DNA from: Chloroflexota bacterium
Lineage (GTDB): Bacteria; Chloroflexota; UBA6077; JACCZL01
Assembly: GCA_030447245.1 (NCBI GenBank)
Contig: JAUJPG010000022.1
Coordinates: 21,885 to 85,884 of the forward strand
Direction: 5' to 3'
DNA length: 64,000 bases
Shown: in pieces, positions 1 to 64,000 of the stretch
Position numbering within the stretch: the first letter of the stretch is position 1
How the letters are laid out: the number at the start of each line of letters is the position of its first letter
The notes under the pieces: generated by a model
Seen by the model: the letters and a program-made list of their open reading frames with translations, nothing else
What the model was told of the DNA's origin: nothing
Databases searched by the model: none
Program-made: the position numbers and the translations under genes

Positions 1-243
1 TACGCCGGCGAGCCGTTCGTGCGAGTCCTCCCGCCAGGGTTGACGCCGGGCCCCAAGGCCGTCGTCGGCAGCAACCTCTGCGACGTCTCGGTCGTACTGG
101 ACGCCCCGAATCGCCGCCTGGTGATGATCGGCTCGATCGACAACCTGCTCAAGGGGCAGGCTGGCGTCGCCGTCCAGAATATCAACCTCATGTTCGGCTT
201 TCCCGAGACGCTTGGCCTCGAGCGCGTCCCGTTCTACCCCTGA
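1..243 (+). CDS. argC: N-acetyl-gamma-glutamyl-phosphate reductase, C-terminal part (5' end outside window)
   Basis: Frame 1 is open from base 1 (YAGEPFVRVL...GSIDNLLKGQAGVAVQNINLMFGFPETLGL), matching the conserved ArgC C-terminus; stop at 241-243. Confidence 0.8.
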   Translation, partial: YAGEPFVRVLPPGLTPGPKAVVGSNLCDVSVVLDAPNRRLVMIGSIDNLLKGQAGVAVQNINLMFGFPETLGLERVPFYP

Positions 244-434
244 CGAAGCCCGCTCCCGGCCGAATCGGCATCCTGAGCCCGGTCCTCGGCATGGATCGCC
301 CCCCAGACTCGCCACCCTCGGCGTCCAGGTCCATCCGACCTCCCACCAGTGGGTAGTAGCTACCGCTCGCCGGGCACGCCGCTTGCTCCAGAGGTTGGCA
401 CACTGCCCCAGATTCCGCGCAGGAGGACCGCCTG

Positions 435-881
435 ATGGACCCAGTTCAAATGCTCATGGACGACCACCGCAAGGTCGAGCAGCTCAGCGAGCAGTTCGAG
501 TCGGCCGACTCGGCGTCCGAGAAGAAGAAGATCGCCCAGGAGGCGCTCCAGGAGCTCGAGGTCCACGCTGCGATCGAAGAGGAGATCTTCTACCCGGCCG
601 TCCGCAAGAAGGCGGGCGACGACGGCAAGGACATGATGCTCGAGGCTGAAGAGGAGCACCACGTCGTTCACGTCCTCGTCGACGAGCTCAAGGCGATGCG
701 GAGCGTCACCGACCGCTACGAGGCCAAGTTCACGGTGCTGATGGAAAACGTCAAGCATCACGTCAAGGAAGAGGAGATGGATATGCTCCCAAAGGCCAGG
801 ACGTTGCTCGGCGACGATGGCGCCGAGCTTGCCGAGCGCATGCAAAAGCGCAAGCAGCAGCTCATGGCGGACGTGAAGTAG
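435..881 (+). CDS. hemerythrin HHE cation-binding domain protein
   Basis: 148-aa ORF with H/E-rich hemerythrin-like motifs (HHVVHVLVDELK, HHVKEEE); acidic composition typical of a real protein in high-GC DNA. Confidence 0.75.
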   Translation: MDPVQMLMDDHRKVEQLSEQFESADSASEKKKIAQEALQELEVHAAIEEEIFYPAVRKKAGDDGKDMMLEAEEEHHVVHVLVDELKAMRSVTDRYEAKFTVLMENVKHHVKEEEMDMLPKARTLLGDDGAELAERMQKRKQQLMADVK

Positions 882-936
882 CCACTCGCTCTGCAGGACG
901 CGCCCCACTCAACGCACCATTCCCGTTAACGCTCGC

Positions 937-962
937 ACGAACGACGAAGCCGAGTCGTTCGT
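937..962. terminator. stem-loop downstream of hemerythrin gene (ACGAACGA...TCGTTCGT)
   Basis: 8-bp perfect inverted repeat with a 10-nt loop, about 55 nt after the stop; no U-tract. Confidence 0.3.
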
Positions 963-1184
963 CGCTCGTGCATCGTTAAATCGTCATCTCGTCCGCCAAT
1001 CTCCATCGGTGATCGGTACGCCGCTCTGCAGGTGAAGCGGCCTCCTCGAGGCTTCCTGGCACGCTACGTGCGCTAAGCATCTGGTAGCAGCATCCGCATC
1101 GAGCGGAGGTGCAACTGGTGGGCCTTGGGGGCTCACCGTCGCCTGCGCCCACCAGGAAGCGGAGCCGACCGAAAGGAGCCAGCG

Positions 1185-1352
1185 ATGGCAGGAACCGAAG
1201 ACCGCGTGGAAGGCAAGGCCAAGGAGTGGGAGGGCAAGCTCACCGACGACGAGGCCCGCGAAGCTGAGGGGAAGGGCCAGGGCATGGTCGGTAAGGCCAA
1301 GGACAAGGCGAGCGATATGGCGGACAGCCTCCGAGGCCGGGACGACAAGTAG
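1185..1352 (+). CDS. CsbD-family general stress protein
   Basis: MAGTEDRVEGKAKEWEGKLTDDEAREAEGKGQGMVGKAKDKASDMAD is the CsbD KxxG-repeat pattern; an internal ATG at 1185 is the likely start within the longer ORF. Confidence 0.75.
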   Translation: MAGTEDRVEGKAKEWEGKLTDDEAREAEGKGQGMVGKAKDKASDMADSLRGRDDK

Positions 1353-1502
1353 GCGCGCTCCCTCCGGATGGGAGGAGGGCGCCGTCCGTGTTGCACGTGC
1401 AGCGGAGCACGTCGTTGAGTGCCTCCAGGTCCTGGACCTGCGCCTGAGTTGTTCTTAGGCGCAGGGCCTGCAAGCACCGACCCACCATGAATAGCTCGCG
1501 CC

Positions 1503-1528
1503 GAGAGGCCCGCCGAAGCGGGCCTCTC
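1503..1528. terminator. GC-rich hairpin between convergent CsbD and YflT-like genes (GAGAGGCCCGC-CGAA-GCGGGCCTCTC)
   Basis: 11-bp perfect stem with a 4-nt loop between two convergent stops (1352 and 1573). Confidence 0.4.
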
Positions 1529-1572
1529 GTGTGGAATCGGAACCCTTCGCAACCGAACGTTCAGGAAGCCGC

Positions 1573-2481
1573 CTAGAGCCGCCTCCGGGACTCGCGATCC
1601 TCGTCAGCGTCGCCGATCGCGGTGCCGCCCGCCGCGCCGGCGCCCCCGCCGCTCACTGCGCTGTCCTCGTCATCATAGTCGCGGAACCGCCCCCGTCCGC
1701 GGCCGTAGTCGTAGCCATGGCGGATGTGGGAGCGGTGTTCCTCCCAGGAACCTTCGCCACGGGACTCCCACTCGCGCCGCAGCTCGGGCTCGGCAGAGCG
1801 CCAGCCACCGCCCGTCCCCTGCTCGTGGCTCCTGCCATGTGCCTCATATCCGAAGCGATGCGCCGGCTCCGAGGCTTCATGCTGTCCGGCACCATACCGT
1901 GTCTCATACCGCGAGCGGAAGTCAGGCGAGGCTTCGTCCCACGAGCGATGAGCGGTCGCGCTCGTCCCCGCCTCGTAGTCCTTGCCGCCGTAATCACGCA
2001 GGATCGACCGCGCGTCGTCGTAGCGACCCTGCGCGTTGACGCTGACCAGCCACCCACCGGCACGGACGCGCTCGTCGTACCACTTGGCCTCCTCCTCGGG
2101 GATCCCCATCCCGACCAGGGCCCCAGCGATGGCCCCGATCCCGGCGCCAGCAGCCGCGCCGACCAGCGCCGTGGCGAAGGCGCCGGCGGCGATCACCGGA
2201 CCAACCACCGGGATCGCCAGGGCACCCAGCCCGGTCAGAAACCCGCCGAGCCCACCGAGCAGCCCACCGGCCACCGCGCCGGTGGCTGCACCCTGGCCGG
2301 CCTTGGTGCCCGTCTCGTGGGATACCGCGCCGGCTTCGTCCTGATTCCGTGCCACCAGGCCGATGTCATCGCCCCGGAAGCCAGCGTCTTTCAGTCCGTC
2401 GATCGCGTCCTTGGCATCGTCGCGCTCATCGAAGACGGCCACGACGGTACTTCGCCCAGTTACCCGCTCGGTGCTCTGCAT
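1573..2481 (-). CDS. YflT / general stress protein 17M-like protein with Gly-rich membrane segment
   Basis: N-terminus VVAVFDERDDAKDAIDGLKDAGFRGDDIGLV matches the YflT domain, followed by a glycine-zipper hydrophobic region and an acidic/basic tail. Confidence 0.7.
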   Translation of the reverse strand: MQSTERVTGRSTVVAVFDERDDAKDAIDGLKDAGFRGDDIGLVARNQDEAGAVSHETGTKAGQGAATGAVAGGLLGGLGGFLTGLGALAIPVVGPVIAAGAFATALVGAAAGAGIGAIAGALVGMGIPEEEAKWYDERVRAGGWLVSVNAQGRYDDARSILRDYGGKDYEAGTSATAHRSWDEASPDFRSRYETRYGAGQHEASEPAHRFGYEAHGRSHEQGTGGGWRSAEPELRREWESRGEGSWEEHRSHIRHGYDYGRGRGRFRDYDDEDSAVSGGGAGAAGGTAIGDADEDRESRRRL

Positions 2482-2532
2482 CTGATGCCTCCTTGCATTC
2501 GGCAGCCTCGACTGCGACGGGCGTTCGTCGTA

Positions 2533-3051
2533 TCACACCTCCTCCCTTTTCTTCTCGCATGACGAGCAAGAAATGAGCCACTGACCGCGCACGTTCAGGA
2601 CGCTAAGCTCGTCGCCGAACCCGAGAGCGCCGAGGGCCAGCAGCGCGCCCCGAAGCGGCTGATAACCCCCACCCGGGCTCTCGGCGGCCAGCCGCACGAT
2701 TAGCTCGCGGACGCCACCCGGGAGTGGCTGGCGACCGCGGCAACAGCGCCGGCCCAAGGCGTGCCACATGCACGCACCAGTGAACCACGCCAGCTCGCGA
2801 AGCCAGCGCAGCAGCGTCCCGGGGCGCCCAGGCAGGACCTGCCAATCTGCTAGCGGCAGGCAGCGGTTCAGCGCCACGAGGAGCCGCCGGTCGCCCGGAC
2901 GGCACGCCGGGCGCGCGGTCGTGCGGCGCAGCACGCGGACTTCGTGGCGCGGCGCAAGGAGCTCCATGTCCCCGGCCATGCTGCCCCGGCAGCGAAGCAG
3001 GACCAGGTCGCCGAGCAGGCGGCCAACGGAGCCCACGACGGACAGCAGCAT
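2533..3051 (-). pseudogene. N-terminal fragment of an integrase-core (IS3/IS481-type) transposase; the rve domain is missing
   Basis: LRHEVRVLRRTTARP...LLVALNRCLPLADW...GTLLRWLRELAW...VRELIVRLAAESPGGGYQPLRGALLALG...SVLNVRGQW is the conserved N-terminal HTH region of these transposases; the ORF stops right after it. Confidence 0.55.
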
Positions 3052-4033
3052 TGGCGGCCTTCCTGAGGAATCCGCCAGAGACTCTTCGACCTGCTACCTG
3101 CCCGCCTATCCAACAACCACGCCGAACGGGGTGTCCCCCGTATCCCGAACCAGATTCGAACGCTCGAACGATGGCGCGGCCAATCGGCGAAGCCGGCACG
3201 GACCATGGGCACGAGCGCCCGGTCTCAACCCCGGTCGGTGGTAGCGTCTGACGCAGTCTGGACGGAGTCAGGCTGGCTCAGAGTCCAGGATTCGCGAGCT
3301 CGCGTGATCGCGGCTTCCTGCTCAGTTGACGTCGGGACATCGTCGATCGCTCCTGGCCGGCGTGCGCGCCGTGCACGGGCACGCTCTGCCCGTTTACGCG
3401 CGAGCTCGTCGTGTGGGTCGGACGTCATGAGAACGCCTTTCGCGTGTCGCTACGATGCCAAACGACCGACCGTCAGTCACCTGCCATCGACCTCATGCTA
3501 CCGCTTCGATGGGTGGGGCCACATCGCGGTACCTCGGACCCTCGGCATACAGCGATTCCAAGTCACCGCGGGCCTTGGACGGTTGCCCGACCGCTTCATA
3601 GAGCACGGCGCGCTCCTTAGCGGGCCGCTCGGAGCCGCTCGCGGTCGCGCCTCTGATCGATCGTGGCGACCCCGGGGTGACTCGAACACCCGACACAGCG
3701 TGTAGGAACTCTGGTCCCTGCGTCCATGCTGGTCCGTAACCGTCCACTGCCTATCTGGAGGGAACGAACACCTGTCTGTGCGCGTCCATGCTCGTCAGCC
3801 AATGTGTGTGCCGTTTGGTCGTCAACTTGGTCGTCAGTACGGAGAGCCCGTGGCACACTGGCCTTCGTCGTCCCCACTGGCGGAAGCTCTGGGCGCGGAT
3901 GGCGGGGGTGTGGCAGTGGTGGGTGAGCTGGTCGAGGGCGGCGGTGCGGGAACGGCGCGAGTGGGCGGCGACGGCCGCGTGGCACAGGTCGTGCGCGGGT
4001 TCTGCCGCTCAGGATTACGCGGGAGGCACGGCC

Positions 4034-4464
4034 ATGCCGGCTGACGAGCGCGATTGGTTGGCGAATCGAGCGACGAAGCTGTCCTTGACGGGTGTCTTCC
4101 TCGCCCTCATGGCGGCGTTCTCCGCGCGGCTTAGCGGCCGCCAGGAGACTCTGGAGATCCGACCTTTCGATCTGTTGCTGCTCGGGCTGTCGACCTACGG
4201 ACCCGGTCGCCTCGTGGCCTTCGAGCGGGTGACAGCGCCGCGGGGAGCCCTTCACCGAGACCAAACCAGACGATTCTGGTGCCGGGCGAGGTCGTCGTCG
4301 CTCGCGGGAGCGGCACGCGGCGGGTGCTCGGCGAGCTTGTGTCCTGTCCGGTCTGCGTCGGGAGCTGGGTCGCCGCCGGCCTGGTGTACGGGCTGCACCT
4401 CGCCCCGGGCCCCACCCGGGTGTACCTGGCGGTCCTGGGCACGGCGGGGCGGCCGAGCTGCTGA
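4034..4464 (+). pseudogene. DUF1360-family membrane protein, two closely spaced frameshifts
   Basis: N-part MPADERDWLANRATKLSLTGVFLALMAAFSARLSG...FERVTAPR (frame 2), then EPFTETKPDDSGAG (frame 0), then EVVVARGSGTRRVLGELVSCPVCVGSWVAAGL (frame 1). Joined, these match the DUF1360 consensus ...TSPLRAPFT...GELLTCPFCxxxWVA. Confidence 0.5.
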
Positions 4465-4737
4465 ACTGCTCGGCCGAGGCGCTGGGCTGGCTGGGGCGGG
4501 CCGCGCGCAAGGACGCCGGCACGTAAGCGGGGCGCGGGCGTGGACGTCGCGCTGCCGCGGGTAACGCGACAGGTCATTGTCGCCGTGGCGCCGAGGAGAC
4601 GCGGTAGCAGCCTCGGCTGTCGTCCCAGGTCATGTGGTTCTGGGTGCGCGGGACGCGGCGCCAGAGCTCGTCTCCGTCCCGGATTGTCGGGTCATCGACG
4701 TGCGGTCGGTCGGCCATGCAACGGGCAGCGGCCGCCG

Positions 4738-4923
4738 CTACGCGCGCGCCGTCAGCTCGCGAAGCACCTCACGGAGCGGTCCGGGCCCCTCGGTCAGCGT
4801 CAGCTCGCGCTCGGTCCCGCCGCGCAGATCCTCGTACCAGACCCGCGGCGGCCCTTCGGGTGGGACGACGACCTCAATGTCCATCCCGCGCAGGTGCCAC
4901 TCCAGCTGGACGTCGCCCCGTGA
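4738..4923 (-). CDS. small hypothetical protein (MSRGDVQLEWHLRGMDIEVVVPPEGPPRVWYEDLRGGTERELTLTEGPGPLREVLRELTARA)
   Basis: Protein-like composition, sits immediately downstream of the DUF433 gene on the same strand; no family recognised. Confidence 0.25.
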   Translation of the reverse strand, partial: SRGDVQLEWHLRGMDIEVVVPPEGPPRVWYEDLRGGTERELTLTEGPGPLREVLRELTARA

Positions 4924-5122
4924 CATTGGCACCACCGCGGGAGCCGGGCGTGTCGGTCTGCATGGCCGTCGCCAGCAGCGTGACTGCTCTGCCGGCGGCC
5001 CGCGGCTGATTGGCTTAGCCGAGTACGAATTCCACCCGGCAGCCAGCCGCAGCAAGCCGAGCAAGCTGCTCACCACCGGTCCAAGCCAGCGGGGAAGTGT
5101 GCCCTTCATGACCCACCCATAC

Positions 5123-5371
5123 TCACCAGCGGAGCCACACCGCAGCGGTCCGCTGTCGCTCGACGGCGATCCGAGCGTAGGCCAAACACGCCCGCACGTC
5201 CTCGTCAGTCAGCTCAGGGAACGCTTCCAAGAGGTCGGCCCGATCGTTCTCCTCAAGGTGAGCCAGGACGCGCTCTACCGGGATGCGGGTGCCTTTCACC
5301 ACCGGCTTACCGACCATGATCTCAGGGTCTTGGGTGATGCGGTGTTGGTAGTGTTCTGGTTCGTGCGCCAT
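5123..5371 (-). CDS. DUF433 domain protein (antitoxin-like)
   Basis: MVGKPVVKGTRIPVERVLAHLEENDRADLLEAFPELTDEDVRACLAYA matches the DUF433 consensus (GxPxIxGTRIPV...ILEDYP.LTxEDIxAALAYA). Confidence 0.65.
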   Translation of the reverse strand: MAHEPEHYQHRITQDPEIMVGKPVVKGTRIPVERVLAHLEENDRADLLEAFPELTDEDVRACLAYARIAVERQRTAAVWLRW

Positions 5372-5452
5372 CGTGATACCTCTGACGGGCATTATCTCAC
5401 GGGTCTGGCACTGGGATGGCGATCAGCCCGTCAGGACGGGGTGGAGGGGGAG

Positions 5453-6076
5453 ATGGACGTGGGGCGGTTGGCGATGCCGATTGGCGAGGCGATGTTTACG
5501 CAGCGGGCGACGCGGCGGTTTCGGCCGGACCCGCTGCCGATGGAGGACATTCGGCTGATGGTGGAGGCGGCGTCGAAGGCGCCGAATGGGGGCAACCGGC
5601 AGATCGCGCGCTTCCTGGTGGTAACCGACCGCCCGCGGGTCGAGACGTTCGGGGCGCTGTACCGCGAGGCATGGTGGGCCAAGCGGCGAGACGAGCAGGG
5701 CTGGAGCGGGCCGGACGACATCCCGGCCGAGGACAAGACCCACCGCGCGGCGATGGGGCTGGCCGACGAGATGCGGGACGTGCCCTGCGTGGTCTTCGCC
5801 CTGGCGTTGCCGCCGGGGGCGGCCAACTCGGTGCTGCCGGCGGCGCAAAACTTGATGCTAGCGGCGCGGGCGCTTGGGATCGGCTCGGTGCCGACGACGC
5901 TCCACCCCGACGTGATGGACCGCTTCCACGCGATGTTCGCGATCCCGTCAGACGTCTCCTTCCACTTCTGCATCCCGCTCGGCTACCCGCGCGGCGGCTT
6001 CGGGCCGACGTCTCGGAAGCCAACCCGAGAGACGACCTACCTGAACCGCTGGGAGCAGCCGGTTCCCTGGGAGTAG
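5453..6076 (+). CDS. nitroreductase family protein
   Basis: MDVGRLAMPIGEAMFTQRATRRFRPDPLPMEDIRLMVEAASKAPNGGNRQIARFLVV...; the ATG at 5453 sits inside a longer spurious ORF and is preceded by GGAGGGGGAG. Confidence 0.8.
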   Translation: MDVGRLAMPIGEAMFTQRATRRFRPDPLPMEDIRLMVEAASKAPNGGNRQIARFLVVTDRPRVETFGALYREAWWAKRRDEQGWSGPDDIPAEDKTHRAAMGLADEMRDVPCVVFALALPPGAANSVLPAAQNLMLAARALGIGSVPTTLHPDVMDRFHAMFAIPSDVSFHFCIPLGYPRGGFGPTSRKPTRETTYLNRWEQPVPWE

Positions 6077-6095
6077 GCAATGGCGCGGCAGCCGG

Positions 6096-6245
6096 GTGGA
6101 GGGATCAGCGGGCGCTGTGGAGGATGGTAGGGGGGCGCTGGTGGCGTTGGCGGAGGAGCGCGGCCTCAATCAAGTGTTCACGCTGGATGGCGAGTTCCGC
6201 GTCTATCGCCTTGCGCGCGGCAGAAGCTTCGTGGTGATTCCCTGA
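6096..6245 (+). pseudogene. possible C-terminal remnant of a PIN-domain (VapC-like) toxin
   Basis: ...ALVALAEERGLNQVFTLDGEFRVYRLARGRSFVVIP* resembles the VapC C-terminus (...LTLVTxDRDFxRIPGLxVxxP); no N-terminal part remains. Confidence 0.25.
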
Positions 6246-6381
6246 CCCGGGGGCGCTCACTCAATTACAGAGGCATGGGCGAGGACGGCGGCCATCGTCG
6301 CGGGACGGAACTGGTCGTTGCATGGGGTGGGCAGCTCTGGGTGAGGGATCGGGGTATCGCGCGGCCGGATGGTCCGCGAGC

Positions 6382-6924
6382 TCAGACTGGCTTGAGGGGA
6401 CGGTGCGGAGCTGGCGGGAGCTCGACGGACACCGAGTCGCCGGGCTGGACGAGGCCGCCGGCGACGACGACCGCCATGACGCCAGCCTTGCGGATGAGGT
6501 TGCCGCGGTCGTCGCGGTCGAGGGTCGCGGCCATCAGGCCGGACTGGACCTGATCGAGCTGTGCGCAGGGGTTGCGCAGACCGGTGATCTCGACGATCGC
6601 CTCGGCGCCAAGCCGGAGGCGGGTGCCGGTCGGCAGTCCGAGGAGATCGATGCCGCGGGTGGTGACGTTCTCGCCGATCTGCCCGGCGGCGACGTCGAAG
6701 CCGGCATCGCGTAGCTCCTGGAGGAGCTCGGCCTGGAACAGGTGGACCTGACGGAGGTTCGGCTGGCTCGGGTCGCGGGCGACGCGCGAGCGGTGCTTGA
6801 CGGTGGTTCCAGCATGCGCGTCGTCCTCAACGCCGAGTCCCACGAGCAGCCAGATGCCCGGCTGGTTCGATTTGGCCATGGTATGGGCCGCGCTTCGGCT
6901 CACCGCCTCGACCCGGCCGGTCAT
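6382..6924 (-). CDS. MOSC domain protein (YiiM-like)
   Basis: MTGRVEAVSRS...GVEDDAHAG...GENVTTRGIDLLGLPTGTRLRLGAEAIVEITGLRNPC matches MOSC conserved blocks; the N-terminal extension of the ORF is discarded. Confidence 0.75.
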   Translation of the reverse strand: MTGRVEAVSRSAAHTMAKSNQPGIWLLVGLGVEDDAHAGTTVKHRSRVARDPSQPNLRQVHLFQAELLQELRDAGFDVAAGQIGENVTTRGIDLLGLPTGTRLRLGAEAIVEITGLRNPCAQLDQVQSGLMAATLDRDDRGNLIRKAGVMAVVVAGGLVQPGDSVSVELPPAPHRPLKPV

Positions 6925-7415
6925 GCTCGGCCGCCGCCACGTGCCCCGGCAAGGGCACCGGGGAGCAACGCGGGGCAGGCCACGACGTGTCCGGCGTCGG
7001 CCAGCGTCCGGGTACACGGGTCGAACGGGTAAACGAGGCCGGTCGCGACCGTGCAGCTGAACAGGAGGTGCATAGTTCGTCGCTCCACACAGAGGGCGTC
7101 TGCTCGTCACGGACCGCCATCGTGACGGTCCTGGCGGTCGTACCGCGGCTGCGCGCTGTCTACGGGTCGGTAAGTATGACAGGCGGCGCGCCGGGTGGGC
7201 CGGGCGAGCGAGCGGTCGGGCGTCGCCGGGCCGACATGACGTCGAGTGGCGGCGCGGCGGACCGGGTTCCTCAGAAGCGCTCGGGACTGGTCGGTCCTTG
7301 ACAACGCATCTTGTGGCAGGCGATCGTAGCCACGGCACGCATCCCGGGGGTCTGGGGTTGGCGTCGCGCCACTCGCCGTCAGGCGGGGGCGTACGGTGGG
7401 CGCGGGGAGGCCGCG

Positions 7416-8186
7416 GTGGTGGACCTGGAAGAGGCCGCCGATTCAATCTGGGCCGCGGCCAGGCGTGGCGTTCACTATCCGGCCGAGTGGCGGGACAAGC
7501 TGTCGTTGGAGGATGGCTACCGGGTCCAGCGCGGGATCCTGGCCCGCCATGTCGCCGAGGGGGAGGTCCAGGTGGGCTGGAAAGTGGGCCTGACCGCCCC
7601 GGCGATCCAGCGCCAGTTCGGAGTGCACGAGCCGGTCTTCGGATTCCTGCTCCGGAGCGGCGCGCGGCCGAGCGGCACGGTGTTCGCCGCGAGCGAGCTG
7701 ATCCGCCCGGGCTTCGAAAATGAGCTGTGTCTGACGATGGGGGCGACGCTGCGCGGCCCGGGCGTCACGCTCGACGAGGCGCGCGCGGCGATCGCGGGGG
7801 TGGCTCCAGCGCTCGAGATCGTCGAGACGCGCGGCGACCTGGCGCGCGACCTGGCCCTGACGCTGGCCGACAACTGTCAGCAACGGGCCTTTGTCACCGG
7901 ACCGGTGACGGTGCGTCCGCCCGACGGGTTCACGCTGAGCGAGGCGACCGTCGAGGTCTACGTCAACGGACGGAGCATGGAGCGCGCCAGCGGCGCCGAG
8001 GTGCTCGGCGACCCGGCCGCCTCGGTCGCCTGGTTGGCGAACAAGTTGGCCGAGCTCGACCGAGACCTGGAAGCGGGCATGCAGGTCATGTCCGGCTCCT
8101 TCACCCGCCAATACCCGCTTACCGCCGGCGACCGGGTCGAGGCGCGATTCGAGCCGTTCGGGCCGGTCGGGGCCGAATGCCGCTGA
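7416..8186 (+). CDS. 2-keto-4-pentenoate hydratase / 2-oxohepta-3-ene-1,7-dioate hydratase family protein
   Basis: GWKVGLTAPAIQRQFGVHEPVFGFL...ENELCLTMG...EIVETRG matches the MhpD/HpaH hydratase family; start taken as GTG 7416 (uncertain, could be ATG 7311). Confidence 0.7.
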   Translation: MVDLEEAADSIWAAARRGVHYPAEWRDKLSLEDGYRVQRGILARHVAEGEVQVGWKVGLTAPAIQRQFGVHEPVFGFLLRSGARPSGTVFAASELIRPGFENELCLTMGATLRGPGVTLDEARAAIAGVAPALEIVETRGDLARDLALTLADNCQQRAFVTGPVTVRPPDGFTLSEATVEVYVNGRSMERASGAEVLGDPAASVAWLANKLAELDRDLEAGMQVMSGSFTRQYPLTAGDRVEARFEPFGPVGAECR

Positions 8187-8234
8187 GGCGACCCTGAGGA
8201 CGCTCAACGACTGCTCGATGGGGCGGCTCAGCAG

Positions 8235-8450
8235 ATGATGGACGCCGTCCACCGCTGCGAGAGCACCGTCAGCCGCATGCTGGACGACGGCATCTTGGCC
8301 CTGTTCGGCGCCCCAATCGCCCATGAGGACCACGCCCTCCGAGCCTGCTACGCCGCCGCATGTCGTTCGGGCGCCAGCGCCGAGCAGGGCGACCTGGAGT
8401 GCCGCCTGGCGCCGCTGCTTGGCGAGCAGCCGCGGACGAGTGGGCGATAG
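8235..8450 (+). pseudogene. adenylate/guanylate cyclase catalytic-domain fragment
   Basis: DGILALFGAPIAHEDHALRACYAAA is the class III cyclase core motif; only about 70 aa remain. Confidence 0.45.
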
Positions 8451-10282
8451 CGCGGGGCCGACCGACCGGCACATACTGGAGCTGGTGGCTGGAGAGGAGC
8501 GGCGAGGTGGAAGGAACCGCTAGGCGACATGCCGAGCGCTGCCTCGCGCTGGCGGAGGCTGCCGCGCCGAAGCTTCGAGGGCCCGAGCAGGCAGTCTGGC
8601 TGGCTCGGCTCGAGCAGGAGCACGACGAGCTGCAGACGGCGCTGGCCTGGAGCCTGGACCAGGCGAACGGCGCGGCAACTGTCGAGATTGGGCTGCGTCT
8701 GGCCGGAGCATTGCCATGGTTCTGGTTCGTCCACAGCCACCTTGCCCTGGGGCGACGCTGGCTCGAGCAGGCGCTCGAGAGGTCCAGCGCGACAGCGCCC
8801 TCCGGCCGAATGAAGGCAGTCCTCGGGCTCGGCCGGCTGACGCTCGAGCTGGGCGACCTTGGATCGGCGGAGGCTCGCTTCGAAGAAGGCATGACCCTGG
8901 CCCGCGAGCTGGGTGACCGACGACGGATGGCCGCCGCAGTCGACGGCCTGGGACTGGTGGCCCACGCCCGGGCCGACCACAAGCGGGCCCTGAGACTGCT
9001 GCGGGAGAGCCTGACGCTCTCCCGAGGCCTCGGCGACGAGCGCGGCGTCGCCGACGCGATCGGCAATCTAGGGCTCGTGGCGCGAGATCAGGACCAGACC
9101 GAACACATGGTCGCGCTGTACGAGGCGAATCTGGCACGCTACCGCGGTCTGGGGGACGCGCGCGGAGTTGCGTGGTCGCTCCATTGTCTGGGATTCGCGG
9201 CGCGGCAGCGATACGACGACGAGCGGTCGACAGCGCTGTTCGACGAGAGCATGGCGATATTCGAGGCGCTCGGCGATCGGCGCAGCGTCGCCTGGACGCT
9301 CCACAATCTGGCGCTCATCGCGCAGGCGCGGGCCGACTATGGACGGGCCGTCCCGCTCCACGAGGACAACCTGGCCCGCTTCCGAGCCTTCGGGGACACC
9401 CGGGGCGTTGCCGGAACGCTGCTGCACCTGGGGATCGTCGCCCGCCAGCAGGACGACTACGGACGGGCGATAGCGTTCTTCGAGCAGGCGCTGAGCCTGT
9501 TCCGACAGATCGACGACCGGCCGGGCATCGCCTGGTCGCTCCAGAACCTCGGCATCACGGCGCGCTACCAGGGCCGCCACGACCGGGCGGCGAGCCTGTA
9601 CGACGAGAGCCTTGCCCGGTTCCGAGCCCTGAAAGATCGCCGGAGCATCGCCTGGTCGCTCCGCGATCAGGGGATCCTGGTGCGCTACCGAGGAGACTAC
9701 GCGCAAGCCACACCGCTCTACGAAGAAAGTCTGGCCCTGTTTCGCGAGATCGACGAGCGGCGCGGGACGGCCTCGTCACTCCGCAACCTGGGGACCGTGG
9801 CGCGCGAGCAGGGCGACCACGAGCGAGCAGCTGCGCTGTACGAGGAGAGCCTGGCTCTGTTCCGCGAGATCGGCAACACCCGCGGAATCGCCTGGTCCCT
9901 CCGCAGCCTGGGGACCGCCGCGCAGGCGCGCGGCGACCATGGGCGGGCGGCAGCGCTGTACAGGGAGAGTCTGATCCTGTTCCGCGAGTTGGGCGACAAG
10001 AGGAGCATTGCCTGGTGCTTCCACAATCTGGGGACCGTGGTGCGCGAGCAGGGCGATGCCCGGCGGTCCGCCCACCTGCTCGGGGCGGCCGAGGCCCTGC
10101 GCCACGCCATCGGCGCCCCCTTGCCGCCCGGCGGACCGGGCCTCTTACGAACAGGGCCTGGCCGCCAGTCGCATCCCGCTCGACGGGGAGGCCCTCGCGG
10201 CGAGCTACGCAGTGGGACGGACGATCAGCCTGGAGCAGGCGATCGCCTACGCGCTGGACGAGCGGAAGTCGGTCTGAAGTGA
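8360..10282 (+). pseudogene. TPR-repeat domain of a large cyclase/NB-ARC/TPR regulator; NB-ARC domain missing, 3' frameshift near 10130
   Basis: More than 12 TPR-like repeats (...LGD.RGVAWSLHNLG...). The real C-terminus (...GAPLPPADRASYEQGLAASRIPLDGEALAASYAVGRTISLEQAIAYALDERKSV*) is in another frame (10008..10277) after one extra G at about 10130. The upstream cyclase fragment joins directly to the TPR region without the expected P-loop ATPase. Confidence 0.55.
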
Positions 10283-10416
10283 ACCGACGGCACGGTACCG
10301 CGGTATCTCCCGCCCGGCGGGGTTCGCGCGGCTTGCCGCACGCCTGTCCCGAACGGGGAGGGCCGCCAGCCGTGCGCATCGGGGATGTGGTATAGCCTGG
10401 CAAGGAGGTGTCCGGG

Positions 10417-11052
10417 ATGCAGGCGGATGAGTTGAAGGGGCGCGGTGTGCTGGCGCTATCCAACGCCGAGAAGATCGGGCAGGTGGAGGACGTGCTGTTC
10501 GACGCGCAGTTCCGCCAGGTGCTGGGGTTCCGTGTGAAGCGGGGCGGCCTGTTCGGCAAGGCGCAGGCGCTCCTGCGCGACAGCGTGACCTCCATCGGTA
10601 CCGCCGCCTTGACGGTGCAGAGCCCGGATGCGGTCAACGACGAGGAGCGCTTCGCCGATCTGGCCCACGTGTCCACGTTGAGCCAGGTGGAGCGGACCCA
10701 GGTGGTCACCGAGAGCGGCGAGGTGCTGGGGACGATCGCGCACCTGGAGATCGACGACGACGCGCGCAAGGTCACGGCGTATGTGCTGTCGTCCTCGTTC
10801 AGGGACCGGGTGCTGGGCCATGACACCGAGTCGGTCAAGGCTGACGAGGTGCTCCGCCTGGGCGAGGGCGGGGTCATGGTGGTGCCGCACGCGGTCGCGG
10901 TGCGGCTCAAGCCGAGCGCGGATAGGCGCCGCGTCCGGGCACCCGCGGGTCCGGGACGGCGCCGCGATGGGCCTGACCCGGTGGCCGAGGACGCAGGGCT
11001 CGTCGACGTGGACGCTCGCGGAGAGCTCCCCGGACCGGGGCGCGGGTGGTGA
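10417..11052 (+). CDS. PRC-barrel domain protein (two PRC barrels)
   Basis: Two repeats of a PRC-barrel-like pattern (LKGRGVLALSNAEKIGQVEDVLFD... and VVTESGEVLGTIAHLEIDDDARKVTAYVL); the C-terminal tail is uncertain. Confidence 0.6.
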   Translation: MQADELKGRGVLALSNAEKIGQVEDVLFDAQFRQVLGFRVKRGGLFGKAQALLRDSVTSIGTAALTVQSPDAVNDEERFADLAHVSTLSQVERTQVVTESGEVLGTIAHLEIDDDARKVTAYVLSSSFRDRVLGHDTESVKADEVLRLGEGGVMVVPHAVAVRLKPSADRRRVRAPAGPGRRRDGPDPVAEDAGLVDVDARGELPGPGRGW

Positions 11053-11055
11053 TGA

Positions 11056-11221
11056 GAGATCGAGCTGGCGGTCGTCATCGGGCAGGAGGCCAGGGAGTCA
11101 CCCGCGAGCGGGCGGTGGCGCCCGTGGCCGGGTACACGATCTTCCACGACGTGAGCGCGCGGGATCTCGAGTTCGCGCCTGGCGGCGGGGTCATCGTGGG
11201 CAAGAACTTCGAGCAATTCTG
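11056..11221 (+). pseudogene. internal fragment of a fumarylacetoacetate-hydrolase (FAH) family gene, frameshifted
   Basis: EIELAVVIGQEAR then, after a frame switch, VTRERAVAPVAGYTIFHDVSARDLEFAPGGGVIVGKNFE; this is about 80% similar to residues of the intact FAH gene at 24296..25192 and abuts IS630 copy 1. Confidence 0.5.
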
Positions 11222-11275
11222 GTACTGCTCCGTTATAGTGCCCGGGCAGGCTGTGGAAATTCATTGAGCACCCTA

Positions 11276-12720
<1,445 letters not shown>

Positions 12721-12892
12721 TAGTCGCCACTGATCGAGCAGGCGAATGGACCACCAGCACCCCCCCCAGCCGCACGCTCAGACGCGGGTGGGCGGACCTA
12801 ACGGAGCAGTACTAGACGGTCGCCGCCTGAGCAGACACTCCACCGACACGGGCCACGTCCACACGTTCTCAGGCCGCGAGGATGACTCGAAT

Positions 12893-14067
12893 GCTACCGC
12901 CCATTGCCGCTGCCCAGGTCCTGACGCTCGTCGCGCTCCTACTCCTCGGCGACCGCCCGCGCGCCATCGACGCGCGAGCACCGGCCGAGCGTGACCCGGC
13001 CGAGCGCGGGCTCGCCGGTCCCGGATGACCCCGAATACCTTTCCTGGGCACAGCCCGGCCCCTTTCGGGCGCCGTTCCTGACCGACTTTCCCGTCCAGAG
13101 CTTCGCCGCCGATCAGCGCATCGTCGCCACGTACTTCTTCTACTGGTACGACGCGGCGACCTATCGGGCCAGCCAGGCCACCCGCGGCTTCGACCCGTAC
13201 CCGTTCCACCCGCCGAACCTCGCCACGATCAGCTTCCGCGACACCGATTGGTACGAGCATGAGTTCCGCGACATGCTCGCGGCCGGGTTGACGTGGTGCT
13301 GCCGGACTACTGGGGCGAGCCCGGGCCAGTACCATCGGCGGGTGGCCCCCGCCCCCGAGCTGAACTACTTTGCCACCGAGGGCATCCCTCCGATGGTCGA
13401 GGCGCTCGAACGGCTCGCCGACGCCGGTACGCCGCTCAAGATCGGCCTGTTCCTCGATACGACGATCCTGAACGACGAGGATCTGACGACCGAGCGCGGC
13501 AAGCAGATCTTTTACGCCTCGATCCGCGACTACTATTCGCGGATCCCTCCGCGCCACTGGGCGGCCATTGGCGGCGGCCGATCGTCTGGCTGTACGACGC
13601 GCAGCGGGTCTACCGCTTCGACCAGTCGACGTTCGACGCGGTGACCGCCTGGTTTCCGCGGGACTTCGGTGGCCTGGCACCGTTCATCATCCGCGAGGCG
13701 CAATGGGCGCGCCAAGAACGTCGACCACGACGAGCTGATCCACGCTGATGGCCTCTACGCCTGGGGCGCGGCACCCTTCGGGTTCGCCGAGGACCCGCGC
13801 GTCACCATCGCCCAGGTTGGCCCGGGGTTCTCGAGCGTCCAATTCGGCCGGCCGAACGGCATCTTCACAGACCGGCAGGATGGCCGCTACTACGAGGATC
13901 AGCTGCGCAAGGCGCTGGCGAGCGGCCGCCAGATCATGGCCGTCGAGACCTGGAACGAGCTGGGCGAGGCCAGCGGCATCCTCGAAACGGTCGAGTACGG
14001 CCGCCAGTACATCGACCTGACCCGGCGCTACGCCGAGCGCTTCAAGGCTGGCCTTGGGCCTCCGTGA
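12893..14067 (+). pseudogene. secreted glycoside-hydrolase-like protein (GH99-like/DUF5010-like, tentative) with at least three frameshifts
   Basis: Signal peptide MLPPIAAAQVLTLVALLLLG (frame 2), then ...YFFYWYDAATYRASQ...DWYEHEFRDMLAAGL (frame 1), ...VVLPDYWGEPG... (frame 0), ...FIIREAQWA...ETWNELGEASGILETVEYGRQYIDLTRRYAERFKAG (frame 1). The family call is tentative. Confidence 0.45.
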
Positions 14068-14087
14068 GCTGTCCGGCGCCTCGAGTG

Positions 14088-15968
14088 TCAGGCGCCACTC
14101 ACCTCGATGCTGTTCCAGCCGGACGCGCCGTTCGGCTGGGCCAGGCTGAACATCTCGGTCTGGAGCGTCCCCTGCCCGTCGGTCGCTCGCGCCACGAGCT
14201 TGACGGTGGCGCCGGTCGGTAGGTCGAAGCTGCCTTCCCAGCGCACCCAGGCATCCACGCCGGGCTGCGGCTCCAGAAACGTCGCCGGTGTCCAGCTCGC
14301 GCCGCCATCGGCACTGAACTCGACCCGCGAGATGCCGCGGTTAGACGCGTAGGCAATCCCAGCGATCTGCTGTGGCCCGGCCGGCAGGGTCGCGGCTGGG
14401 GCCGGCACGTCGATCCGGGTCATCGTCTTGACGATCCCGTCGCGGCTCCAGTTACGCTGCCCGTACCAGTCCACTACCGGGCGGACGGATGGACGGATCA
14501 CTCGGATCCACTTCGGGCTCTTGTAGCCGTACCGGCCCGGCACCAGGACGCGCGCCGGGTAGCCGTGCTCGTAGGGGAGCACGGTCCCGTTCATCTCGTA
14601 GGCGACGATCGTGTTCGGGTCGAGCGCGGCCTCAGGCGGGACCGCGCTGACGAACTCGTCCTCGCCGATCATCGCGACCGCGACGACGCCGGGCTTCAAG
14701 CCGCGGGCCAGCTCGAGCAGGTCTACCAGGCGGACTCCCTTCCAGCTGGCCGTGCCGATCAGCTCGCAGCCAAAGGGCACCAGCTCGCACCTGTCAGTCA
14801 AGTTGCTGACGCATTCGAGCGTCTTGGCGATCTCGACGGTCGGCAACTGACGCAAGGTCGCGTAGTCGAGCTGGACCGGGTTGTTCACCTCGCCGTCCAG
14901 CGCCAGGCTCCACTCCTCGGGCTTGATGACCGGATCGGCGATCGGGTTCTTGGTGACGTGGTAATGGTTCTCGGTCGGAGTGATCAACGACGAGAGGGTG
15001 CCGGGCTGGCGGGCGCCGGCGGTCAGCGAGCCGTCCTGGTCCCGCGAGAGCTGCTTGGCGAGGGTTTGCGGCGTGGGGAGATTGGGCTCTGGTGTCGGCG
15101 AGGAGGCGGGCGCCACGGCCGGCGCGGCAGTGGCCGGCTCGGACGTTGGCGTCGCAGCTGCCGCGGGAGCGGCGACCACGGCGGAGGCCGCGGTCGGGGC
15201 GGGACCAACGGCCCCGGTGGCCGCGGGTGATGGCTCGGCGAGTGGGCGCGGGGTGAGCTGGACGCGGGCGAGCGATCCGCTTGCCGCGCCACTACGCTGG
15301 CCGAGCCAGAGTGTGGCGGCGAACGCGGCGGCTGCCGACCCGAGTGAGACGAGGGCCGCGCGACGTGAGGCCGAGCCAGCCGCTGCCGGGCCCGTCGATC
15401 TCGCGACCGCCGAGGCTGCTGGCTGGCTCGTGGCTCTGGTCAGGGTCGAGCGCGCCGCGAGCCATTGGCCGAGTACGAGCAGCCCAGCGTAGCTCAGCGC
15501 GACACCAGCGTAGCCGGCGTTGACGAGCCGCCAGTCCTGGAGCAGGTCCACGGCGAACGGTCCCGCACCGGTCAACGGCATGATCCCGCCCAGCGCCACC
15601 AGGTAGAGGATCGGCGCGACCGCCAGCAGCGCCCAGGGCGAACGAACGTACCGAACCAGCGCGGCGCCGAGACCGAGCAGGATGATCGTCATCCCGGCCA
15701 CGGCGACGTAGAGCGCGTACACCTTGGCGTCGGCGCCGAACCGCGAGAGACCCTGCTCGACTGTGTCCGGCGAGATGAAGATCAGCACCCACTCCATCAC
15801 CCGCTCGGGTAGGGTTCGGATCTGATAGGCGGACCGCAGCCAGAACATCGCGGCCAGTGCGCCTGCCGTTGCCAACGCGGCAATCGCCGTGCATGCTGGC
15901 CAGCGCGGGCGCTCGCTCGTCGGCGGTCGTTCGTTTCTCGGCTGTCTCATGATCAGGGCTCTCACCAT
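14088..15968 (-). CDS. sulfite-oxidase-family molybdopterin oxidoreductase with N-terminal polytopic membrane domain
   Basis: About 250-aa N-terminal hydrophobic domain, an Ala/Pro-rich linker, then a Mo-domain with the conserved Cys context (LECVSNL), WKGVRLVDLL, and a dimerisation-domain-like C-terminus; paralog of 51355..53064. Confidence 0.75.
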   Translation of the reverse strand: MVRALIMRQPRNERPPTSERPRWPACTAIAALATAGALAAMFWLRSAYQIRTLPERVMEWVLIFISPDTVEQGLSRFGADAKVYALYVAVAGMTIILLGLGAALVRYVRSPWALLAVAPILYLVALGGIMPLTGAGPFAVDLLQDWRLVNAGYAGVALSYAGLLVLGQWLAARSTLTRATSQPAASAVARSTGPAAAGSASRRAALVSLGSAAAAFAATLWLGQRSGAASGSLARVQLTPRPLAEPSPAATGAVGPAPTAASAVVAAPAAAATPTSEPATAAPAVAPASSPTPEPNLPTPQTLAKQLSRDQDGSLTAGARQPGTLSSLITPTENHYHVTKNPIADPVIKPEEWSLALDGEVNNPVQLDYATLRQLPTVEIAKTLECVSNLTDRCELVPFGCELIGTASWKGVRLVDLLELARGLKPGVVAVAMIGEDEFVSAVPPEAALDPNTIVAYEMNGTVLPYEHGYPARVLVPGRYGYKSPKWIRVIRPSVRPVVDWYGQRNWSRDGIVKTMTRIDVPAPAATLPAGPQQIAGIAYASNRGISRVEFSADGGASWTPATFLEPQPGVDAWVRWEGSFDLPTGATVKLVARATDGQGTLQTEMFSLAQPNGASGWNSIEVSGA

Positions 15969-16187
15969 CGCGCGTTCACCACCAGGTGCCAAGACTGTAC
16001 CGCCGCCAGGCTGCGTGGCAAGGACAATTCTTACGATTGCCTGACGACGTATCCAGCGGCCCACCAGCAGTGCGAGCGCCGTTACGACCGATCGTGCGAG
16101 CCCGCCTGGCGCGGATCACGTCGAGCCGGCGCCAGCCGCTCGAAGAACATCGTGACACCCCGTTCTTCGATCCAGTCAGGTGCCCGA

Positions 16188-19100
16188 TCACTCCGCGCGC
16201 TCGGGTGACCCGGTCGGCAGCCGAGCGGCGGCCGCGCCGGCCGGCTCGACCGTCACCTCAAAGCTCGCAGCTCGAACGGTCAGGCGCACGCTGCCGTCGC
16301 TGAAGCTCCAGCGCTCGTCTGCTCGCCCGTCGACCACGACGCGCGCCGGTGGCGCGTCAGCCGGCAGGACGACCTGGTAGCCGCGCTCAACCGGCGCGTC
16401 GGCAACAGTCAGCGTGATCTCGCCGCCCTGGACCCGCGTGCCGAACGTCGTCCCGTCGTACAGCCGCTGGCGAGCGGCCGGCAGGGTCTCCGCTTCGCCA
16501 GGCGGGGCGACGACCTGCACGATCAGGTCGCCGTTCCAGACGGTGCCTCGGCCGTCCGCTGTCGGGACAAGCGTGTCGAAGTCGGGCGCGAGTGGCAGGA
16601 TCGCGCCGGCCCTGGCAAACAGCGGAATCCGGTCGAGCGGTGCATCGGCGGTAACGACCTGCCCACCCTGCAAGGCCCGGCCGGTCCACCAATCGACCCA
16701 GGTGCCGGCCGGCAGGTAGACGGTTCGAAGCCGGGCCCCCTCCTCGAGCACTGGGGCGACGAGCAGATCGTCGCCCAGGGCGTAGGCATCCTCGACCGCC
16801 CACGCGCGAGGGTCGTTTGGGGCGATCAGTGCGAGGTGCCGCACGATCGGCAGCCCGGTCTCCGAGGCGACCTTCGCCTGGGTGTAGAGGTAGGGTACCA
16901 GGCTGTTGTGGAGGCGGGCGTAGCGGCGGAACTCGGCCACCGTCTCCTGGTCCGACCAGACCTCGACCGGATCGCCCTGGTGGTCGCCGTAGTTGTCGCG
17001 CAGCACGGGGCTGAGCGCGCCGAGCTGGAGCCAGCGCCGCCAGAGCTCGCGCTCCGACGCTCGGGGCAGACCGACGCCGGCGTAGCCGCCGACCTCCGGG
17101 TGCCAGTAGGGAAAGCCGCTCAGGCCGAGCGAGAGCGCTGCCGGCAGCAGCCCGCGAATTCCCTCCTGGTTCCAGCTAATCGTCTGGTCACCGGACCACT
17201 GGAGGCTCTGGTACGCCCGCGCGCCGAGGCTGGCCGAGCGGGCAAACAGGACCACGTCGTCGCCGCGAACGGCGCGCGCCGCCTCGAACGATGCTTTGGC
17301 GTAGAGCGTCAGATAGCGATTGTGCGTCTCGATGCCGCTAGTCCCGTCGGCGTAGCGCGCGTCTTCCGGCACCAGCTCGCCCAGGTCAAGCATCGCGCCG
17401 TCAAGGCCGAGCACGTCGAGGATCCGGCGCCAGAGCCCGCCCCACCAGTCCACGGCGGCCGGATTGGTGAAGTCGACCCAGCCGACTTTGTGGTGGGGAT
17501 GAAGGTAGGCATGGCCGCCAGCGTCCTGGACGAGCAACTCTGGCGGGACTCTGGCGGCTGGGGGCACATCGGGGTTCTTGTAACCGAGCACCTTGAAGCC
17601 GAGGGCGTGGACGCGGTCCGTCAACTGGCGCGGGCTCCGGTACGGGCCAGTGGTCCGGTTGCCGAAGCTGACCCACGGCCAGCCGAGCAGTGACTGCTCG
17701 TCGGTCAGGTCGTAGACGAACAGCGCCGAGACCGGCAGCGCTTCGGCCCGGATCCGCTCGGCGTCGCGCAGGACACGCGCCGAGCCACCCACGGCCGTCT
17801 TCCAGACGCCGAACGCCCAGATCGGCGGCAGCGGAGGCCCGTCGACGCCGTCAAAGCGGACCCGGTCCTGGAGGATGTCGCGAGGACTCGGGCCGGCGAT
17901 GACCAGCAGGCTGGCCGCCGGCTGCTCGACCTGCCAGGCGACCCGGTCCGCCCGCTCGGCGGCGACGTCGAACGTGCCGCGCGCGTCACTCTCGACGAGC
18001 AGGCCATACCCGCGGCTCGAGACGTACCAGGGGATCGGCGCGTAGGTGGCCGCGCCGAACCCGACGTAGCGCCGGTCCTCCGCCCAGGTCCGAACGACCC
18101 GGCCGCGCTGGTCGACCGCGTCGAACCGCTCGCCGAAACCGAGGAAGCGCTCACCGGTCTCAGCCACGACGGCCCCGCCGACGCGGGCCACCGATGGCGG
18201 ATCGTCCGGCGTGACGCGGAGCCGCACCGCGCGCGGCCCGAGAGCGGCCAGCTCGACCAGGACGGTCCGCCCGGCCGGGTCATCGGTCGCGGCGACCAGC
18301 CGGAGAGCGCCGTCGGTCGGGCTGGCGTCGATCAGCCGGGTGAGTCGCCAACGACCGCCGCTCCGGTCGACGTAGCCGAACGAGCCGAACACGCCATCGA
18401 CGGCGGGGGCCTCCTGCCAGAGCACCCGCCCTCGGGCGTCGAGCAGCGTAAGCCGCCACGGATCGCGCTCGACCCGCGCGGTCAGCTCACCGAGCGGCGC
18501 GACGACGGCGCCGGCCTCGGGCGCGGCTGGGTCCGCTTGAGAGGCGTCAGCCAGGCCGTCGCGTGTGACATCGGCATCGTCCGCGGCGCCGGCGTTGGGC
18601 CCGAGCCCGGGGCTGGTCGCCGAGTGCTCGGTCGCCACGCTCGTTTTCAGCGACTGCGCGACTGGTACCGGACCGGCCGTCGTCGCCGGCTCCGGGGCTG
18701 GCGTGTGCTCCGGGGCTGGCGGCGGGTCGAGAGGCGCGTCGGCCTCCCAGCCGACGACCTCGTGGGCAGTCAGCCTCGCCACGTCCAGTCGGATCGTTTC
18801 ACCCGGGCGCCAGCGCTCCGGCGGGTACCACCAGAGGACCGGCAGGTTGTCGAACGTCTGCCGGGTGCCGTCACGGAAGCGGACCTCGATCGACGGTCGA
18901 GGCCGTTCCGGCACGGCCCGGCGAACGCGCCAAAGCGTTTCTAGCGTCGCGAGCGGACCGCGCGGACCGATCTCGCTGCTCGGGACGAGCCGGGCCGAGA
19001 GCATCTCGATGGCGCCGTCGTGGAAGCTCGCGGCCGGTGGCCCGACCGGGGCTGGCCCGTTCGAGACCGGCCCGGACCGCGCAAAGTCGTAGAAGCGGTC

Positions 19101-20738
19101 GGGCAACGGTTGTTCGGCGGCCAGGCCGCGCTTGAGCAGGACCAGGCCATCCTCGGCCGCCTGCAGGCGGTACTCCCCGCGGGTCAACAGCTCCTGGAGT
19201 CGCTTGTGCATGCTGCCAGGACCGGCCGGGTAGGGGCTGCCCCCGACGTCGACAAGGACGTACTCGGCATCATGTACGGTTGGGAACAAGTAGGCGCCGG
19301 CCCGCTGGCTCAGGTGTGGGTAGAGCGCCGTGGATGCCGAGACCGAGGCGTGCTGCGGGATGCTCGCCGCGAGCTGACGCCCGAGCTCGTCGTGAGGGGA
19401 GACCGTCGGGGTTGGCAGGCCGGCGACCAGCGGTCCGATCCCCGCCTGGCGGTAGGCGATGGCTCCGCCGAGGACGGCGGCGACCGACAGCACGGCGACG
19501 ACCCGCGAGAACGGCCAGTCGCCCCAGCGGCCGCCGAGTGTTGCGAGCCGGCCGGCGCCAACGATCGCGGCGGCGATCACGAGCGGCAGCACCGTCGCCG
19601 AGTAGTGGGCGCGCCCGGCCGCCATCCACGGCGAGCTAGAGAAGACGTTCAGCGCGAGGATCGGCGCCACCGCCAACAGCAGCTCGGGGGCGAGCAGGCC
19701 GAGCCAGCCTCCGCAGAGCAGCAGGGTGGCGAGATACCCCAGCACCTCCGGCCGGCCAAGCGTGGTCAGGTAGACCGCTGGATCCTCGACCAGGGTCCGG
19801 AGCGCCGCGCCAGGGCTGCCGCCGATCGGGGCGTAGCGCGCCGTGAACGGCGAGATCGCGCCGCCCGAGTAGTGTGGAATGATGACCGCGACGCAGAGGA
19901 TCGACCAGCCGGCGCCAAGGACGACCGCCGCCGTCGCGGCCCACCGCATCGCGCGCACGCCCCCCGGGGAGCCGAGCGTTGCCGGGGCGTGGACAACCGG
20001 GGCGAGCCAGGCGAGCGAGCGGGCCACGGCTGCCGGGACCGGCGCCAACCCGAGCAGCGCGACAAGGCCGAGCCCGGCGACGATCAGCCCGACCTCCTCC
20101 TTCGTCGCGGCGGCGAGCAGACCCGCTACGAGAAAGAGGCGCGGCTGTCCGGCGTCGAGCGCGTCGACGGCCAGCAGGAGCAGCGGGGCGGCCAGCGCGA
20201 CGCTGTGGAAGTCGGCCGTCGCGGCCCACTGTCCCGGTGGCGCCAGCAGGTACAGGCCGGCAAAGGCGAGGCCGGCCTGAGGGTGGCCGAGACGGCGCCG
20301 GGCCAGGCGGTAGGCGGGGATGGCGCCGAGGGCGATCGCGATCGCCTGGAGCCAGAGGATCGCCCGGACGTCGGGCACGACGAGGTAGAGCGGCGCGAGC
20401 AAGACCAGGATCGGCTCGACGTGGAACGCCAGCAGGGAGTCTGGCCGCCGGATCGCCGCCAGATCGATGTCGGTCTCGAACTCGGCGTGCTGGTAGGTGG
20501 TGAAGCGGAACGCCTGGCCGCGCAAGAAGTTCCAGATGACCTGGTCGGTAAAGCCGAGGTCTTCCGCGTTCGTTTCGAGCGCCTGGTGCCGCTCGACCGC
20601 GCGCCAGCCCAATCCCAGCCCGGCGACGAGTGTCAGCGCCGCCAGCGCGGCGAGGACGGCCAGCCGTCGCCGGTCAGCGATGGCGCCGATGCGCAGGCCG
20701 ACCGGGAGCCTGGCGACAGCGGCGCTCGTCAGTGCCAC
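16188..20738 (-). CDS. fusion protein: DUF2079-like polytopic membrane domain plus glycoside hydrolase family 31 domain (1516 aa)
   Basis: N-terminal about 650 aa with many hydrophobic segments and DUF2079-like blocks (FHVEPILVLLAPLY, ATKEEVGL). A Pro/Ala linker (PAPEHTPAPEPATTAGP) precedes a C-terminal GH31 signature (SLQWSGDQTISWN, GFKVLGYKNP, RYARLHNSLVPYLY). Confidence 0.75.
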   Translation of the reverse strand: MALTSAAVARLPVGLRIGAIADRRRLAVLAALAALTLVAGLGLGWRAVERHQALETNAEDLGFTDQVIWNFLRGQAFRFTTYQHAEFETDIDLAAIRRPDSLLAFHVEPILVLLAPLYLVVPDVRAILWLQAIAIALGAIPAYRLARRRLGHPQAGLAFAGLYLLAPPGQWAATADFHSVALAAPLLLLAVDALDAGQPRLFLVAGLLAAATKEEVGLIVAGLGLVALLGLAPVPAAVARSLAWLAPVVHAPATLGSPGGVRAMRWAATAAVVLGAGWSILCVAVIIPHYSGGAISPFTARYAPIGGSPGAALRTLVEDPAVYLTTLGRPEVLGYLATLLLCGGWLGLLAPELLLAVAPILALNVFSSSPWMAAGRAHYSATVLPLVIAAAIVGAGRLATLGGRWGDWPFSRVVAVLSVAAVLGGAIAYRQAGIGPLVAGLPTPTVSPHDELGRQLAASIPQHASVSASTALYPHLSQRAGAYLFPTVHDAEYVLVDVGGSPYPAGPGSMHKRLQELLTRGEYRLQAAEDGLVLLKRGLAAEQPLPDRFYDFARSGPVSNGPAPVGPPAASFHDGAIEMLSARLVPSSEIGPRGPLATLETLWRVRRAVPERPRPSIEVRFRDGTRQTFDNLPVLWWYPPERWRPGETIRLDVARLTAHEVVGWEADAPLDPPPAPEHTPAPEPATTAGPVPVAQSLKTSVATEHSATSPGLGPNAGAADDADVTRDGLADASQADPAAPEAGAVVAPLGELTARVERDPWRLTLLDARGRVLWQEAPAVDGVFGSFGYVDRSGGRWRLTRLIDASPTDGALRLVAATDDPAGRTVLVELAALGPRAVRLRVTPDDPPSVARVGGAVVAETGERFLGFGERFDAVDQRGRVVRTWAEDRRYVGFGAATYAPIPWYVSSRGYGLLVESDARGTFDVAAERADRVAWQVEQPAASLLVIAGPSPRDILQDRVRFDGVDGPPLPPIWAFGVWKTAVGGSARVLRDAERIRAEALPVSALFVYDLTDEQSLLGWPWVSFGNRTTGPYRSPRQLTDRVHALGFKVLGYKNPDVPPAARVPPELLVQDAGGHAYLHPHHKVGWVDFTNPAAVDWWGGLWRRILDVLGLDGAMLDLGELVPEDARYADGTSGIETHNRYLTLYAKASFEAARAVRGDDVVLFARSASLGARAYQSLQWSGDQTISWNQEGIRGLLPAALSLGLSGFPYWHPEVGGYAGVGLPRASERELWRRWLQLGALSPVLRDNYGDHQGDPVEVWSDQETVAEFRRYARLHNSLVPYLYTQAKVASETGLPIVRHLALIAPNDPRAWAVEDAYALGDDLLVAPVLEEGARLRTVYLPAGTWVDWWTGRALQGGQVVTADAPLDRIPLFARAGAILPLAPDFDTLVPTADGRGTVWNGDLIVQVVAPPGEAETLPAARQRLYDGTTFGTRVQGGEITLTVADAPVERGYQVVLPADAPPARVVVDGRADERWSFSDGSVRLTVRAASFEVTVEPAGAAAARLPTGSPERAE

Positions 20739-20922
20739 CGAGCGAGCCTCAAGCCGCGTTGGACGTTCATGACTGTAAGGGTATGCGGGGCGACTCGCTT
20801 CGCGCGACGGGGATCCTCGCCCCGTCAGGCGGCCAGGGCCCGATCGGGCGATCAGCCGCGTCGATGACGGCCGCCCGATCGGGCCGGCGTCGCCGCCGAG
20901 TCTACGTCACGTCGGACCACGT

Positions 20923-22130
20923 TCAGGCGCCGCCCGGCCCCTGGCGCGCCGCCTTGGCGAGTACCGGCGCGGCCTCGCGTGGCTCGCCTGGCGTGGCGAT
21001 TCGGTGGACGATCCGCTTCGCCCGGAGGGCCGCTTCGGCAGCCGCGAAGTAGTCGCGCACGTCCCCCTGGGTGGCGATCCAGCGAACGTACTGGCCAATG
21101 CCCTCGGCCAGCTCGACCCGCGGCTCGTAGCCGGCCGTCCGAGCCAGGCTAATATCCGAGGTCAGGTGGCGCATCTCGCCGGGCCGGAACTCCCCGCGCG
21201 CGAGCGGCTCGATCGGCGTCCCGAGCGCCGCGCCTACGAGCTGGCCGATCTCGCGCACGGTGGTCGCCCGGCCGCTCCCGACGTTGACCGGCTGGCCGTC
21301 GAGCACGTCGGTCGTGGCAGCCAGCAGGTTCGCCCGGGCGACGTCCTCGACGAAGCAGAGGTCGCGGGTCTGCGCGCCATCCTCGTAGAGGATCGGCGGC
21401 AAGCCGTTCAGCAGCCGCGTCGCGAAAATCGCGATCACGCCAGTGTACGGGTTGAAGATCGACTGGCGGGGGCCGTAGGTGCAAGAGTAGCGGAGCGCGA
21501 CGGTCGGGATACCGGTCTGGCGGCCCCAGGAGAGCGTCAGCCGCTCCTGGTCAACCTTCGTGAGCGCGTAGACCGTCTCGCCGCCGAGCGGAGCCTGCTC
21601 GGGCGTCGGCACCGACGTGGTGACCGCGTCGCAGCGCGGGCAGTGGACGGCGTAATCGCCGCGCTGGAGCTGGGCTAGTGGCCGCGCCGCCGGGAAGACC
21701 AGCCCGTGCGTCGGACAAGTTCCCGCACCCTCCTGGTAGACGGCCTGCGACGACGCCACGATGACCTTGCGGACCGGCAGGTTCTCGTCGCGGATGATCT
21801 CGAGGAGCTGGGCCGTCCCGAAGCTGTTGACGTGGACGTACTTGGCCATCTCCGGCATGTAGCCGCCGTAGGCCGCCTGGTGGAAGACCACGTCGATGTC
21901 GTCAAGGGCATCGCGCACGGCAGCCCCGTCTCGGATATCGGCCGTGCGAAACTCGGCGGCCTCGGGGATCCAGGCGGCCGCCCGAGCCCGTGGGTCTGTG
22001 GCTCCAGGTTGTCGAGAATCCGGACCGACCATCCGTCGCGGTTGATGAGGTCGGCAAGGTGCGAGGCGATCAGGTCGGCGCAGCCTGTGACGAGCGCGCG
22101 GCGATCGTGGCGAGGGGTGGTCGTGATCAT
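20923..22130 (-). CDS. NAD-dependent epimerase/dehydratase (SDR) with an apparent single frameshift near 21960
   Basis: N-terminus MITTTPRHDRRALVTGCADLIASHLADLINRDGWSVRILDNLEPQTHG (frame A) continues as ...AAAWIPEAAEFRTADIRDGAAVRDALDDIDVVFHQAAYGG...YALTKVDQERL... (frame B); either a real mutation or a sequencing indel. Confidence 0.6.
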
Positions 22131-22329
22131 GTCTGAGACATCCCAGGGTCAGTCGTGAGCGAGATGATTGCCTCGTGCAGAATCAGACGAAATGGTAGGT
22201 TAGGTCGTCCGAAGGGGCACGGCATGCCGTGCCCAACCTGCCGTGCCCCGACCAACGGGAACGCCGGGCATCCGGTCTGATTGTGCATGAGGTCGTAGGG
22301 TGAGGCGTGGGCCGGCAAGTCTATCGTCG

Positions 22330-23139
22330 TCACGATGTGATATCAGCGTACGACGTGGCTCGGTAGGTCCTTCGGGCAGGGACGGTCGACGCCCCGGTCG
22401 GCTCGGCCTGGCCGTTCGGGACGGGTCGGCCGAGCCGCTCGAGCGCGACGCGCGTAACGGGCAGGTCGTCGCGCCCGGCGACGAGCGCTGCCAACCGGTC
22501 GAGATCAGCGACTTCGTCTACGTCGAACGTTGGTGCGACGAACGCGATCGAAAGCCCGAGCCCTTCGGCGTGGGCGACGATCTCGGCCACGACGGTGCGG
22601 GTGCTCATCGCGACGCCATCGAGCACCCGCCAGGGTCCCCGCATGCCGACGAGATAGTAGCCCCCGTCCTCAACCAGGCCGAGCACCAGGTCGTGGCGTT
22701 CGAGCAGGGCGAACGCCTCGGCCACGATCTCCAACGTCAGGTGGGGAGTGTCCGACGCGACCAGGATCGTGCGCGTCTCGCCACGCGCGGCGGCTCCAAG
22801 GAAGAGTGCCTGCTGGCGCTCGCCCCAACTGCCCTCGCCCTGGATCAGCACCGGGCCGGCCGGCGCGAGCGAGCTGAGCAAGTACCCGGCCGACCGCTCA
22901 TCGTGTTGCCCGTTCGGCCGCTCTGATGGGCGGATCAGTGGGCCGATGTCGTCCCAGGCGTCCGCCGGCGTGATGTACCACCCGACGGCAAACGGCGCGG
23001 AAGCAAAGCGCGCCGCCAGGTCCCGCAGAAAGGCGATGTACAACTCGACGGCCCGCTCGTGGCCGATCGCGCGACCGAGGCGGGTCTTGGCGAAACCGGC
23101 CCGGGGCGCGCGGGCCGCGACGTAGAGGACCGCGCTCAT
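22330..23139 (-). CDS. DUF2064 / CofC-like nucleotidyltransferase-fold protein
   Basis: MSAVLYVAARAPRAGFAKTRLGRAIGHERAVELYIAFLRDL...LVGMRG matches DUF2064 (TIGR04282-like) blocks; its ATG overlaps the upstream GT2 stop (ATGA at 23136-23139). Confidence 0.7.
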   Translation of the reverse strand: MSAVLYVAARAPRAGFAKTRLGRAIGHERAVELYIAFLRDLAARFASAPFAVGWYITPADAWDDIGPLIRPSERPNGQHDERSAGYLLSSLAPAGPVLIQGEGSWGERQQALFLGAAARGETRTILVASDTPHLTLEIVAEAFALLERHDLVLGLVEDGGYYLVGMRGPWRVLDGVAMSTRTVVAEIVAHAEGLGLSIAFVAPTFDVDEVADLDRLAALVAGRDDLPVTRVALERLGRPVPNGQAEPTGASTVPARRTYRATSYADITS

Positions 23140-23897
23140 CGCGGGCCGCCCGGCGCGCGGGGCGCGGCGCTGGCGGCTGGGGACCAGTGCCAGTAGCGGA
23201 ACGTCGTTGCCAGGATGCTCCAGCCGGCTCGGACGCTCCCGCTGACCGTTCCTGCGACCTTCGAGATGCCGATCCGCGCGTGGTAGGTCACCGGAACCTC
23301 CTGGTAGCGGAGGCCGGCTCGCGCCGTCTTGACCATCATCTCGACCGACCAGCCGTAGGTCATCTCGCGCATGTTCAACGCGAGCAGGTCCGCGCGGCGG
23401 ATTGCTCGAAACGGGCCGAGGTCGGTGACCGCGACGCCGTAGAGGGCGCGCATGATCGTGGCGGCGAGCCGGTTGCCGAACACCTGATGCGGGCTCATCG
23501 AGCCGGGATCGCGCGCCCCGAGCGCACGCGAGCCAACCACCAGATCGGCCCGGCCAGCGAGCAGCGGCGCGAGGACGCGCGGCAGATCGTCCGGGTCGTC
23601 GGCGGCATCGCCGTCGAGCAGGACGATCACCTCGGCGTCGCTGGCAGCAAGCACGCCGGCCCGACAGGCGTAGCCGTACCCGCGTCGTGGCTCGACGACG
23701 ACGGTCGCGCCGGCCTCGCGCGCGATGGCCGCGGTGTCGTCGCTCGACCCGTTGTCGACGACGACGATGCTCGCGAGGGGAACGGCGGTCTGGCGACGAA
23801 GCCCGCGCACGACCTGACCGATCGACGGCGCCTCGTTGAGCGCCGGAATGACCGCCGCAATGCATGGCCCGCCCGCCTGCTCCCTGGCCGACACCAT
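23136..23897 (-). CDS. glycosyltransferase family 2 (partner of DUF2064)
   Basis: CIAAVIPALNEAPSIGQVVRGLRRQ...SIVVVDNGSSDDTAAIA...VLLDGDAADDP has the GT-A fold motifs (DxD-like DGD). Confidence 0.7.
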   Translation of the reverse strand: MVSAREQAGGPCIAAVIPALNEAPSIGQVVRGLRRQTAVPLASIVVVDNGSSDDTAAIAREAGATVVVEPRRGYGYACRAGVLAASDAEVIVLLDGDAADDPDDLPRVLAPLLAGRADLVVGSRALGARDPGSMSPHQVFGNRLAATIMRALYGVAVTDLGPFRAIRRADLLALNMREMTYGWSVEMMVKTARAGLRYQEVPVTYHARIGISKVAGTVSGSVRAGWSILATTFRYWHWSPAASAAPRAPGGPR

Positions 23898-24161
23898 CGC
23901 CTCGGGGCCTCTGGCACGCTCGTCAATCCTCAAGTCACCTCCAGCGCCCGTTCACCGCGGTGCCGCGATCGGGGACTGGCAAACCGCGTCATTGGTCGTG
24001 CCCTGGCCTCGCTCTGCCCGAACCCGCTCTGATGGTAGCAGTCAGTTCTTGCGAAATCCTTACTGACACCGTTGCAATCTCAAGAGTCCGGCTGATGGCC
24101 ACTTCACGTAGCAGTCCTTTCGTCGTCGACCCATCGCCAGCCTCTTCGAAGACGGTCTATC

Positions 24162-24205
24162 GCGCGTTGACCATAACAGTCAACGCGCGTTGACCATAAT
24201 GGCTA
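24162..24205. promoter_or_regulatory. candidate operator upstream of the FAH gene: direct repeat CGCGCGTTGACCATAA x2 spanning a perfect palindrome TCAACGCGCGTTGA
   Basis: cgcgcgttgaccataacagtcaacgcgcgttgaccataatgg lies about 90 bp upstream of the FAH start codon, in an intergenic region between divergently transcribed genes. Confidence 0.4.
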
Positions 24206-24295
24206 CCATCACGGCAAGTGACCCGCAAGCTGATAGGCATGGTCTCGGCAGCACGGCCCAGGCAGATGACGGGCGATGTCTCCCAGGAGGTTCCG

Positions 24296-25192
24296 ATGCG
24301 CTTAGTGACCTTCCTCGCCTCCGACCAGCCTCGTCTCGGCGCATTGCTCGACGACTCCGTGCTCGACTTGAACCGCGCGGACGCCACGCTTCCGACCGAT
24401 GCTCTGGCGCTGCTCCAGGGCGGTCCATCTCTACTGGACCGGGCGCGGCGTGCCCTGGGGAGCGCGATCTCAAAGCGCAGCGCCGTGGTGCCGCTGGCCG
24501 AGGTGAAACTGCTCGCACCGATTCCGCGACCACCCAAGATCATCTGCATCGGCTTGAACTACGCCGACCACGCGGAGGAGGCGGGGCTGGCGATCCCCGC
24601 TCGGCCGAGCGTGTTCCTGAAGGCTCCTTCCACAGTGATTGGTCCGGGCGAGCCGATTGTCCGCCCGACGACCACCGAGCAGCTCGACTACGAGATCGAG
24701 CTCGCGGTCGTGATCGGACAGCAGGCGAAGGCGGTGGCACGCGAGCGCGCGATGGACTGCGTGGCCGGGTACACGATCCTGCATGACGTGAGCGCCCGTG
24801 ATCTCCAATTCGCGAAGGATGGCGGCATCATCCTGGGCAAGAACTTCGACACGGCATCTCCCATCGGACCGTACCTCGTGCTGACTGACGAGCTGCGCGA
24901 TCCGACCACTCTGGGCCTCAGAACCTGGGTCAACGGGCAGCTTCGCCAGGATGGGAACACGCGCAATCTCATCTTTGACATTCCGGGCATCATCAGCTTC
25001 CTGAGCCAGCAGCTCACGCTCGAGCCCGGCGACGTGATCGCAACCGGCACGCCCGCGGGTGTTGGTTTGGGGATTATGCCGCAATCGTGGCTGCAGCCCG
25101 GGGACAGCGTGCGGATGGAGATCGACGGGCTGGGGGTGCTGGAGAACCCGGTGGTCGGCAGCTCATCCGTAAGAGCCGCGAGCGCGGGGTAA
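24296..25192 (+). CDS. fumarylacetoacetate hydrolase (FAH) family protein
   Basis: KIICIGLNYADHAEEAG...YEIELAVVIGQQAK...GYTILHDVSARDLQF...GKNFDTASPIGP...GDVIATGTP matches conserved FAH-family blocks; start taken at MRLVTF. Confidence 0.8.
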   Translation: MRLVTFLASDQPRLGALLDDSVLDLNRADATLPTDALALLQGGPSLLDRARRALGSAISKRSAVVPLAEVKLLAPIPRPPKIICIGLNYADHAEEAGLAIPARPSVFLKAPSTVIGPGEPIVRPTTTEQLDYEIELAVVIGQQAKAVARERAMDCVAGYTILHDVSARDLQFAKDGGIILGKNFDTASPIGPYLVLTDELRDPTTLGLRTWVNGQLRQDGNTRNLIFDIPGIISFLSQQLTLEPGDVIATGTPAGVGLGIMPQSWLQPGDSVRMEIDGLGVLENPVVGSSSVRAASAG

Positions 25193-25235
25193 CGGGGGAC
25201 GCTCGGGTTGCTGTCGTCCGGGCATGGCGCTCGGC

Positions 25236-26887
25236 TTAGGATCCCGCGCGGTGCTGGCGGTAGCGGCGGATCAGCATGTTGGTGGAGCTGTCGTGGGCGA
25301 GCGGCGGGTCGGCTGCGGCCTGGAGCTCCGGGGTGATCTCGAGGGCGAGCGCCTTGCCGAGCTCGACGCCCCATTGATCGAAGGCGTTGATCTGCCAGAT
25401 GGCGGCCTGGACGAACACCTTGTGCTCGTACAGGGCGACGAGCTTGCCGAGCGTCTCCGGGGTCATGCGCTCGGCGAGCAGCGTGTTGGTGGGACGGTTG
25501 CCGTCGAAGGCACGGTGGGGGATCAGCGGATCTGAGACGCCTTCGGCCGCGAGCTCCTGGGCGGTCTTGCCGAAGGCGAGCGCCTCGGTCTGGGCGAAGA
25601 GGTTCGCCATCAAGAGGTCGTGGTGGGGCGCGAGGGGATTGAGCGACTGGCAGAAGCCGATGAAGTCGCAGGGGACCAGGCGGGTGCCCTGGTGGATGAG
25701 CTGGTAGAAGGCGTGCTGGCCGTTGGTCCCGGGCTGACCCCAGACGATCGGGCCGGTGTCGTAGCTGACCGCGCGGCCCTGGAGGTTGACGTGCTTGCCG
25801 TTGCTCTCCATGTCGAGCTGCTGGAGGTAGGCCGGCAGGCGGCCGAGGTACTGGTCGTAGGGCAGGACGGCAACGGTCTCGGCGCCGAAGAAGTTCGTGT
25901 ACCAGAGGCCGATCAGGCCGAGGAGGACCGGCAGGTTACGGGCGAACGGGGTCGTTCGGAAATGCGCGTCCATGGCGTGGAAGCCGGCGAGCATCTGGCG
26001 GAAGTGATCGGGCCCAATGGCCAGCATGAGTGACATGCCGATCGCCGAGGGCAGCGAGTAGCGGCCGCCAACCCAGTCCCAGAAGGGAAACATGTTGGCC
26101 GGATCGATGCCGAACCGCGCGACGTCCGCCGCGTTGGTCGAGACGGCGACGAAGTGCCTGGCGACGGCCTGCTCGTCGCCCAGGGCACGGAGGCACCAGT
26201 CGCGGGCGGTGCGCGCATTGGTGAGGGTTTCGAGGGTGGTAAACGTCTTCGACGAGACGACGAAGAGCGTCTCGGCAGGGTCGAGGTCGCGGGTGGCTTC
26301 AGCAAAGTCGGTCCCGTCGACGTTGGAGACGAAGCGGAAGGTCAGATCGCGGTCGCTGTACCCTCGCAGCGCCTCGTAAGCCATCGCCGGGCCGAGGTCC
26401 GAGCCGCCTATACCGATGTTGACCACGTTGCGGATGCGCCGGCCGGTCTGGCCGCGCCAGGCCCCGCTCCGAACGCGGTTGGTGAAGTCGGCCATGCGAT
26501 CCAGGACCGCGTGGACGAGCGGGACAACGTCCTGGCCGTCTACGACGATTGACTGGCCGCGGGGTGCGCGGAGGGCGACGTGAAGAACGGCGCGGCCCTC
26601 GGTCAGGTTGATCGGCTCGCCGCGGAACATGGCGTCGACGCGGGCGCGGAGGCCCGATTCTTCGGCGAGCTGGAGGAGCAGCCCGATCGTCGCATCGGTC
26701 AGACGGTTCTTGGAATAGTCGAGATAGAGGCCAATTGCCTCGAGTGCCAGGCGCTCACCCCGTTCGGGATCCTGGGCGAAGAGCGTCCGCAGATGGACAG
26801 ACCGGATCTCGCGGTGGTGCGCCTGGAGGGCGGTCCAGGCGGGGCGTTCGGTGAGCGGGATCGGCGGGTTGGGCATCTGGGCGGCCA
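25236..26887 (-). CDS. pgi: glucose-6-phosphate isomerase
   Basis: About 550 aa with PGI signatures ([61 protein letters not shown]); the ORF-track N-terminal extension to 27644 is spurious. Confidence 0.9.
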
Positions 26888-27021
26888 TGCTGGTGTCCTC
26901 CTGTAGAACGGGGCACTGGGTGATGCTGCCACACTCGGGCGGCACGCGGCGTCCAGGGCTCCGGGGGCGGCGCGGCGATCGACCGGGAGAATGTGAAGGC
27001 GCCACCCGCGCCCTGTAGTTA

Positions 27022-28085
27022 GCCAGCAAGAATGTCCGCTTGGTGCGCCAGCAAGAATGTCCGCCCGTGCACCGATGGTTCTCGGTGTCTTGCGCGCCGA
27101 TCTGTCGCGCCAGGTCCGTCGATTGGTGCGCGGCTGGAGGGTCGGCGGGGAGGCGGGGGCGTTGGGCTATCAGCGCGTCGGCGCCGAATCGGACCGGAGG
27201 TGCGGGCGGCGGCGCGGGCGGGGCGCACCCGCGCTGGAGCGCGCAAGCGATCTGGGAAGAGCTGGAGGCGGTTGCGCTGGTCGCGAGCGCTGGGCCCGTG
27301 GCAGGCGGCCCCGGGGACGCCCCGGTCGCGGCGGCGCGGCGGTTGCCGCGGGGACGATGGCTGCCCCCAGTGGCTCGCAGGCCGTCGGATGGCCTACGTG
27401 ATCGTGCTGCTGGACGACTACTCGCGGGCGATCCTGGCCGCCCCGGGCGATCACGGCCGACTCGAGCTGGCAGAACCTGCGGGTGCTGGAGCAAGGCGTG
27501 GGGCGGTACGGGCCGCCGCGGGTGCTGTACAGCGACAATATCTTCCGGCGCTCGATCTTCGTCTATCGTGCCGATGGCGGCACGAACTGGCGCGCGCGCT
27601 CGGCGAGGCGGTTTCGCCACACCCCGGCAACGCCCGCGCCGCAAGCTGGGCCTGGGCTTCTTCCAAGAGCGTGCTCGCCGACGGGCCTACCCGGGTGGCG
27701 CTCAACGCCCTGATGCCTGGCCATCGCCCGCCATCGACGGACGGCTGCGTCGGCGGCACGCCCTCATGCTCTGCCACGTCGGCGACGTGTGCGCCCTGTC
27801 GCAAGGTCGCCGACCACACCATCTCGCTCGACGGCGAATCGATCGCCCGCGGCCAAGCCTGGTCGCCTCGGGACGGTTGGGCCGCCTGGGACCGTCGCCG
27901 AGGCAACAACGCGCGCGCCGCAGCGTCCGACCTGCTGGCATCCTGCCCCAGCTGGAGCCCAAGCACCGTGCCGCGGGCGGGCGAGCGGGCTCGCGGCCGC
28001 CGCCCAGGTGGGCCCGTCCAGCGACGCCCGACGTAAGGCTGCCCCTCGACATTCTACCTGGCGTAAGAATGCGGACATTCCTGGT
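27022..28085 (+). mobile_element. degenerate IS (integrase-core type) remnant, copy A, bounded by inverted subterminal repeats AAGAATGTCCGC / GCGGACATTC
   Basis: Two direct copies of GCCAGCAAGAATGTCCGC at 27022-27064 are mirrored by inverted copies at 28047-28085. Inside are rve-domain fragments ([27 protein letters not shown], then frame-shifted [13 protein letters not shown]); no intact ORF. Confidence 0.45.
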
Positions 28086-28124
28086 ACTACAGCGCCCTTG
28101 ACACAGAACGCCCTGGATGGGTAC

Positions 28125-28620
28125 GGAGGACGACGTGCACCATTTCTCTGTCTTGCGCGCCGATCTGTCGGCGCTCGATTCTGTCGACCGAGCTGGGCGG
28201 CTGGGGGCGGCGGTTGCGCTGGTCGCGAGCGTGCTTCCGCGGCGACCTGCCCCCACGATCTGGCTGCGTCGATCGATGCCCACCCGGGCGGAAGGCGGCG
28301 ATCATTCAGGGCTACAACGGCGGCACCCACGGGGGAGCAGCCAATACGGGTGATCTTGTCCTTGCCGATGGCGGCACGAGCGGCGGCACGCAGGTGGTTT
28401 CGCCAATCGAAGGCTCGGGCCTGGGCATGCCGGGGTGGGCAACGGATGCCTGGCCATCGCCTTCCGCGACGGCTACAGCCTCATGCTCTGCCACGTGGTT
28501 CTGTCGCGTGCGTATCGCGCGCGGATCGCCCGCGGAGTCGCTCGGGACGGTTGGGCCGCCTGGGACCGTAGGCAACAACGGCGCAGTGGAACTGCGTTCC
28601 GTTCAGCGCGCCCGACGGGC
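28125..28620 (+). repeat. partial diverged tandem duplicate (copy B) of the IS remnant
   Basis: Shares blocks with 27070-27930 in the same order (TGTCTTGCGCGCCGATCTGTCG; GGTTGCGCTGGTCGCGAGCG; CCTCATGCTCTGCCACGT; CGGGACGGTTGGGCCGCCTGGGACCGT). Confidence 0.4.
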
Positions 28621-29265
28621 TGCCCTCGAGGGCGTGTCCCTGGCCGCCTCGGGAGGGTACAGCGAGCACAGCGGCGGGAGCCGATTCTGTCGACGACGGG
28701 CGGGGCGGCGGGGCGGTACTCTCCGCGAGCACCCTGGGCCGGCACGCCCGGTGGAGATCGGGTCAGTGGCGTCCGCGGCGCCCGCGGCGCTAGGCGGCGG
28801 TCGTCCGAGGAACCGAGTCGTGCCTGAACGTGCGCAAGGAGCCGTCGACCCGGGCTTCGCTCCTTGGTTGTCTCCCGGAAGGTACGGCGGGCGCCATGGC
28901 CGTGGGGCCCAAGCGCGGCGCGGGGTTCGCCTGGTACGGGTTCGCGCGGGCCCAGTGGGGGGCGGCGGGCGGGGGGGTGGGGGGGGAGTCCCTGCGGCCC
29001 GGGCCCCCGCGGGCGCGCCCGCGGCAGGCTGGAGTAATGAGCGGGGAGATGCTGGCCGCGGAGGTTGGGCCCGCGGGGGCGCCGGCGGCCGACGTGCTGG
29101 GACGCGACGGCCAGGGATCCGGCGACGGACGCTGCTGGGTGGGCCGCGCCACGAGGTGCAACTGACCGCCGCCAAGGACGTGCGTGCCCGGCGTTTCTTA
29201 CTCCCTGGCGAGGTTCTGAGAGCGGCTCAGTTGAGGTGGATCTGGCTGGCCGGGGCTCGCGGGCG

Positions 29266-30009
29266 GTGATCGAGCGGGAGCGGCGGGGGCAGGTTGCCCT
29301 GGTGCGGCTGGCCGTGCCGCCGTTGAATCTGCTGGGCTCCGGGATGGTGGCGGCGCTGGCCGAGGCGTTCCGGGAGCAGGCCAGGGAGCGGCCGAGCGTG
29401 GTGGTGCTGTTCTGCGCTGGGGCGGGGGCCGACGTGCGGGAGATGGCGGGGTTCGACGCGGCGAGCGCGCGGGCGTTCATCACCGCGCTGCACCGGGCGT
29501 GCGCGCTGATCCGCGAGCTGGACGCGCCGGTCATCGCCGCCATCGACGGGCCATGTCTCGGGGCGCACCTGGAGGTGGCCGCGGCGTGCGACCTGCGCGT
29601 GGCTACGACCCGCTCGCGGCTCGGCATGCCCGAGGTGAGGATCGGCATCCCGAGCGTGATCGACGCGTACTGGCTGACGCTGGTGTGCGGGCTGGGCAAC
29701 GCGAGCGCACTCGTCTTCGAGGGTGAGCCGATCTCGGCGGCCGAGGCGTTGCGGATCGGGCTCGTCAACCGGGTTGCGCCGAACGGGACGCTGGAGGGCG
29801 CGGCGCTGGGCTGGGCCGAGACCATCGCGCGGGCGTCGCCGGTGGCGCTCGCGCAGCAGAAGCGGGTGCTGCGCGACTGGACCGACGCGGCGTATCGCGA
29901 GGCAGCGCGGGCGAGCATCGAACGGTTCGTCGAGACGGTCGAGGCCGGCGAATTTCGCGAGTCGATGTCGGCGATGCTGGAGAAGCGCGCACCGCGCTTG
30001 GACAGGTAG
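29266..30009 (+). CDS. enoyl-CoA hydratase/isomerase family protein
   Basis: GQVALVRLAVPPLNLL...FCAGAGADVREMAGF...LDAPVIAAIDGPCLGAHLEVAAACDLRVAT...IGLVNRVAP matches crotonase-fold motifs; GTG start at 29266. Confidence 0.7.
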   Translation: MIERERRGQVALVRLAVPPLNLLGSGMVAALAEAFREQARERPSVVVLFCAGAGADVREMAGFDAASARAFITALHRACALIRELDAPVIAAIDGPCLGAHLEVAAACDLRVATTRSRLGMPEVRIGIPSVIDAYWLTLVCGLGNASALVFEGEPISAAEALRIGLVNRVAPNGTLEGAALGWAETIARASPVALAQQKRVLRDWTDAAYREAARASIERFVETVEAGEFRESMSAMLEKRAPRLDR

Positions 30010-30255
30010 CTCGCGTCGTCACTTACCTGCCGCCGCGGATCGGGCAGCGGGACGTGGAGAACCTCGTACTCGGCGGACAAGAGCGCGGGGCCACACCCCT
30101 CAGCACCAATCCGAGCGTAGAATCCGCACCTCGGGGCTAGTATGATTGACCAGCTCCGTTGGGTGGAGGTGCCGAGCGGCCCCAGGTGTTTGCTGGTTCA
30201 ACTCTCCGACGAGATCCCGGAGCTCCCCGTCAACGGAAGCGAGGCACTGGATTCG

Positions 30256-31404
30256 ATGCGATTCCACACGTTGCGCGGCAGCCTCGTGGTAGTCGGACTG
30301 CTGCTGGCCTCGCTCGGGCCGGCCTGGTGGGGGAACGTGCCGACGGCGCGTGGTCAGGAGAAATGGGAGCTCACCGGCCTCGCCGGACCAGTCGAGCAGC
30401 TTTATACTCCGGCCAGCGGTGCGTTCTTGGCACGGACGCAGGGCAGTCTGTACAGGAGCGACGACGGCGGCGCGAGCTGGGTGCCCGTCTCGCTGCCACC
30501 GCCCCCGGCCGATCCGGCGCGGATACGCGTGGAAGTCGATCCGACGAACCACGACGTGCTGTACGCGAGCGGTGCGGAAGGGCTGTACCGCAGTCCTGAC
30601 GGCGGAGCCAGCTGGGGTCTCCTGCTTCCGACCGACGACCGGACCGTCGCGGCCGTCGCGGTCAGTTCGGCCGATCCGAGGCTGGTGTACGTCGGCCTCA
30701 CGAGCTACAGCCACTTCTGGTTCCTGCGAAGCCGGGACGCGGGTGCCACCTGGGAGCCGCTCGAGGAGGTCTTCAACAGCCTGTGCGCCTGGGGCGTGCG
30801 GATCCTCGAGCCGCATTCGACCGATCCGGACCGCCTCTTTCGCACCGCGAGCTGCTACGCCGGCCGCGACTTCTGGGACGAGCTCGCCGAGAGCCGCGAC
30901 CAGGGCGTGACCTGGACCACGCGGTTCGGGTCCAACCAGGCGGCAGAACCGGAGTTCGCCTTCCCCGACGATCTGGTGGGCGGGCGCGGGGCGGTGCCGG
31001 GGCACTTCTACCTGGCCGCCCAGCGCGATTTCCGCGAGGGCGGCAGCTCCCTGTTCCGGAGCGACGACGACGCGGCCAGCTGGGCCGAAGTCCTGGCCTT
31101 CCGCGGCGGGGGGAGCTACCGCGAGCCCGACGCGCCGAACGTGCGCATCGGGGGGCTGGCCTACGATCCCGACCAGCCGGATCGCGTCTACGTCGCCTTG
31201 AACCGGACCCTCGGTTCGGCCTCGGACCAGACCTGGCTGGGCAGCCTGGCGCTGGTCAGTGCTGATGGCGGGGCGAGCTGGTCAGACCTGGCCGAGCAGG
31301 ACCTGGGTCGCGTGGCCGACCTGGCGCTCGGCATCGACGGGCAGAACCTCTACGCTGCCACCGATCGCGGGCTCCGGCGCCTGCGCCTGATCCCCCCGCC
31401 ATAG
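30256..31404 (+). CDS. secreted BNR/Asp-box repeat protein (Ycf48-like beta-propeller)
   Basis: Signal peptide MRFHTLRGSLVVVGLLLASLG, then repeated SxDxGxxW motifs (SDDGGASW, SPDGGASW, SRDAGATW, SADGGASW). Confidence 0.7.
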   Translation: MRFHTLRGSLVVVGLLLASLGPAWWGNVPTARGQEKWELTGLAGPVEQLYTPASGAFLARTQGSLYRSDDGGASWVPVSLPPPPADPARIRVEVDPTNHDVLYASGAEGLYRSPDGGASWGLLLPTDDRTVAAVAVSSADPRLVYVGLTSYSHFWFLRSRDAGATWEPLEEVFNSLCAWGVRILEPHSTDPDRLFRTASCYAGRDFWDELAESRDQGVTWTTRFGSNQAAEPEFAFPDDLVGGRGAVPGHFYLAAQRDFREGGSSLFRSDDDAASWAEVLAFRGGGSYREPDAPNVRIGGLAYDPDQPDRVYVALNRTLGSASDQTWLGSLALVSADGGASWSDLAEQDLGRVADLALGIDGQNLYAATDRGLRRLRLIPPP

Positions 31405-31681
31405 CCGCCCAAGCCGCGGGCCCCCCGCGGCCGGCACACGCGCATGCACGAGGGCCACTCCTTCGATTGGAGGGGCAGGATCGGCGCTTCGTGTGTCTAA
31501 ACCAGAGCCACCCTGGGAGCTACATGGTCCAAGAACGGAAGTATGTGGGTTTCACCGTAGCGTTGGTGTAGGAGGCCGGGTCACAGATACCGAGAACCAC
31601 AACCAGTTGTGGGTTGGTGTGGTCGAGCACTACTACGGCGTGTATGTTCGGAGACCTGAGACCCAACCTCTTAGCACAACC

Positions 31682-31930
31682 CCACGGTGAAGACGCAGGC
31701 TGCCATCCCGAGCAGCTTGCCTGTCATCCCGAGCAGCTCCCCTGCCATCCCGAGCAGCTTCCGTGTCATCCCGAGCAGCTTCCCTGTCCTCCCGAGCGCA
31801 GCGAGGGATCTCATGCTGACGGGAGCGTGAACATGAGATCCCTCGCTGCGCTCGGGAGGACAGACTGTGCCGCGCTCGGGATGACGGACTGGGGCCGCTC
31901 GGAATGACAACCCCTCGTCTTCACCGTTGG
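31682..31930. repeat. MITE-like composite palindromic element: terminal inverted repeats, 4 x 21-bp tandem repeats, perfect 32-bp-stem hairpin
   Basis: TIR CCACGGTGAAGACG (31682-31695) pairs with CGTCTTCACCGTTGG (31916-31930). Tandem repeats of CTGYCATCCCGAGCAGCTYCC span 31700-31783. A hairpin with stem 31784-31815 / 31832-31863 follows, then degenerate inverted repeat copies. No ORF. Confidence 0.5.
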
Positions 31931-31939
31931 GTCGTACTA

Positions 31940-33130
31940 GTAGACTGTCACACACGATCTGACGGCTATGATGCTACGTGATTGGGGAGGGCATCGGTCA
32001 TGACCAAGAAGCATCGAGTCGTGCTCGGTTGCAGAACGGGAGCAGTTGGGTTGGGTCGGGTTCATCGCGGCTGTGGTTCGGCGTGGCGCGCAGGCATGCG
32101 CGGATTCTGCTCAAGGCGGACGAGGGGGCGGACGGTCCGGGGTGGAAGGACGAGCGGATTGGTGACGGCGCTCGACGTCAGCGTTCCGACCGTGGAACTG
32201 GGTGCGCAAGCGGTATGCGACCGAGGGGCTTGCGGAGGCGGTGCAGCGTCGAGCGTTGCAGGGCAACAAGCCGCGGAAGCTCGATGGTGCCCAGGAAGCG
32301 CAGCTCATCGCCTCGCCTGCCTCGGCACCGCCCATGTGGTCGGCGGGGTGGAGCCTGCGGTTGCTGGCCGGGCGGATGGTGGCGCTGTACGAAGCTCGAC
32401 GGGGTTTCGTACGAGACGATCCGCCGGACACGCTCAAAAAACGAGCTGAAGCCGTGGTTGAAGGCCCAATGGTGCATCCCGCCCAAACAGAGCGGCGAGT
32501 TCCGGTCTGGCGGATGGGAGTGCTGGATGATGGTACTGCCGTCCATACGATCCTCGCGTTCCCCAAGTCTGCATGGACGGAGACGAACAAGCGCTCCTGG
32601 GGCTGGCCGCCCGAGCCGTCGCTGCCGCCATCCCCGCCCACATCGACAACGAGTACCGACGACTCGGCACGGCCAACCTCTTCCTGTTCTGCGAGCCGCT
32701 GCGTGGCTGACTAGGTGAAGGGGGTCACCGAACGGCGAACCAGTCGACTGGGCGGTAGCGATCCGGGACTGGTCGACGTCCAGTATCCGAGGCCGAACGG
32801 ATCGTGCTGGTCATGGACAACCTCAATACCCACACTCCCGCGTCGCTTTACGAGGCCTCGAACAGGCTGAAGCCAAGCGCCTAGCGGACAAGCCTGACAT
32901 CCATCCCACCCCCAAGCATGGCAGCTGGCTCCAGCATCGCCGAAATCGAGTTGAGCGTCCTGGCGCGTCAGTGCCTGGACGCCGGATCGACAGCCTCGCG
33001 ACGCTCACCCATCGAGCCCGGCAGGTCGCTGGTCCAGAACGCCAGGCCAGCGTCGACTGGCGCTTCTCCACCGCCGACGCTCGCGTCAAGCTCAAGCGCC
33101 TTACCCATGCGAACTGTTGCGACAGTCTAC
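31940..33130 (+). mobile_element. IS630-family insertion sequence, copy 2 (1191 bp); TA target duplication
   Basis: Ends GTAGACTGTCAC... and ...GCGACAGTCTAC are inverted repeats; TA flanks at 31938-31939 and 33131-33132; the internal ORFs are IS630 transposase fragments. Confidence 0.75.
32000..33105 (+). pseudogene. IS630-family transposase, multiple frameshifts and small deletions
   Basis: MTKKHRVV...ARILLKADEGADGPGW...RKRYATEGLAEAVQRRALQGNKPRKLDGAQEAQLIA...SYETIRRTRSKNELKPWLKAQWCIPPKQSGEF...IVLVMDNLNTHTPASLYEA...HGSWLQ...DWRFSTADARVKLKRL is spread over all three frames. Confidence 0.65.
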
Positions 33131-35551
33131 TAGTTCGCCGAGTAGCGTTCCGGGAACCACATCGCGAGCACGTCGGCGGCGGTCGCGATGTGCGAGCCGT
33201 CACCAGCAGCCGACAGATCGGGCTCCTCGATCGCGATGTCATCGACGGCGCTCGGCCGTCCCTTGATGCCGTCGAGCTTGCAGCGGATGAGCACCGCGCC
33301 GCTGAGATCGCGGCCGTCCCAGTTCGCATTGCGCAGATCGCAGTCCTCGAACCGTGCCGCGCGCGTGGTCGACTCGGGCAAGCGCGCGATCGGCGCGAAG
33401 CTCGCGCCCTGAAAGTCGCAGCGCATGAACGTCGCGCCGTCGAGCTCCGCGTTCGCGAATGACGAGCCACTGAGGTCGGCGCCGACGACCCGAGCACCTC
33501 GCCACTGACTGCGATCGAGGTCAGCGCCTCCGAACACGGTGCCTTCGATCGTCGTGTCATCGAACCTGGCGAGCACGAGGAGAGCGCTCGTGAACGAGCC
33601 CTCCTCGATCTTCGCGCCACGGAACGACACCGATTCGAGCATGGCGCCGGTCAGCCACGCATCGCAGCTCGGCGTCGTCGAGGCTCGCGAAGCTGAGGTC
33701 GGCCTCGGTGAGATCCACGTCGTCGAGCCTGGCACCTGCGAGCTCGACCCGGTCAACCGCACGCCGCCGCCTGCGTACCGACCAGGCGAGCCGGCCCTCG
33801 CCGCGCTGTCCCGCTTTGATCCAGCCTTCGTGCGCGCGCAGCGCATCGCGATCGAGCTCGACCTCGCGCGTGTGCGCCGTCTTGCCGCGACCGCCGCCAC
33901 TCTCGAGCTTCTCGATCCTCGGCAGGTCCGCCACGTGGCGGGCGCGAATCGCGAGGCACTGCTCGCGCTCCGTCTCCAGCCATGCGCGCTGGTAGCGCTC
34001 GGGGCGCGCCTTCCGATCGGCGCGCTCGGCGTCGCTGAGCCGGTCGAGCGGAATCTCGCTCGCGCCATCCGGCACGAACTTGCACAGCTCGTTGAGGCAC
34101 ACGAGCAGGCGCGTGTTCGCGTCGCGGCTCGCCTTCCACTCGTCGACGCCGAGCTGCGCTGGGTCCGGCCGCACGAGCGGGATCAGGCGTTCGATCTCGG
34201 CGATCCACTGCGCGGGCGCGATGATCTCGGACGGCCACGGTCCACCGAGCTCGTCGCGCGGCGTCGGCGCCGTCAATGGGTCGCCCTGGGTCAGGAACGT
34301 GAACCCTCGCGGCGTCGCGCAGCTCGGGCAATCGCCGGACAACGCCCAGCCTTCGTCATTGCCGGCGAGGTGCAGCTGCTGCGCGCCGATCCGCGTCCCG
34401 CACGTCGGGCACGGGGCGAGCGACGCCGCGACATGCATCTCGTGGATCGATCTGGCGCGCGCCACGAGTTGGTTCCGTCGCGCTGTGTTGGCCCCGTCTG
34501 CGAGAACCTGACGCACGCGTTTACGGACGGGGCGGATCGGCACGCCCCTGGGGAATTGCGCGAAGCTGTTGATCAGATCCTCGGCACGCCCGGGCGCCGC
34601 ACGTGCCACATCCTCGGCGACCGACGAAAGCCAGGCGCTGTCACCTCGAGCGAGCGCGTCGTAGAGCGGTCGGCTGCCCTTGCCCGCAAGGGCTTCTGCT
34701 CGCGCGACGTCACGCGCGCGGCTCGGCGCTGCGACGAGGCTCGGCGCTGCGACGAGAGGGCCCAGCACGCGCCAGATCGACTCTTCCAGCGTGCGATCGA
34801 GGTTCGGGACCGGAGTCAGCTCGTCGGGGACGCCGGCAAACAGGCGCCGATCACCGTCGAGAACCGCGAGCAGCCGTGCCCGAGCTGTCTCGTTCGGTAC
34901 GTGATAGAAGAACTGAAGCGCGAGCCCCCGCGCGCGAGGCTCGGGATCCTCGAGAGCCGACAGCGCCGCGTCTACAACCACACGGGCATCTGGCGGCATC
35001 AGCCGCGCATGCAGGCGAGCCAGCCATGCGCCGCGGACCGCGTCGGCCGCGCGCGTCCGCGGCGGGGAAAAGCCATGCAGCCCGCGCTGGGCGAGCTCAC
35101 CGAGCTCGGCCCGCGACGTCACCACGACCCCATCGACGTCGTGCGGGAACGCGATCCGCGGGTGACCGTCGCATCGCCAGGGCACGCTCGGATCCAGGTT
35201 CAGATCCGGATCTGGCTCACTGCACGCGTGCTCCCGGATCTCGAGCCAGCGGCTGCACGGACACAGATAGAGGCGGTAGTCGGGCTGCGTCTGGTGGAGC
35301 AGCGGAGAGGTCGCAAGATCGGCGGTTCCGTAGAGCGCCGCGAGCGCAACGCCGGCGACATCGTCTGGCGTGCGAAACGCCAGCCCCGGTGCATCACGCA
35401 CCATGACACCGCAGCGCGTGCACCGCACCCGACTGCACCCGACGGTCGGCAAGTCCTCGAGGTGAAAGTCCGTAGGATCCGTCGGGATCGAACGCGTCGC
35501 ATCGACGAGGTAGCCGTCATGCGCGCAGCGATTCATTCGGACGGTGACCAT
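33130..35551 (-). CDS. large Cys-rich hypothetical protein with C-terminal pentapeptide repeats; apparent frameshift near 33645
   Basis: 664-aa ORF (CxxC pairs: CTRCG, CPTCGTRIG, CPSC) runs into pentapeptide repeats (ARLDDVDLTEADLSFASLDDAEL). After a 1-nt shift these continue in ORF 33130..34068 (AMLESVSFRGAKIEEGSFTSALLVLARFDDTTIEG...ADLSGSSFANAELDGATFMRCDFQGASF). Confidence 0.5.
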
Positions 35552-35696
35552 CTGGCTTCTTCCCGTTCAGCTCATCGAGCGTTGTTCCCACCGAGGCGGC
35601 GGGCTCGACCACCCGGCGCTTGGCCATGCCCGGCGCCCTCCCAACAGCGCGACGACGGGCCAGGTCATCCGGCGCCCGGCGCGGCAGCCACGCCGG

Positions 35697-35978
35697 CTAC
35701 GTGACGAGCTTGGAGGGGCCGATGCGCCTCTGGTACTCGGACTTCTCTCGCTCGTCTTCGTACTCCCGCTGCAGGTACGGGTCGACTCGCGTCCAGCAGG
35801 TCGGCCAGTCGTGGAACTCTTCCACCACCTCGCCGTCGACAAGGAGGGAGTACCGATACGCCGACTCGGGGACCTCGTTCGCTCGTACCTGCCGCCGCTC
35901 CCCGTCCACCTCGGCCTCCCAGGGCGTGCGCGCACTGCCACCCAGCTCGAAAGCCACCGGCTGCGCCAGGCGACTCAT
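35697..35978 (-). CDS. hypothetical protein (94 aa, acidic)
   Basis: MSRLAQPVAFELGGSARTPWEAEVDGERRQVRANEVPESAYRYSLLVDGEVVEEFHDWPTCW...; its start abuts the stop of the upstream gene. Confidence 0.35.
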   Translation of the reverse strand: MSRLAQPVAFELGGSARTPWEAEVDGERRQVRANEVPESAYRYSLLVDGEVVEEFHDWPTCWTRVDPYLQREYEDEREKSEYQRRIGPSKLVT

Positions 35979-36607
35979 CGCGCCGTCGCTCCCTGGCGGA
36001 CGGCGTCCGCCCACCCGGCCACTCCGTCCGTCAGCGGCCGGTCTTCCCTGGGCCGTGGGCCGGCCGGCCGTGCCGGGGCCGAGCCCGCGACAGCATCGCT
36101 CGCCCCGTCGCGGCCGGCGATGACCGCCGCCGGGTCGAACGGCAGGGCGCCCGGCGGACAGGCGGTCAGGCCGCTCAGCGCGGCGCCCTGTCCCTTCACC
36201 TCAGGGGCATCCCCTCCAAACTGCTCCTCCCAGAGAAACTGGACGAGGAGCCCGTCGATCACCGCGTAGATTGGCGTCAGGTACAGCGTGTCTTCGAGGC
36301 TGAAGGCCCGCGGTGCGGGATAGGTCCGGGCCACCGCGCCCGCGGGCGTGACCAGGTAGTACGGCACGGCGGCGTGGATCACTTCGCCGGTAGGCAGACG
36401 GATGCCCGCGGGTAGGCGGTGCGGTAAGGGCTCGGCCGCCCCTTGGAGCAGGTAGTGCCCGTCCGGGAGTGACCAGGCGGCGGGCATCCCCGCGTCGCCC
36501 GGGCCCTGGGCGGCCAGGCGACGCGCGTAGTGGAGCACCTCGGCCACCGCGGCATCGGGCAGGTGGTCAACGAGGGTGTGCAGCTCCCCGCGGGCTTCGA
36601 CGCTCAT
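35975..36607 (-). CDS. hypothetical protein (210 aa)
   Basis: MSVEARGELHTLVDHLPDAAVAEVLHYARRLAAQG...; first gene of an apparent three-gene minus-strand operon; no family recognised. Confidence 0.4.
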   Translation of the reverse strand: MSVEARGELHTLVDHLPDAAVAEVLHYARRLAAQGPGDAGMPAAWSLPDGHYLLQGAAEPLPHRLPAGIRLPTGEVIHAAVPYYLVTPAGAVARTYPAPRAFSLEDTLYLTPIYAVIDGLLVQFLWEEQFGGDAPEVKGQGAALSGLTACPPGALPFDPAAVIAGRDGASDAVAGSAPARPAGPRPREDRPLTDGVAGWADAVRQGATAR

Positions 36608-36799
36608 GCTCGTGACTCCCGGCCCGTGTCGGCCATCCTGCCGCGACGATGGGGCATCCTCAGCCATCCTACCGCCGTACGCCCCTGGCGTATCCGGTAC
36701 CGCCAAGCTCGTAACTCTGTTGGATCTGGCAACCGGATGGTACGGGGGACGCCGCGCCGGGAGCCCGGCGCGGCGTCCGAATCATGACCAGATCTCGGC

Positions 36800-38239
36800 T
36801 TAGCCCGCGCGGCAGTCCACCTCCACGCGCATGGCGTTGTTCTGCTCGCTGCCCTCGACGATCTGGTTGTCCGGATCGGCGATCACCTGCACGCGCTGCC
36901 GGCCCGCTTTGAGGGGGTCACCCCGCGAGACTAGCTCCCGCCGTTCGGTGTGGGCCGCCAGGCCGGCGATGGTCCGGCGTGTTGGCGGCTCGTCCTCGAG
37001 CTTCACCTGGACGGTCAGCTCGCCGGCTCCCACGCTGCCGTCGTTCCGGATCGTTGCCCAGATCTCGTTGCCTTCGCCGACGAAGCAGCGCTCGCCGTTG
37101 AAGGCGCGGACGTCAACCCCGATCACCTGCAGGTCGACGCCCTTCGGACTCTCGAGGACCTCGGCCCGCGGGCCCGCGGGACGGCCGTCCGGGGCGGTAG
37201 CGAGGATCGTTCCCCCCGGGCCGGGGGGCGGGGCCGGGTCCGCCTCCCGCGCGGCCTCGTCCGGGAGGTCACCGGGCCGGCTTTGCCCCAGCAACGTGCG
37301 GTCCAGCACCTGCTCGAGCCGGTTGTTCGCCTCGTCCGCCTCCGGAACGGCGCGCTCCTCGTCGACGACCAGCGCCAGCCGGTGGAGCCCCCAGGTGGGC
37401 AGCGTCACGGCCTGGCAGACCCCGTTGGTCTCGCCGGGCGCCAGGGTGGTCGGGCCCATGCTCCCGCCCGGCGCGGGGGCGCCGTCCAACAGCAGGCTCA
37501 TCCGGAATGGCTCGGAGGCCCGCGGCCCGTCGTTCCGGGCGACCAGGCACACCTCACCCGTGTCGTCGTACACCCGGATGGCCGTCGGGCGCAGGTCCGG
37601 CAGCGCGACGCGGCGGATCTCGTATTCGACGCTGAAGTCCGCGGGCACCACCTCACAGGTATTGTTTTCGTAGTCGCCAACACTGCTGCAGTAGCGCGCG
37701 ATGCCTCGTTTGGCGTAGGTGCCCGGGGGACCCCAGCCGTTTTGCTCGTTCATGGCCACAGCGAAAGAGCCGAGAGACGTCTGCGGGACCCCTCGGATGT
37801 CGTCCAGGAGCTCTTTGGACCAGTCGTCCACCTCCTCGCCGACGAACTCGAACCGATAGCTCCCGCCGGCATAGACGGGGAAGCCGATCCCCGGGCCGAT
37901 CGACGGGTCGGCAACCTGATCGCCGGCCCCCGGGACGGCCCGATAGAGTGGCACCGTGTGGCCGTCATTCGCGCTGAAGCTCATGATGGTTCCGGCAAGC
38001 TGGGTGCCACGCTCGAAGATGTTGACGCCGATGCGGATCTCGCCTGCGCCCCGAGGCCCCCAGTCGTTGTCATCGTGGATGGTGATCGTCTTGACCACGA
38101 TCTCCAGCCGCGCCGCGGGTTCGTGGTCGGGCTGGTGGTCCGCGCGCACGGGACCCGGCGCCCCGAGCGCTGGGAGCACCAGCGCGGTCGCGAAAGCGAG
38201 CGCGGGCACGGCGCGGTGGGCAGTGTCGATGGCTTTCAT
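36800..38239 (-). CDS. secreted protein with two CARDB-like domains
   Basis: Signal peptide MKAIDTAHRAVPALAFATALVLPALGAPG, then CARDB-type motifs (LRPTAIRVYDD...VCLVARNDG...EADEANNRLE; LTVQVKLEDE...NQIVEGSEQNNAMRVEVDC). Confidence 0.7.
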   Translation of the reverse strand: MKAIDTAHRAVPALAFATALVLPALGAPGPVRADHQPDHEPAARLEIVVKTITIHDDNDWGPRGAGEIRIGVNIFERGTQLAGTIMSFSANDGHTVPLYRAVPGAGDQVADPSIGPGIGFPVYAGGSYRFEFVGEEVDDWSKELLDDIRGVPQTSLGSFAVAMNEQNGWGPPGTYAKRGIARYCSSVGDYENNTCEVVPADFSVEYEIRRVALPDLRPTAIRVYDDTGEVCLVARNDGPRASEPFRMSLLLDGAPAPGGSMGPTTLAPGETNGVCQAVTLPTWGLHRLALVVDEERAVPEADEANNRLEQVLDRTLLGQSRPGDLPDEAAREADPAPPPGPGGTILATAPDGRPAGPRAEVLESPKGVDLQVIGVDVRAFNGERCFVGEGNEIWATIRNDGSVGAGELTVQVKLEDEPPTRRTIAGLAAHTERRELVSRGDPLKAGRQRVQVIADPDNQIVEGSEQNNAMRVEVDCRAG

Positions 38240-38294
38240 GAAACGGTGGCTGAACATGGCGTTCCTCTCTCGGGCGGGTGCCGCTAGCGCCCGG

Positions 38295-39788
38295 CTAGCG
38301 GCTGATGCAGTCCAGCTCGACGGTCCTGGCGTTGTTCGTTTCGCTGGCTTCGATCACCGTGTTGTCGGGATCAACGATCACTTGCAGGCTGCCCTCGCCC
38401 TGCGAGATCCCCACCTCCTGGATCTCCACCTGCATCTCGGAACTCGACGCCAGGCCCCCGACGGTCGTCCGGCCGCGCTGCTGGTTGCCCACCTTCGCCT
38501 CGACGGCGAACGCGCCCGTTGACGCGTCGCCGGTGTTCTGAATCGTCACCGCGACCAGGTTCCTCCCGCGTGCCTCGCATCTCCCGCCGTCGTTACTGGA
38601 CGTGACCTCGACTGGACCCACCTGCAGGTCGGGATCCGGCAGCTTGATCAGGCCCGGCTGCGGGACCGACGGTGACACGGGGCCGGGCGGCCGCACGCTA
38701 GGGAGTCCGAGCGTCGGTCCGGTGGGGCCTGGGTCGGCGAGCGTGTTGCCGTCCAGTCCGCCGACCGGGCCGGCGTCCGACCCGACCCGCGCGGCAACGT
38801 AGGGCTGGCCGAAACGGTTGTTGGTCTCGTTGTTCTCCGGCACGATGCGCCGCTCGTCCACGGTCACCGACAACTGGTGCTGACCGGATGTGGGCAGGTC
38901 CGTGCCGGTGCAGAGCACGCCGAAGTCCCCTGAAGGGAGGCCACCCGCCGAGACGGTCCCGTTGCGCAGGACGTCGGGGCCGGCACGTAGCGTCATCTCG
39001 AACGGGCCGGGGTTCTTCACCCCGCGGTTGAGCACGCTCATGCACACGACGTCCTCGGTGCTGCCCGGCAGCTCGACGATCTCGATCTTCGTCGGCTCGA
39101 GGTCCGGCAGCAGGGCATGACGGACCTCGTACTCGGCGGTGAAGTGCGCGCGATGGCAACCGGTAGGACCCGACCTAACGCAGAAGCCTAATACACCGTC
39201 ACCCCCACCCCTCCAGCCACGTTCGGTCCAGGTACCGATGCCCCAGCCCATATCCTGGTCGACGAGCCCGATGAGGTCCCCCATCTCGTCGTCGGCACTC
39301 ACTTCGTCCCGTTCGACCCCCACGATTTTCCACCCGTAGGTTTGGCCCGCGTATACCGGGAAGCCCATTCACGGGCGGATACAGAGGAACGGCATACAGT
39401 CGCCGGCCGCGAAAGCTCCGATTCAGAGGCACCACCTTGTCATCACTCGCGCGGAAGGTGATATCCGCGCTCTGGGCACGCAGCGTCTGCCCCCGACTCT
39501 CAAACGGCGAACCCGCATAATCACAGAAGTCCGTGGTGTCGGGGGCGCAGCTCCAGAAGCTGACGGTGAAGGTGAAATCGCCTTGGCCCCAATCCTGATC
39601 GTCGTGGATGATGATCTTGTTGATCACAAACTCGAGCCGCGCGACAGGATCGTGACCCGGCCTCGTGCTCCGCGCGCGCGGGACCCCGGCGCCCCGAGCG
39701 CCGTGAGCACCAGCGCGATCACGAGACCAAGCGCGGGCATGGCGCGGCGGAGGGCGTCAATGGTGGTGGTGACATGGGGGTTGACCAT
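38295..39788 (-). pseudogene. paralog of the CARDB protein with two frameshifts
   Basis: Signal peptide MVNPHVTTTIDALRRAMPALGLVIALVLTALGAPG (frame a); KIIIHDDQDWGQGDFTFTVSF...SDDKVVPL (frame b); GFPVYAGQTYGWKIVG...NTVIEASETNNARTVELDC (frame c). The shifts lie in a (CG)5 run near 39640 and at an extra G near 39400. Confidence 0.55.
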
Positions 39789-40008
39789 GGCTCGATCTCC
39801 CTGCAACCGATCCTCTGGGCCCAGTGTATGGCCTGCGCGGCGCCGCCGAGGTGCGCGCCGACACCGCGCGCTGTCAGTTGGCCGACACTTCGGCCGACCG
39901 GGCGGCGATGGCTGACCTCTGGCGGTCTGGAGTTGGTTCTCCAATGCCGCCGTCTGCGCGGCGCCGGGCCAGCGACCCCGGAAGGCGCCGGGCGCAGAGC
40001 CGACGCCG

Positions 40009-42760
40009 CTACGCGGGAGCGGGACCACGCTGCGCGTCCGACCACGATGAGCCTCCTCCGAGCGAGCGACCGCGGCCTGGCCGGCGCCGCATCCACTGGG
40101 CCCATCGTATGCCCCGGCGGTCATCTGCACAGGTACAGATCTGTACCAATGGGGTGCACCATTCCCGGCCGGGCTGGGCTGGCGGCCGGCGTGGCCGACA
40201 TCTTGACGGCACCCACGGCCTCCCGGCCGCGGGTCGCGAGCCGTTACCGGGCAGGGGCGGGGTGAGGCCGTGCTCGACGGCCCAGGCGGCGATCTGGGCG
40301 CGGGTGTTGAAGCCGAGCTTGGTCAGGACGCGGTGGACGTAGTTGGCCGCGGTCCCCTCGGTGACGACCAGCGCCTCGGCGAGCTGGCGGTTGTTCAGCC
40401 CGCCCGCGATCAACTCGGCCACCTGCCGCTCTCGGGTCGTGAGCAGCAGGGTTGGCGATGCGTTGGATTGATCGGGCTCGGGCGGGGGCAGCTCGTCGGA
40501 GGCGTCAGGGCGTACGCCATCGCCTCGGCGGCGGTCATGGCCGCCCCCTCGGCCCAGGCCCGGGCGCCAGCGTCGCGCCCCAGATTCGCCCTGGCTGTCG
40601 CCAGCCCGGGATCGAGCCGGGCCTGCCAGGCCTGATCCGGCGCCGCGCCGATAGCCTCCCGCAGCGCGGTCGCGGCGGCGGCCAGGCGCAGGGCCCGCTC
40701 GGGCTGCGCACGGGCGGCAGCCAGGACGGCGACGCCGGCCAGGCTGAAGGCGATCCGTCGACGGTCGCCCACCTCGGCAGCGGTCAGGAGGCACTCATGG
40801 TGGAGCGCCTCGGCGGCGGCGTGGTCCTGCTGCAGCAGGACCACGTCCCCCAGATTGCCGAGTGCCATCGCGAGGCTCTGGCGGTCTCCGAGCTCGCGGA
40901 AGATCCCGAGACTCTCTTCGTACCATCGGCGGGCCGCGGCAGGTCACCCTGGAGGAGGACGGCAGCCAGTCCCAGGTTGTGCAGCGCCAGGGCCACGCCT
41001 CGCATGTTGCCGCGCTCGCGCTGGAGGGCAAGGCTCTCCTCGTACCGCGAGCGCGCGGTTGCGTAGTCATTCTGGAGGTGCGCAACGAACCCCAGGCTCT
41101 GGAGCACGTCGGCCATGCCGGGCCGGTCGTCGAGGCCCTGAACGCGTCGGCTCTGCTGGCCGAGCGAGCGAGCCGCCGCGTAGTCGCCCTCGAGATAGGC
41201 CAGCCACGCGAGGTGGTGCAGAGCGCGTGCGACGCCCGGTTGAATCGTTCAGCTCGCGGGCGGCCGCCAGGGCCTCCTCGAGGAGGGCTCGCGCGGTGCG
41301 GTAGTCGCGGCTTGACGGACCAGGATGCGGTTCCGGCGAGAGCCCTGGCCCTGGACCAGCGTGGGCGGTCCGCTCCGTCCATGCGCAAGCAGGTCGACGA
41401 GCCCTCTCGAGCCTCCCGCGCCTGGCCGCGCACCAACCAGAACTGCCAGAGCGCCCCGCCCAGCCTCAGCCCCCGCTCGGGCTCGCCGCGCTCGGCGGAC
41501 CACTCGAGGACCGCGTGGAGATTAGCTCGCTCGGGCTCCAGCCCGGTCCAGCCACGCCGCCTGCTCGGGTCCCGGACAGCGCTGGCTCGGCCCGCTCGGC
41601 CAGGGCGACGAAATACTCGGCGTGGTGGTGCCGGACCTCCTCCAGCTCGCCGCGGGTCGAAGCTGCTCCAGCCCGAACTCACGGAGCGTCTCCAACAGGC
41701 GCAGCCGAGGCTCGCCGTCCGCCCGCTCCTCGCAACGCAGCAAGCTCTTCTCGACCAGCGAGTTGACCGTCTCCCAGGCGGCCTCACCCACCGCCTCGGC
41801 CGCCTCGAGCGTGCAGCCGCCGACGAACACCGCCAGCCGGGAACAGGGCCTGCTCCTCGGGGTCGAGCAGGTCGTAGCTCCAGGCGATCGCCGCGAGCAG
41901 CGTCTGCTGCCGCGGCGGCAGCGCCCCCGCGGCTAGCAGCCGCAACGGCGAGATCACCCGCCCGTCGCGCGCGCGGCGTGCCCCATCGTCGGTCCCGACC
42001 AGCCGCCGCAGCAGCGCCGCGGCGGAACAGCTTGACCCGCGCGCGGCGTAGCTCGATCGCCAGCGGCAAGCCGTCCAGGCGGATGCAGATCTCGGCCACC
42101 GCCGCGGCCTCCGCGTCGCCGAGGGCGGCCTCGGGCGCGACCGCCAGGGCCCGCTCGCGGAACAGCTGGACCGCCCGGCGCCGCGCCGAGCGCCTCGGGG
42201 TCCGTCGGCCATCGAGGTCGGGCGGCGCCAGCACGGGCAGCTCCAACGGCAGGACCGCGAGCTCCCGTTCCCAGCGCAGGTGCAGCGGGGCGCGACTGGT
42301 CACCACGACCTTCAGCTTCGGACAGGCCGCCAGCAGCCGGCCGACGACCTCGGCAGCGTCGAGCACCTGCTCGAAGTTGTCGAGCAGCAGCAGCAGCGGC
42401 CCGGTCGCGCAGGAAGTCTGTCCAGCACCTCGGCGGCGCCGCCGGGACGTCCTGCAGGCCGAGCGCGCGCGCGATCGCGGTCGCGACCAGGCGCGCGTCG
42501 CCGATCGGCGCCAGGTCGACAAACCAGGCCCCAGCCTCGAACTCCTCGCACATCGGCCGCCAGCTCGACCGCCAGCGCGTCTTGCCGACCCCGGGCGGCC
42601 CGGTCAGGGTGAGCAGCCGCACGTCGGCGCGCAACAGCCGCTGGCGGGCCACGCCCAGCTCCCGCTCGCGCCCGATCAGCGACCTGGGCTGGGGCGGCAG
42701 GTTGTGGCGCCGCGGCGGACCGGCCGGCGGGCCGGCGTTGCCGAGTGGCCGCGCCCTGTC
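40009..42760 (-). pseudogene. large LAL-type regulator (P-loop NB-ARC ATPase + TPR + C-terminal LuxR HTH) broken by at least four frameshifts
   Basis: P-loop LIGRERELGVARQRLLRADVRLLTLTGPPGVGKTR, NB-ARC LLLLDNFEQVLDAAEVVGRLLAACPKLKVVVTSRAPL, ...LFPAGGV/FVGGCTLEAAEAV..., TPR repeats, ...AAEAMAYAL, and the HTH LLLTTRERQVAELIAGGLNNRQLAEALVVTEGTAANYVHRVLTKLGFNTRAQIAAW are distributed over ORFs 41954-43201, 42312-43121, 40795-42522, 41784-42212, 41522-41830, 40784-41116, 40410-40868 and 40009-40794. Confidence 0.55.
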
Positions 42761-43315
42761 TTGCGCCCGCGGGCGACCGGACGAGAGGACCGGGGTCGCG
42801 GCCGCGCGGGCCGGCCTGCCGCGGGCTTGATGAGGCCGGCGCGTGGATCGGGGCGCGCTCTCCTCGGACACGGTCGGCTCGCTCCCCCAGGCGCACGCGC
42901 GAGACGGACGACGACGGCCCGCCAGCCCGCGCCTGGGTTGCCGGTGCCCGGCCGGCCGCAACGCCTCCCGAATCGTACACCAATCGGCCCCTGCCGCCGG
43001 CCGCGCGACGAGGGCGAGCCTGTCCGCTCGCGATTGCTGCTCGCGCCGACCTCGGCGCGGCTCGACCAGGATGGCGGAGCTCGAGGGGGCCACCCACGTA
43101 TGAGCAGGCACGTTCGTGCACGCGTGATTACGTCTCGCCTCCTGGTCGCCAGCTCCGGAACAGGTCCGGCGATGCGCGAGTTGCGCAGCACCTTCGGACA
43201 CCCTGCTGTGCCGGGCCGGCCGCCCCTGCTACAGGCCCGGCATCCAGGGCCTGCCGCGCAGGCGGAGGATCAGGATCGACGGGGGCGGGGCTATAATGGC
43301 GGTGCGAGGTCCGAG

Positions 43316-43876
43316 ATGGCGGTCCAGCTCACGCGCTACCGATTCACGGCCGACGAGTACGAGGCGATGGGCCGCGCCGGGATCCTCGGCGAGGACGACC
43401 GGGTCGAGCTGATCGAAGGGGAGATCGTCGAGATGGCGCCGATCGGCCCCGGGCACGCGCGCTCGGTCAACGACTTCACTGAGCGCTTCGTGGTCCACTT
43501 CCGCGACGTCGCCATCGTCTCGCCGCAGAACTCGATTCGGCTCGGCCGGTACAGCGAGCCCCAGCCCGACCTGGTGCTGCTGCGTCGGCGGGCCGATCGG
43601 TACGGCAATGCCCTGCCGTCGGCGGAGGATGTGCTGCTGGTGGTCGAGGTGTCGGACACGACGGTCGCGGCCGATCGCGGTGTCAAGGTGCCGCTCTACG
43701 GGCGCGCTGGCATCCCGGAAACCTGGGTGGCCGACCTCCCGCACGACGTGCTGCACGTGTATCGGGAGCCGGTGGACGACGGGTACCGGGTCGTCCAGAC
43801 GCTCCGGCGTGGCGACCGCGTCGCGCCGCTGGCGTTCCCGGATCGCGAGCTGGAGGTCGCCGAGCTGCTGGGCTGA
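43316..43876 (+). CDS. Uma2-family (DUF820) putative endonuclease
   Basis: MAVQLTRYRFTADEYEAMGRAGILGEDDRVELIEGEIVEMAPIG...PQPDLVLL...VLLVVEVSDTT...DRGVKVPLYGRAGIPETWVADL matches the Uma2 family; it is the C-terminal 187 codons of a 1004-aa ORF that is otherwise antisense to the regulator pseudogene. Confidence 0.75.
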   Translation: MAVQLTRYRFTADEYEAMGRAGILGEDDRVELIEGEIVEMAPIGPGHARSVNDFTERFVVHFRDVAIVSPQNSIRLGRYSEPQPDLVLLRRRADRYGNALPSAEDVLLVVEVSDTTVAADRGVKVPLYGRAGIPETWVADLPHDVLHVYREPVDDGYRVVQTLRRGDRVAPLAFPDRELEVAELLG

Positions 43877-43929
43877 GCGCCGTCTGGACGTTCCACCTCG
43901 GGTGGAGCAGCGCTTCCTTCGGCCCGGGG

Positions 43930-44736
43930 CTAGACGAGCCCCTGCGCCCGGGCGCTCTCAGTCAGGAACGGGATGAGTGCCGCGTTGAACCGATCGGGCG
44001 CCTCCATGTTGGACAGGTGGCCGACGCCTTCGAGGGTCACCAAGCGGGCGCCCGGGACGCGCTCGGCAAGCAGGCGCGACTCGGACGGCGGAGTCGACAC
44101 GTCCTCAGCGCCCACGACGACGAGCGTCGGCACGCCGATGCTCTCGAGGGTTGAGGTCATGTCGTCGCGCGCAGCCAGTCCGGCCAGGGCCGCCGCGATC
44201 GACGTGGGCCGGTTCGCTCGGACCATCGCTCGGTAACGCTCCACCACGCCTGACCGCTCCACCACGGTGGACGGCGCCACCATCCTGGGCACCTGCATCT
44301 CGACAAACTGCTCGGTGCCGCCGGCGAGCACCAGCTGGGCCTGCTCCTGACGCACCTGCCGGACCTCCTCGGCGTCGGCCGGGGCCCTGGTATCAGCCAG
44401 CACGATCGCCCACACACGTTCCGGGTGTCGCGCAATCAGGTTCAGGATGACGTAGCCGCCCATGGAAAGCCCGACCAGCGCCGCTCGCTCGACGCCCAGA
44501 CGATCGATCAGCGCGACGAGGTCGGCGACGTAGTCGTCCATGGTGAACGGTCCGTCTGACGCCGGGCTGCTGCCGTGCCCCCGCAGGTCAGGCACGATGG
44601 TGCGGAATCGCTCGGCGAGCGGCTCGACCTGGTCGTCCCACATGGCGCGGGTGAGCGGGAACCCGTGGAGCAGGAGCACTGCTGGCCCGCTACCACGCTC
44701 GGTGTAGTCCAGGAGCCTCGGTGGAGTGTGGGTCAT
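43930..44736 (-). CDS. alpha/beta-fold hydrolase
   Basis: LLLHGFPLTRAMW...VGLSMGGYV...GHLSNMEAPDRFN has the nucleophile-elbow GxSxG and the catalytic His region. Confidence 0.8.
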   Translation of the reverse strand: MTHTPPRLLDYTERGSGPAVLLLHGFPLTRAMWDDQVEPLAERFRTIVPDLRGHGSSPASDGPFTMDDYVADLVALIDRLGVERAALVGLSMGGYVILNLIARHPERVWAIVLADTRAPADAEEVRQVRQEQAQLVLAGGTEQFVEMQVPRMVAPSTVVERSGVVERYRAMVRANRPTSIAAALAGLAARDDMTSTLESIGVPTLVVVGAEDVSTPPSESRLLAERVPGARLVTLEGVGHLSNMEAPDRFNAALIPFLTESARAQGLV

Positions 44737-44901
44737 GGTGAAAGGATACGCCAAGACGCCGAACCAGGGCGGCATCACGCCCAGTAGCTGCCAGGCGCCG
44801 GTGGCGTCGGTCGCGGCGCAGGTGAAGCGACCGACCGATCGGCTGGGCCGTCTACAATCGCTGGGTGCGAGTTGCCGGCGGGTGCGGGCGGGGGGGCGGT
44901 A

Positions 44902-45756
44902 GTGACGGCGAAACGGGTGCGGTTCGGGATCAAGACGGCGCAGATGGGTGGCCGCTACGCGGAGATGCGGGCGGCGTGGCTGGAGGCCGACCGGCTGGGC
45001 TTCGACACGGCCTGGGCGCACGACCACCTGCTGAACCAGAACGACATCTCGGCGCCCGAGGACGAGGGCTGGATCGCGCTGGCGGCGCTGCTGGCGCAGA
45101 CCGAGCGGATCCGCGGCGGGCTGATGGTCAGCTCGAACACCTTCCGTCACCCGAGCCTGCTGGCGAAGATGGCTGCCACGGCCGACGTGGTCTCCGGCGG
45201 GCGACTGGAGGTGGGCATCGGGGCGGGCTGGTTCGAGGACGAGCACGCTCAGTACGGCATCCCGCTGCCGCCGGTCGGCGAGCGGATCAGGCGGCTGGAC
45301 GAAGCCTGCCAGATCATGAAGGCGCTCTGGACAGAGCCGCGAGCGACGGTTGTCGGCGATTACTACCAGGTGCGCGAGGCGTACCACGAGCCAAAGCCGG
45401 TCCAGTCGCCGCACCCGCCCATCGTGATCGGCGGCAGCGGGGAGAAGCTGACGCTGCGAGTCGTCGCGCGACACGCGAACGAGTGGAACATGTCCAAGGG
45501 CACGCCTGAGGAGTTCCGCCACAAGTGCCAGGTGCTAGACGAGCACTGCCAGGCGGTGGGGCGCGCTCCAGGGGAGATCGAGCGCTCGATCCAGTTTCCG
45601 CCGCCGGACATGGCCGACGCCGCGGGCCTGGCCGGTCGGGCTCGTGAGTTCGTCGCGGCGGGAGCCACCCACGTGATCTTCACCTGCCCGCAACCGTACA
45701 GCGCGGAGGGGGCACGCTGGCTGTGGGACGAAGTGGTGGGGCAGGTCCAGACGTAG
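44902..45756 (+). CDS. LLM-class F420-dependent oxidoreductase (luciferase-like monooxygenase family)
   Basis: FGIKTAQMGGRYAEMRAAWLEADRLGFDTAWAHDHL...GRLEVGIGAGWFEDEH...SPHPPIVIGGSGEK; GTG start at 44902. Confidence 0.8.
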   Translation: MTAKRVRFGIKTAQMGGRYAEMRAAWLEADRLGFDTAWAHDHLLNQNDISAPEDEGWIALAALLAQTERIRGGLMVSSNTFRHPSLLAKMAATADVVSGGRLEVGIGAGWFEDEHAQYGIPLPPVGERIRRLDEACQIMKALWTEPRATVVGDYYQVREAYHEPKPVQSPHPPIVIGGSGEKLTLRVVARHANEWNMSKGTPEEFRHKCQVLDEHCQAVGRAPGEIERSIQFPPPDMADAAGLAGRAREFVAAGATHVIFTCPQPYSAEGARWLWDEVVGQVQT

Positions 45757-45777
45757 CGGCGTCGGCCGACCTTGTCC

Positions 45778-46671
45778 TCAGGTCTGCAACGGGAGCACCT
45801 GGGCGGCGAGATCCTCGAGCTCCTCGGTCCACGAGGCTGGCTCTTCGGCAGGCCGGATCACGAATTTGGAGACGCCCGCGTCGACGAAGCGCTCGAGGGT
45901 TGCTCGGGCGGCGCGCGGCCCGACCGGGACGAGCGCGGACGGGTCGAGCCCCGGCCGGCGCGCCGCGATGGTCCGAACGAGGGACGACGGAATCTCACCG
46001 CGGGCGTAGACGATGCTGGCGCCCCAGTGTTCTGGGTCCATCATCCGCCCCGCCTCCGCCGCCGCCTGTTCGACGACCACCCGGCCGGCGGCCGCTTCGG
46101 AGGGCGTGCACAGGCTGGGGAGCCAGCCGTCGCCGAGGCGGCCGGCGCGCCGTAGCTCGGAAGGCGCAAGGCCGCCGAGCCAGACTTCGAGCGGTGACTG
46201 GATCGGCCGGGGGCGTATCGTGAGGTCGCGGTACGAGAAGCGCGGCCCGCTGTGGTCGACGTGATCCTCGGCCCAGAGACGGCGGATCAGGGGCAGCGCC
46301 TCCTCGAACCAGGGGCCGCGCTCGGCCCGGCCAACGCTAAAGGCGCCGTGTTCTGATGGGTCGGCGATGCCGAGCCCGACGGCGAGCAGCAGCCGGCCAC
46401 CCGAGAGGCGGTCCAGGCTGGCCAGCTCTTTGGCCACGATCGCCGGGTTGCGCCCGGGGAGCACCAGCACACTGGTGCCGAGCTTGAGCTTGCGGGTGTG
46501 ACCGGCCACGAACGCCAGAGCCACGATCGGGTCGAGGGTTGCACCGGTCAGCCGCTCGGACAGCCACAACGAGTCGAAACGGAGCCGCTCGAGATCGGCG
46601 GCCAGCCCGGACAAGGTTCCCTCGTCGCGAAGGCCCTGGATGCCCAGGCCGAGGCCGATGCGGACCTTCAC
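45778..46671 (-). CDS. LLM-class F420-dependent oxidoreductase
   Basis: VKVRIGLGLG...FDSLWLSERL...GRLLLAVGLG...SPLEVWLGG matches luciferase-like family blocks; GTG start. Confidence 0.75.
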   Translation of the reverse strand: MKVRIGLGLGIQGLRDEGTLSGLAADLERLRFDSLWLSERLTGATLDPIVALAFVAGHTRKLKLGTSVLVLPGRNPAIVAKELASLDRLSGGRLLLAVGLGIADPSEHGAFSVGRAERGPWFEEALPLIRRLWAEDHVDHSGPRFSYRDLTIRPRPIQSPLEVWLGGLAPSELRRAGRLGDGWLPSLCTPSEAAAGRVVVEQAAAEAGRMMDPEHWGASIVYARGEIPSSLVRTIAARRPGLDPSALVPVGPRAARATLERFVDAGVSKFVIRPAEEPASWTEELEDLAAQVLPLQT

Positions 46672-46800
46672 CCGGAGTATGCCCGGCCGCGGTCTCGGCG
46701 AGGATGACGGCCCCGGCACGCTTCCATTCTTGCGGATCGCCGGAGACGTGTCACGGTCATGTCGAGTGTCTCAGCGGGCGGCCGGGGCGATGGCCACGGG

Positions 46801-47835
46801 TCATGCCGTTCGGGTCGCGGCCTGAGCCTGGGCGGTCAGGTCGAACGCAGCGGCAAGAAGCTCGTAGGAGCGTACGCGCGCCGCGAAGTCGTGGGTAATC
46901 GTGACGACGACGTACTCGTCGACGCCGTACTCGGCGCCTAGGGCGGTCAGGCGGTCGCGGACTTGCTCGGGGGTGCCGACGATCGAGCGGTCAGCGCTGT
47001 GCTCGACGATCGCCTGCTCGTGGGGGGTGAAATGATGCGATTCGACCTCCTCAACGGAGGGGTACGGGCCGGGGTTGCCGGTGTAGAGTCGGGCGATGAA
47101 CAGGGCGCGGCTCTTGGCCAGGCGGCGGGCGTCTTCTTCAGTGTCGGCGCAGATCACGAAGACGCCGATGCTAGCTCGTGGCTCCGGCAGCCAGGGTGAC
47201 GGTCGGAAGTGACGTCGGTACGCTTCGACGACCTGGGGACCTCCGTGGGTGTTGATGAAATGGGCGAACGAGAAGGCAGTGCCGAAGTGGGCGGCGTAGG
47301 CGGCGCTCTCGTCGCTGGAGCCGAGCAGCCACAGCTCGGGCGCGGTCGACCCGGTCGGCATGGCGTGAACGCCGGCGAAGGGGTGGAAGGGGTCGAGGTC
47401 GTCATGGAGGAAGCCGACGAGGTCGGCGATCTGACTCGGAAAGTGCTCGATGCCGAGCGCGCCGGGGCCGTGGGCCAGCGCCCGGGCGGTCCTGGAATCG
47501 CTGCCCGGGGCGCGCCCGATGCCGAGGTCGATGCGACCGGGGTACAGCGTCTCGAGGACCCGGAAGTTTTCGGCCACCTTGAGCGGGCTGTAGTGAGACA
47601 GCATGACGCCGCCGGAGCCGACGCGGAGGCGCTCGGTGCGCGCGGCAACCTGGCCGATCAGGACTTCCGGGCTGGAGCCGGCCAACCCGCCGCTGGAGTG
47701 GTGCTCGGCCAGCCAGTAGCGGTGGTAGCCGAGTCGATCGGCGACCTCCGCCAACCGAAGCGTCTCGCGGAGCGCGTCGGCGCCGGTGCCGCCGCTGCGG
47801 ATCGGCGACTGGTCGAGGACGCTCAGGAGGGCCAC
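46801..47835 (-). CDS. LLM-class flavin-dependent oxidoreductase
   Basis: MALLSVLDQSPIRSGGTGADALRETLRLAEVADRLGYHRYWLAEHH...GRIDLGIGRAPGSD matches the luciferase-like monooxygenase family. Confidence 0.8.
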   Translation of the reverse strand: MALLSVLDQSPIRSGGTGADALRETLRLAEVADRLGYHRYWLAEHHSSGGLAGSSPEVLIGQVAARTERLRVGSGGVMLSHYSPLKVAENFRVLETLYPGRIDLGIGRAPGSDSRTARALAHGPGALGIEHFPSQIADLVGFLHDDLDPFHPFAGVHAMPTGSTAPELWLLGSSDESAAYAAHFGTAFSFAHFINTHGGPQVVEAYRRHFRPSPWLPEPRASIGVFVICADTEEDARRLAKSRALFIARLYTGNPGPYPSVEEVESHHFTPHEQAIVEHSADRSIVGTPEQVRDRLTALGAEYGVDEYVVVTITHDFAARVRSYELLAAAFDLTAQAQAATRTA

Positions 47836-47952
47836 GCAGATAATTCTAGGCGAACGGCAAAAGGCACCGGCGAAATGGGACGCTCCGACTCCTCAGGACT
47901 GAGGCTCGGCCCAGGGCCAGCACGGCGTGCGGGACGAACCTGGGAGGGGACG

Positions 47953-48873
47953 TCATGGGGGAGCGGAGACGACGCACGCGGCGTCCGCTCGGGGGGCGTC
48001 GAAACGCTCCGGGTGGATGATCCCGGCCAGGATCTCCAGGCCATCGACCAGGCGTGGGCCGGGGCGATTGAAGTAGGCCGAGCCGTCGACAGCCCAGACG
48101 CGGCCGTCCCGCACGGCTGGAAGCGTCGACCACTCCGCCGGGAACGCGGTGACCGCGAACTCGGCGCGAGTCTTCTCCAGGTCAAAGCCGCAGGGCATGA
48201 CGACCACGACCTCGGGGGCGAAGCGGGCGATCTCCCGCCAATCGGTGCGGCGGGACGGCTGGCCGCTGCCGCCCAGCGCGTCGTAGCCGCCAGCCATCCC
48301 GACCATCTCGGGCACCCAATGGCCGGCCGTCCAGGGCGGATCGAGCCATTCCAGGCAGAATACCCGTGGGATCGGAAGCAGGCCGGCCGTCTGGAGGGTG
48401 ATCCGGTCGATCCGGGCGCGCAGCTCGGCGATGACGACGCGCGCGCGGGCCTGGCTCCCGGTGGCGTCGCCGACTGTCTTGACGTTGCTCAGCACGTCCC
48501 CGACACTTGTGGGGTCGAGGGAGTACACCCGCGGCCTGGTCGGCAGGCTCGGTACGGCGCGGCGGACGACGCCATGCGGGACGGCGCAGACGTCGCATAA
48601 ACCCTGGGTGAAGATCAGATCGGGCCGCAGCTCGGCGAGCCGCTCGACGTCCAGGTGGTAGACGCCCTCGCCAACCACCTGCTGGGCGGCGACCTGCGCG
48701 TCGATCTCTGCGCTGGTCAGCGTCGTGGCGGTCAGCGTGCTCGACGTGACGGTCGGCTTCTTCCGCGCTGGGGGCGGATAGTCGCAGGCATGGGTCACCC
48801 CGACCAGGTCGTCGCCGAGCCCGAGGGCGTAGACGATCTCGGTAGCGCTTGGCACGAGCGAGACGATCCGCAT
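47953..48873 (-). CDS. periplasmic-binding-protein fold protein (cobalamin/Fe-siderophore-type, BtuF-like); no obvious signal peptide
   Basis: MRIVSLVPSATEIVYALGLGDDLVGVTHACDYP...DLIFTQGLCDVC matches the class-III PBP / BtuF-like pattern. Confidence 0.7.
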   Translation of the reverse strand: MRIVSLVPSATEIVYALGLGDDLVGVTHACDYPPPARKKPTVTSSTLTATTLTSAEIDAQVAAQQVVGEGVYHLDVERLAELRPDLIFTQGLCDVCAVPHGVVRRAVPSLPTRPRVYSLDPTSVGDVLSNVKTVGDATGSQARARVVIAELRARIDRITLQTAGLLPIPRVFCLEWLDPPWTAGHWVPEMVGMAGGYDALGGSGQPSRRTDWREIARFAPEVVVVMPCGFDLEKTRAEFAVTAFPAEWSTLPAVRDGRVWAVDGSAYFNRPGPRLVDGLEILAGIIHPERFDAPRADAACVVSAPP

Positions 48874-48981
48874 CGGATCTCCTAGCTAGAGGGGCAGCCT
48901 TCTATGCCCTCCTACTAGCGGCGGCGGCCGGGAAGCGCCGCCTCACCGGCTCCCCCGGGGGCGGCCCCGGTCCGATGGCAG

Positions 48982-49599
48982 CTACCAGCCGCGGGCGATC
49001 CACTCGTCGAGGTGAGGCTTCTCCTGGCCAATTGTGGTGCCGGTGCCGTGGCCGGGGTGGACGACGGTGTCATCCGGCAAGGTGAAGAGCTTGTCGCGGA
49101 GGCTCTTGACGATGGTGGGGAAGTCGCCGGTGCTCGTCTTGGTGTTGCCGGGGCCGCCCGGGAAGAGCGTGTCGCCGCTGAAGAGCAGGTTGCCGACGAG
49201 GAAGCAGGTGCTACCGGGGGTGTGGCCTGGGGTGTGAATGGCCCGCATGGTGACCGGGCCGAACCGAAGCTCCTGGCCATCGGCGATCGTGAACTCGGGC
49301 GGCGACTTGAGCATCTGCCTGTCGCCCTCGCCAATGCCGGCTGGCGCCTTGATCCGCGCCTTGAGGGCGTCCAGCTCGTCGTGGTGATCGTGGTGGCCGT
49401 GCGTGATCAGGATGCCCTTGACCTGGGTATCCTTGACGGCCTCGGCGATCGTGTCAGGCTCCCAGCCGGCGTCGATGACGTAGCCCTCGCGCGTGTCAGG
49501 ATCGCGGACGGCGTACACGACGTTCTCGAAGGTGCCGACGGGCAAGGCGCAGAGCTCGAACTCCGCGCCCCCGCCACGCACGCGCTGCCACTCTGCCAC
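48982..49599 (-). CDS. MBL-fold metallo-hydrolase
   Basis: ILITHGHHDHHDELDAL...IHTPGHTPGSTCF...HPGHG matches the beta-lactamase-fold HxHxDH motifs. Confidence 0.8.
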   Translation of the reverse strand: MAEWQRVRGGGAEFELCALPVGTFENVVYAVRDPDTREGYVIDAGWEPDTIAEAVKDTQVKGILITHGHHDHHDELDALKARIKAPAGIGEGDRQMLKSPPEFTIADGQELRFGPVTMRAIHTPGHTPGSTCFLVGNLLFSGDTLFPGGPGNTKTSTGDFPTIVKSLRDKLFTLPDDTVVHPGHGTGTTIGQEKPHLDEWIARGW

Positions 49600-49792
49600 G
49601 GTAAATCCTCCGCTCTAGTTAGGCGGCCGCTACGCCAGCACGCCGCTGGGGAGTTGTAGCGCGTCCGGCCCCGCGCCGTGTAGGGACGGATGACCGCGGT
49701 GATCCCACGTCCGCCCGAGCGGCTAGAAGGGCCCTGACATGGCCCCGGCCCGACAACGCTCATCGCCCGGCGCCGGCGTGGGCGGGGTCGGG

Positions 49793-50929
49793 CTAGCCGT
49801 ACAGGGTGAGGCGCTCTTCTCGGAGGGCGCCGTTCGTCACCTTCTTGATCGCCGCGAGCGGGCCCTCGTCCCATTCGGCGACGAAGGTGATCGCCTTGCC
49901 CTCACGACCCATCCGCGCCGTTCGGCCGATGCGGTGGATGTACGACTCGCTTTCCTCCGGGATGTCGTAGTTGATGACGTGGCTGACGTCCGGGATATCG
50001 AGCCCGCGCGCCGCCACGTTGGTCGCCACGAGCAGCGGCAGCGTGCCGGCCCGGAAATCGGCGATCACCCGCTCCCGATGCTGCTGGCTCATGCTGCCGT
50101 GCACCGCCTCGACGGTGAAGCCGCGCGCGCCAAGGAAGCGAAGCAGCTTGTCGACGGCCATCTGGGTCCGACAGAACACGATCGCCCGCTCAGGCTGCTG
50201 CTGCTCCAGAATCAGCGCCAGGCCGGCCGGCTTGTCTCGCTGGGCGACCTCGTAGTAGACCTGGTCCACCTCGGCAACGGTCCGAATCTCGGGCCTGACC
50301 TCGACCGCGACCGGATTGCGCATGTGTCGGCGAGAGATGATCCGCACCACGGTTGGCATGGTGGCCGAGAATAGCGCCGTCTGGCGCGCCCTCGGCGTGC
50401 GGCGGAGAATCTTCTCGACGTCCGGCATGAAGCCCATGTCGAGCATCCGGTCGGCCTCGTCCAGGATGAGGTAGCGGACGTTCCCGAGCTGCATGGTGCC
50501 GCGGGCCAGGTGATCGAGGATCCGGCCGGGGGTCCCGACAACGATCTGGGCGCCGTTCTTCAGGTCCAGGAGCTGGCGCGCCATCGGCGCCCCGCCGTAG
50601 ACGGTCGCGATGCCGAGCTTGCGGTAGGTGCCGAGCCGGCCAAGCTCTTCGGAGATCTGGCTGGCCAGCTCACGGGTCGGGGCGAGCACGAGGGCCTGGA
50701 CGAAGGGTCGCTCGGGATCGATCAACTCGATCAGCGGGACACCGAACGCGGCGGTCTTGCCGGTCCCGGTCTGAGCCTGGCCGATCACATCGCGGCCGGC
50801 CAGTAGGAGCGGGATCGCCCGAGCCTGGATCTCGGTCGGCTCGTGATAGCCGATCTCGTCGAGCGCCCGCGCAACTTCCGGGCTGAGCTCCAGGTCGCCA
50901 AAAAAGGGCGTCACTGCCTCGGACGCCAT
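49793..50929 (-). CDS. DEAD-box ATP-dependent RNA helicase
   Basis: Q-motif, AQTGTGKT, PTRELA, DEAD, SAT, HGSMSQQHRERV, ARGLD, HRIGRTAR all present; followed upstream by an approximately 330-nt lower-GC leader. Confidence 0.85.
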   Translation of the reverse strand: MASEAVTPFFGDLELSPEVARALDEIGYHEPTEIQARAIPLLLAGRDVIGQAQTGTGKTAAFGVPLIELIDPERPFVQALVLAPTRELASQISEELGRLGTYRKLGIATVYGGAPMARQLLDLKNGAQIVVGTPGRILDHLARGTMQLGNVRYLILDEADRMLDMGFMPDVEKILRRTPRARQTALFSATMPTVVRIISRRHMRNPVAVEVRPEIRTVAEVDQVYYEVAQRDKPAGLALILEQQQPERAIVFCRTQMAVDKLLRFLGARGFTVEAVHGSMSQQHRERVIADFRAGTLPLLVATNVAARGLDIPDVSHVINYDIPEESESYIHRIGRTARMGREGKAITFVAEWDEGPLAAIKKVTNGALREERLTLYG

Positions 50930-51354
50930 CGTATCAACTACCAACATTCCATCCTTCGGATGACACAAAAAAAGGGGGCGCTGACTCGTCGAGTCGCGCG
51001 CCCCTCGCTGGATCGTTCGCGTTGTCGTGTCACCACTTCTCGACTGTTCGTTCAAATGATACCAGGTTGGGCCGTTGCCCGTCCATGGAACGCGGCCAGT
51101 AGCGGAGGGGAGGTCGCGCTCGGATGGCGATCGGATTCTTCAAGCTGAGCGCGACCGCCCACGTGCGGGGCTGCTTCGTCGCGCATATCGCAAGCGGTGC
51201 GTGAGAAAGAAGCTGTACCCTAAGAGTACGGAGTCGGCCGCGGACGACGAGCGTCCGCGTGGCGGCAGATCGTGAGTCGCGGCGCCGGGATCCGACGGCG
51301 GGTCCGGCACTCGGCCGCGACGACGACCGTCGTCCGTGGGGAGAGGACCAGGCC

Positions 51355-53064
51355 ATGGCAGGCGAGAGCATCGCGAGTGAAGGTGGCGCGGTGGACAAGG
51401 GGACGCTGAAGCGGGGCTGGCTGGCTGGCCTGTTGGCGGCCTGCGTGATGACGGCGGTGATGGCCGTCCTCCGCCTGACCACGGGCGTCCTCTCCCTGCC
51501 CGAGATCATCGGCGAGGCGATCGTCACGCTGATGCCCGCGGCGGCCTTCTCGGCGGCGCTCGACCTGATGCAGCGAGCCGCCAAGCCGACGCTGTACGCG
51601 AGCATCTTCGTCGGCCAGATCCTCGTCGGCGGCCTGCTCGGGCGCTGGTACGCTGGCGGCGCGCCTGAGTGGCGACGCGCGCTGAACCTGGCCTTCGCTG
51701 CCTGGTTGGTGATCGGCGGGATAGCCTTACCGGTGCTTGGCGCCGGTCTGTTCGGCAGCGTGGTACGGGCCGGTCCGATTGTCGTCGGCGTCCAGATGCT
51801 GATCGCATTTGCGACCTTCGCGGTGGCCCTGGTGCTGGCCTACCGCGTCCTGGAGGCGCTCGCGACGGGCGACCGAACCGAGGCGCGAGCAGACCGCCGC
51901 GCCGCCCTCGTCACGCTCGGGGCCGGTGTCGCGGTCGTCGCCGGCGGCGGCTATGCGTGGCGGTCGCTGCTGGGCGGCCAGGGCGCGGCCCCGGCACCGA
52001 CCTCTGCCCCGAGCGCCGTGGAGGGCGGCGGCGCGATGGCGGCCGGCGCGACTGGCACGACGGCTGGCGACAGCCCACTCGCCGCCCCGATCCCCCCGCC
52101 GCCGCGCGGCATCCCGCCGCTGGACGCGCCGCCGGTGCCGATGAGCGTCCTTCCCAAGGCGCCGGCCGCGCCGCCGTTCGCGGTGGCGGGGCTATCGCCA
52201 GAGGTGCTGACCGCCGAGGACTTCTACACCGTCTCGAAGAACCTGGTCGATCCGAGAGTCGACGTCGCGAGCTGGAAGCTTCAGATCGACGGGCTGGTCG
52301 AGCGGCCGATGACGCTCACCTACGAAGACGTCACGGCGCGGGCGATGCACAGTGACTACTACACGCTCCAGTGCATCAGCAACCTGGTTGGTGGCGATCT
52401 GTGGGGGAATGCCCACTGGAAGGGCGTTCGGCTGGTGGGTCTGCTGGCGGAGGCCGGCTTGAAGCCCGGCGTCCGGAAGGTCGTGTTCCATGGCGAGGAC
52501 GACTACACGGACAGCATCGCGATCGACGTTGCGCTGCGCCCTGACACGCTGCTGGCGTACGAGATGAACGGCCAGCCGTTGACCAAGGAGCACGGCGCTC
52601 CGGCCCGCCTGCTGATTCCTGGCATCTACGGGATGAAGAACGTCAAGTGGGTCAAGCGAATCGAGGTGGTCGAGGCCGACTTCAAGGGGTACTGGATGCA
52701 GCGCGGCTGGAGCGACCGGTCGCCGTACCAGACCTCCTCGCGGATCGACGTGCCGCGAAATCGGGCGACGCTGCCGGCCGGCGAGATCGCGATCGCCGGC
52801 GTGGCGTTCGCGGGCGACCGCGGCATCGACAAGGTCGAGGTCAGCCTGGACGACGGCAAGTCCTGGCAGGACGCGCTGATCAAGCCGGGGCTCGCCCTCA
52901 ACGCCTGGAATCTGTGGGGGTTCACGACGACGTTGGCGGCAGGGACGTACCCGATCAAGGTGCGCGCCACCGACGGCACCGGCCAGCTCCAGTCCGAGAA
53001 GGAACGCGACCCGCTACCCGACGGCGCGACCGGCTACCACTCGGTCCTGCTGCGGGTGGGGTGA
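51355..53064 (+). CDS. sulfite-oxidase-family molybdopterin oxidoreductase with N-terminal membrane domain (paralog 2)
   Basis: About 5 hydrophobic helices, a Gly/Ala/Pro linker, then a Mo-domain (YYTLQCISNLVGG, WKGVRLVGLL, PARLLIPGIYGMKNVKWVKRIEV) and a dimerisation domain. Confidence 0.8.
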   Translation: MAGESIASEGGAVDKGTLKRGWLAGLLAACVMTAVMAVLRLTTGVLSLPEIIGEAIVTLMPAAAFSAALDLMQRAAKPTLYASIFVGQILVGGLLGRWYAGGAPEWRRALNLAFAAWLVIGGIALPVLGAGLFGSVVRAGPIVVGVQMLIAFATFAVALVLAYRVLEALATGDRTEARADRRAALVTLGAGVAVVAGGGYAWRSLLGGQGAAPAPTSAPSAVEGGGAMAAGATGTTAGDSPLAAPIPPPPRGIPPLDAPPVPMSVLPKAPAAPPFAVAGLSPEVLTAEDFYTVSKNLVDPRVDVASWKLQIDGLVERPMTLTYEDVTARAMHSDYYTLQCISNLVGGDLWGNAHWKGVRLVGLLAEAGLKPGVRKVVFHGEDDYTDSIAIDVALRPDTLLAYEMNGQPLTKEHGAPARLLIPGIYGMKNVKWVKRIEVVEADFKGYWMQRGWSDRSPYQTSSRIDVPRNRATLPAGEIAIAGVAFAGDRGIDKVEVSLDDGKSWQDALIKPGLALNAWNLWGFTTTLAAGTYPIKVRATDGTGQLQSEKERDPLPDGATGYHSVLLRVG

Positions 53065-53139
53065 GTGCTAGAGGCAGAGGTCCGTGGTTGACTCGGCTGA
53101 GCGGCACCAGTCGCGGGACGATAGGACCGCGTCCGGAAG

Positions 53140-53325
53140 ATGGACATCTACGCCCGGCACGGCGTACCCAACTACTGGATCGTCGATCCGATGCGGTGGC
53201 GGGTTGAGGCGTTCATTCTCGTCGACGGCGCTTGCGAGCTCGCGGTCGCGGCGAGCGACGGCGGGATGTTCAGCGCCCCGCCCTTCTCCGACCTGGCGAT
53301 CCCGCTGGCCGAGCTCTGGGCCTGA
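53140..53325 (+). pseudogene. C-terminal fragment of a Uma2-family endonuclease
   Basis: MDIYARHGVPNYWIVDPMRWRVEAFILVDGACEL...LAIPLAELWA matches the Uma2 C-terminus (...YARAGIPEYWIVD...ELF); the N-terminal two thirds are absent. Confidence 0.45.
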
Positions 53326-53365
53326 TCCAGGCGCGAGATAGTAGAGATAGTCGCCGATAAGCGCA

Positions 53366-53398
53366 GGGACCGGGATCGCGCTCATAGATCCCGGTCCC
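53366..53398. terminator. hairpin GGGACCGGGATC-N9-GATCCCGGTCCC downstream of the aldolase-like gene
   Basis: 12-bp perfect stem located 24 nt after the minus-strand stop at 53422. Confidence 0.45.
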
Positions 53399-53421
53399 AG
53401 CGCGTATCGGCGGTACTTCGA

Positions 53422-54813
53422 TCAGACGGCCGCGGCGGCCTTCTTGATGCTCTGCGGGGCTGGTTTGTCGATCTTCGTGGGCTTGATGTACCTGGCGACG
53501 AGGTCGCGGCTGTTGGATGCGCCGAGCTGGTCCATCAAGAACTCGAACTTGCCCTGGAGGTCCTGGCCGATGCCAGACCGCGTTGACTCGGGCAGGTTCC
53601 AGACCCGCTGCTTGAACGGACCCCAGGCCTTCTTGCGGGTCTTGTAGACGAACTGGTCGTCCGTCTCGCCTTCCTTGGCTTCATCTGCGCAGTTGTCGCG
53701 GCACCACTGATTGACTTCTTCCAGGAGGTCCTTCGGGAAGTGGCCGCCGTCGTAGGTGATGTTCTGGAACTCGGTCGCCAGGTGGACTTCAAGCGCCTCG
53801 TACCGCGGGAAGTTGCCGAACGCCTCGGACGGCAGGGTTGACGCTCCATGTTGGACCGCCCCGCCCAGGCCGTACTCGCGCGCGACCTCGCCCAGCGTCT
53901 TCAGGGTGTCGAAGTCGATCTTCACCGACGCGATCGTCCCGTCCGGAAGCCGCACGCCGCCGTGGGAGGTGCCGGTCTGGATGCTGACCTTGCTCAAGCC
54001 ACGCGATCCGGAGAAGCGTCGGTTGAAGCCATCCAGGTAGGCCTTGAGCTCGCCGACGGTGCTGTTGTGCTTGCCGACCTCGCCGATCTCGCCGCCAATC
54101 GAGATCGTCACGCCGGCCGGCTCCTCTTGTCGGATCAGCGTGGCCAGCTCGGCGCACCGCTCGTAGTTGTGGCGCTGCTGCTCGTCCAGCGACTCCGGGC
54201 CGAGATCGACCAGCGTCGACGTGTCAATGTCGATGTTGCCGTAACCGGCCGCGATCGCCTCGCGAATGAGCTTGCGCAGCCCCTCGATCTCGGCATCGGG
54301 GTCGGCCTTGTACTTCTTGGCGTTCGCCTGGAAGTGGTCGCCCTGGATGAAGATCGGCCCCTGGTGCCCCTCGCGGATCGCAGCAGCCGTCACGACCGTC
54401 GCGAACTCCTCGCAGTTCTGGAACGTGTAGCCCATCTCGGAGCGCGCCAGCTCGAAGATGAAGGCGGCGCAGTTCTTCGCTTGCGCGGCGCGGACGAGCG
54501 CACGGGCTGTGTCATAGGCCATGCCGCGGACGTTGACCGCCGGAACAGTCAGCCTGTCGTACTCGCCGCGAGCGCGGGCCTTGTAGAGCTCGTCGATCGA
54601 GGCCGACGCGACTCCGACTCCCCAGGCCGCCTGCCAGATCAGCCACCTGGCAGCCGCGCTCGTCTGCTCATCACCGAAGACGGCGGTGTGCACCAGGCGA
54701 TCGATGTGCTCGTTCCGCAGTAGCTCGGGATTGGTGACCTTGACGCCGCCATTGTCCGTCTGGAGGGAGCCTCGGACGGCGCTCAACATCTCGGGTACGC
54801 TGGCGTACTGCAT
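53422..54813 (-). CDS. class II (metal-dependent) ketose-bisphosphate aldolase family protein, long form
   Basis: FIQGDHFQ, GNIDIDTS, ISIGGEIGEVG and IQTGTSHGG resemble the class II FBA / tagatose-bisphosphate aldolase metal-binding blocks; the family assignment is tentative. Confidence 0.6.
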   Translation of the reverse strand: MQYASVPEMLSAVRGSLQTDNGGVKVTNPELLRNEHIDRLVHTAVFGDEQTSAAARWLIWQAAWGVGVASASIDELYKARARGEYDRLTVPAVNVRGMAYDTARALVRAAQAKNCAAFIFELARSEMGYTFQNCEEFATVVTAAAIREGHQGPIFIQGDHFQANAKKYKADPDAEIEGLRKLIREAIAAGYGNIDIDTSTLVDLGPESLDEQQRHNYERCAELATLIRQEEPAGVTISIGGEIGEVGKHNSTVGELKAYLDGFNRRFSGSRGLSKVSIQTGTSHGGVRLPDGTIASVKIDFDTLKTLGEVAREYGLGGAVQHGASTLPSEAFGNFPRYEALEVHLATEFQNITYDGGHFPKDLLEEVNQWCRDNCADEAKEGETDDQFVYKTRKKAWGPFKQRVWNLPESTRSGIGQDLQGKFEFLMDQLGASNSRDLVARYIKPTKIDKPAPQSIKKAAAAV

Positions 54814-55033
54814 GGCATCGTCTCCTTCCGGCGTCCTCAACGACGCGGACCTCAATATAGCACGCCCCTGTGCGAGCGGTGGCCGCTCGTGCGAGCGGCC
54901 GCCGGGGCGCGGCAGCGCTCGCGCTTACTGGTACACTGCCGTGAGATAGGGTGACCGCTCGGGCGGGGCCGCGCTGGCGCATGGGGATCCGATCGCGGCG
55001 CAGAGCTCCCGCGCAGCGAGCCGGGACGGGGTG

Positions 55034-55429
55034 ATGGCGAGGCACTTCACGCGCGAAGAGGCAACCGCTCTTCTGCCCGAGATCGCCCCGCTATTGGAGG
55101 AGATCGTCGACCTCCGAGCGCGCCTTGAGCGTGCCGGGCACGACCTCGTGGCACTGCATTGGAAGGCGCGAACCAACGGCCACGTCGACCACGAGGGCTC
55201 GTTCACGTCCGGCCAGTCGGCGCGGGCCGAGCTGCTGGCCGAGATCAGCGCGCGGGTGGCGCGCATCCAGAGTCTGGGAGTCGAGCTGAAGGACCCCGCA
55301 CTGGGCCTGATCGACTTCCCGTCGCTGCGCGAGGGCCGCGTCGTCCACCTGTGCTGGCGCCTGGGGGAGGACGGGATCAACTGGTGGCACGACCTCGACT
55401 CCGGCTTCGCGGGCCGGCAGCCGCTGTAA
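55034..55429 (+). CDS. DUF2203 domain protein
   Basis: MARHFTREEATALLPEI...GVELKDPALGLIDFPSLREGRVVHLCWRLGEDGINWWHDLDSGFAGRQPL matches the DUF2203 consensus. Confidence 0.65.
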   Translation: MARHFTREEATALLPEIAPLLEEIVDLRARLERAGHDLVALHWKARTNGHVDHEGSFTSGQSARAELLAEISARVARIQSLGVELKDPALGLIDFPSLREGRVVHLCWRLGEDGINWWHDLDSGFAGRQPL

Positions 55430-55456
55430 GCTCGGCATTCCGCCGAACGATCCTGG

Positions 55457-56563
55457 ATGCACGTTGCCGTCGACGCTCGCCTGACCGGCTACACGGCCGC
55501 TGGGATCGCCCGCTACACCTGGGAGCTGGCGGATGCGCTCGCCTCGATGGCGCCGGAGCATCGATTCACCTGGCTCGGGAGCAGGCATAAGGCTCTACCC
55601 TTCTCGGTAGCTCCAGACCAGCGCCGGCTGCGACGGGCGACGTTGTTGACACCACCGCACCACCGGTGGGAGCAGCTCACGTTGCCGCTGGAACTGCTGC
55701 GGACACGCCCGAACCTGCTCCACAGTCCCGACTTCATCCCGCCGTTCCGCCGCTGGTGCCCGGCGGTCATCACGATTCACGATCTCGGTTTCCTGCTCTT
55801 CCCCGAGACGCTGACCGACGAGAGTCGCCGCTACTACGGCCAGGTGGGCCGGGCCGTGCGGAGCGCCGAGCGGATCATTGCCGTCTCGCACAGCACGGCC
55901 TGTGACCTGGCGGAGCGCCTCGGAGTGACGAGTCGCGTGCGGGTCATCCATAACGGCATCGGCGCGGAGTTTCGCCCGCGCACGGCCGCTGAGGTAGCGG
56001 CCGCTCGGCGGCAGTACGGGCTGGACAAGCCGTACATCCTCTTCCTGGGCACACTGGAACCGCGCAAGAATGTCGTCACGCTGCTGCGGGCATTCCGGGC
56101 CGTTCGCGCCCGACACGACGTTCAGCTTGCCCTGGCCGGCCGCCGTGGCTGGCTGTACCAGCCGATCTTCGACGAGATCGAGCGGCTCGGTCTCGGCCGC
56201 GACGTGCGGATCATCGACAACGCACGGGCGGATCGCTTCCCGGCCCTTTACAGCGGCGCGTCGGCCTTCGCCTACCCGTCGCTCTACGAAGGTTTCGGCT
56301 TGCCGCCGCTCGAAGCGATGGCGTGCGGGACGCCAACGGCCGTGGCCGACACGTCCTCGCTGCCCGAGGTCGTCGGCGACGCGGCGCTTCTCCACCCGCC
56401 GACCGACCACCTGGCGCTGGCGGAGGCCCTGCTCCGCCTGCTCGAAGACGAGACGCTGCGTGCCGACCTCAGGCGACGCGGGTTGGCCCGGGCGACTCGC
56501 TTCACCTGGCAGGAGGCGGCGCGGCAGACGCTCGACGTGTACAAGGAAGCGCTTGGCGGGTAG
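55457..56563 (+). CDS. glycosyltransferase family 4 (GT-B, glycosyl transferase group 1)
   Basis: C-terminal EGFGLPPLEAMACGTPTAVADTSSLPEVVGD is the GT4 E-x7-E motif region. Confidence 0.8.
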   Translation: MHVAVDARLTGYTAAGIARYTWELADALASMAPEHRFTWLGSRHKALPFSVAPDQRRLRRATLLTPPHHRWEQLTLPLELLRTRPNLLHSPDFIPPFRRWCPAVITIHDLGFLLFPETLTDESRRYYGQVGRAVRSAERIIAVSHSTACDLAERLGVTSRVRVIHNGIGAEFRPRTAAEVAAARRQYGLDKPYILFLGTLEPRKNVVTLLRAFRAVRARHDVQLALAGRRGWLYQPIFDEIERLGLGRDVRIIDNARADRFPALYSGASAFAYPSLYEGFGLPPLEAMACGTPTAVADTSSLPEVVGDAALLHPPTDHLALAEALLRLLEDETLRADLRRRGLARATRFTWQEAARQTLDVYKEALGG

Positions 56564-56662
56564 GAGCGCACGACACGATGGATGCCCTCCGTGAGGCAGC
56601 GTGCATGCATGGCTCGAGCGGACGCACAGCGTGCACCTTGCGCCGCGGGCGCCACCGCTGGT

Positions 56663-57883
56663 ATGCCCCGGTGGGTGAAGATCCTGTTTCTTACGCCGCG
56701 CTTCCCGTACCCGCTGGACGGCGGGACCAATCTCCGCAACTTCCGCTTGATGCAGGCGGCAGCGACCGAGCACGAGGTCTCCTTGCTCTCGTTCCTAGAC
56801 CGCCCGATCCGCACCCAGGATCTCGAGCCAGTCCAGGCGCTCTGCCGACGGGTGGAGCTCCGATCGGCGCCAGTGCACCGCGCGGCCTGGCGGATCGCGA
56901 CGACACTCGGCTCGCCGCTGCCGGACATGGCGTACCGCCGCTGGTCACCGCGCTTCGCCGGAGCGCTCCGTTCGTTCCTGGATGAGGAACGCCCGGACGT
57001 GGTCGACGTCGAAGGTATCGAGATGGCCCGCTATCTCCCGCTCTGCGAGGGCGTTGGACGGGTTCTCGGCGAGCACAACGTCGAGTACCTGCTCCAGGCG
57101 CGCATCCGGGACGTCGATCGGCGCCATCCGCGCCGCTGGCCGCGGGCGGCCTACTCACTGGTGCAGGCCCACAAACTGGCCCGCTTCGAGCGGGCGGCCT
57201 GTGGGCTGGCCGATCGCGTGGTGGCGGTCTCCCGGGAGGATGCAGCGGCGTTGGCCCGACTCCAGCCGAGCGGACGGTACGCGGTGGTCCCGAACGCGGT
57301 CGACACGGCCGCCTATCCAGATCAGCGGGACGAACCGGAGCGGCCGGGCCTGCTGTTCACGGGGACCTTCGACTTCCGGCCAAACGCGGACGCGATTGCC
57401 TGGTTCCTGGACGAGATCTTCCCGCGGGTTCGGGCGCGCCACGCCGCCGCGCGGGTCTGGGTGGTCGGCCGAGGACCAAGTCGGGCGCTCGTTGCACGGG
57501 GGCAGATTGATTCGGCGATCGCGGTGACCGGAGCGGTCGACCGGCTCGATCCGTACTGGGAGCGGGCGAGCGTGTACGTGCTGCCGATGCGGACGGGCGG
57601 CGGCGTACGATTCAAGGCGCTCGAAGCGATGGCAGCCGGTGTGCCGATCGTCTCGACGCGGCTCGGCATGGAGGGCATCGGCGCCGAGCCGGAACGGCAC
57701 TATCTGGCGGCGGACTCGGCCGACGCGTTCGCCAGGGCGGTCGAGCGCCTGCTGGACGACGCGGCACTACGCGCGCGGCTGGCCATCGAGGCGCGCCGGC
57801 TCGTCCGCGAGCGTTACGACTGGCGTGCGGTTGCGCCGGCGCTGTTGGCGGTCTACCGCGGGCTGGATCGAGCATCGGCGTGA
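56663..57883 (+). CDS. glycosyltransferase family 4
   Basis: MPRWVKILFLTPRFPYPLDGGTNLRNFRL...GGGVRFKALEAMAAGVPIVSTRLG matches GT4. Confidence 0.8.
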   Translation: MPRWVKILFLTPRFPYPLDGGTNLRNFRLMQAAATEHEVSLLSFLDRPIRTQDLEPVQALCRRVELRSAPVHRAAWRIATTLGSPLPDMAYRRWSPRFAGALRSFLDEERPDVVDVEGIEMARYLPLCEGVGRVLGEHNVEYLLQARIRDVDRRHPRRWPRAAYSLVQAHKLARFERAACGLADRVVAVSREDAAALARLQPSGRYAVVPNAVDTAAYPDQRDEPERPGLLFTGTFDFRPNADAIAWFLDEIFPRVRARHAAARVWVVGRGPSRALVARGQIDSAIAVTGAVDRLDPYWERASVYVLPMRTGGGVRFKALEAMAAGVPIVSTRLGMEGIGAEPERHYLAADSADAFARAVERLLDDAALRARLAIEARRLVRERYDWRAVAPALLAVYRGLDRASA

Positions 57884-59013
57884 GCCTCGGTCGGCGGGTG
57901 GCGCTGCTGGGCCTGGCCGGCGTGCTGCTGCTGCTGGCCACGCCGGCGCGCCGAGTGGCCTGGGAGGCGATCGACCTCGAGACGCGCCACCGGATGATTG
58001 CTATCGGCTCGCGGCTGGTCGCCCGCCGCGTCGAGACGGCCGACGAGGTTGTGGTGAGCCCGCAGGTGGACAATCCGATCGGCGTCAACGTCTTTCTGGA
58101 CCAGGAGACGTCCGAGGCCCGCCGGCGCAGCTTCGAGATGCTGCGGGCGGCAGGTGTGGGCTGGGTGCGACAGCAGTTCGCCTGGAAAGAGATCGAGCGG
58201 GACGGAAAGGGCGATTTCCTCGACCGCAAGTGGAACGTCAGCGCCTGGGACAGCTACGACGAGATCGTCAACCTCGCGCTGGCCCACGACATTCAGGTTA
58301 TCGCCCGCGTCGACACGTCGCCGGCCTGGGCCAGGCCGGGCAACGACTGGGAGCAGTCACCGCCCGCGCGCGATGAGGACCTGGGCGACTTCGTGTACGC
58401 CCTGGCCGAGCGCTACCGGGGACGGGTACGCGCCTACCAGATCTGGAACGAGCCGAACCTGGCGATCGAGTGGGGACGCCAGGCGCCGGACCCGGCGGGG
58501 TACGCACGCCTCCTCCGGGTAGCCCGCGACCGGATCAAGCAGGCCGACCCGGGCGCGATCGTGCTGAGCGCGTCGATGGCGCCGACGCTCGAGGAGAGCG
58601 AGGATGCTCTCAACGAGCTGCGCTACCTCCAGGAGATGTACGACGCGGGCGCGGGTGGGGCATTTGACGTGCTGGGCATCCAGGCGTACGGTCTGCGGAG
58701 CGGCCCGGACGATCGGCGACTGTCCAGCGGAGACGTCAACGTCTCGCGGGCGCTGCTGGTGCGCGAGCTCATGGTCCGCAACGGCGATGCCGCCAAGCCC
58801 ATCTGGGCGACGGAGATCGGCTGGAACGCGCAGCCGTCGAGCTTTCCAGGACCGGTCCCATACGGGGCCGTGAGCGCGGAGCTCCAGGCCCGCTACACCA
58901 TCCGCGCGTTCGAGCGGGCGCGCGTGGAGTGGCCGTGGATGGGCGTGATGGCGGTCTGGTTCCTCAAGCTGAACGAACCATGGCAGCCGGCCCAGCCCTG
59001 GCACTCTTTTTAG
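57880..59013 (+). CDS. secreted GH-A clan glycoside hydrolase (GH5/GH113-like)
   Basis: Signal peptide VSLGRRVALLGLAGVLLLLATPA; catalytic acid/base motif YQIWNEPNL; nucleophile region IWATEIGW; the start overlaps the upstream stop (GTGA). Confidence 0.6.
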   Translation: MSLGRRVALLGLAGVLLLLATPARRVAWEAIDLETRHRMIAIGSRLVARRVETADEVVVSPQVDNPIGVNVFLDQETSEARRRSFEMLRAAGVGWVRQQFAWKEIERDGKGDFLDRKWNVSAWDSYDEIVNLALAHDIQVIARVDTSPAWARPGNDWEQSPPARDEDLGDFVYALAERYRGRVRAYQIWNEPNLAIEWGRQAPDPAGYARLLRVARDRIKQADPGAIVLSASMAPTLEESEDALNELRYLQEMYDAGAGGAFDVLGIQAYGLRSGPDDRRLSSGDVNVSRALLVRELMVRNGDAAKPIWATEIGWNAQPSSFPGPVPYGAVSAELQARYTIRAFERARVEWPWMGVMAVWFLKLNEPWQPAQPWHSF

Positions 59014-59098
59014 CATCCTGGAGCCCGACTTCACGCCGCGCCCGATCTACCACGCCCTGCGCGCGTACGCAGCCGAGCGCGGACTGCGGGGACACGGA

Positions 59099-60756
59099 AT
59101 GAGGCAGGCGCGCCTGCCTCATTCCGTGTCCCCTGGCATCCTGGTCCTGGCGGCGGCGCTCCGCGGGTATCGTCTGGACGCCCAGAGCCTCTGGTACGAC
59201 GAGGGCGTGAGCGCCTTCATGACCACGCGCGGGCCCGCCGAGATCGCGCTGGCGGCCGCCGCGGACATCCACCCGCCTCTGTACTACTGGCTGCTCGCCG
59301 CCTGGGCAGTCCCCTTTGGGGCCGGGCGAGGTGGCGCTACGGGGGCTGTCAGCCGTCCTGGGGACGATGACGGTCTGGGTCGTCTGGCGGCCGGGGCGCC
59401 GCCTCTCCGACGACGTGGTGGGCCTGGCTGCCGCGGCTCTGCTGGCGGTCTCGCCGCTGGCGGTCCAGTACGGCCAGGAGGTGCGGATGTACGCGCTGGC
59501 CGGCCTGCTGGCGGCGGCGGCGACCTGGGCGTACCTGGTGCTGCTGGAGAGCATCGCACTGGGGCGCTCGGAGGCCAGGACAATCCTGCTGTATGCGCTG
59601 CTGTCCGCGGCGCTAATCTACAGCCACTACTACGGGGTGCTCGTGCTGGCCGCCCACCAGCTCCACGCCGCAGGGAGGATCATCAGCGGCTGGAGGCGCG
59701 ACCTCATGGTCAGCGTGTCGCGGAGCGGCGCCGCGGTACCGGCGGTGGCGGGGTCGTCATCGGGCGGCAGCGTGAGCGGCTGCTGCCGTGGCTGCTGGCG
59801 AGCGGGCTCATCGCCGCGCTGTACCTGCCCTGGCTGCCGTATGCCCTGCGCCAGACGGGCGACTACCTTGGGCCTGGGGACACCCCAGCCGCCGTGGGCG
59901 CTGGTGCTGGACGCGGTAAACGTGCTGTCGCTCGGGATCGCCACGACACGGTTCGAGCTTCGGTGGCCCTGGTGCCATTCGTCATCCTGGCGCTTCTCGG
60001 GCTGGCCCGAAGGAGTGAACGGCCGCGGCCAGGTGCCAGGGATCGACGACGTCCGTCGGTGCATTGCTGGCGCTCTGGTTGGTGATCCCAATTGGTGGGA
60101 TCGTCGCCCTCTCGGCGACGCGGCCGCTCTACGAGCCGCGTTTTCTGATGCTGGTCCTGCCAGCCTGGACGATCCTCGTCGCGGCCGGCGGCGTTGGCGT
60201 GAGTCGTGCGGCGGTTCGCTGGGGCGCCCGGCGTGGGCTGGCACCGAGCGGGCGGAGCGTCCTCGCGGGGGTGGTCGGCGCCGGGTTGCTCGCGATGTTG
60301 CTGGTCCCGACCGCGCGCTCGCTGGCGGCGTACTACTTCGATCCAGCATACGCCCGCGATGATTATCGCGGTCTGGCCCGCCGGGTCGCCGAGCTGGAGC
60401 AGCCGTCCGACGCCGTCATCTTGACGGCTCCCGGTCAGGCCGAGATCTTTGGCTACTACTATCGTGGGAGCGCCGACCTCTTTCCGCTGCCGGCCCAGCG
60501 GCCGATCAACCCGGCCGATACCCTCGCCCGGCTTGAAGCCGTGGCGAACGGTCATCGGCGCGTCTGGTTCGTGCGCTGGGCGGCCAGCGAGGCCGATCCG
60601 GACGACTTGATCGGCGGCTGGCTTCACGACCACGGCCGCCCGACTCTCCTCGAGCGCTTTGGCCGCGTCGAGCTCCACCGATACGATTTGAGCGGGCAAG
60701 CGAAACAGGAGGATCGGTCGATCGCACGCTCCGAGGACGTGACCGATGGCCGCTGA
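59099..60756 (+). pseudogene. GT39/ArnT-PMT-like membrane glycosyltransferase with at least five frameshifts
   Basis: GILVLAAALRGYRLDAQSLWYDEGVSAFM...DIHPPLYYWLLAAW (frame 2); ...RGLSAVLGTMTVWVVWRPGRRL...YSHYYGVLVLAAHQL (frame 0); ...RLLPWLLASGLIAALYLPWLPYALRQ (frame 2); PWALVLDAVNVLSLGIA (frame 0); VALVPFVILALLGLA (frame 2); MLALWLVIPIGGIVAL...RVELHRYDL (frame 1). Confidence 0.55.
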
Positions 60757-61750
60757 GCCGCGGGCCGCGCGGGCGTCCTCGGTGGGACTCTGCCTGACCG
60801 TGCTGAACGAGGCGGCCGGCATCGACGAGCTGCTCGCATCGGTCGAGGCTCAGACGCGAGCGCCGGACCGCATCGTGATCGTCGACGGTGGGTCGACCGA
60901 CGGGACTCCCGAGCGGATCGCCTCCTGGCGCGAGCGCGGGCTGCCGATCGAGCTCCTGGTGCGGCAAGGTGCCAACATCTCCGTCGGCCGCAACCTGGCG
61001 ATTGCTCAAGCCGAGACCGACTTGATCGCAGTCACCGACGCCGGTGTGCGGCTGGAGCCGCGGTGGCTGGCCGCGTTGGTCCGCCCGTTCGAGGAGCCGG
61101 AGCCGCCGGACGTCGTCGCCGGGTTCTTCGTCGCCGACCCACGCTCGACCTGGGAGCTGGCGCTCGGGGCGACGACGCTGCCCGCCGTGGACGAGATTCG
61201 GCCGGAGCAGTTCTTGCCGTCGAGCCGGTCCATCGCGTTCCGGCGCGCGGCCTGGACTCGGGTGGGCGGCTACCCGGACTGGCTCGATTACTGCGAGGAC
61301 CTGGTGTTCGACCTGGCCCTGCGGGCGGCGGGGTGCCGGTTCGGCTGGGCGCCGGACGCGCGGGTCCACTTTCGGCCTCGCCCTGGCCCGTGGGCCTTCT
61401 TCGTCCAGTACTACCGCTACGCGCGCGGCGACGGCAAGGCCGATCTCTGGCGTCGCCGCCACGCCATCCGCTACGCCACCTACCTGGGTCTCCTGCTCGC
61501 CCCGCGGCTGGTTCGCGGCCGCCGCTGGCTGCTCGCCGCCCTGGCCCTCGCGGCCGGCGCCTACGTCCGCCGCCCCTACGCCCGGCTGCTGCCGAGCCTG
61601 GCCGGCCTCTCAGCCCGCGAGCGCGCAGCCGCCCTCGCCTGGGTACCCGTCATCCGCCTGCTGGGCGACGTGGCCAAGATGCTCGGCTACCCGCCCGGCG
61701 TGATCTGGCGTGCGCGTCGCGGCCGGAGGGCCGATGAGGATAGCCGATGA
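60746..61750 (+). CDS. glycosyltransferase family 2
   Basis: VGLCLTVLNEAAGIDELLASVEAQT...IVIVDGGSTDGT...AVTDAGV...CEDLVFDL has the GT-A fold motifs. Confidence 0.75.
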   Translation: MAAEPRAARASSVGLCLTVLNEAAGIDELLASVEAQTRAPDRIVIVDGGSTDGTPERIASWRERGLPIELLVRQGANISVGRNLAIAQAETDLIAVTDAGVRLEPRWLAALVRPFEEPEPPDVVAGFFVADPRSTWELALGATTLPAVDEIRPEQFLPSSRSIAFRRAAWTRVGGYPDWLDYCEDLVFDLALRAAGCRFGWAPDARVHFRPRPGPWAFFVQYYRYARGDGKADLWRRRHAIRYATYLGLLLAPRLVRGRRWLLAALALAAGAYVRRPYARLLPSLAGLSARERAAALAWVPVIRLLGDVAKMLGYPPGVIWRARRGRRADEDSR

Positions 61751-61833
61751 AGCAGGGCGCGCCGCAACGATGCACGAGCGATACCCGGCCGCGTATCGCT
61801 CGAGGCACGGGGACGCGAGCTGCAGTCGGCGTT

Positions 61834-62385
61834 CTAGCCGAGCAGGCTTGCCAGGTCGGACTCTCGCTCTTCTCGCTGACCGTCCCGCGGTACACGGGAC
61901 AGCGTGACCGCCTGGGCTTCACCGGGCTCCGCCATCACCGCCAGCCGTGTGGCCAGACGACGGATGACCGCTTGTTCGTCCGTGCCCCCATCAGTCAGCG
62001 TGCGGCCGCCAAGGGCAGCGTTGCCGATCCAGGAGCCGTCAGGCAATTGCTGGACGTGTAGGACAGCCGGTTGGGCGGCCGCCCCTGGTCCCGTGCCGCC
62101 CAACTTCTCCGCCGCTGCCCGAGCCGTTTCGGTCGCGCGAGCCGCCGTGTCCTTGACCGACGTCGGCAGAGGCGCGTCCTGGATGGCCTGGCCGGCCCGC
62201 TCGACCGCGGTGGCGGCTATCGGCGCGGCAGACTGTGCCGTGCGACGCAGGGGCTCCCGCGTGGCGGCGAGCCACCGCTGAGCCTGCTCGCGAGCGGGCG
62301 CCGACCGATACAGCCAAGCGGCCAGCGCTCCCGCAGCCGCTGCGACCAACCCTTTCATAGTAGCTGCCTCCATCCCGGGATTCAT
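61834..62385 (-). CDS. hypothetical protein (Ala-rich)
   Basis: ORF with plausible N-terminal hydrophobic segment MKGLVAAAAGALAAWLY; could be an artefact of high GC. Confidence 0.3.
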   Translation of the reverse strand: MNPGMEAATMKGLVAAAAGALAAWLYRSAPAREQAQRWLAATREPLRRTAQSAAPIAATAVERAGQAIQDAPLPTSVKDTAARATETARAAAEKLGGTGPGAAAQPAVLHVQQLPDGSWIGNAALGGRTLTDGGTDEQAVIRRLATRLAVMAEPGEAQAVTLSRVPRDGQREERESDLASLLG

Positions 62386-62454
62386 TCCGTCGTTGGGCGT
62401 CCCAGCCCATGGGGCCTCGAACGAGGCCCCCGCTCCGATGCCTGACCACTCCAG

Positions 62455-62949
62455 CTACGTCGTGCTACCCTCGCGGTGCTCCTCGCCGCTGGTGATCGCC
62501 CGCTGCCCACCGGTCTCGATCTGGATGCGACGCGCCTTGGCGCGCTCGACCTTCGGCAGCGTCAGGCGGAGCACCCCATCCGCATACGTCGCCTGGACGG
62601 CATCCGTGTCGGCCGTGTCGGGCAGGCGCACGCTGCGGCTGAAGCGGCCGCTGCGGTACTCGCGGATCAGGTAGTTGCGCTCCTTCCGTTCCTCCTCGGC
62701 TTTCGTCTCACCTCGGATGGTGAGCACGCCCTGGTCGATGCTGACGTCGATGTCCTCGGGCTTCATGCCCGGCAGCTGGGTCTCGATGACGAAATTGTCG
62801 CCCTCCTCATACGCGTTCAAAGCGGGGCCGCCTCCACTGCCGAGCTGGCCCACTACACTCCGCGGCGCGACGAACGCATCTTCCAACAAACGGTCCATGA
62901 CCTGACGCAGGCCCAACGCCTGCCCAGCGGCACCCTGGCGCTCGATCAT
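62455..62949 (-). CDS. Hsp20/alpha-crystallin family small heat shock protein
   Basis: ALNAYEEGDNFVIETQLPGMKPEDIDVSIDQGVLTIRGETK...REYRSGRFSRSVRLPDTADTDAVQATYADGVLRLTLPK is the alpha-crystallin domain; RBS GGGAGGA lies before the ATG at 62949. Confidence 0.85.
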   Translation of the reverse strand: MIERQGAAGQALGLRQVMDRLLEDAFVAPRSVVGQLGSGGGPALNAYEEGDNFVIETQLPGMKPEDIDVSIDQGVLTIRGETKAEEERKERNYLIREYRSGRFSRSVRLPDTADTDAVQATYADGVLRLTLPKVERAKARRIQIETGGQRAITSGEEHREGSTT

Positions 62950-63146
62950 GATGTCCTCCCTGGTGATGTCTAGTGTCGTTGGGTTCCCTTGTAACACCCG
63001 ATCTGTTAGATGGCCACTAGAGGGATGTCAGATCACCGTCAGAATCGAGAGCGACGTCCCCAGTCCGACCCCGTCGGCCTGTCCAGATTGCCCAGCCGGA
63101 GGCAGCACCGTGCTGACATGCCGCGAGGCACGGCCTGGTTGACCAG

Positions 63147-64000
63147 TTAGGGGGTTGGGCTAGGCTGCGGGCTGGGTGCTAGCGTCGGTCCGGGCTTTGG
63201 CGGGGCGCCGGTCGGCTTCGGCTCAGCCGCGGGGGCTGGCGTCGTGTCGACCCGCGCCGGAGGAGACGGCTGCACGACGCCAGGCGACGGCGACGGCGAC
63301 GGCGCGGCGGGCATCACCCCCACCGCGACGGATCCCGGGCGTCGGCCCACGGGCAGCGTGGTGGTCGCCCGATTGGCGGCGGTGTCCCAGTACACCAGCG
63401 TGTTATCCGCGGTCGTCACGAAGATACGACCGGGCTCCCGCCCCGCGACGACCGCCAGCGCGCCCTGGCCCACGTCGAACTCGCCAGCGAGCTGGTTGGT
63501 CGCGAGGTCGATCCTGGCCAGGTTCTGGTTCGGCTCATTCGCCGTGACGTACAGGAAGCGGCCGTCCGCGCTCGCGGCCAGCCCGGTGAGGTTGGAGCGG
63601 GCCCGAATCGTGGCGAGCGGCCGATGCGCCTGGGCGTCGAGCACCACCACGCTGTCGGCGCCCGCGTCCAGCACGAACACCCGGGTCCCGTCGGGCGTGG
63701 CGTCGACGTCCGTCGGCCTGGAGCCGACCTGGACGGTCTCGAGCACGCGTCGGGCCTCGACGTCGACGACCGACACGGTCCCGGCGCCCTCGTTGGTCAC
63801 AAACGCCTTGACTGTCCCGCCCACGCCGACCACAACCACGCCGCGCGGCCGGTCGCCGACTTGGAGGGTAGCCGTCATGCCGCGGGTGACGGCGTCGAAG
63901 AGGGCCAGCGAGTTGTCGCCACTGTTAGCGACGTACCCCTGCCCGGCCCGGGCCGAGATCAGGAGTCCGTCCGGCTGGGAGCCGACCGTCACCTCGCCGA
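63147..64000 (-). CDS. YVTN-family beta-propeller repeat protein (5' end outside window) with Pro/Ser-rich C-terminal tail
   Basis: Repeated ...YVANSGDNSLALFD..., ...FVTNEGAGTVSVVD..., ...YVTANEPNQNLARID... are YVTN repeats; the reading frame stays open to the window edge. Confidence 0.6.
   Translation of the reverse strand, partial: GEVTVGSQPDGLLISARAGQGYVANSGDNSLALFDAVTRGMTATLQVGDRPRGVVVVGVGGTVKAFVTNEGAGTVSVVDVEARRVLETVQVGSRPTDVDATPDGTRVFVLDAGADSVVVLDAQAHRPLATIRARSNLTGLAASADGRFLYVTANEPNQNLARIDLATNQLAGEFDVGQGALAVVAGREPGRIFVTTADNTLVYWDTAANRATTTLPVGRRPGSVAVGVMPAAPSPSPSPGVVQPSPPARVDTTPAPAAEPKPTGAPPKPGPTLAPSPQPSPTP

Follow-up and report, generated by a model that had tools for sequence, protein, structure and literature searches.

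Genes hit many times are known from pseudogenes of the Mycobacterium leprae type of decay and from dead IS relics, and the 64-kb window analysed here (the whole stretch of DNA, within which all positions are numbered) resembles them in that accessory and mobile genes are hit while their neighbours are intact, that truncated remnants and a nonsense codon occur in the region and that indels are found at short runs. It differs from them in that the indels are almost only of 1 nt, heavily hit genes are free of large deletions, extra substitutions are undetectable and blocks of lesions stop within genes. The other close counterpart is provided by long-read or hybrid metagenome assemblies, which are only partly polished and retain residual indels. 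Here the likeness lies in patches with about 1% of single-base changes in otherwise perfect sequence, in repeats (IS) being worst affected, in the normal appearance of corrected proteins and in short-read contigs that match the clean parts only, whereas the documentation for this population mentions no long reads, most sites lie outside homopolymers of at least 4 nt and insertions are as common as deletions. Finally, IS630-family transposases composed of two ORFs with a −1 offset share one conserved change of frame, located between the HTH and DDE parts. One element of the window is 50–64% identical to them and has the same order of parts, HTH then DDE, but it has, in addition, 11 shifts distributed to either side of the junction.

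Frameshift-aware protein-to-DNA alignment against homologues revealed approximately 52–54 frame shifts over 13 loci, and none in the other coding sequence of the same 64-kb window (about 45 kb). All ten genes that the earlier note had named as frame-shifted do change frame, as follows from this alignment and from the comparison of stitched and single-frame translations in Pfam, and their lesions had been undercounted: for the ATPase-TPR-LuxR (“LAL-like”) regulator, for instance, 12–14 shifts were found instead of “at least four”. Two further shifted loci, a PRC-barrel gene and an FAH-family fragment, came in addition to these ten, while a candidate at 22.3–23.9 kb was rejected, since segmentation resolved it into two overlapping genes, GT2 and DUF2064. 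Most of the shifts (about 45 of about 53) fall inside five or six short blocks with 6 to 12 shifts per kb, and about five are isolated. At the window average of 0.83 shifts per kb the empty stretch of 16.7 kb between 42.6 and 59.3 kb has P ~1e-6. The blocks occupy the following places:

IS630-like element 1
IS630-like element 2
the LAL-like regulator together with 420 nt at the start of the CARDB paralogue
the middle 740 nt of the GT39 gene
the middle 420 nt of the DUF5010/GH99-like gene
30 nt of the DUF1360 gene

Since the density inside the blocks is alike across six unrelated genes and all other genes have 0 or 1 shift, the distribution is bimodal and does not look like a spread of pseudogene ages. 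Lesions are limited to 21–45% of the gene in the CARDB paralogue, GT39 and the DUF5010 gene, where the blocks stop within genes (p ~0.02 in a range test combined over these three), and are scattered along the whole gene in the LAL-like regulator and both IS630-like elements.

Four of the shifted loci are the mobile elements, the LAL-like regulator and the CARDB paralogue:

11390–12700, forward strand: IS630-like element 1 (HTH part and DDE part), placed by frameshift-aware alignment to two-ORF IS630 relatives from Deinococcus and Microvirga
32092–33093, forward strand: IS630-like element 2, aligned to residues 32–362 of a 377-aa IS630 transposase of Skermanella
38295–39790, reverse strand: CARDB-domain paralogue, aligned to the intact paralogue P0122 (36800–38257) and supported by CARDB hits in Pfam
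40264–42780, reverse strand: LAL-like regulator, delineated by Pfam, tblastn and alignment to seven homologues

Element 1 has 11 single-base shifts (11537, 11685, 11771, 12017, 12051, 12230, 12291, 12340, 12353, 12457 and 12582). Its corrected DDE part is 63–64% identical to the Deinococcus and Microvirga relatives, which are 67% identical to each other. Because these relatives are annotated as two ORFs with a −1 offset, one of the frame changes may belong to the native layout of element 1. Element 2 has 10 shifts (32161–33018) plus a stop-bearing insert near 32708–32714. Taken previously for two copies of one IS630, the elements have no DNA similarity and belong to different subfamilies, and errors therefore cannot be read off a copy-to-copy alignment. 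In the LAL-like regulator, which is full length, the shifts extend from 42572 to 40450 with no stop on the aligned path, and Pfam places AAA_16, TPR_12 and GerE in three different frames. Seven homologues gave 10–12 concordant shifts, and inspection by eye added one more pair, mutually compensating, at about 42572/42540. The CARDB paralogue combines three +1 shifts (39686, 39661 and 39417) with an in-frame TGA at 39369–39371, that is four lesions within 317 nt followed by 1.07 kb of clean sequence. This TGA and the insert of element 2 contradict the earlier statement that the genes have no premature stops.

Five more genes bear shifts:

4034–4465, forward strand: DUF1360 gene, from single-frame versus stitched Pfam matches and a three-frame view
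12900–14067, forward strand: DUF5010/GH99-like gene (previously called “GH-like”), aligned to homologue P0140 at 46% identity
20923–22130, reverse strand: homologue of NAD-dependent epimerase/dehydratase, with PDB alignments running across the junction
33130–35551, reverse strand: large protein with C-terminal pentapeptide repeats, from segmentation and from pentapeptide matches of the stitched protein in Pfam
59099–60756, forward strand: GT39 (PMT_2) glycosyltransferase, aligned to homologues P0141 (63% identity) and P0142

All five shifts of GT39 (59324, 59671, 59867, 59965 and about 60014–60063) are located within 740 nt, while the first 225 nt and the last 690 nt are clean; a tandem duplication at 59.65–59.79 kb was checked for and is absent. 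The DUF5010/GH99-like gene has four shifts in two −1/+1 pairs (13289/13317 and 13574/13707), and positions 36–317 of Pfam DUF5010 are matched by the stitched sequence only; its fragments 12991–13644 and 13669–14067 are on record from NCBI only, as is ORF 3788–4564 of the DUF1360 locus. In DUF1360 there are two +1 shifts separated by about 30 nt, of which one is a surplus G within GGGG (about 4242–4245) and the other a surplus T (about 4272). Stitching extends the Pfam match from positions 42–93 (43 bits) to 1–94 (58 bits). A third shift at about 4447, suggested by segmentation, was instead assigned to the natural C-terminus of the protein. The epimerase has one shift at about 21975–21990. In PDB alignments its nucleotide-binding motif reads GCADLIA against GxxGxxG, so that two of three glycines are replaced, while YxxxK is kept. 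The single shift of the pentapeptide gene at about 33660 has a context without any homopolymer (GCTGCGATGCG).

The region also holds remnants and marginal cases:

8211–10262, forward strand: 5′-truncated remnant of a cyclase/ATPase/TPR regulator, from homologue alignment and TPR hits in Pfam
10417–11052, forward strand: PRC-barrel gene, from DNA alignment to ENA contig L006 (94% identity, one coding gap)
11056–11213, forward strand: internal fragment of an FAH-family gene, 53 codons, with 80% nucleotide identity to residues 159–211 of the intact paralogue at 24218–25192
27000–29200, unstranded: stretch without a consistent reading frame, for which Viterbi segmentation found no stable frame

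The regulator remnant consists of a short cyclase piece (8211–8428) in another frame and a TPR half (8489–10262), aligns only to residues ~530–997 of homologues of about 1000 aa and contains a single +1 shift at 10124–10130. A cyclase-domain remnant upstream of it, with a shift inside Logan contig L004, was looked for and not found. At 10907, at a distance of 17 nt upstream of the relative's TAG, the PRC-barrel gene has lost 1 nt (CC to C), and its protein has 211 aa against 169 aa in relatives, the shifted frame continuing for 42 residues more. The body of this conserved gene is clean though it stands between shifted neighbours, and the sole shift falls within the last six codons. A truncated PRC-barrel copy is carried by a 117-kb contig of the same MAG. 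The FAH fragment is a true gene remnant and lacks 1 nt at about 11096. In the stretch 27000–29200 a partial DDE integrase (rve, Pfam positions 20–74 of 102) and short direct repeats were registered, and the search against plasmids returned weak hits only; this stretch was left out of the shift count, as it offers no frame to count against. Truncated remnants and one nonsense codon thus occur in the region, at odds with the previous description of frameshifts as the only lesions.

All well-resolved shifts (at least 17) are single-base: in homologue alignments a +1 shift leaves no residue missing and a −1 shift leaves exactly one missing, with insertions and deletions about equally common. Corrected proteins are full length and have their motifs, and their identity to homologues equals that among intact homologues themselves. 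Element 1 keeps 109 of the 131 conserved positions common to its two homologues, compared with 109 of 128 and 109 of 125 for the homologues, and GT39 keeps 81 of 103 in the shifted part against 83 of 99 in the clean part, which is not a significant drop, these tests of substitution load being low-powered with upper bounds that still permit about one indel per five substitutions. The earlier note had placed several shifts in G/C homopolymer or dinucleotide runs. The shifts are indeed enriched near G/C runs, 19 of 30 sites lying no more than 3 nt from a run of at least 3 (background 31%). Long homopolymers, however, account for a minority of them: only a few sites fall in runs of at least 4 nt, and some are free of any run. 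As a possible platform signature, the distribution of homopolymer lengths shows only a mild excess of 5-nt runs within blocks, too slight to decide between the explanations. No slippery motif common to the shift sites was found, and their contexts are unrelated.

Independent evidence on the clean parts was obtained from Logan contigs of run SRR24765285 (soil metagenome, PCR-free, Illumina NovaSeq), in which the DNA of the window recurs:

29440–31733, unstranded: contig SRR24765285_222038, 2294 of 2294 positions identical
42649–44492, unstranded: contig SRR24765285_209580, 1844 of 1844 positions identical
60045–61763, unstranded: contig SRR24765285_45272, 1717 of 1719 positions identical, gap-free

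Together these three match 5.86 kb without indels, all of it clean sequence in which no certain shift site is covered. Contig SRR24765285_209580 ends 77 nt short of the first shift in the gene of the LAL-like regulator, and SRR24765285_45272, whose two differences are both synonymous third-position changes, starts within 60014–60057, where the last GT39 shift has to lie. Among ORFs on record, none of five that bear shifts is present in the Logan assembly, compared with three of five intact genes; most of the guessed shift-spanning ORFs submitted to exact look-up are not on record. The only paper using SRR24765285, from which we infer the window to be derived, describes Illumina NovaSeq data and MAGs made with MEGAHIT only and mentions no long reads, so that the long-read assembly assumed in the earlier note finds no support in the documentation. 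Uniform long-read noise is seen in this lineage at a related GT39 locus of a Flye-style ENA contig. No close relatives were found in GTDB representative genomes and JGI metagenomes (only 37% and 29%), and plasmids gave no match. Of the homologue searches, one produced a single homologue (40%), one with a long chimeric query gave no hits and one was filled by members of the large regulator family; since they also missed fragments known to be on record, their negatives carry no weight.

Based on this data one can assume, with a probability of about 0.5, that the shifts of the dense blocks are consensus or assembly noise lying over a layer of real relics. The lower layer is real: it is a part of an uncultured desert-soil genome, probably Chloroflexota-like, that holds accessory genes and is littered with IS elements. 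Its true relics are the 5′-truncated regulator, the 53-codon FAH fragment and the rve fragment, probably joined by some of the isolated shifts, and the PRC-barrel shift in the last codons and the degenerate NAD motif of the epimerase were assigned to the same layer. The bulk of the shifts would then be most likely non-biological, single-base noise that arises at reconstruction of the contig sequence in poorly supported or repeated stretches, and the genes under the blocks would probably be intact. Consensus or assembly error is favoured as the most likely cause by the uniformly single-base character of the shifts, by their similar density across six unrelated genes in blocks that end inside genes, and by full-length corrected proteins with preserved motifs and no measurable extra substitutions. 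The absence from the Logan assembly of the five shift-bearing ORFs on record, against the presence of three of five intact genes, and the halt of these indel-free contigs at block edges, support it as well, and the noise at the related GT39 locus was counted on the same side. Most of these features are awkward for the assumption that all shifts are real and mark a decaying accessory island with slippage-type single-base indels under relaxed selection, a reading to which we give somewhat less than even odds. It has to accommodate genes with 10–14 indels each and no large deletions, one or two stops at most where 3 to 6 are expected at ordinary indel-to-substitution ratios, substitutions too few to measure, exactly 1 nt in every resolved event and a nearly uniform density across unrelated genes. 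On the other hand, dead IS630s, a redundant regulator, the CARDB paralogue, GT39, the GH-like gene, DUF1360 and others would decay there beside useful intact neighbours, which agrees with the plausibly dispensable nature of all affected genes and with the enrichment of sites at short G/C runs predicted by slippage. Clear relics in the same stretch raise the prior for real decay; the in-frame TGA of one block, the stop-bearing insert of another and the degenerate GxxGxxG of the epimerase also speak for it, as does the PRC-barrel gene, struck only in its last codons as selection predicts. Single-base indels at the level of 1% are not normally created by the route from Illumina reads through MEGAHIT, which is the only one documented, and this weighs against noise. 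The halt of Logan contigs is also ambiguous: they may stop at the blocks simply owing to the repeat nature of IS elements and paralogous regulators at k=31, and IS relics with an indel every ~100 nt, unique at k=141 and not at k=31, would account for the great length of the 85,913-bp source contig as well as for the shortness of the Logan contigs. Thus, of the choice posed in the earlier note, pseudogenisation or indel errors of long reads, both alternatives remain live, but the origin of the second in long reads is undocumented and the lesions are not frameshifts only.

Two other explanations treat the blocks as real. It is very improbable that they record patch-wise, indel-biased mutagenesis, whether by error-prone polymerase copying kilobase-scale tracts in break repair or by recombinational import of damaged environmental DNA into a desert bacterium exposed to desiccation and UV, even if either route would leave clusters of single-base indels, few substitutions and edges ignoring gene boundaries. 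Still harder to credit is functional expression of the shifted genes through recoding, i.e. programmed ribosomal frameshifting or transcriptional slippage. The possibly native frame change of element 1 and the selectively maintained look of the corrected protein sequences are in line with it, but genes with at least 10 shifts each, of both signs and in unrelated contexts that share no slippery motif, are not, and stops are met between shifts, as at 13642–13644. We know of no recoding system that handles such shifts.

With consensus noise as the preferred reading and ordinary gene decay as its main competitor, the question concerns data quality rather than new biology. At stake is the annotation of GT39, the ATPase-TPR-LuxR regulator, the CARDB protein, the DUF5010/GH99-like enzyme, the epimerase and two transposases as functional or not, and trust in pseudogene counts from such metagenome-assembled genomes also depends on the answer. 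If the indels are not real, they would serve as a flag of assembly quality. If short reads showed them to be real, so small a load of substitutions would suggest a mutation process that is unusual in being dominated by indels.

Because the G+C content of the window is 70%, long open frames are uninformative there. Genes were segmented with a Viterbi codon-usage model trained on the window's own long genes, and shifts, i.e. single frame changes relative to homologues, were registered with a purpose-written protein-to-DNA aligner, which allowed frame shifts, penalised stops and was run at loci with obtainable homologues. A candidate shift at 22.3–23.9 kb was rejected, as two overlapping genes lie there: at 22330–23933 the GT2 stop overlaps the DUF2064 start, and a 511-codon open frame across both can be mistaken for a frameshifted fusion. 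In total about 52–54 shifts were found at 13 loci within the 64-kb window, and none in its other coding sequence (about 45 kb), which excludes uniform scatter as their source. For all ten genes listed as frameshifted in the earlier note the frame change was borne out by frameshift-aware alignment, Pfam frames and sequence views, so that the observation is real and exceeds the extent given there.

Shifted loci (window positions)
42780–40264, minus strand: LAL-like regulator; AAA_16, TPR_12 and GerE each in a different frame (three frames)
IS630-like element 1: 11 single-base shifts relative to IS630 relatives with two ORFs, carried on Deinococcus and Microvirga plasmids
32092–33093: IS630-like element 2; 10 shifts relative to a Skermanella transposase
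GT39 gene: five shifts relative to a homologue at 63% identity
12.9–14.07 kb: DUF5010/GH99-like gene, called "GH-like" in the earlier note; two −1/+1 pairs
CARDB paralogue: three +1 shifts and an in-frame TGA relative to its intact neighbour paralogue
DUF1360 gene: two +1 shifts, 30 nt apart
Epimerase, pentapeptide protein and TPR regulator tail: one shift each
PRC-barrel gene, newly added: one C lost 17 nt before the stop of a 94% identical relative
FAH-family fragment, newly added: 53 codons with a 1-nt deletion

The LAL-like regulator aligned end-to-end with seven homologues of about 1000 aa, showing 10–12 concordant shifts; one more compensated pair, at about 42572/42540, was found by eye. 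Some shifts of element 1 are just 13 nt apart, and the four residues between them (GHKS) still match the homologue. The two IS630-like elements belong to different subfamilies and share no DNA similarity. In the plasmid relatives of element 1 (L007, 274–1466, and L008, 200–1533) the annotation gives separate HTH and DDE ORFs with a −1 offset between them, a layout that points to a programmed frame change native to this subfamily. A perfect 46-nt palindrome at 59088–59133 (GGGGACACGGAATGAGGCAGGCG and CGCCTGCCTCATTCCGTGTCCCC) spans the ATG of the GT39 gene, and the N-terminus encoded by it has no match to the 63% identical homologue. A second PRC-barrel copy, 95% identical and comprising the C-terminal 98 residues only, lies on a long (117,030 bp) NCBI contig; its break is at a different place than in the window copy.

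The shifts are not distributed by gene: about 45 lie in short blocks with a density of 6–12 per kb, and about five are isolated.

Distribution of shifts
Dense blocks: 11537–12582; 13289–13707; 32161–33018; 39369–42572; 59324–60063; 4243–4272
Isolated shifts: 10127; 10907; 11096; 21985; 33660

Block edges fall within genes: the CARDB paralogue is clean over its final 1.07 kb and GT39 over its final 690 nt. Every well-resolved shift is an event of one base. The suggested placement in G/C runs was reproduced as enrichment near runs of 3 or more (19/30 sites versus 31% background), but sites in runs of 4 or more are rare. Likewise, the claimed lack of premature stops holds for the LAL-like regulator, stop-free on its aligned path, but not for the CARDB paralogue, where TGA aligns with a glycine of the intact neighbour. 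Corrected proteins are full length, keep their catalytic motifs and are as near to homologues as these are among themselves. The DDE part of element 1 is 63–64% identical to relatives that share 67% with each other, and keeps 109 of the 131 positions conserved between them; GT39 keeps 81/103 conserved positions in the shifted part versus 83/99 in the clean one. Substitution tests on these two genes have limited power, their upper bounds allowing about one indel per five substitutions.

Real gene decay is also evident in this region. The TPR regulator retains just the 3' half of the architecture typical of its family, the FAH-family piece is an internal gene fragment, the nucleotide-binding motif of the epimerase reads GCADLIA, and the CARDB paralogue carries its nonsense codon. 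Segment 27000–29200 has no stable reading frame; part of an rve (DDE integrase) gene lies there, together with a direct repeat some 50 nt long (27862–27916 and 28537–28584) and G6/G7/G8 runs inside 30 nt (28957–28986).

Exact protein look-ups placed the window genes on an NCBI contig of 85,913 bp, and some of them also on Logan contigs assembled from Illumina run SRR24765285. Three of these contigs, matching 29440–31733, 42649–44492 and 60045–61763, differ from the window by no indels and by two third-position changes, both synonymous, at 61648 and 61651 in the GT2 gene (3 nt apart), which indicates strain-level variation between the window source and this run. None of the three crosses a certain shift, and two end less than 80 nt from a block; such ends fit both noise and real indels, since at k=31 IS elements count as repeats, and so do paralogous regulators. 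The first contig ends at 31733 beside an imperfect inverted repeat (31743–31909, about 170 nt, 77% identity) immediately left of element 2. Five shift-bearing ORFs are on record at NCBI only, while 3/5 intact genes are also in Logan. The sole paper citing the run, whose link to the window is inferred, reports PCR-free Illumina NovaSeq libraries, the use of MEGAHIT v1.1.3 and the deposition of MAGs at NCBI, with no mention of long reads. Chloroflexota MAG proteins (GT39 51% identity, BNR-like 37%) and Roseiflexaceae are the closest relatives with a name, so that the organism may not be an actinomycete in spite of its 70% G+C and "LAL"-type regulators. Related GT39 fragments with out-of-frame tails occur on a Flye-style ENA contig; all genes of that contig are fragmented, which is ordinary long-read noise of another data set.

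Evidence for noise and for real indels is in conflict. Solely single-base events, like density across six unrelated genes and block edges within genes speak for consensus or assembly noise, as do the lack of measurable extra substitutions, the few stops, the lack of large deletions in genes with 10–14 shifts, and the absence of shifted ORFs from Illumina-derived contigs. The documented platform, the obvious relics adjoining, the nonsense codon and the conserved PRC-barrel gene, untouched but for its last codons, argue for real indels; real multi-hit pseudogenes in the dense blocks are a reading that we place somewhat lower than noise. Recoding of the frameshifted genes is very unlikely. An indel-biased, patch-wise mutagenic process in a desiccation-exposed bacterium is an improbable alternative. 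Both main candidates, reconstruction noise and multi-hit pseudogenes, are well-known phenomena. In view of this conflict we chose a reading in two layers, where the relics are real, the isolated shifts are probably real, and the dense blocks more likely represent consensus or assembly noise (probability about 0.5) than real genes hit many times.

Follow-up and report, generated by a model that had tools for sequence, protein, structure and literature searches.

A DUF2079 membrane domain of predicted GT-C fold fused to a GH31 glycosidase in Chloroflexota

The window, by which we mean the whole 64-kb stretch of DNA that was analysed, encodes on its minus strand a protein of 1516 residues in which a polytopic DUF2079 domain is joined to a complete GH31 enzyme, a pairing that is rare and undescribed. 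With moderate confidence we interpret this protein as a bifunctional cell-envelope enzyme that combines GT-C-type transfer of a sugar to an envelope glycan with a tethered GH31 activity on the same glycan. The system to which it belongs is most likely a Gtr/Arn-type extracytoplasmic glycosylation with an outside-tethered GH31 alpha-glycosidase. The relevant genes and domains are listed here, residue numbers (aa) referring to the fusion protein.

12985..14067, plus strand: DUF5010/GH99-like putative secreted glycosidase, disrupted (tblastn with the orthologue in locus L004)
14088..16064, minus strand: sulfite-oxidase-family molybdoenzyme, start codon uncertain (Pfam Oxidored_molyb, E 6.2e-39)
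16188..18503, minus strand: complete GH31 enzyme and stop codon, aa 746-1516
18504..18737, minus strand: Ala/Pro/Thr-rich disordered linker of 78 residues, aa 668-745
18738..19433, minus strand: soluble alpha/beta plus beta-sandwich domain after the last TM helix, aa 436-667
19434..20738, minus strand: DUF2079 polytopic membrane domain, predicted GT-C fold, aa 1-435
20923..22130, minus strand: SDR nucleotide-sugar 4-epimerase homologue, frameshifted (Pfam Epimerase, E 7.4e-32, in ORF 20923..22032 only)
22330..23139, minus strand: DUF2064/CofC-like protein of nucleotide-diphospho-sugar-transferase fold, 269 aa (Pfam, E 6.6e-20)
23136..23897, minus strand: GT2 glycosyltransferase, 253 aa (Pfam Glycos_transf_2, E 6.3e-25)
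aa 50-534: DUF2079 (PF09852), E 1.2e-59, 203 bits against a cut-off of 28.2, profile positions 1-459 of 459
aa 743-924: Gal_mutarotas_2 (PF13802), E 1.7e-14, 54.9 bits
aa 968-1287: GH31 TIM barrel (PF01055), E 8.8e-46, 157 bits against a cut-off of 23.5
aa 1295-1381: GH31 C-terminal domain (PF21365), E 4.7e-27, 94.7 bits

The fusion gene is one uninterrupted frame of 1516 codons (16188..20738, minus strand) that starts with GTG and contains no stop before its end, so its N-terminal half is not a separate gene hidden behind an unrecognised stop. All three Pfam families named in the preliminary description (PF09852, PF01055 and PF13802) were matched significantly, DUF2079 over its full profile, and the Pro/Ala/Thr linker described between the halves was found at aa 668-745 (Ala 24%, Pro 18%, Thr 9%), with a pLDDT of 30-55 in both AF2 half-models. 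The domain at aa 436-667 is modelled with a pLDDT above 90, and its predicted secondary structure is alpha/beta plus beta-sandwich; the region is also present in aligned unfused DUF2079 homologues of 620-700 aa and was matched by tblastn in the related loci L001-L010.

We found neither a characterised member nor a solved structure nor any literature for DUF2079, a family for which the search gave 7251 representatives at 50% identity (E<=1e-3); it also occurs fused to the MprF-type lipid-flippase-like domain PF03706. The DUF2079 half has no PDB relative at the sequence level. Its AF2 model (pLDDT 88.7, pTM 0.88) was compared with the PDB by Foldseek, and all 13 matches with E<=1e-3 were GT-C enzymes, namely STT3/OST, ArnT, PglB, DPY19 and AftA, each with a probability of 1.00; PIG-U comes next. 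The TM-scores to the GT-C enzymes, 0.30-0.49, are low, which is to be expected of distant members. A match to PMT_2 covers aa 123-246 only, and its 20.8 bits lie under the Pfam gathering threshold of 26.1, so that the domain is not assigned to PMT or PMT_2.

Eleven residues are invariant in 52 close homologues, 13 of them fused and 39 unfused: E59, D60, G62, H106, E108, H178, E214, R301, Y302, H378 and Y379. In a wider alignment of 99 DUF2079 sequences D60, G62, H178, E214 and Y379 remain invariant, and H106, E108, R301, Y302 and H378 are conserved to at least 90%; E59 falls outside both of these groups. GT-C enzymes are recognised by their membrane fold, which the model has according to Foldseek, and by one or more acidic residues in the first outer loop after TM1, which E59-D60 supply, as they open the helix 58-71 right after TM1 (residues 23-52; D60 codon 20559-20561). 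Lys and Arg, averaged over the 99 homologues, are concentrated in the N-terminus and in alternate loops, and all invariant polar residues lie on one side. This charge bias and the predicted helix pattern fit a topology of about 11 TM helices in which the N-terminus is inside and the C-terminus outside. Invariant acidic and His residues speak for catalysis, and by its predicted fold the DUF2079 half is a GT-C glycosyltransferase and not an export device.

As evidenced by its AF2 model (pLDDT 92.6), the GH31 half consists of an N-terminal beta-sandwich, a TIM barrel and two C-terminal beta-sandwiches, with TM-scores of 0.7-0.8 to GH31 structures. The closest PDB entries by sequence are 5f7c, Lmo2446 (CAFE), YicI and YihQ (E 1e-62 to 1e-68), and the top Foldseek matches are CAFE, YicI, FjDex31A, Agd31B and sulfoquinovosidases. 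The nucleophile D1118 (17385-17387) aligns with YihQ D405 and YicI D416, and the acid/base D1184 (17187-17189), situated in the WSGD motif noted at the outset, with YihQ D472 and YicI D482; neither Asp varies across the 69 sequences aligned. With the TIM barrel, the N- and C-terminal beta-sandwich domains and the canonical pair of Asp residues, the protein belongs to CAZy family GH31 (PF01055), and we predict it to be a retaining alpha-glycosidase or transglycosidase. Its closest standalone relatives, 46-51% identical, carry twin-arginine signal peptides (SRRAFL, TRRELL), and their Tat export supports a location of the GH31 half outside the membrane.

With YicI, YihQ and Lmo2446 the GH31 half shares the four-domain fold and the MLDLGE nucleophile and WSGD acid/base motifs, but it forms part of a separate Chloroflexota clade in the GH31 tree, has a clade-specific insertion after beta-3 and is joined to a polytopic membrane enzyme, whereas the GH31 enzymes known to us are all soluble, secreted or single-pass. 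It was assigned neither to the alpha-xylosidases (YicI, PRK10658, 293 against a cut-off of 606) nor to the sulfoquinovosidases (YihQ, PRK10426, 321 against 553). YicI-type pocket residues are lacking, the equivalents of YicI W345, K414 and F515 being Y1053, M1116 and Y1219 as in YihQ. Of the sulfonate-binding YihQ residues R301, W304 and Y508 (E. coli numbering), the latter two have their counterparts in W1020 and Y1219; the position of R301 is Leu or Asn in the clade according to the larger alignment, but the loop is ambiguous and a smaller alignment places R1028 opposite this Arg. The -1 subsite is atypical as well, in that the usually conserved His (YicI H540) is an Asn here and N, H, A, T or Q among the fused proteins, which could mean an altered specificity or a weakened catalysis.

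GH31 may trim its glycan or transfer sugars on it. A GH31 transglycosylase that builds or branches a surface alpha-glycan from alpha-linked sugars installed or primed by the GT-C domain would turn the fusion into a primer-plus-polymeriser, an alternative that we hold to be possible but on the unlikely side. It draws on the transferase Lmo2446/CAFE as top structural match (Foldseek E 1e-57, with a shared WSGDQT), on the alpha-transglucosylase Agd31B among the best ones and on a catalytic pair that is intact while the substrate-binding His is relaxed. The hydrolases YicI and FjDex31A and the sulfoquinovosidases, however, match about equally, no rule based on sequence is known to tell transferases of GH31 from hydrolases, and a 69%-identical DUF2079 protein occupies the same operon without a GH31 module, which is thus not needed for core polymerisation. 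Trimming by GH31 is favoured over transglycosylation.

The GT2 and DUF2064 genes were located as first described, overlapping in an ATGA start/stop motif that couples them translationally. The best NCBIfam models for GT2 are AglJ (TIGR04182, 137 bits against 325), a Dol-P-hexose transferase (NF041391, 89 against 375) and PpgS (NF058614, 62 against 370), and with all scores well below the cut-offs it was not accepted as an equivalog of any of them; its best PDB match, by contrast, is the soluble-acceptor enzyme GpgS, followed by ArnC. Judged from the NCBIfam similarities, GT2 is probably a polyprenyl-phosphate sugar synthase supplying the GT-C enzyme with its lipid-linked donor, and not a polymer synthase, working like AglJ, Dol-P-hexose transferase or PpgS while being a member of none of these groups. 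The DUF2064 protein reaches 120 of the 134 bits required by TIGR04282 and matches PDB entry 3cgx (7.9e-13). An 'arsenosugar' pair TIGR04282/TIGR04283 was rejected for the window (120 against 134 and 44 against 182), and no ArsS model was found among the 25 best NCBIfam matches of the radical SAM protein of related loci.

The third upstream gene, first described as a single SDR epimerase gene at 22130..20923, was right as to family but not as to integrity. The span of 1208 nt is no multiple of three, and a frameshift near 21985 separates the first ~48 codons, in the frame of 22130, from the ORF 20923..22032. In the Rossmann motif, GCADLIA stands in place of the GGVGLIG of L008 and the GAGLIG of L006, and the gene is a probable pseudogene without activity. 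The intact orthologue (L008:3064-4206) has its best matches in the UDP-GlcNAc/UDP-Glc 4-epimerases 6dnt, 6wjb, WbgU and WbpP.

In the pathway that we propose, GT2 and the DUF2064 protein, in relatives together with a 4-epimerase or radical-SAM enzyme, would lead from a nucleotide sugar to a sugar on polyprenyl phosphate at the inner membrane face. The lipid-linked sugar would then be flipped outward and transferred at the outer face to an envelope acceptor by the DUF2079 GT-C domain with its predicted 11 or so TM helices, N-in and C-out. An inverting GT2 followed by an inverting GT-C enzyme yields an alpha linkage, the substrate of GH31, and the two successive inversions assumed here would thus give a product of the type that GH31 cleaves or transfers. 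Held outside the membrane by its flexible linker of ~78 residues, GH31 would act, as a retaining alpha-glycosidase, on alpha-linked sugars of the same glycan, either by trimming, in an editing or maturation step comparable to that of ER glucosidase II after ALG6/8/10, or by transglycosylation. A transferase joined to a hydrolase of the same linkage would make a futile pair if the two did not differ in position or timing.

The upstream genes had been put forward as makers of the glycan, and their role as functional companions of the fusion is borne out by the recurrence of GT2 and DUF2064 beside DUF2079, in varied gene order, in at least eight related loci (GT2 in L001, L004, L006, L007, L010 and the P0033 and P0009 contigs; DUF2064 in L001, L003, L004, L006, L008 and the same two contigs). 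In other relatives a radical SAM/SPASM gene takes the place of the epimerase; among the matches listed, its SPASM-type product is closest to metalloenzyme maturases. Whether DUF2079 is fused or not, its most constant neighbour is the SUOX-family molybdoenzyme with a P/A/T/S linker of 70-100 aa, whose orthologues adjoin DUF2079 in L001, L003, L004, L009, L010 and the P0033 and P0009 contigs; the one in the window combines about 5 TM helices with an internal twin-arginine motif (SRRAAL) and a linker rich in P, A and T. On its far side, the DUF5010 gene is interrupted by two out-of-frame stretches and an in-frame TGA (13642-13644) and has a weak Glyco_hydro_99 match. Its intact orthologue of 386 aa (L004:13052-14212, minus strand; Pfam DUF5010, 5.7e-15) lies directly upstream of the GT2 gene of that locus. 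No flippase gene is recognisable within the 64 kb. As the genes of the epimerase and of the DUF5010 glycosidase both seem damaged, part of the system may have decayed in the window.

The constancy of the molybdoenzyme raises the possibility that DUF2079 is a protein O-glycosyltransferase acting on the P/A/T linker of this neighbour, perhaps also on its own linker, with GH31 trimming the product. GT-C enzymes encoded next to their protein substrate are known, as in the case of TfpW and pilin, and the top fold matches include the protein-glycosylating STT3, PglB and DPY19, in addition to the weak match to PMT_2. The link to the molybdoenzyme, however, is one of adjacency, known from this Chloroflexota group in a family with more than 7000 representatives; ArnT and AftA, with lipid and glycan acceptors, match equally well, and a radical SAM/SPASM protein resembling metalloenzyme maturases could explain the linkage to the molybdoenzyme without glycosylation. 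We consider this reading rather improbable. A 'write-and-edit' surface enzyme, one polypeptide that adds an alpha-sugar from a lipid-phosphate donor by means of a new GT-C family (DUF2079) and whose GH31 part then removes or relocates such sugar, perhaps on the molybdoenzyme linker, is a speculative variant to which we give a small but appreciable chance.

Less probable still, and in our view very unlikely, is a membrane half that exports or anchors without glycosyl transfer, combined with a GH31 that serves as a surface catabolic alpha-glucosidase or alpha-xylosidase or as a polymer trimmer. GT-C-fold proteins without transferase activity do exist, PIG-U being among the fold matches, and automated JGI names of the homologues read alpha-xyloside xylohydrolase. 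Against this, the transporter folds MprF, LeuT and MFS appear in the Foldseek comparison only at E>0.1 with TM-scores of ~0.1, the conserved acidic and His residues point to catalysis, the residues that discriminate YicI from YihQ follow YihQ, with the YicI model far below its cut-off, and the neighbouring genes are biosynthetic, not genes of sugar uptake or catabolism. In the 'coupled export and trimming' suggested earlier, export gives way to the exclusive GT-C fold matches, and the GH31 part, whose catalytic pair is intact, may trim or transglycosylate. Because these 13 of 13 PDB matches are accompanied by an invariant acidic pair in loop 1, we recast the suggestion as a predicted coupling of extracytoplasmic glycosyl transfer and alpha-glycoside processing.

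The fusion itself is real and intact: besides this protein the same architecture is found in 12 further full-length clusters and 2 truncated ones, about 15 clusters in all, which stem without exception from Chloroflexota metagenomes in NCBI, JGI and ENA data. That the long ORF arose artificially from two neighbouring genes merged by an assembly or indel error, as the indels in two nearby genes of the window and the frameshifts inside the fusion gene of the related MAG loci L006 and L008 might suggest, is largely refuted and exceedingly improbable given the 13 clusters with full-length fusions, which come from assemblies made independently (NCBI, JGI and ENA), a GC3 that is uniformly high (0.83-0.93 over the full length, linker included) and the recovery of the same two fused clades by the DUF2079 and the GH31 tree. 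Unfused forms are nested among these two clades, and the GH31 module is an optional extra for DUF2079, since the 69%-identical protein does without it in the same operon.

Three-component systems consist of a polyprenyl-phosphate sugar synthase, a flippase and a GT-C enzyme (PMC11127046), and those of the GtrB/GtrA/GtrC type, ArnC/ArnT, PpgS/Rv3779 and the GT136 pentofuranose system (PMC11127046) share with the present locus a small GT2 protein, similar to polyprenyl-phosphate sugar synthases, and a polytopic enzyme of GT-C fold. The acidic motif in the first outer loop of the GT-C enzyme and an operonic nucleotide-sugar-modifying enzyme are further points of agreement with these systems, but here the GT-C enzyme is an uncharacterised DUF2079, DUF2064 is a constant extra partner and a recognisable flippase gene is lacking. 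We know of no three-component system with a glycoside hydrolase fused to its GT-C enzyme. The same three enzyme classes operate in ER N-glycan processing, where ALG5 is a GT2 Dol-P-Glc synthase, ALG6/8/10 are GT-C enzymes that form alpha linkages and glucosidase II is a GH31 enzyme on the non-cytoplasmic side. In eukaryotes each of them is a protein of its own that works at its own stage, and the GH31 half described here is far from glucosidase II (E 1e-20 to 1e-23, as compared to 1e-68 for the YicI/CAFE group). Mycobacterial EmbA/B/C and AftD likewise combine a GT-C core with outer soluble C-terminal domains, but their appended domains are non-catalytic carbohydrate-binding modules, while the module appended here is a complete enzyme with its catalytic pair intact.

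A glycosyltransferase and a glycosidase tied covalently to each other on the outer face of the membrane make up an undescribed architecture, which would also bear on the cell envelopes of uncultured Chloroflexota, of which little is known. The locus supports DUF2079 as a GT-C glycosyltransferase supplied by a polyprenyl-phosphate sugar synthase, and the fusion, taken as a Rosetta stone, predicts that the DUF2079 product carries an alpha-linked sugar that GH31 can recognise, which narrows the search for sugar and acceptor. If the fusion only tethers a trimming enzyme, it would be a modest extension of Gtr/Arn-type systems. If the 'write-and-edit' proposal were true, the protein would be a prokaryotic single-protein counterpart of the logic by which the ER combines a glucosyltransferase with glucosidase II, and would open a first way into the function of a GT-C family that counts more than 7000 cluster representatives.

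The open reading frame at 16188..20738(-) is one frame of 1516 codons with a GTG start and no internal stops, so that the single giant gene of the preliminary description stands. The window has a G+C content of about 70%, and GC3 lies between 0.83 and 0.93 across all 150-codon blocks of the frame, linker included. Pfam matched four domains in the fusion protein, confirming the proposed joining of DUF2079 and GH31:

aa 50-534, DUF2079, complete (profile positions 1-459 of 459), Pfam E 1.2e-59
aa 743-924, GH31 N-terminal domain, Pfam
aa 968-1287, GH31 TIM barrel, Pfam E 8.8e-46
aa 1295-1381, GH31 C-terminal domain, Pfam

The Pro/Ala/Thr linker that had been described between the halves is likewise present, as residues 668-745 are Ala/Pro/Thr-rich and disordered in both AlphaFold half-models.

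Among 5.8 billion protein clusters searched, DUF2079 occurs together with all three GH31 domains in 13 full-length clusters, the window protein included, and two further fusion clusters are truncated; all named fusion clusters stem from Chloroflexota MAGs. In a collection with one genome per species (185,579 species), the fusion was seen only in a few Chloroflexota or Chloroflexia MAGs (loci L003, L004, L005, L006 and L007 with L008), to which phylum or class the relatives belong throughout, and tblastn against plasmids returned GH31 matches only and no fusion. The fusion genes of L006 (8149-11984) and L008 (104-2366) are split by frameshifts into ORFs that overlap, suggestive of indel errors in the two assemblies. 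Searched exhaustively with HMMER, the DUF2079 half matched 7251 cluster representatives at E<=1e-3, and GH31 is present in only 2 of the best 150. Other DUF2079 architectures, found among protein clusters P0015, P0016, P0018 and P0023, include PF03706 (an MprF-type flippase-like membrane domain) or DUF3048 (PF11258 and PF17479).

Quick, unbootstrapped neighbour-joining trees of the DUF2079 half and of the GH31 half both give the same two fused clades, A (the window protein and P0002-P0007) and B (P0008-P0013). With 13 full-length clusters and a high GC3 in the linker, this agreement speaks against an assembly artefact, and that reading was rejected. Unfused DUF2079 proteins are nested among the fused clades by neighbour-joining, and a standalone GH31 clade is sister to clade B. 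The clearest unfused case, P0033 (671 aa, 69% identical), is encoded on a 265-kb contig in an operon of the order GT2-DUF2064-epimerase-DUF2079, the next gene lying on the opposite strand. As the protein stands unfused in the same operon, the GH31 module, though an old addition to the conserved cassette, can be dispensed with.

In the window, GT2 (23136..23897(-)) and DUF2064 (22330..23139(-)) do lie upstream on the same strand, and the ATGA overlap reported between them is real. The three best NCBIfam models for the GT2 are AglJ, a haloarchaeal dolichyl-phosphate hexose transferase and the mycobacterial polyprenyl-phospho-GalNAc synthase PpgS, all below equivalog cut-offs, and its best PDB matches are GpgS and ArnC. 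DUF2064 has a nucleotide-diphospho-sugar-transferase fold (PDB 3cgx), and the literature searched held nothing relevant on it. The gene at 22130..20923, described as an SDR epimerase, is an SDR homologue but not one ORF: within its 1208 nt the initial 48 codons are read in one frame and the 369 that follow in a second one, and the frame changes near 21985. Its orthologues in L006 and L008 are collinear and in one frame, and the NAD-binding GxxGxxG motif reads GCADLIA in the window versus GGVGLIG in L008 and GAGLIG in L006. Judging from its sequence, the window epimerase is probably an inactive pseudogene; the GT2, the DUF2064 and the 4.5-kb fusion gene around it are all intact. The intact orthologue has its nearest matches among the UDP-GlcNAc and UDP-Glc 4-epimerases.

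By tblastn and gene tables, GT2 and DUF2064 were found near DUF2079, fused or unfused, in L001, L003, L004, L006, L007/L008, L010 and on the contigs of P0033 and of the clade B fusion P0009. The gene order differs between loci, and the third position of the cassette is filled by the epimerase or by a radical SAM/SPASM protein. In L001 (8541-9566), L004 (4998-6044) and the P0009 contig the latter stands in for the epimerase, with DUF2064 and the fusion gene on either side; its best NCBIfam model, below cut-off, is a tungsten-cofactor oxidoreductase maturase, and it could act in sugar modification or in maturation of the neighbouring molybdoenzyme. An arsenosugar cluster (TIGR04282/3 plus ArsS) was rejected, because the TIGR04282/3 models do not reach their cut-offs and the relatives have a radical SAM protein of the SPASM type. 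Two recurrent neighbours were absent from the preliminary description:

14088..16064, minus strand, sulfite-oxidase-family molybdoenzyme
12985..14067, plus strand, DUF5010/GH99-like putative secreted glycosidase

The molybdoenzyme is the most constant neighbour of DUF2079. It has about five N-terminal TM helices, an internal twin-arginine motif before the last of them and a P/A/T/S linker of 70-100 aa, and it resembles a membrane protein with dual Sec/Tat insertion; the copies in the window, L001 (15244-17055) and L004 (10480-12270) have the twin-arginine motifs SRRAAL, ARRAVL and ARRAFI. The DUF5010/GH99-like gene is intact in L004 (13052-14212, -), directly upstream of GT2; in the window it is out of frame at about 13270-13310 and 13555-13710, each time returning to frame, and holds an in-frame TGA at 13642-13644. 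No flippase was found in the window. A GtrA-like small ORF upstream of GT2 (24157..24549) was discarded as a candidate, being not hydrophobic and overlapping a real gene on the opposite strand. Two fumarylacetoacetate-hydrolase-family genes lie in the window (7302-8186 (+) and 24200-25192 (+)) and an HpcH/HpaI aldolase adjoins the fusion gene in L001 and on the P0152 contig, which points to keto-acid metabolism as a recurrent neighbour. The phosphoglucose isomerase ORF at 25236-27644 (-) comprises 802 aa with the PGI domain only at aa 309-792, and the long part before this domain is probably no true extension but a frame that merely stays open in GC-rich DNA. Promoter, terminator and tRNA scans of the window were uninformative.

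The AlphaFold model of residues 1-720, built with 99 homologues, is of high confidence, with a pLDDT of 88.7 and a pTM of 0.88. All 13 Foldseek matches in the PDB with E<=1e-3 are GT-C enzymes (among them STT3 of oligosaccharyltransferase, PglB, ArnT, the C-mannosyltransferase DPY19 and AftA), albeit with low TM-scores of 0.30-0.49; the GT-C-derived PIG-U ranks next, and transporter folds appear at E>0.1 with TM-scores of about 0.1. Against PDB sequences the DUF2079 profile gave only a non-significant match to a mannosyltransferase (E 0.6), so that the family is without a solved sequence-level relative. From this combination DUF2079 is, on the strength of the model, a distant GT-C family. The motif AEDLGFTDQ opens the first helix after TM1, the very place where the catalytic acidic residue of GT-C enzymes such as ArnT, PglB and PMT sits, and its residues D60 and G62 are invariant. 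Across the close homologues, 13 of them fused and 39 unfused, E59, H106, E108, H178, E214, R301, Y302, H378 and Y379 are invariant as well; in the 99-sequence alignment H178, E214 and Y379 remain so, and H106, E108, R301, Y302 and H378 are at least 90% conserved. Averaged over the 99 homologues, Lys/Arg clusters fall at the N-terminus and in loops 144-152, 196-198, 235-262 and 398-412, the loops between them being acidic or neutral. Together with the helix pattern of the model, this charge pattern fits a predicted topology of 11 TM helices, N-in and C-out, in which every invariant polar residue would face outward. A soluble alpha/beta plus beta-sandwich domain spans residues 436-667 and is shared by unfused relatives. 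Literature searches on DUF2079 (PF09852, IPR018650, COG3463) returned nothing relevant.

The model of residues 700-1516, likewise of high confidence (pLDDT 92.6), matches GH31 structures in Foldseek with TM-scores of 0.7-0.8, the best being cycloalternan-forming Lmo2446, YicI, dextranase FjDex31A, transglucosylase Agd31B and sulfoquinovosidases; by sequence the same proteins match at E 1e-62 to 1e-68. Alignment to YihQ and YicI of E. coli, both taken from the K-12 genome, bears out the GH31 catalytic domain proposed earlier, with both aspartates, D1118 as nucleophile and D1184 at the acid/base position, invariant in 69 sequences. Where YicI and YihQ differ in the pocket the fusion protein is YihQ-like (Y1053, M1116, Y1219), and the GH31 tree places it nearer the YihQ branch; the name 'alpha-xyloside xylohydrolase', assigned automatically by JGI, is therefore unlikely to be right, and the alpha-xylosidase model score is below cut-off. 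Sulfoquinovosidase was rejected as well, with a model score of 321 against a cut-off of 553 and Leu or Asn in place of the sulfonate-binding Arg in the larger alignment; in the smaller one a different Arg stands opposite this position. The YihQ-like GH31 scores, the SDR gene and the sulfite-oxidase-family neighbour had prompted the wider idea of sulfoquinovose metabolism. Against it, the sulfonate-binding Arg is unconserved in the better alignment, the SDR protein is most like UDP-GlcNAc/Glc 4-epimerases, and its 60 best PDB matches do not include a UDP-sulfoquinovose synthase (SQD1). An insertion after strand beta-3 is peculiar to this GH31 clade. Where GH31 enzymes normally have a conserved His for substrate binding (YicI H540), the window protein has Asn and the fused proteins as a group N/H/A/T/Q; the standalone relatives mostly have His. 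The sugar specificity is thus probably unusual. The closest standalone GH31 relatives (46-51% identity) have N-terminal twin-arginine signal peptides (SRRAFL, TRRELL, TRRAFL, TRRALL), and on these signals the GH31 clade acts outside the cytoplasm, in agreement with the predicted C-out topology. In L002 (7851-12349) and on the P0159 contig a gene encoding a PatA_N-domain protein lies immediately before each such relative; the L002 copy of this protein has a single membrane helix, and the L002 locus also holds Tad pilus genes, GT2 genes and a Wzx-type flippase.

In ArnC/ArnT and PpgS/Rv3779 a GT2 works together with a GT-C enzyme. Systems of extracytoplasmic three-component glycosylation, such as GtrB/GtrA/GtrC and its relatives, are characterised by this pairing, in which the GT2 is small and resembles polyprenyl-phosphate sugar synthases (PMC11127046). 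On the basis of this pairing we read the cassette as an extracytoplasmic glycosylation pathway, in which a nucleotide sugar, optionally 4-epimerised, would be transferred to polyprenyl phosphate, the lipid-linked sugar would be flipped outward, and DUF2079 would pass it to an envelope acceptor. GT2 and GT-C enzymes are both inverting, and from two inverting steps an alpha-linked product is expected, and alpha-linked sugars are what GH31 enzymes act on. Of the reasons available for the fusion, this agreement in stereochemistry is the best. We favour a tethered GH31 that would trim alpha-linked residues of the same glycan. To make and cleave one and the same bond would be futile, so the transferase and the hydrolase probably differ in where or when they act. 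Relocation of alpha-linked residues by transglycosylation, instead of trimming, is less favoured. That a molybdoenzyme with a Pro/Thr-rich linker is so constant a neighbour makes it attractive to regard DUF2079 as a dedicated protein O-glycosyltransferase with that linker as acceptor, a reading that is otherwise unsupported.

Each part of the system is of a known kind (GT-C, GH31, GT2), but their combination is not: neither a GT-C enzyme fused to a glycoside hydrolase nor a GH31 on a polytopic membrane domain was found among the PDB matches or in the literature searched. In its logic the system comes closest to ALG5, ALG6/8/10 and glucosidase II of the ER, although the fusion GH31 is only distantly related to glucosidase II. 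The surprising architecture is confined to a few uncultured Chloroflexota, and it offers a testable way into a large GT-C family that has gone unstudied.

Follow-up and report, generated by a model that had tools for sequence, protein, structure and literature searches.

The window analysed here, a 64,000-nucleotide stretch of DNA, carries on its minus strand three co-directional genes (A, B and C), and we consider it fairly probable that the largest, gene C, represents an immunity cassette of a polymorphic-toxin-like system, now orphaned and decaying, with genes A and B forming a separate pair. The source locus of gene C was most likely of the giant-toxin type, as in myxobacteria. The existence of three minus-strand open reading frames in the same direction, put forward in an earlier note on this DNA, was confirmed, and their GC3 of 0.80–0.86 is of the coding type. 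Below, L001–L016 denote relative loci, and P numbers (such as P0001) denote relative or deposited proteins.

Reading frame and modular make-up of gene C

Gene C is split into an open reading frame at 35551–33557 (664 aa) and a second at 34068–33130 in another frame; translation probably begins at the ATG at 35536 (MNRC...), the start used by all homologues. Aligning the DNA with that of L006 and L005, together with three-frame translation, revealed a 2-nt deletion on the minus strand (GTGCGG to GT--GG; 33656..33657), which places the frameshift suspected near 33645 between 33657 and 33656. After the deletion the first frame continues for 33 out-of-frame residues, ending at 33557. The pentapeptide repeats run on across the frame change, the downstream frame stays open all the way to the conserved C-terminus, and both halves keep coding-type composition. 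The GC3 of gene C (0.80) is the lowest among 34 window genes (mean 0.862, sd 0.031). Frame-repaired, the gene encodes about 802–807 aa, in agreement with the approximately 800 aa first proposed.

Two modules found apart in relatives are joined in gene C: P0003, P0004, and P0005 align to residues 1–350 alone and differ in their C-termini, P0001 and P0002 align to residues ~360–807 alone, and adjacent overlapping genes encode the pair of modules in L006 and L009. P0041 is another fusion of N-module and zinc ribbon.

The N-module (34487..35536, minus strand) consists of a Zn-binding beta domain and a HEAT/alphaRep-like alpha-solenoid. Its family comprises 668 clusters at 50% identity, with a module length of ~340 aa, in which C34, C39, C42, C92, C94, C122, and H125 are invariant and C4 is nearly so (MNRC numbering). 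Structure modelling with AF2, suggested in the earlier note, gave a good model for the N-module (pLDDT 95.4, pTM 0.91), with ~11 helices in residues 142–355, and a poor one for gene A (pLDDT 61), for which the fold search gave no match. The top Foldseek matches of the N-module were HEAT/ARM/TOG solenoids, with probability up to 1.0 and E ~3e-3, none reaching E 0.001, and the N-module profile matched alphaRep proteins with E 1e-4. The model thus predicts stacked helical hairpin repeats forming a solenoid of the general HEAT/alphaRep type. Pfam, NCBIfam, and PADLOC returned no family match for the N-module, the sole PADLOC hit to gene C being ZorG (E 0.013); the N-module is an undescribed module. 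In line with the earlier statement that no recognised family is represented, genes A and B and the first 600 aa of gene C all lacked a family match in these three resources. Direct reading of the N-termini gave no evident signal peptide. Because the N-module of the window copy has stayed intact, the gene may retain part of its function.

The cysteine pairs described previously in the large protein are real, comprising conserved cysteines in the N-terminal 130 aa and the CPTC and CPSC pairs at residues 381–411. Their description as zinc ribbons holds for the latter, the N-terminal cysteines belonging to the Zn-binding beta domain. The CPTC...CPSC ribbon and a helical linker (33752..34429, minus strand) are conserved in P0001, P0002, L009, L010, and P0041, and the ribbon region gave a weak Pfam match to the PknG rubredoxin type (E 2.7e-4, below the cut-off). 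The pentapeptide-repeat beta-helix region follows (33250..33748, minus strand), with ~30 pentads, counted as 24, a 9-aa loop, and then 6, rather than the approximately 20 reported before; the frameshift falls after pentad 6. The region matched PF00805 (E 2e-18; 65.9 bits against a cut-off of 20.2), PF13599 (51.9 bits against 38), and PF13576 (45.7 bits against 27). The C-terminal tail with its TAG stop (33130..33249, minus strand) is conserved with P0001 and P0002.

Qnr, MfpA, McbG, and AlbG-type pentapeptide proteins shield DNA gyrase against a toxic agent through DNA mimicry, suggesting how the pentapeptide module could aid immunity. Gene C shares with them A(D/N)LXX pentads and a right-handed quadrilateral beta-helix with a loop insertion. 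However, its protein is ~4x longer and carries the Zn/HEAT and zinc-ribbon modules, its NCBIfam equivalog scores are far below cut-off (Qnr 33.5 vs 240, MfpA 25.2 vs 360, HetL 38.9 vs 260), and it would presumably counter a protein toxin domain instead of a small molecule.

Toxin-type genes in relatives and their vestige in the window

A neighbourhood search for homologues of the N-terminal domain, as the earlier note had advised, placed the closest relatives directly downstream of a conserved domain that forms the C-terminus of giant annexin-repeat proteins. We refer to this ~250-aa C-terminal domain, encoded upstream of N-module genes, as ToxCT. It was found in this position in five independent loci (L009, L010, L011, L012, and L014), two of which are Myxococcota MAGs; in four of them the ToxCT gene overlaps the N-module gene by 4 nt, and in L010 one gene lies between the two. 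The P0005 gene likewise overlaps by 4 nt a gene for a protein of >1900 aa. ToxCT identity across loci is 40–52%, with many invariant polar residues. The full ToxCT-bearing giant protein is visible in L009 only (Haliangiales), where it exceeds 3333 aa and combines annexin repeats (Pfam E 2e-37), an HExxH motif, and the ToxCT end. Only L009 and L011 include sequence upstream of ToxCT, and the two show homology along the entire 500 aa that can be compared, with no alternative tips seen. ToxCT had no match in Pfam, NCBIfam, PDB, or PADLOC, so no toxic activity was identified, and PADLOC likewise gave no match for A, B, P0001, P0003, or P0014.

Downstream of the N-module gene, or fused to it, there is often a zinc ribbon-helical-pentapeptide region, a TIGR02996/LRR-type region, or an 'X' domain; LRR-type fusions occur among the relatives, and L003 and L015 contain tandem paralogous arrays. 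Distant N-module members in L001, L015, and L016 do not lie beside ToxCT, and some members are fused to kinase and TPR regions and others to a DUF1080-type domain, suggesting that the family may have broader, non-immunity roles. Orphan N-module copies without a giant protein are present in the window, L001, and L003, the last of which contains a second toxin 3' remnant (3668–3763; E 5e-9). No relatives were found on viral contigs.

In the window, the boundaries of the three genes had been described as abutting or overlapping, which applies to A and B; B and C are separated by 145–160 nt, and this gap contains a toxin-gene remnant. Identity to L007 (blastn, 94%) stops at window position 35669 and similarity to toxin 3' ends starts at about 35630–35600, placing the junction between the A-B backbone common to L007 and the cassette at 35605..35669. 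The vestige, corresponding to the ToxCT tail at the 3' end of a toxin-type gene (35541..35630, minus strand), was detected by tblastn, DNA alignment, and the ToxCT profile. Its core at 35550–35600 reads AASVGTTLDELNGKKPD, and its frame continues into the start of gene C. The L010 tail matched the window at 15/17 residues (tblastn, E 1e-4), with ~80% DNA identity over 51 nt, and the window segment was the best match of the ToxCT profile outside the family (E 0.012; profile positions 209–238 of 246). The remnant amounts to 17–30 aa just upstream of gene C, showing that C arrived with, or once had, another upstream gene. No terminator-like site was found in the B-C interval, so transcription starting at the A-B promoter may read through into C.

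At its other end, gene C is bordered by an IS630-like element of 1191 bp on the plus strand (31940–33130; 31938..33132 with its TA duplications), defined by terminal inverted repeats and TA duplications at 31938–31939 and 33131–33132. The inverted repeat TAGTAGACTGTC has two exact matches vs 0.02 expected. The transposase is broken over several frames, with an HTH_32 fragment alone detected (E 5e-7, below the cut-off), and the IS630-type motifs LKPW...W.IP and DNLNTH were read directly in the translations. The element inserted in the TA of the gene C stop codon: the TAG, previously placed 1 bp from the element, is itself composed of the TA duplication (33131–33132) and the terminal base of the element (33130). 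It had also been called a second IS630 copy, but the window holds no second related IS copy. Both the toxin remnant and the IS insertion in the stop codon are signs of a locus in decay.

Genes A and B

Gene A (35975..36607, minus strand) encodes a hypothetical protein of 210 aa, as claimed previously, which is identical to the deposited P0008. It has a conserved beta-rich core (residues ~44–165), a variable N-terminal helix, and an Ala/Gly/Pro-rich tail. Its homologues P0009 and P0010 align to the core alone, and neither is followed by a detectable B or C. The N-terminal helix matched DUF2281 (Pfam) with E 0.019, below the cut-off, and PDB and PADLOC searches with gene A gave no match.

Gene B (35697..35978, minus strand) encodes a hypothetical protein that is acidic (pI 4.8), as stated before, and has 93 rather than 94 aa; it equals P0006. 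The TGA of A and the ATG of B overlap as ATGA, through which gene B is translationally coupled to gene A. Searches of Pfam, PDB, and PADLOC with gene B gave no match, and its sole homologue is P0007 in L007 (89% aa identity). In L007, A-B is kept at 94% nt identity, the sequence differs from 28 nt past the B stop, and no C is present. Sixteen loci with C-relatives show no A; six-frame HMM searches, which covered these loci other than L016, detected no A homologue and no clear B homologue. The three-gene operon of the earlier note was thus not borne out, and A, B, and C do not form one conserved unit, which is largely the outcome that the note had itself named as telling against its proposal.

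In P0066 (L016), the N-module is directly preceded, within one fused protein, by a weak B-like segment (Y.L.VDG....DWP..W), with a pairwise blastp E of 1e-6 and a non-circular profile E of 0.002 in 1919 sequences; P0086 has a B-like segment fused to the N-module with a match of E 0.2. These fusions are the only hint linking B to C, and the B-like similarity is marginal. A and B are most likely a separate gene pair unrelated to gene C and outside the cassette.

Proposed origin of gene C and competing explanations

By analogy with polymorphic toxin systems, we infer that ToxCT is the toxic part and is counteracted by the N-module and pentapeptide module. In the relatives, a giant annexin-repeat protein ends in ToxCT, with its stop overlapping the start of a cytoplasmic N-module protein, and the proteins encoded downstream would protect the producer cell by neutralising the toxin domain. 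The HEAT solenoid may act by direct binding of the toxin, and the pentapeptide beta-helix as a DNA-like decoy or as a guard of the target of the toxin. The window has lost the toxin gene but for its last ~20–30 codons, and the cassette would have landed, or been truncated, beside A-B. The N-module and pentapeptide module are joined in one open reading frame, from which the 2-nt deletion removes all but 6 of the ~30 pentads, and the IS630-like element has inserted into the stop.

The same neighbourhood data could be read differently, with the N-module and pentapeptide proteins as accessory factors (chaperone, adaptor, or maturation/activation) of the giant annexin-repeat protein and the window copy stranded. 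Translational coupling would suit any partner acting in stoichiometric amounts, work listed among the references of PMC10933656 reports pentapeptide-repeat proteins with an accessory role in T6SS, and immunity genes are often missing for PVC-delivered annexin toxins (Zhang et al. 2012, PMC3482391), which counts against the immunity reading. However, orphan copies exist without the giant protein (window, L001, and L003), and paralogous arrays and promiscuous binder fusions are immunity-typical and hard to square with a dedicated chaperone; we regard this explanation as unlikely. A slight chance is given to A-B-C being one functional operon, defence or toxin-antitoxin-like, in which B works with the N-module. 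Such an operon would accord with the shared direction, the A/B ATGA overlap, the possible read-through from B into C, and the fused B-like segment of P0066 (and, at E 0.2, of P0086), but L007 has A-B (94%) without C, six-frame searches of C-relative loci gave no A and the only B similarity there is the weak P0066/L016 segment, of marginal similarity, a toxin-gene remnant separates B from C, and there are no PADLOC or TA-family matches.

It also seems very improbable that gene C is an intact ~807-aa gene encoding a generic Zn/HEAT/pentapeptide scaffold unrelated to toxins, with the frameshift due to assembly or sequencing error or to recoding. The frameshift is known from one assembly, both halves are coding-type with the downstream frame open to the conserved C-terminus, and distant N-module members are fused to kinase and TPR regions. 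Against this, the 2-nt deletion lies in the non-homopolymer GTGCGG, atypical for sequencing error, no slippery motif was seen at the deletion, the toxin remnant and the IS in the stop codon suggest decay, and the closest relatives are toxin-linked.

The preferred reading, a decaying immunity cassette, finds several parallels in polymorphic toxin systems (CdiA-CT/CdiI, Rhs orphan modules). The relatives have a giant protein with a distinct C-terminal domain, a small cytoplasmic protein encoded directly downstream with a stop/start overlap, and HEAT- and LRR-type binder arrays or fusions, and orphan copies (window and L003) follow 5'-truncated toxin fragments. Haliangium annexin-domain giant proteins have C-terminal toxin domains (PMC3482391, PMC3894181), their annexin/metallopeptidase toxins being a described subclass, and the recognised classes of immunity protein include Imm-HEAT and Imm-LRR (Zhang et al. 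2012, PMC3482391). Unlike these systems, ToxCT and the N-module match no Pfam, NCBIfam, or Ntox/Imm model tested, the candidate immunity protein has a conserved Zn-binding beta domain before the HEAT repeats, and the window is without any toxin gene.

Of the earlier proposal of a defence or toxin/immunity-type module, the toxin/immunity part fits gene C; nothing points to an anti-phage system here, PADLOC being negative and viral-contig relatives absent. Genes A and B resemble type II toxin-antitoxin or anti-phage operons in being small, overlapping, co-directional, and beside mobile DNA, but differ in lacking TA and PADLOC matches, in the sub-threshold DUF2281 match of A, and in that A, B, and C are not conserved together. 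Non-producers can carry clusters of orphan immunity genes, and orphan or non-cognate immunity is described in PMC10470768 and PMC12483513. Gene C differs from such acquired interbacterial defence in being a single frameshifted gene, not a recombinase-associated array, and resembles it in being an immunity-type gene without a toxin, in an accessory IS-bearing region and possibly in a host of another lineage than the toxin producers.

Reading frame and modules of gene C

In the window, which has a G+C content of ~70%, a GC3 filter left, between the CARDB genes and the IS element, three minus-strand ORFs that look like real genes. The large Cys-rich pentapeptide-repeat gene (gene C) is divided between a 664-aa ORF (35551-33557) and another one, in a different frame, that ends at 33130, and an uninterrupted run of pentapeptide repeats crosses the frame change. 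Alignment with two homologous loci showed that 2 nt are missing between 33657 and 33656 (GTGCGG to GT--GG), placing at this point, on the basis of one assembly, the frameshift suspected in the earlier note, much of which stood with corrections of this kind. The repaired protein has ~805 aa, in agreement with the approximately 800 aa first proposed, and contains ~30 pentads (24, a 9-aa loop and 6) rather than about 20. Since every homolog starts with MN/TxC, translation probably begins at the ATG at 35536. The GC3 of gene C, 0.80, was the minimum of the window (0.862 ± 0.031). Its pentapeptide region alone had a curated-family match (PF00805, E 2e-18), and its first 600 aa had no above-threshold match in Pfam, NCBIfam, or PADLOC; the impression that no known family is represented was thus correct for this part, as for genes A (210 aa) and B (93 aa). 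Membership in Qnr/MfpA was ruled out by curated cut-offs, with Qnr, MfpA, and HetL scores falling far below them.

A search of 5.8 billion proteins returned five relatives of gene C, each covering one part of it. P0001 (75% identity) and P0002 align only to aa ~360-807 and contain a zinc ribbon, a helical region, pentapeptide repeats, and a conserved tail (the pentapeptide module). P0003, P0004, and P0005 align only to aa 1-350 (the N-module) and differ beyond, their C-termini consisting either of a so-called X domain or of a region with leucine-rich-repeat-variant (Pfam LRV) repeats that a source assigns to the TIGR02996 family. The two modules are encoded by two genes with a TGATG overlap in the relative locus L006 and by distinct, overlapping genes in L009, and P0041 provides a second fusion of an N-module with a zinc ribbon. 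Gene C is thus a two-module fusion. A tyrosine-recombinase-like gene, read from sequence at 3746-4993 of L005, follows the stand-alone pentapeptide-module gene for P0002 at a distance of ~2 kb, suggesting that this copy may be carried by a mobile element.

Searched with an N-module profile, 1.84 billion representatives yielded 668 clusters at E<=1e-3, 131 of them at E<=1e-30, pointing to a sizeable undescribed family; a metagenome scan with a narrow alignment found 3 loci only. Most members are stand-alone proteins of 330-380 aa, and longer ones are fused to a kinase with TPR, TPR alone, a DUF1080-type domain, the X domain, or an LRR-type region. Complete or almost complete conservation was observed for seven Cys and one His within the first 125 residues. 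The structure searches proposed in the earlier note were informative for this module: the AlphaFold2 model (pLDDT 95.4, pTM 0.91) places ~11 helices after a small beta-rich domain, and the helical half is similar to HEAT/ARM/TOG solenoids. The profile was likewise similar to alphaRep proteins (E 1e-4), with no significant PDB sequence match outside the HEAT-like half.

A putative toxin domain encoded next to the N-module

In L009, a Haliangiales MAG, the 3' end of an ORF exceeding 3333 aa reaches 4 nt into the N-module gene, and the pentapeptide-module gene comes next. This giant protein carries four annexin repeats (Pfam E 2e-37), its sole Pfam-recognized part, and an HExxH motif; a Ser/Thr-rich low-complexity stretch and two ~550-aa internal repeats were also observed upstream of its C-terminal domain (L009 3-10004). 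The final ~250-330 aa, which we call ToxCT, share 40-52% identity with four further loci and contain many invariant polar residues. ToxCT is followed with a 4-nt overlap by the N-module gene in L011, L012, and L014 (only the ToxCT tail being on the contig in the last), while in L010, a Kofleriaceae MAG, the order is ToxCT, a pentapeptide-plus-X gene, and the N-module. A 4-nt overlap also joins the gene for P0005 to one for a protein of more than 1900 aa. ToxCT had no match in Pfam, NCBIfam, or PADLOC and no significant PDB sequence match; across genes A, B, and C, ToxCT, and the neighbors, these family scans recognized only the pentapeptide repeats and the annexin repeats of the L009 giant. 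Giant annexin/metallopeptidase proteins of Haliangium are described as carrying C-terminal toxin domains, and HEAT- and LRR-type proteins are on the published list of immunity proteins (PMC3482391; PMC3894181).

A trace of this arrangement is present in the window. Directly upstream of the gene C start, positions 35600-35550 matched the L010 tail by tblastn with 15/17 residues identical (AASVGTTLDELNGKKPD), the DNA being ~80% identical across 51 nt, and this remnant was the best non-family match of the ToxCT profile (profile positions 209-238 of 246). L003 holds a comparable toxin remnant (E 5e-9), adjoining a second N-module paralog. Orphan cassettes classically show this pattern, in which an immunity-type gene comes after the truncated 3' end of a toxin gene. 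No further copies of the N-module, ToxCT, or A/B were found in the window.

In L011 and L014 no pentapeptide gene is present, the gene immediately after the N-module gene being convergent to it, and the L012 contig ends too early to show what follows. The smallest sufficient partner of ToxCT may therefore be the N-module by itself. The convergent gene (L011 2532-3851 and L014 1109-2851, minus strand) is leucine-rich-repeat-like and homologous to the C-terminal region of P0004 (TIGR02996 by source), a region that P0004, P0045, and P0155 carry as a fusion with the N-module. Distant N-module members in L001, L015, and L016 are not toxin-linked. L015 (1-4403) contains a tandem duplication on a single strand, in the order Z (302 aa), N-module, 215 aa, 122 aa, Z, N-module; its genes had no Pfam match, and the array resembles a poly-immunity array. 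Scans of viral contigs found no relatives of the N-module or of ToxCT, so nothing in these sequences would tie either to phages.

Genes A and B

Gene A (36607-35975, minus) is identical to the deposited 210-aa P0008, and gene B (35978-35697, minus) equals P0006, with 93 aa rather than the 94 first counted; its acidic character was borne out (pI 4.8). The two overlap at ATGA (A TGA/B ATG), and neither had an above-threshold match in Pfam, NCBIfam, or PADLOC or a significant PDB sequence match. From an alignment of three sequences, AF2 produced a low-quality model of gene A (pLDDT 61), and the Foldseek matches of this model were meaningless.

The earlier note had taken A, B, and C as one operon, and the comparative evidence speaks against this. 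L007 keeps A and B without C: a 94% match to the window runs from within A through B and ends at 35669, 28 nt past the B stop, beyond which L007 has unrelated sequence and then a CARDB-like gene. The end of this match puts the junction between backbone and cassette between 35669 and ~35605. Six-frame profile searches of the loci with a C relative found no A homolog and no clear B homolog, and other A homologs have the A core only, with no detectable B or C after them. Judged by these sequences, A and B do not appear to belong to the cassette. A weak counter-hint comes from B-like segments (Y.L.VDG....DWP..W) fused immediately N-terminal to the N-module in two distant members of its family. One is in P0066 (aa 117-170; L016 172-1695), with a pairwise E of 1e-6 and a marginal E of 0.002 among 1919 sequences with a non-circular profile; the other, in P0086 (aa 3-27), is likewise marginal (E 0.2, non-circular profile).

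We also considered an IS630-mediated deletion as the cause of the absence of C from L007, and rejected it for lack of sequence similarity between L007 and the window IS. On the other side of A, the window contains two or three tandem CARDB-domain paralogs at 36800-39800 (36800-38257 and 38295-39368, both Pfam CARDB, and an N-terminal-like fragment at ~39199-39800), whose 5' regions form a 78% identity repeat (direct repeat 38154-38260/39685-39791). In L007 a CARDB-like gene lies downstream of B instead.

A proposed orphan immunity cassette and its decay

The most economical reading of the gene C locus is an orphan immunity cassette, for which we infer that ToxCT is toxic, that the N-module binds it, and that the pentapeptide helix has a role. 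On this reading the toxin gene has been lost apart from its tip and two immunity-type modules are joined in gene C; the 2-nt deletion costs gene C all but six pentads, and an IS lies in its stop codon. The suggestion of a toxin/immunity-type module thus held for gene C, through the ToxCT remnant and the neighborhood in relatives, and failed for A and B. Since the N-module alone may suffice, the 664-aa product left by the truncation might retain function. The cassette is a decaying relic, with the toxin lost, the gene frameshifted, and an IS in the stop codon, so its local biological importance is probably small; on this reading it is a polymorphic-toxin-like immunity cassette built from an undescribed protein family. 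If the reading holds, ToxCT would be an undescribed toxin tip of giant annexin-repeat proteins in Myxococcota, and the N-module would represent a large and so far undescribed family of partners, with 668 clusters at 50% identity, a confidently predicted Zn-domain-plus-HEAT fold, and no Pfam model. Gene C would also be a first case of a pentapeptide-repeat module drawn into protein-toxin immunity, and the system would offer handles for studies of myxobacterial antagonism and predation and for annotating many 'hypothetical' genes.

A bolder alternative is acquired defense, in which a non-myxobacterial host took the immunity gene with a scrap of toxin gene from predatory Myxococcota (Haliangiales/Kofleriaceae relatives) for protection against a putative toxin delivered by contact or by particles. 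Against such a protein toxin, the pentapeptide beta-helix fused into gene C would act by mimicking DNA or by protecting the target. F420-dependent LLM oxidoreductases are typical of Actinomycetota/Chloroflexota, and the window contains three luciferase-like (LLM) oxidoreductase genes (44872-47835), two above F420-dependent-family curated cut-offs (TIGR03560, TIGR03619), which suggests a host of Actinomycetota/Chloroflexota-like lineage rather than Myxococcota and makes cross-lineage capture of the immunity gene possible. To our knowledge, a DNA-mimic or target-protection role of pentapeptide proteins has been described only against gyrase poisons that are small molecules or peptides. We consider acquired defense as a whole improbable. 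In a weaker variant, hinted at by the P0066 and P0086 fusions, small protein B would be an additional partner of the N-module.

The IS630-like element in the stop codon of gene C spans 31940-33130 (1191 bp; 31938-33132 with the TA duplication) and is bounded by the inverted repeat TAGTAGACTGTC, with 2 occurrences against 0.02 expected. Rather than lying 1 bp from the gene C stop, it sits in the TA of the TAG, which is restored from the terminal IS base. Its transposase is split across at least three frames, only an HTH fragment being visible to Pfam. The element had been labeled copy 2 of an IS630; no second related copy is present within the window, nor did Rfam yield a match there. The interval between the BNR-repeat gene and the element holds a palindromic repeat cluster, made up of a 21-nt tandem repeat x4.7 (CTGTCATCCCGAGCAGCTTCC, 31700-31797) and, ~50 nt past it, a 24-nt repeat x2.6 (GGGATGACAG, 31848-31909) that includes the complement of the 21-nt repeat.
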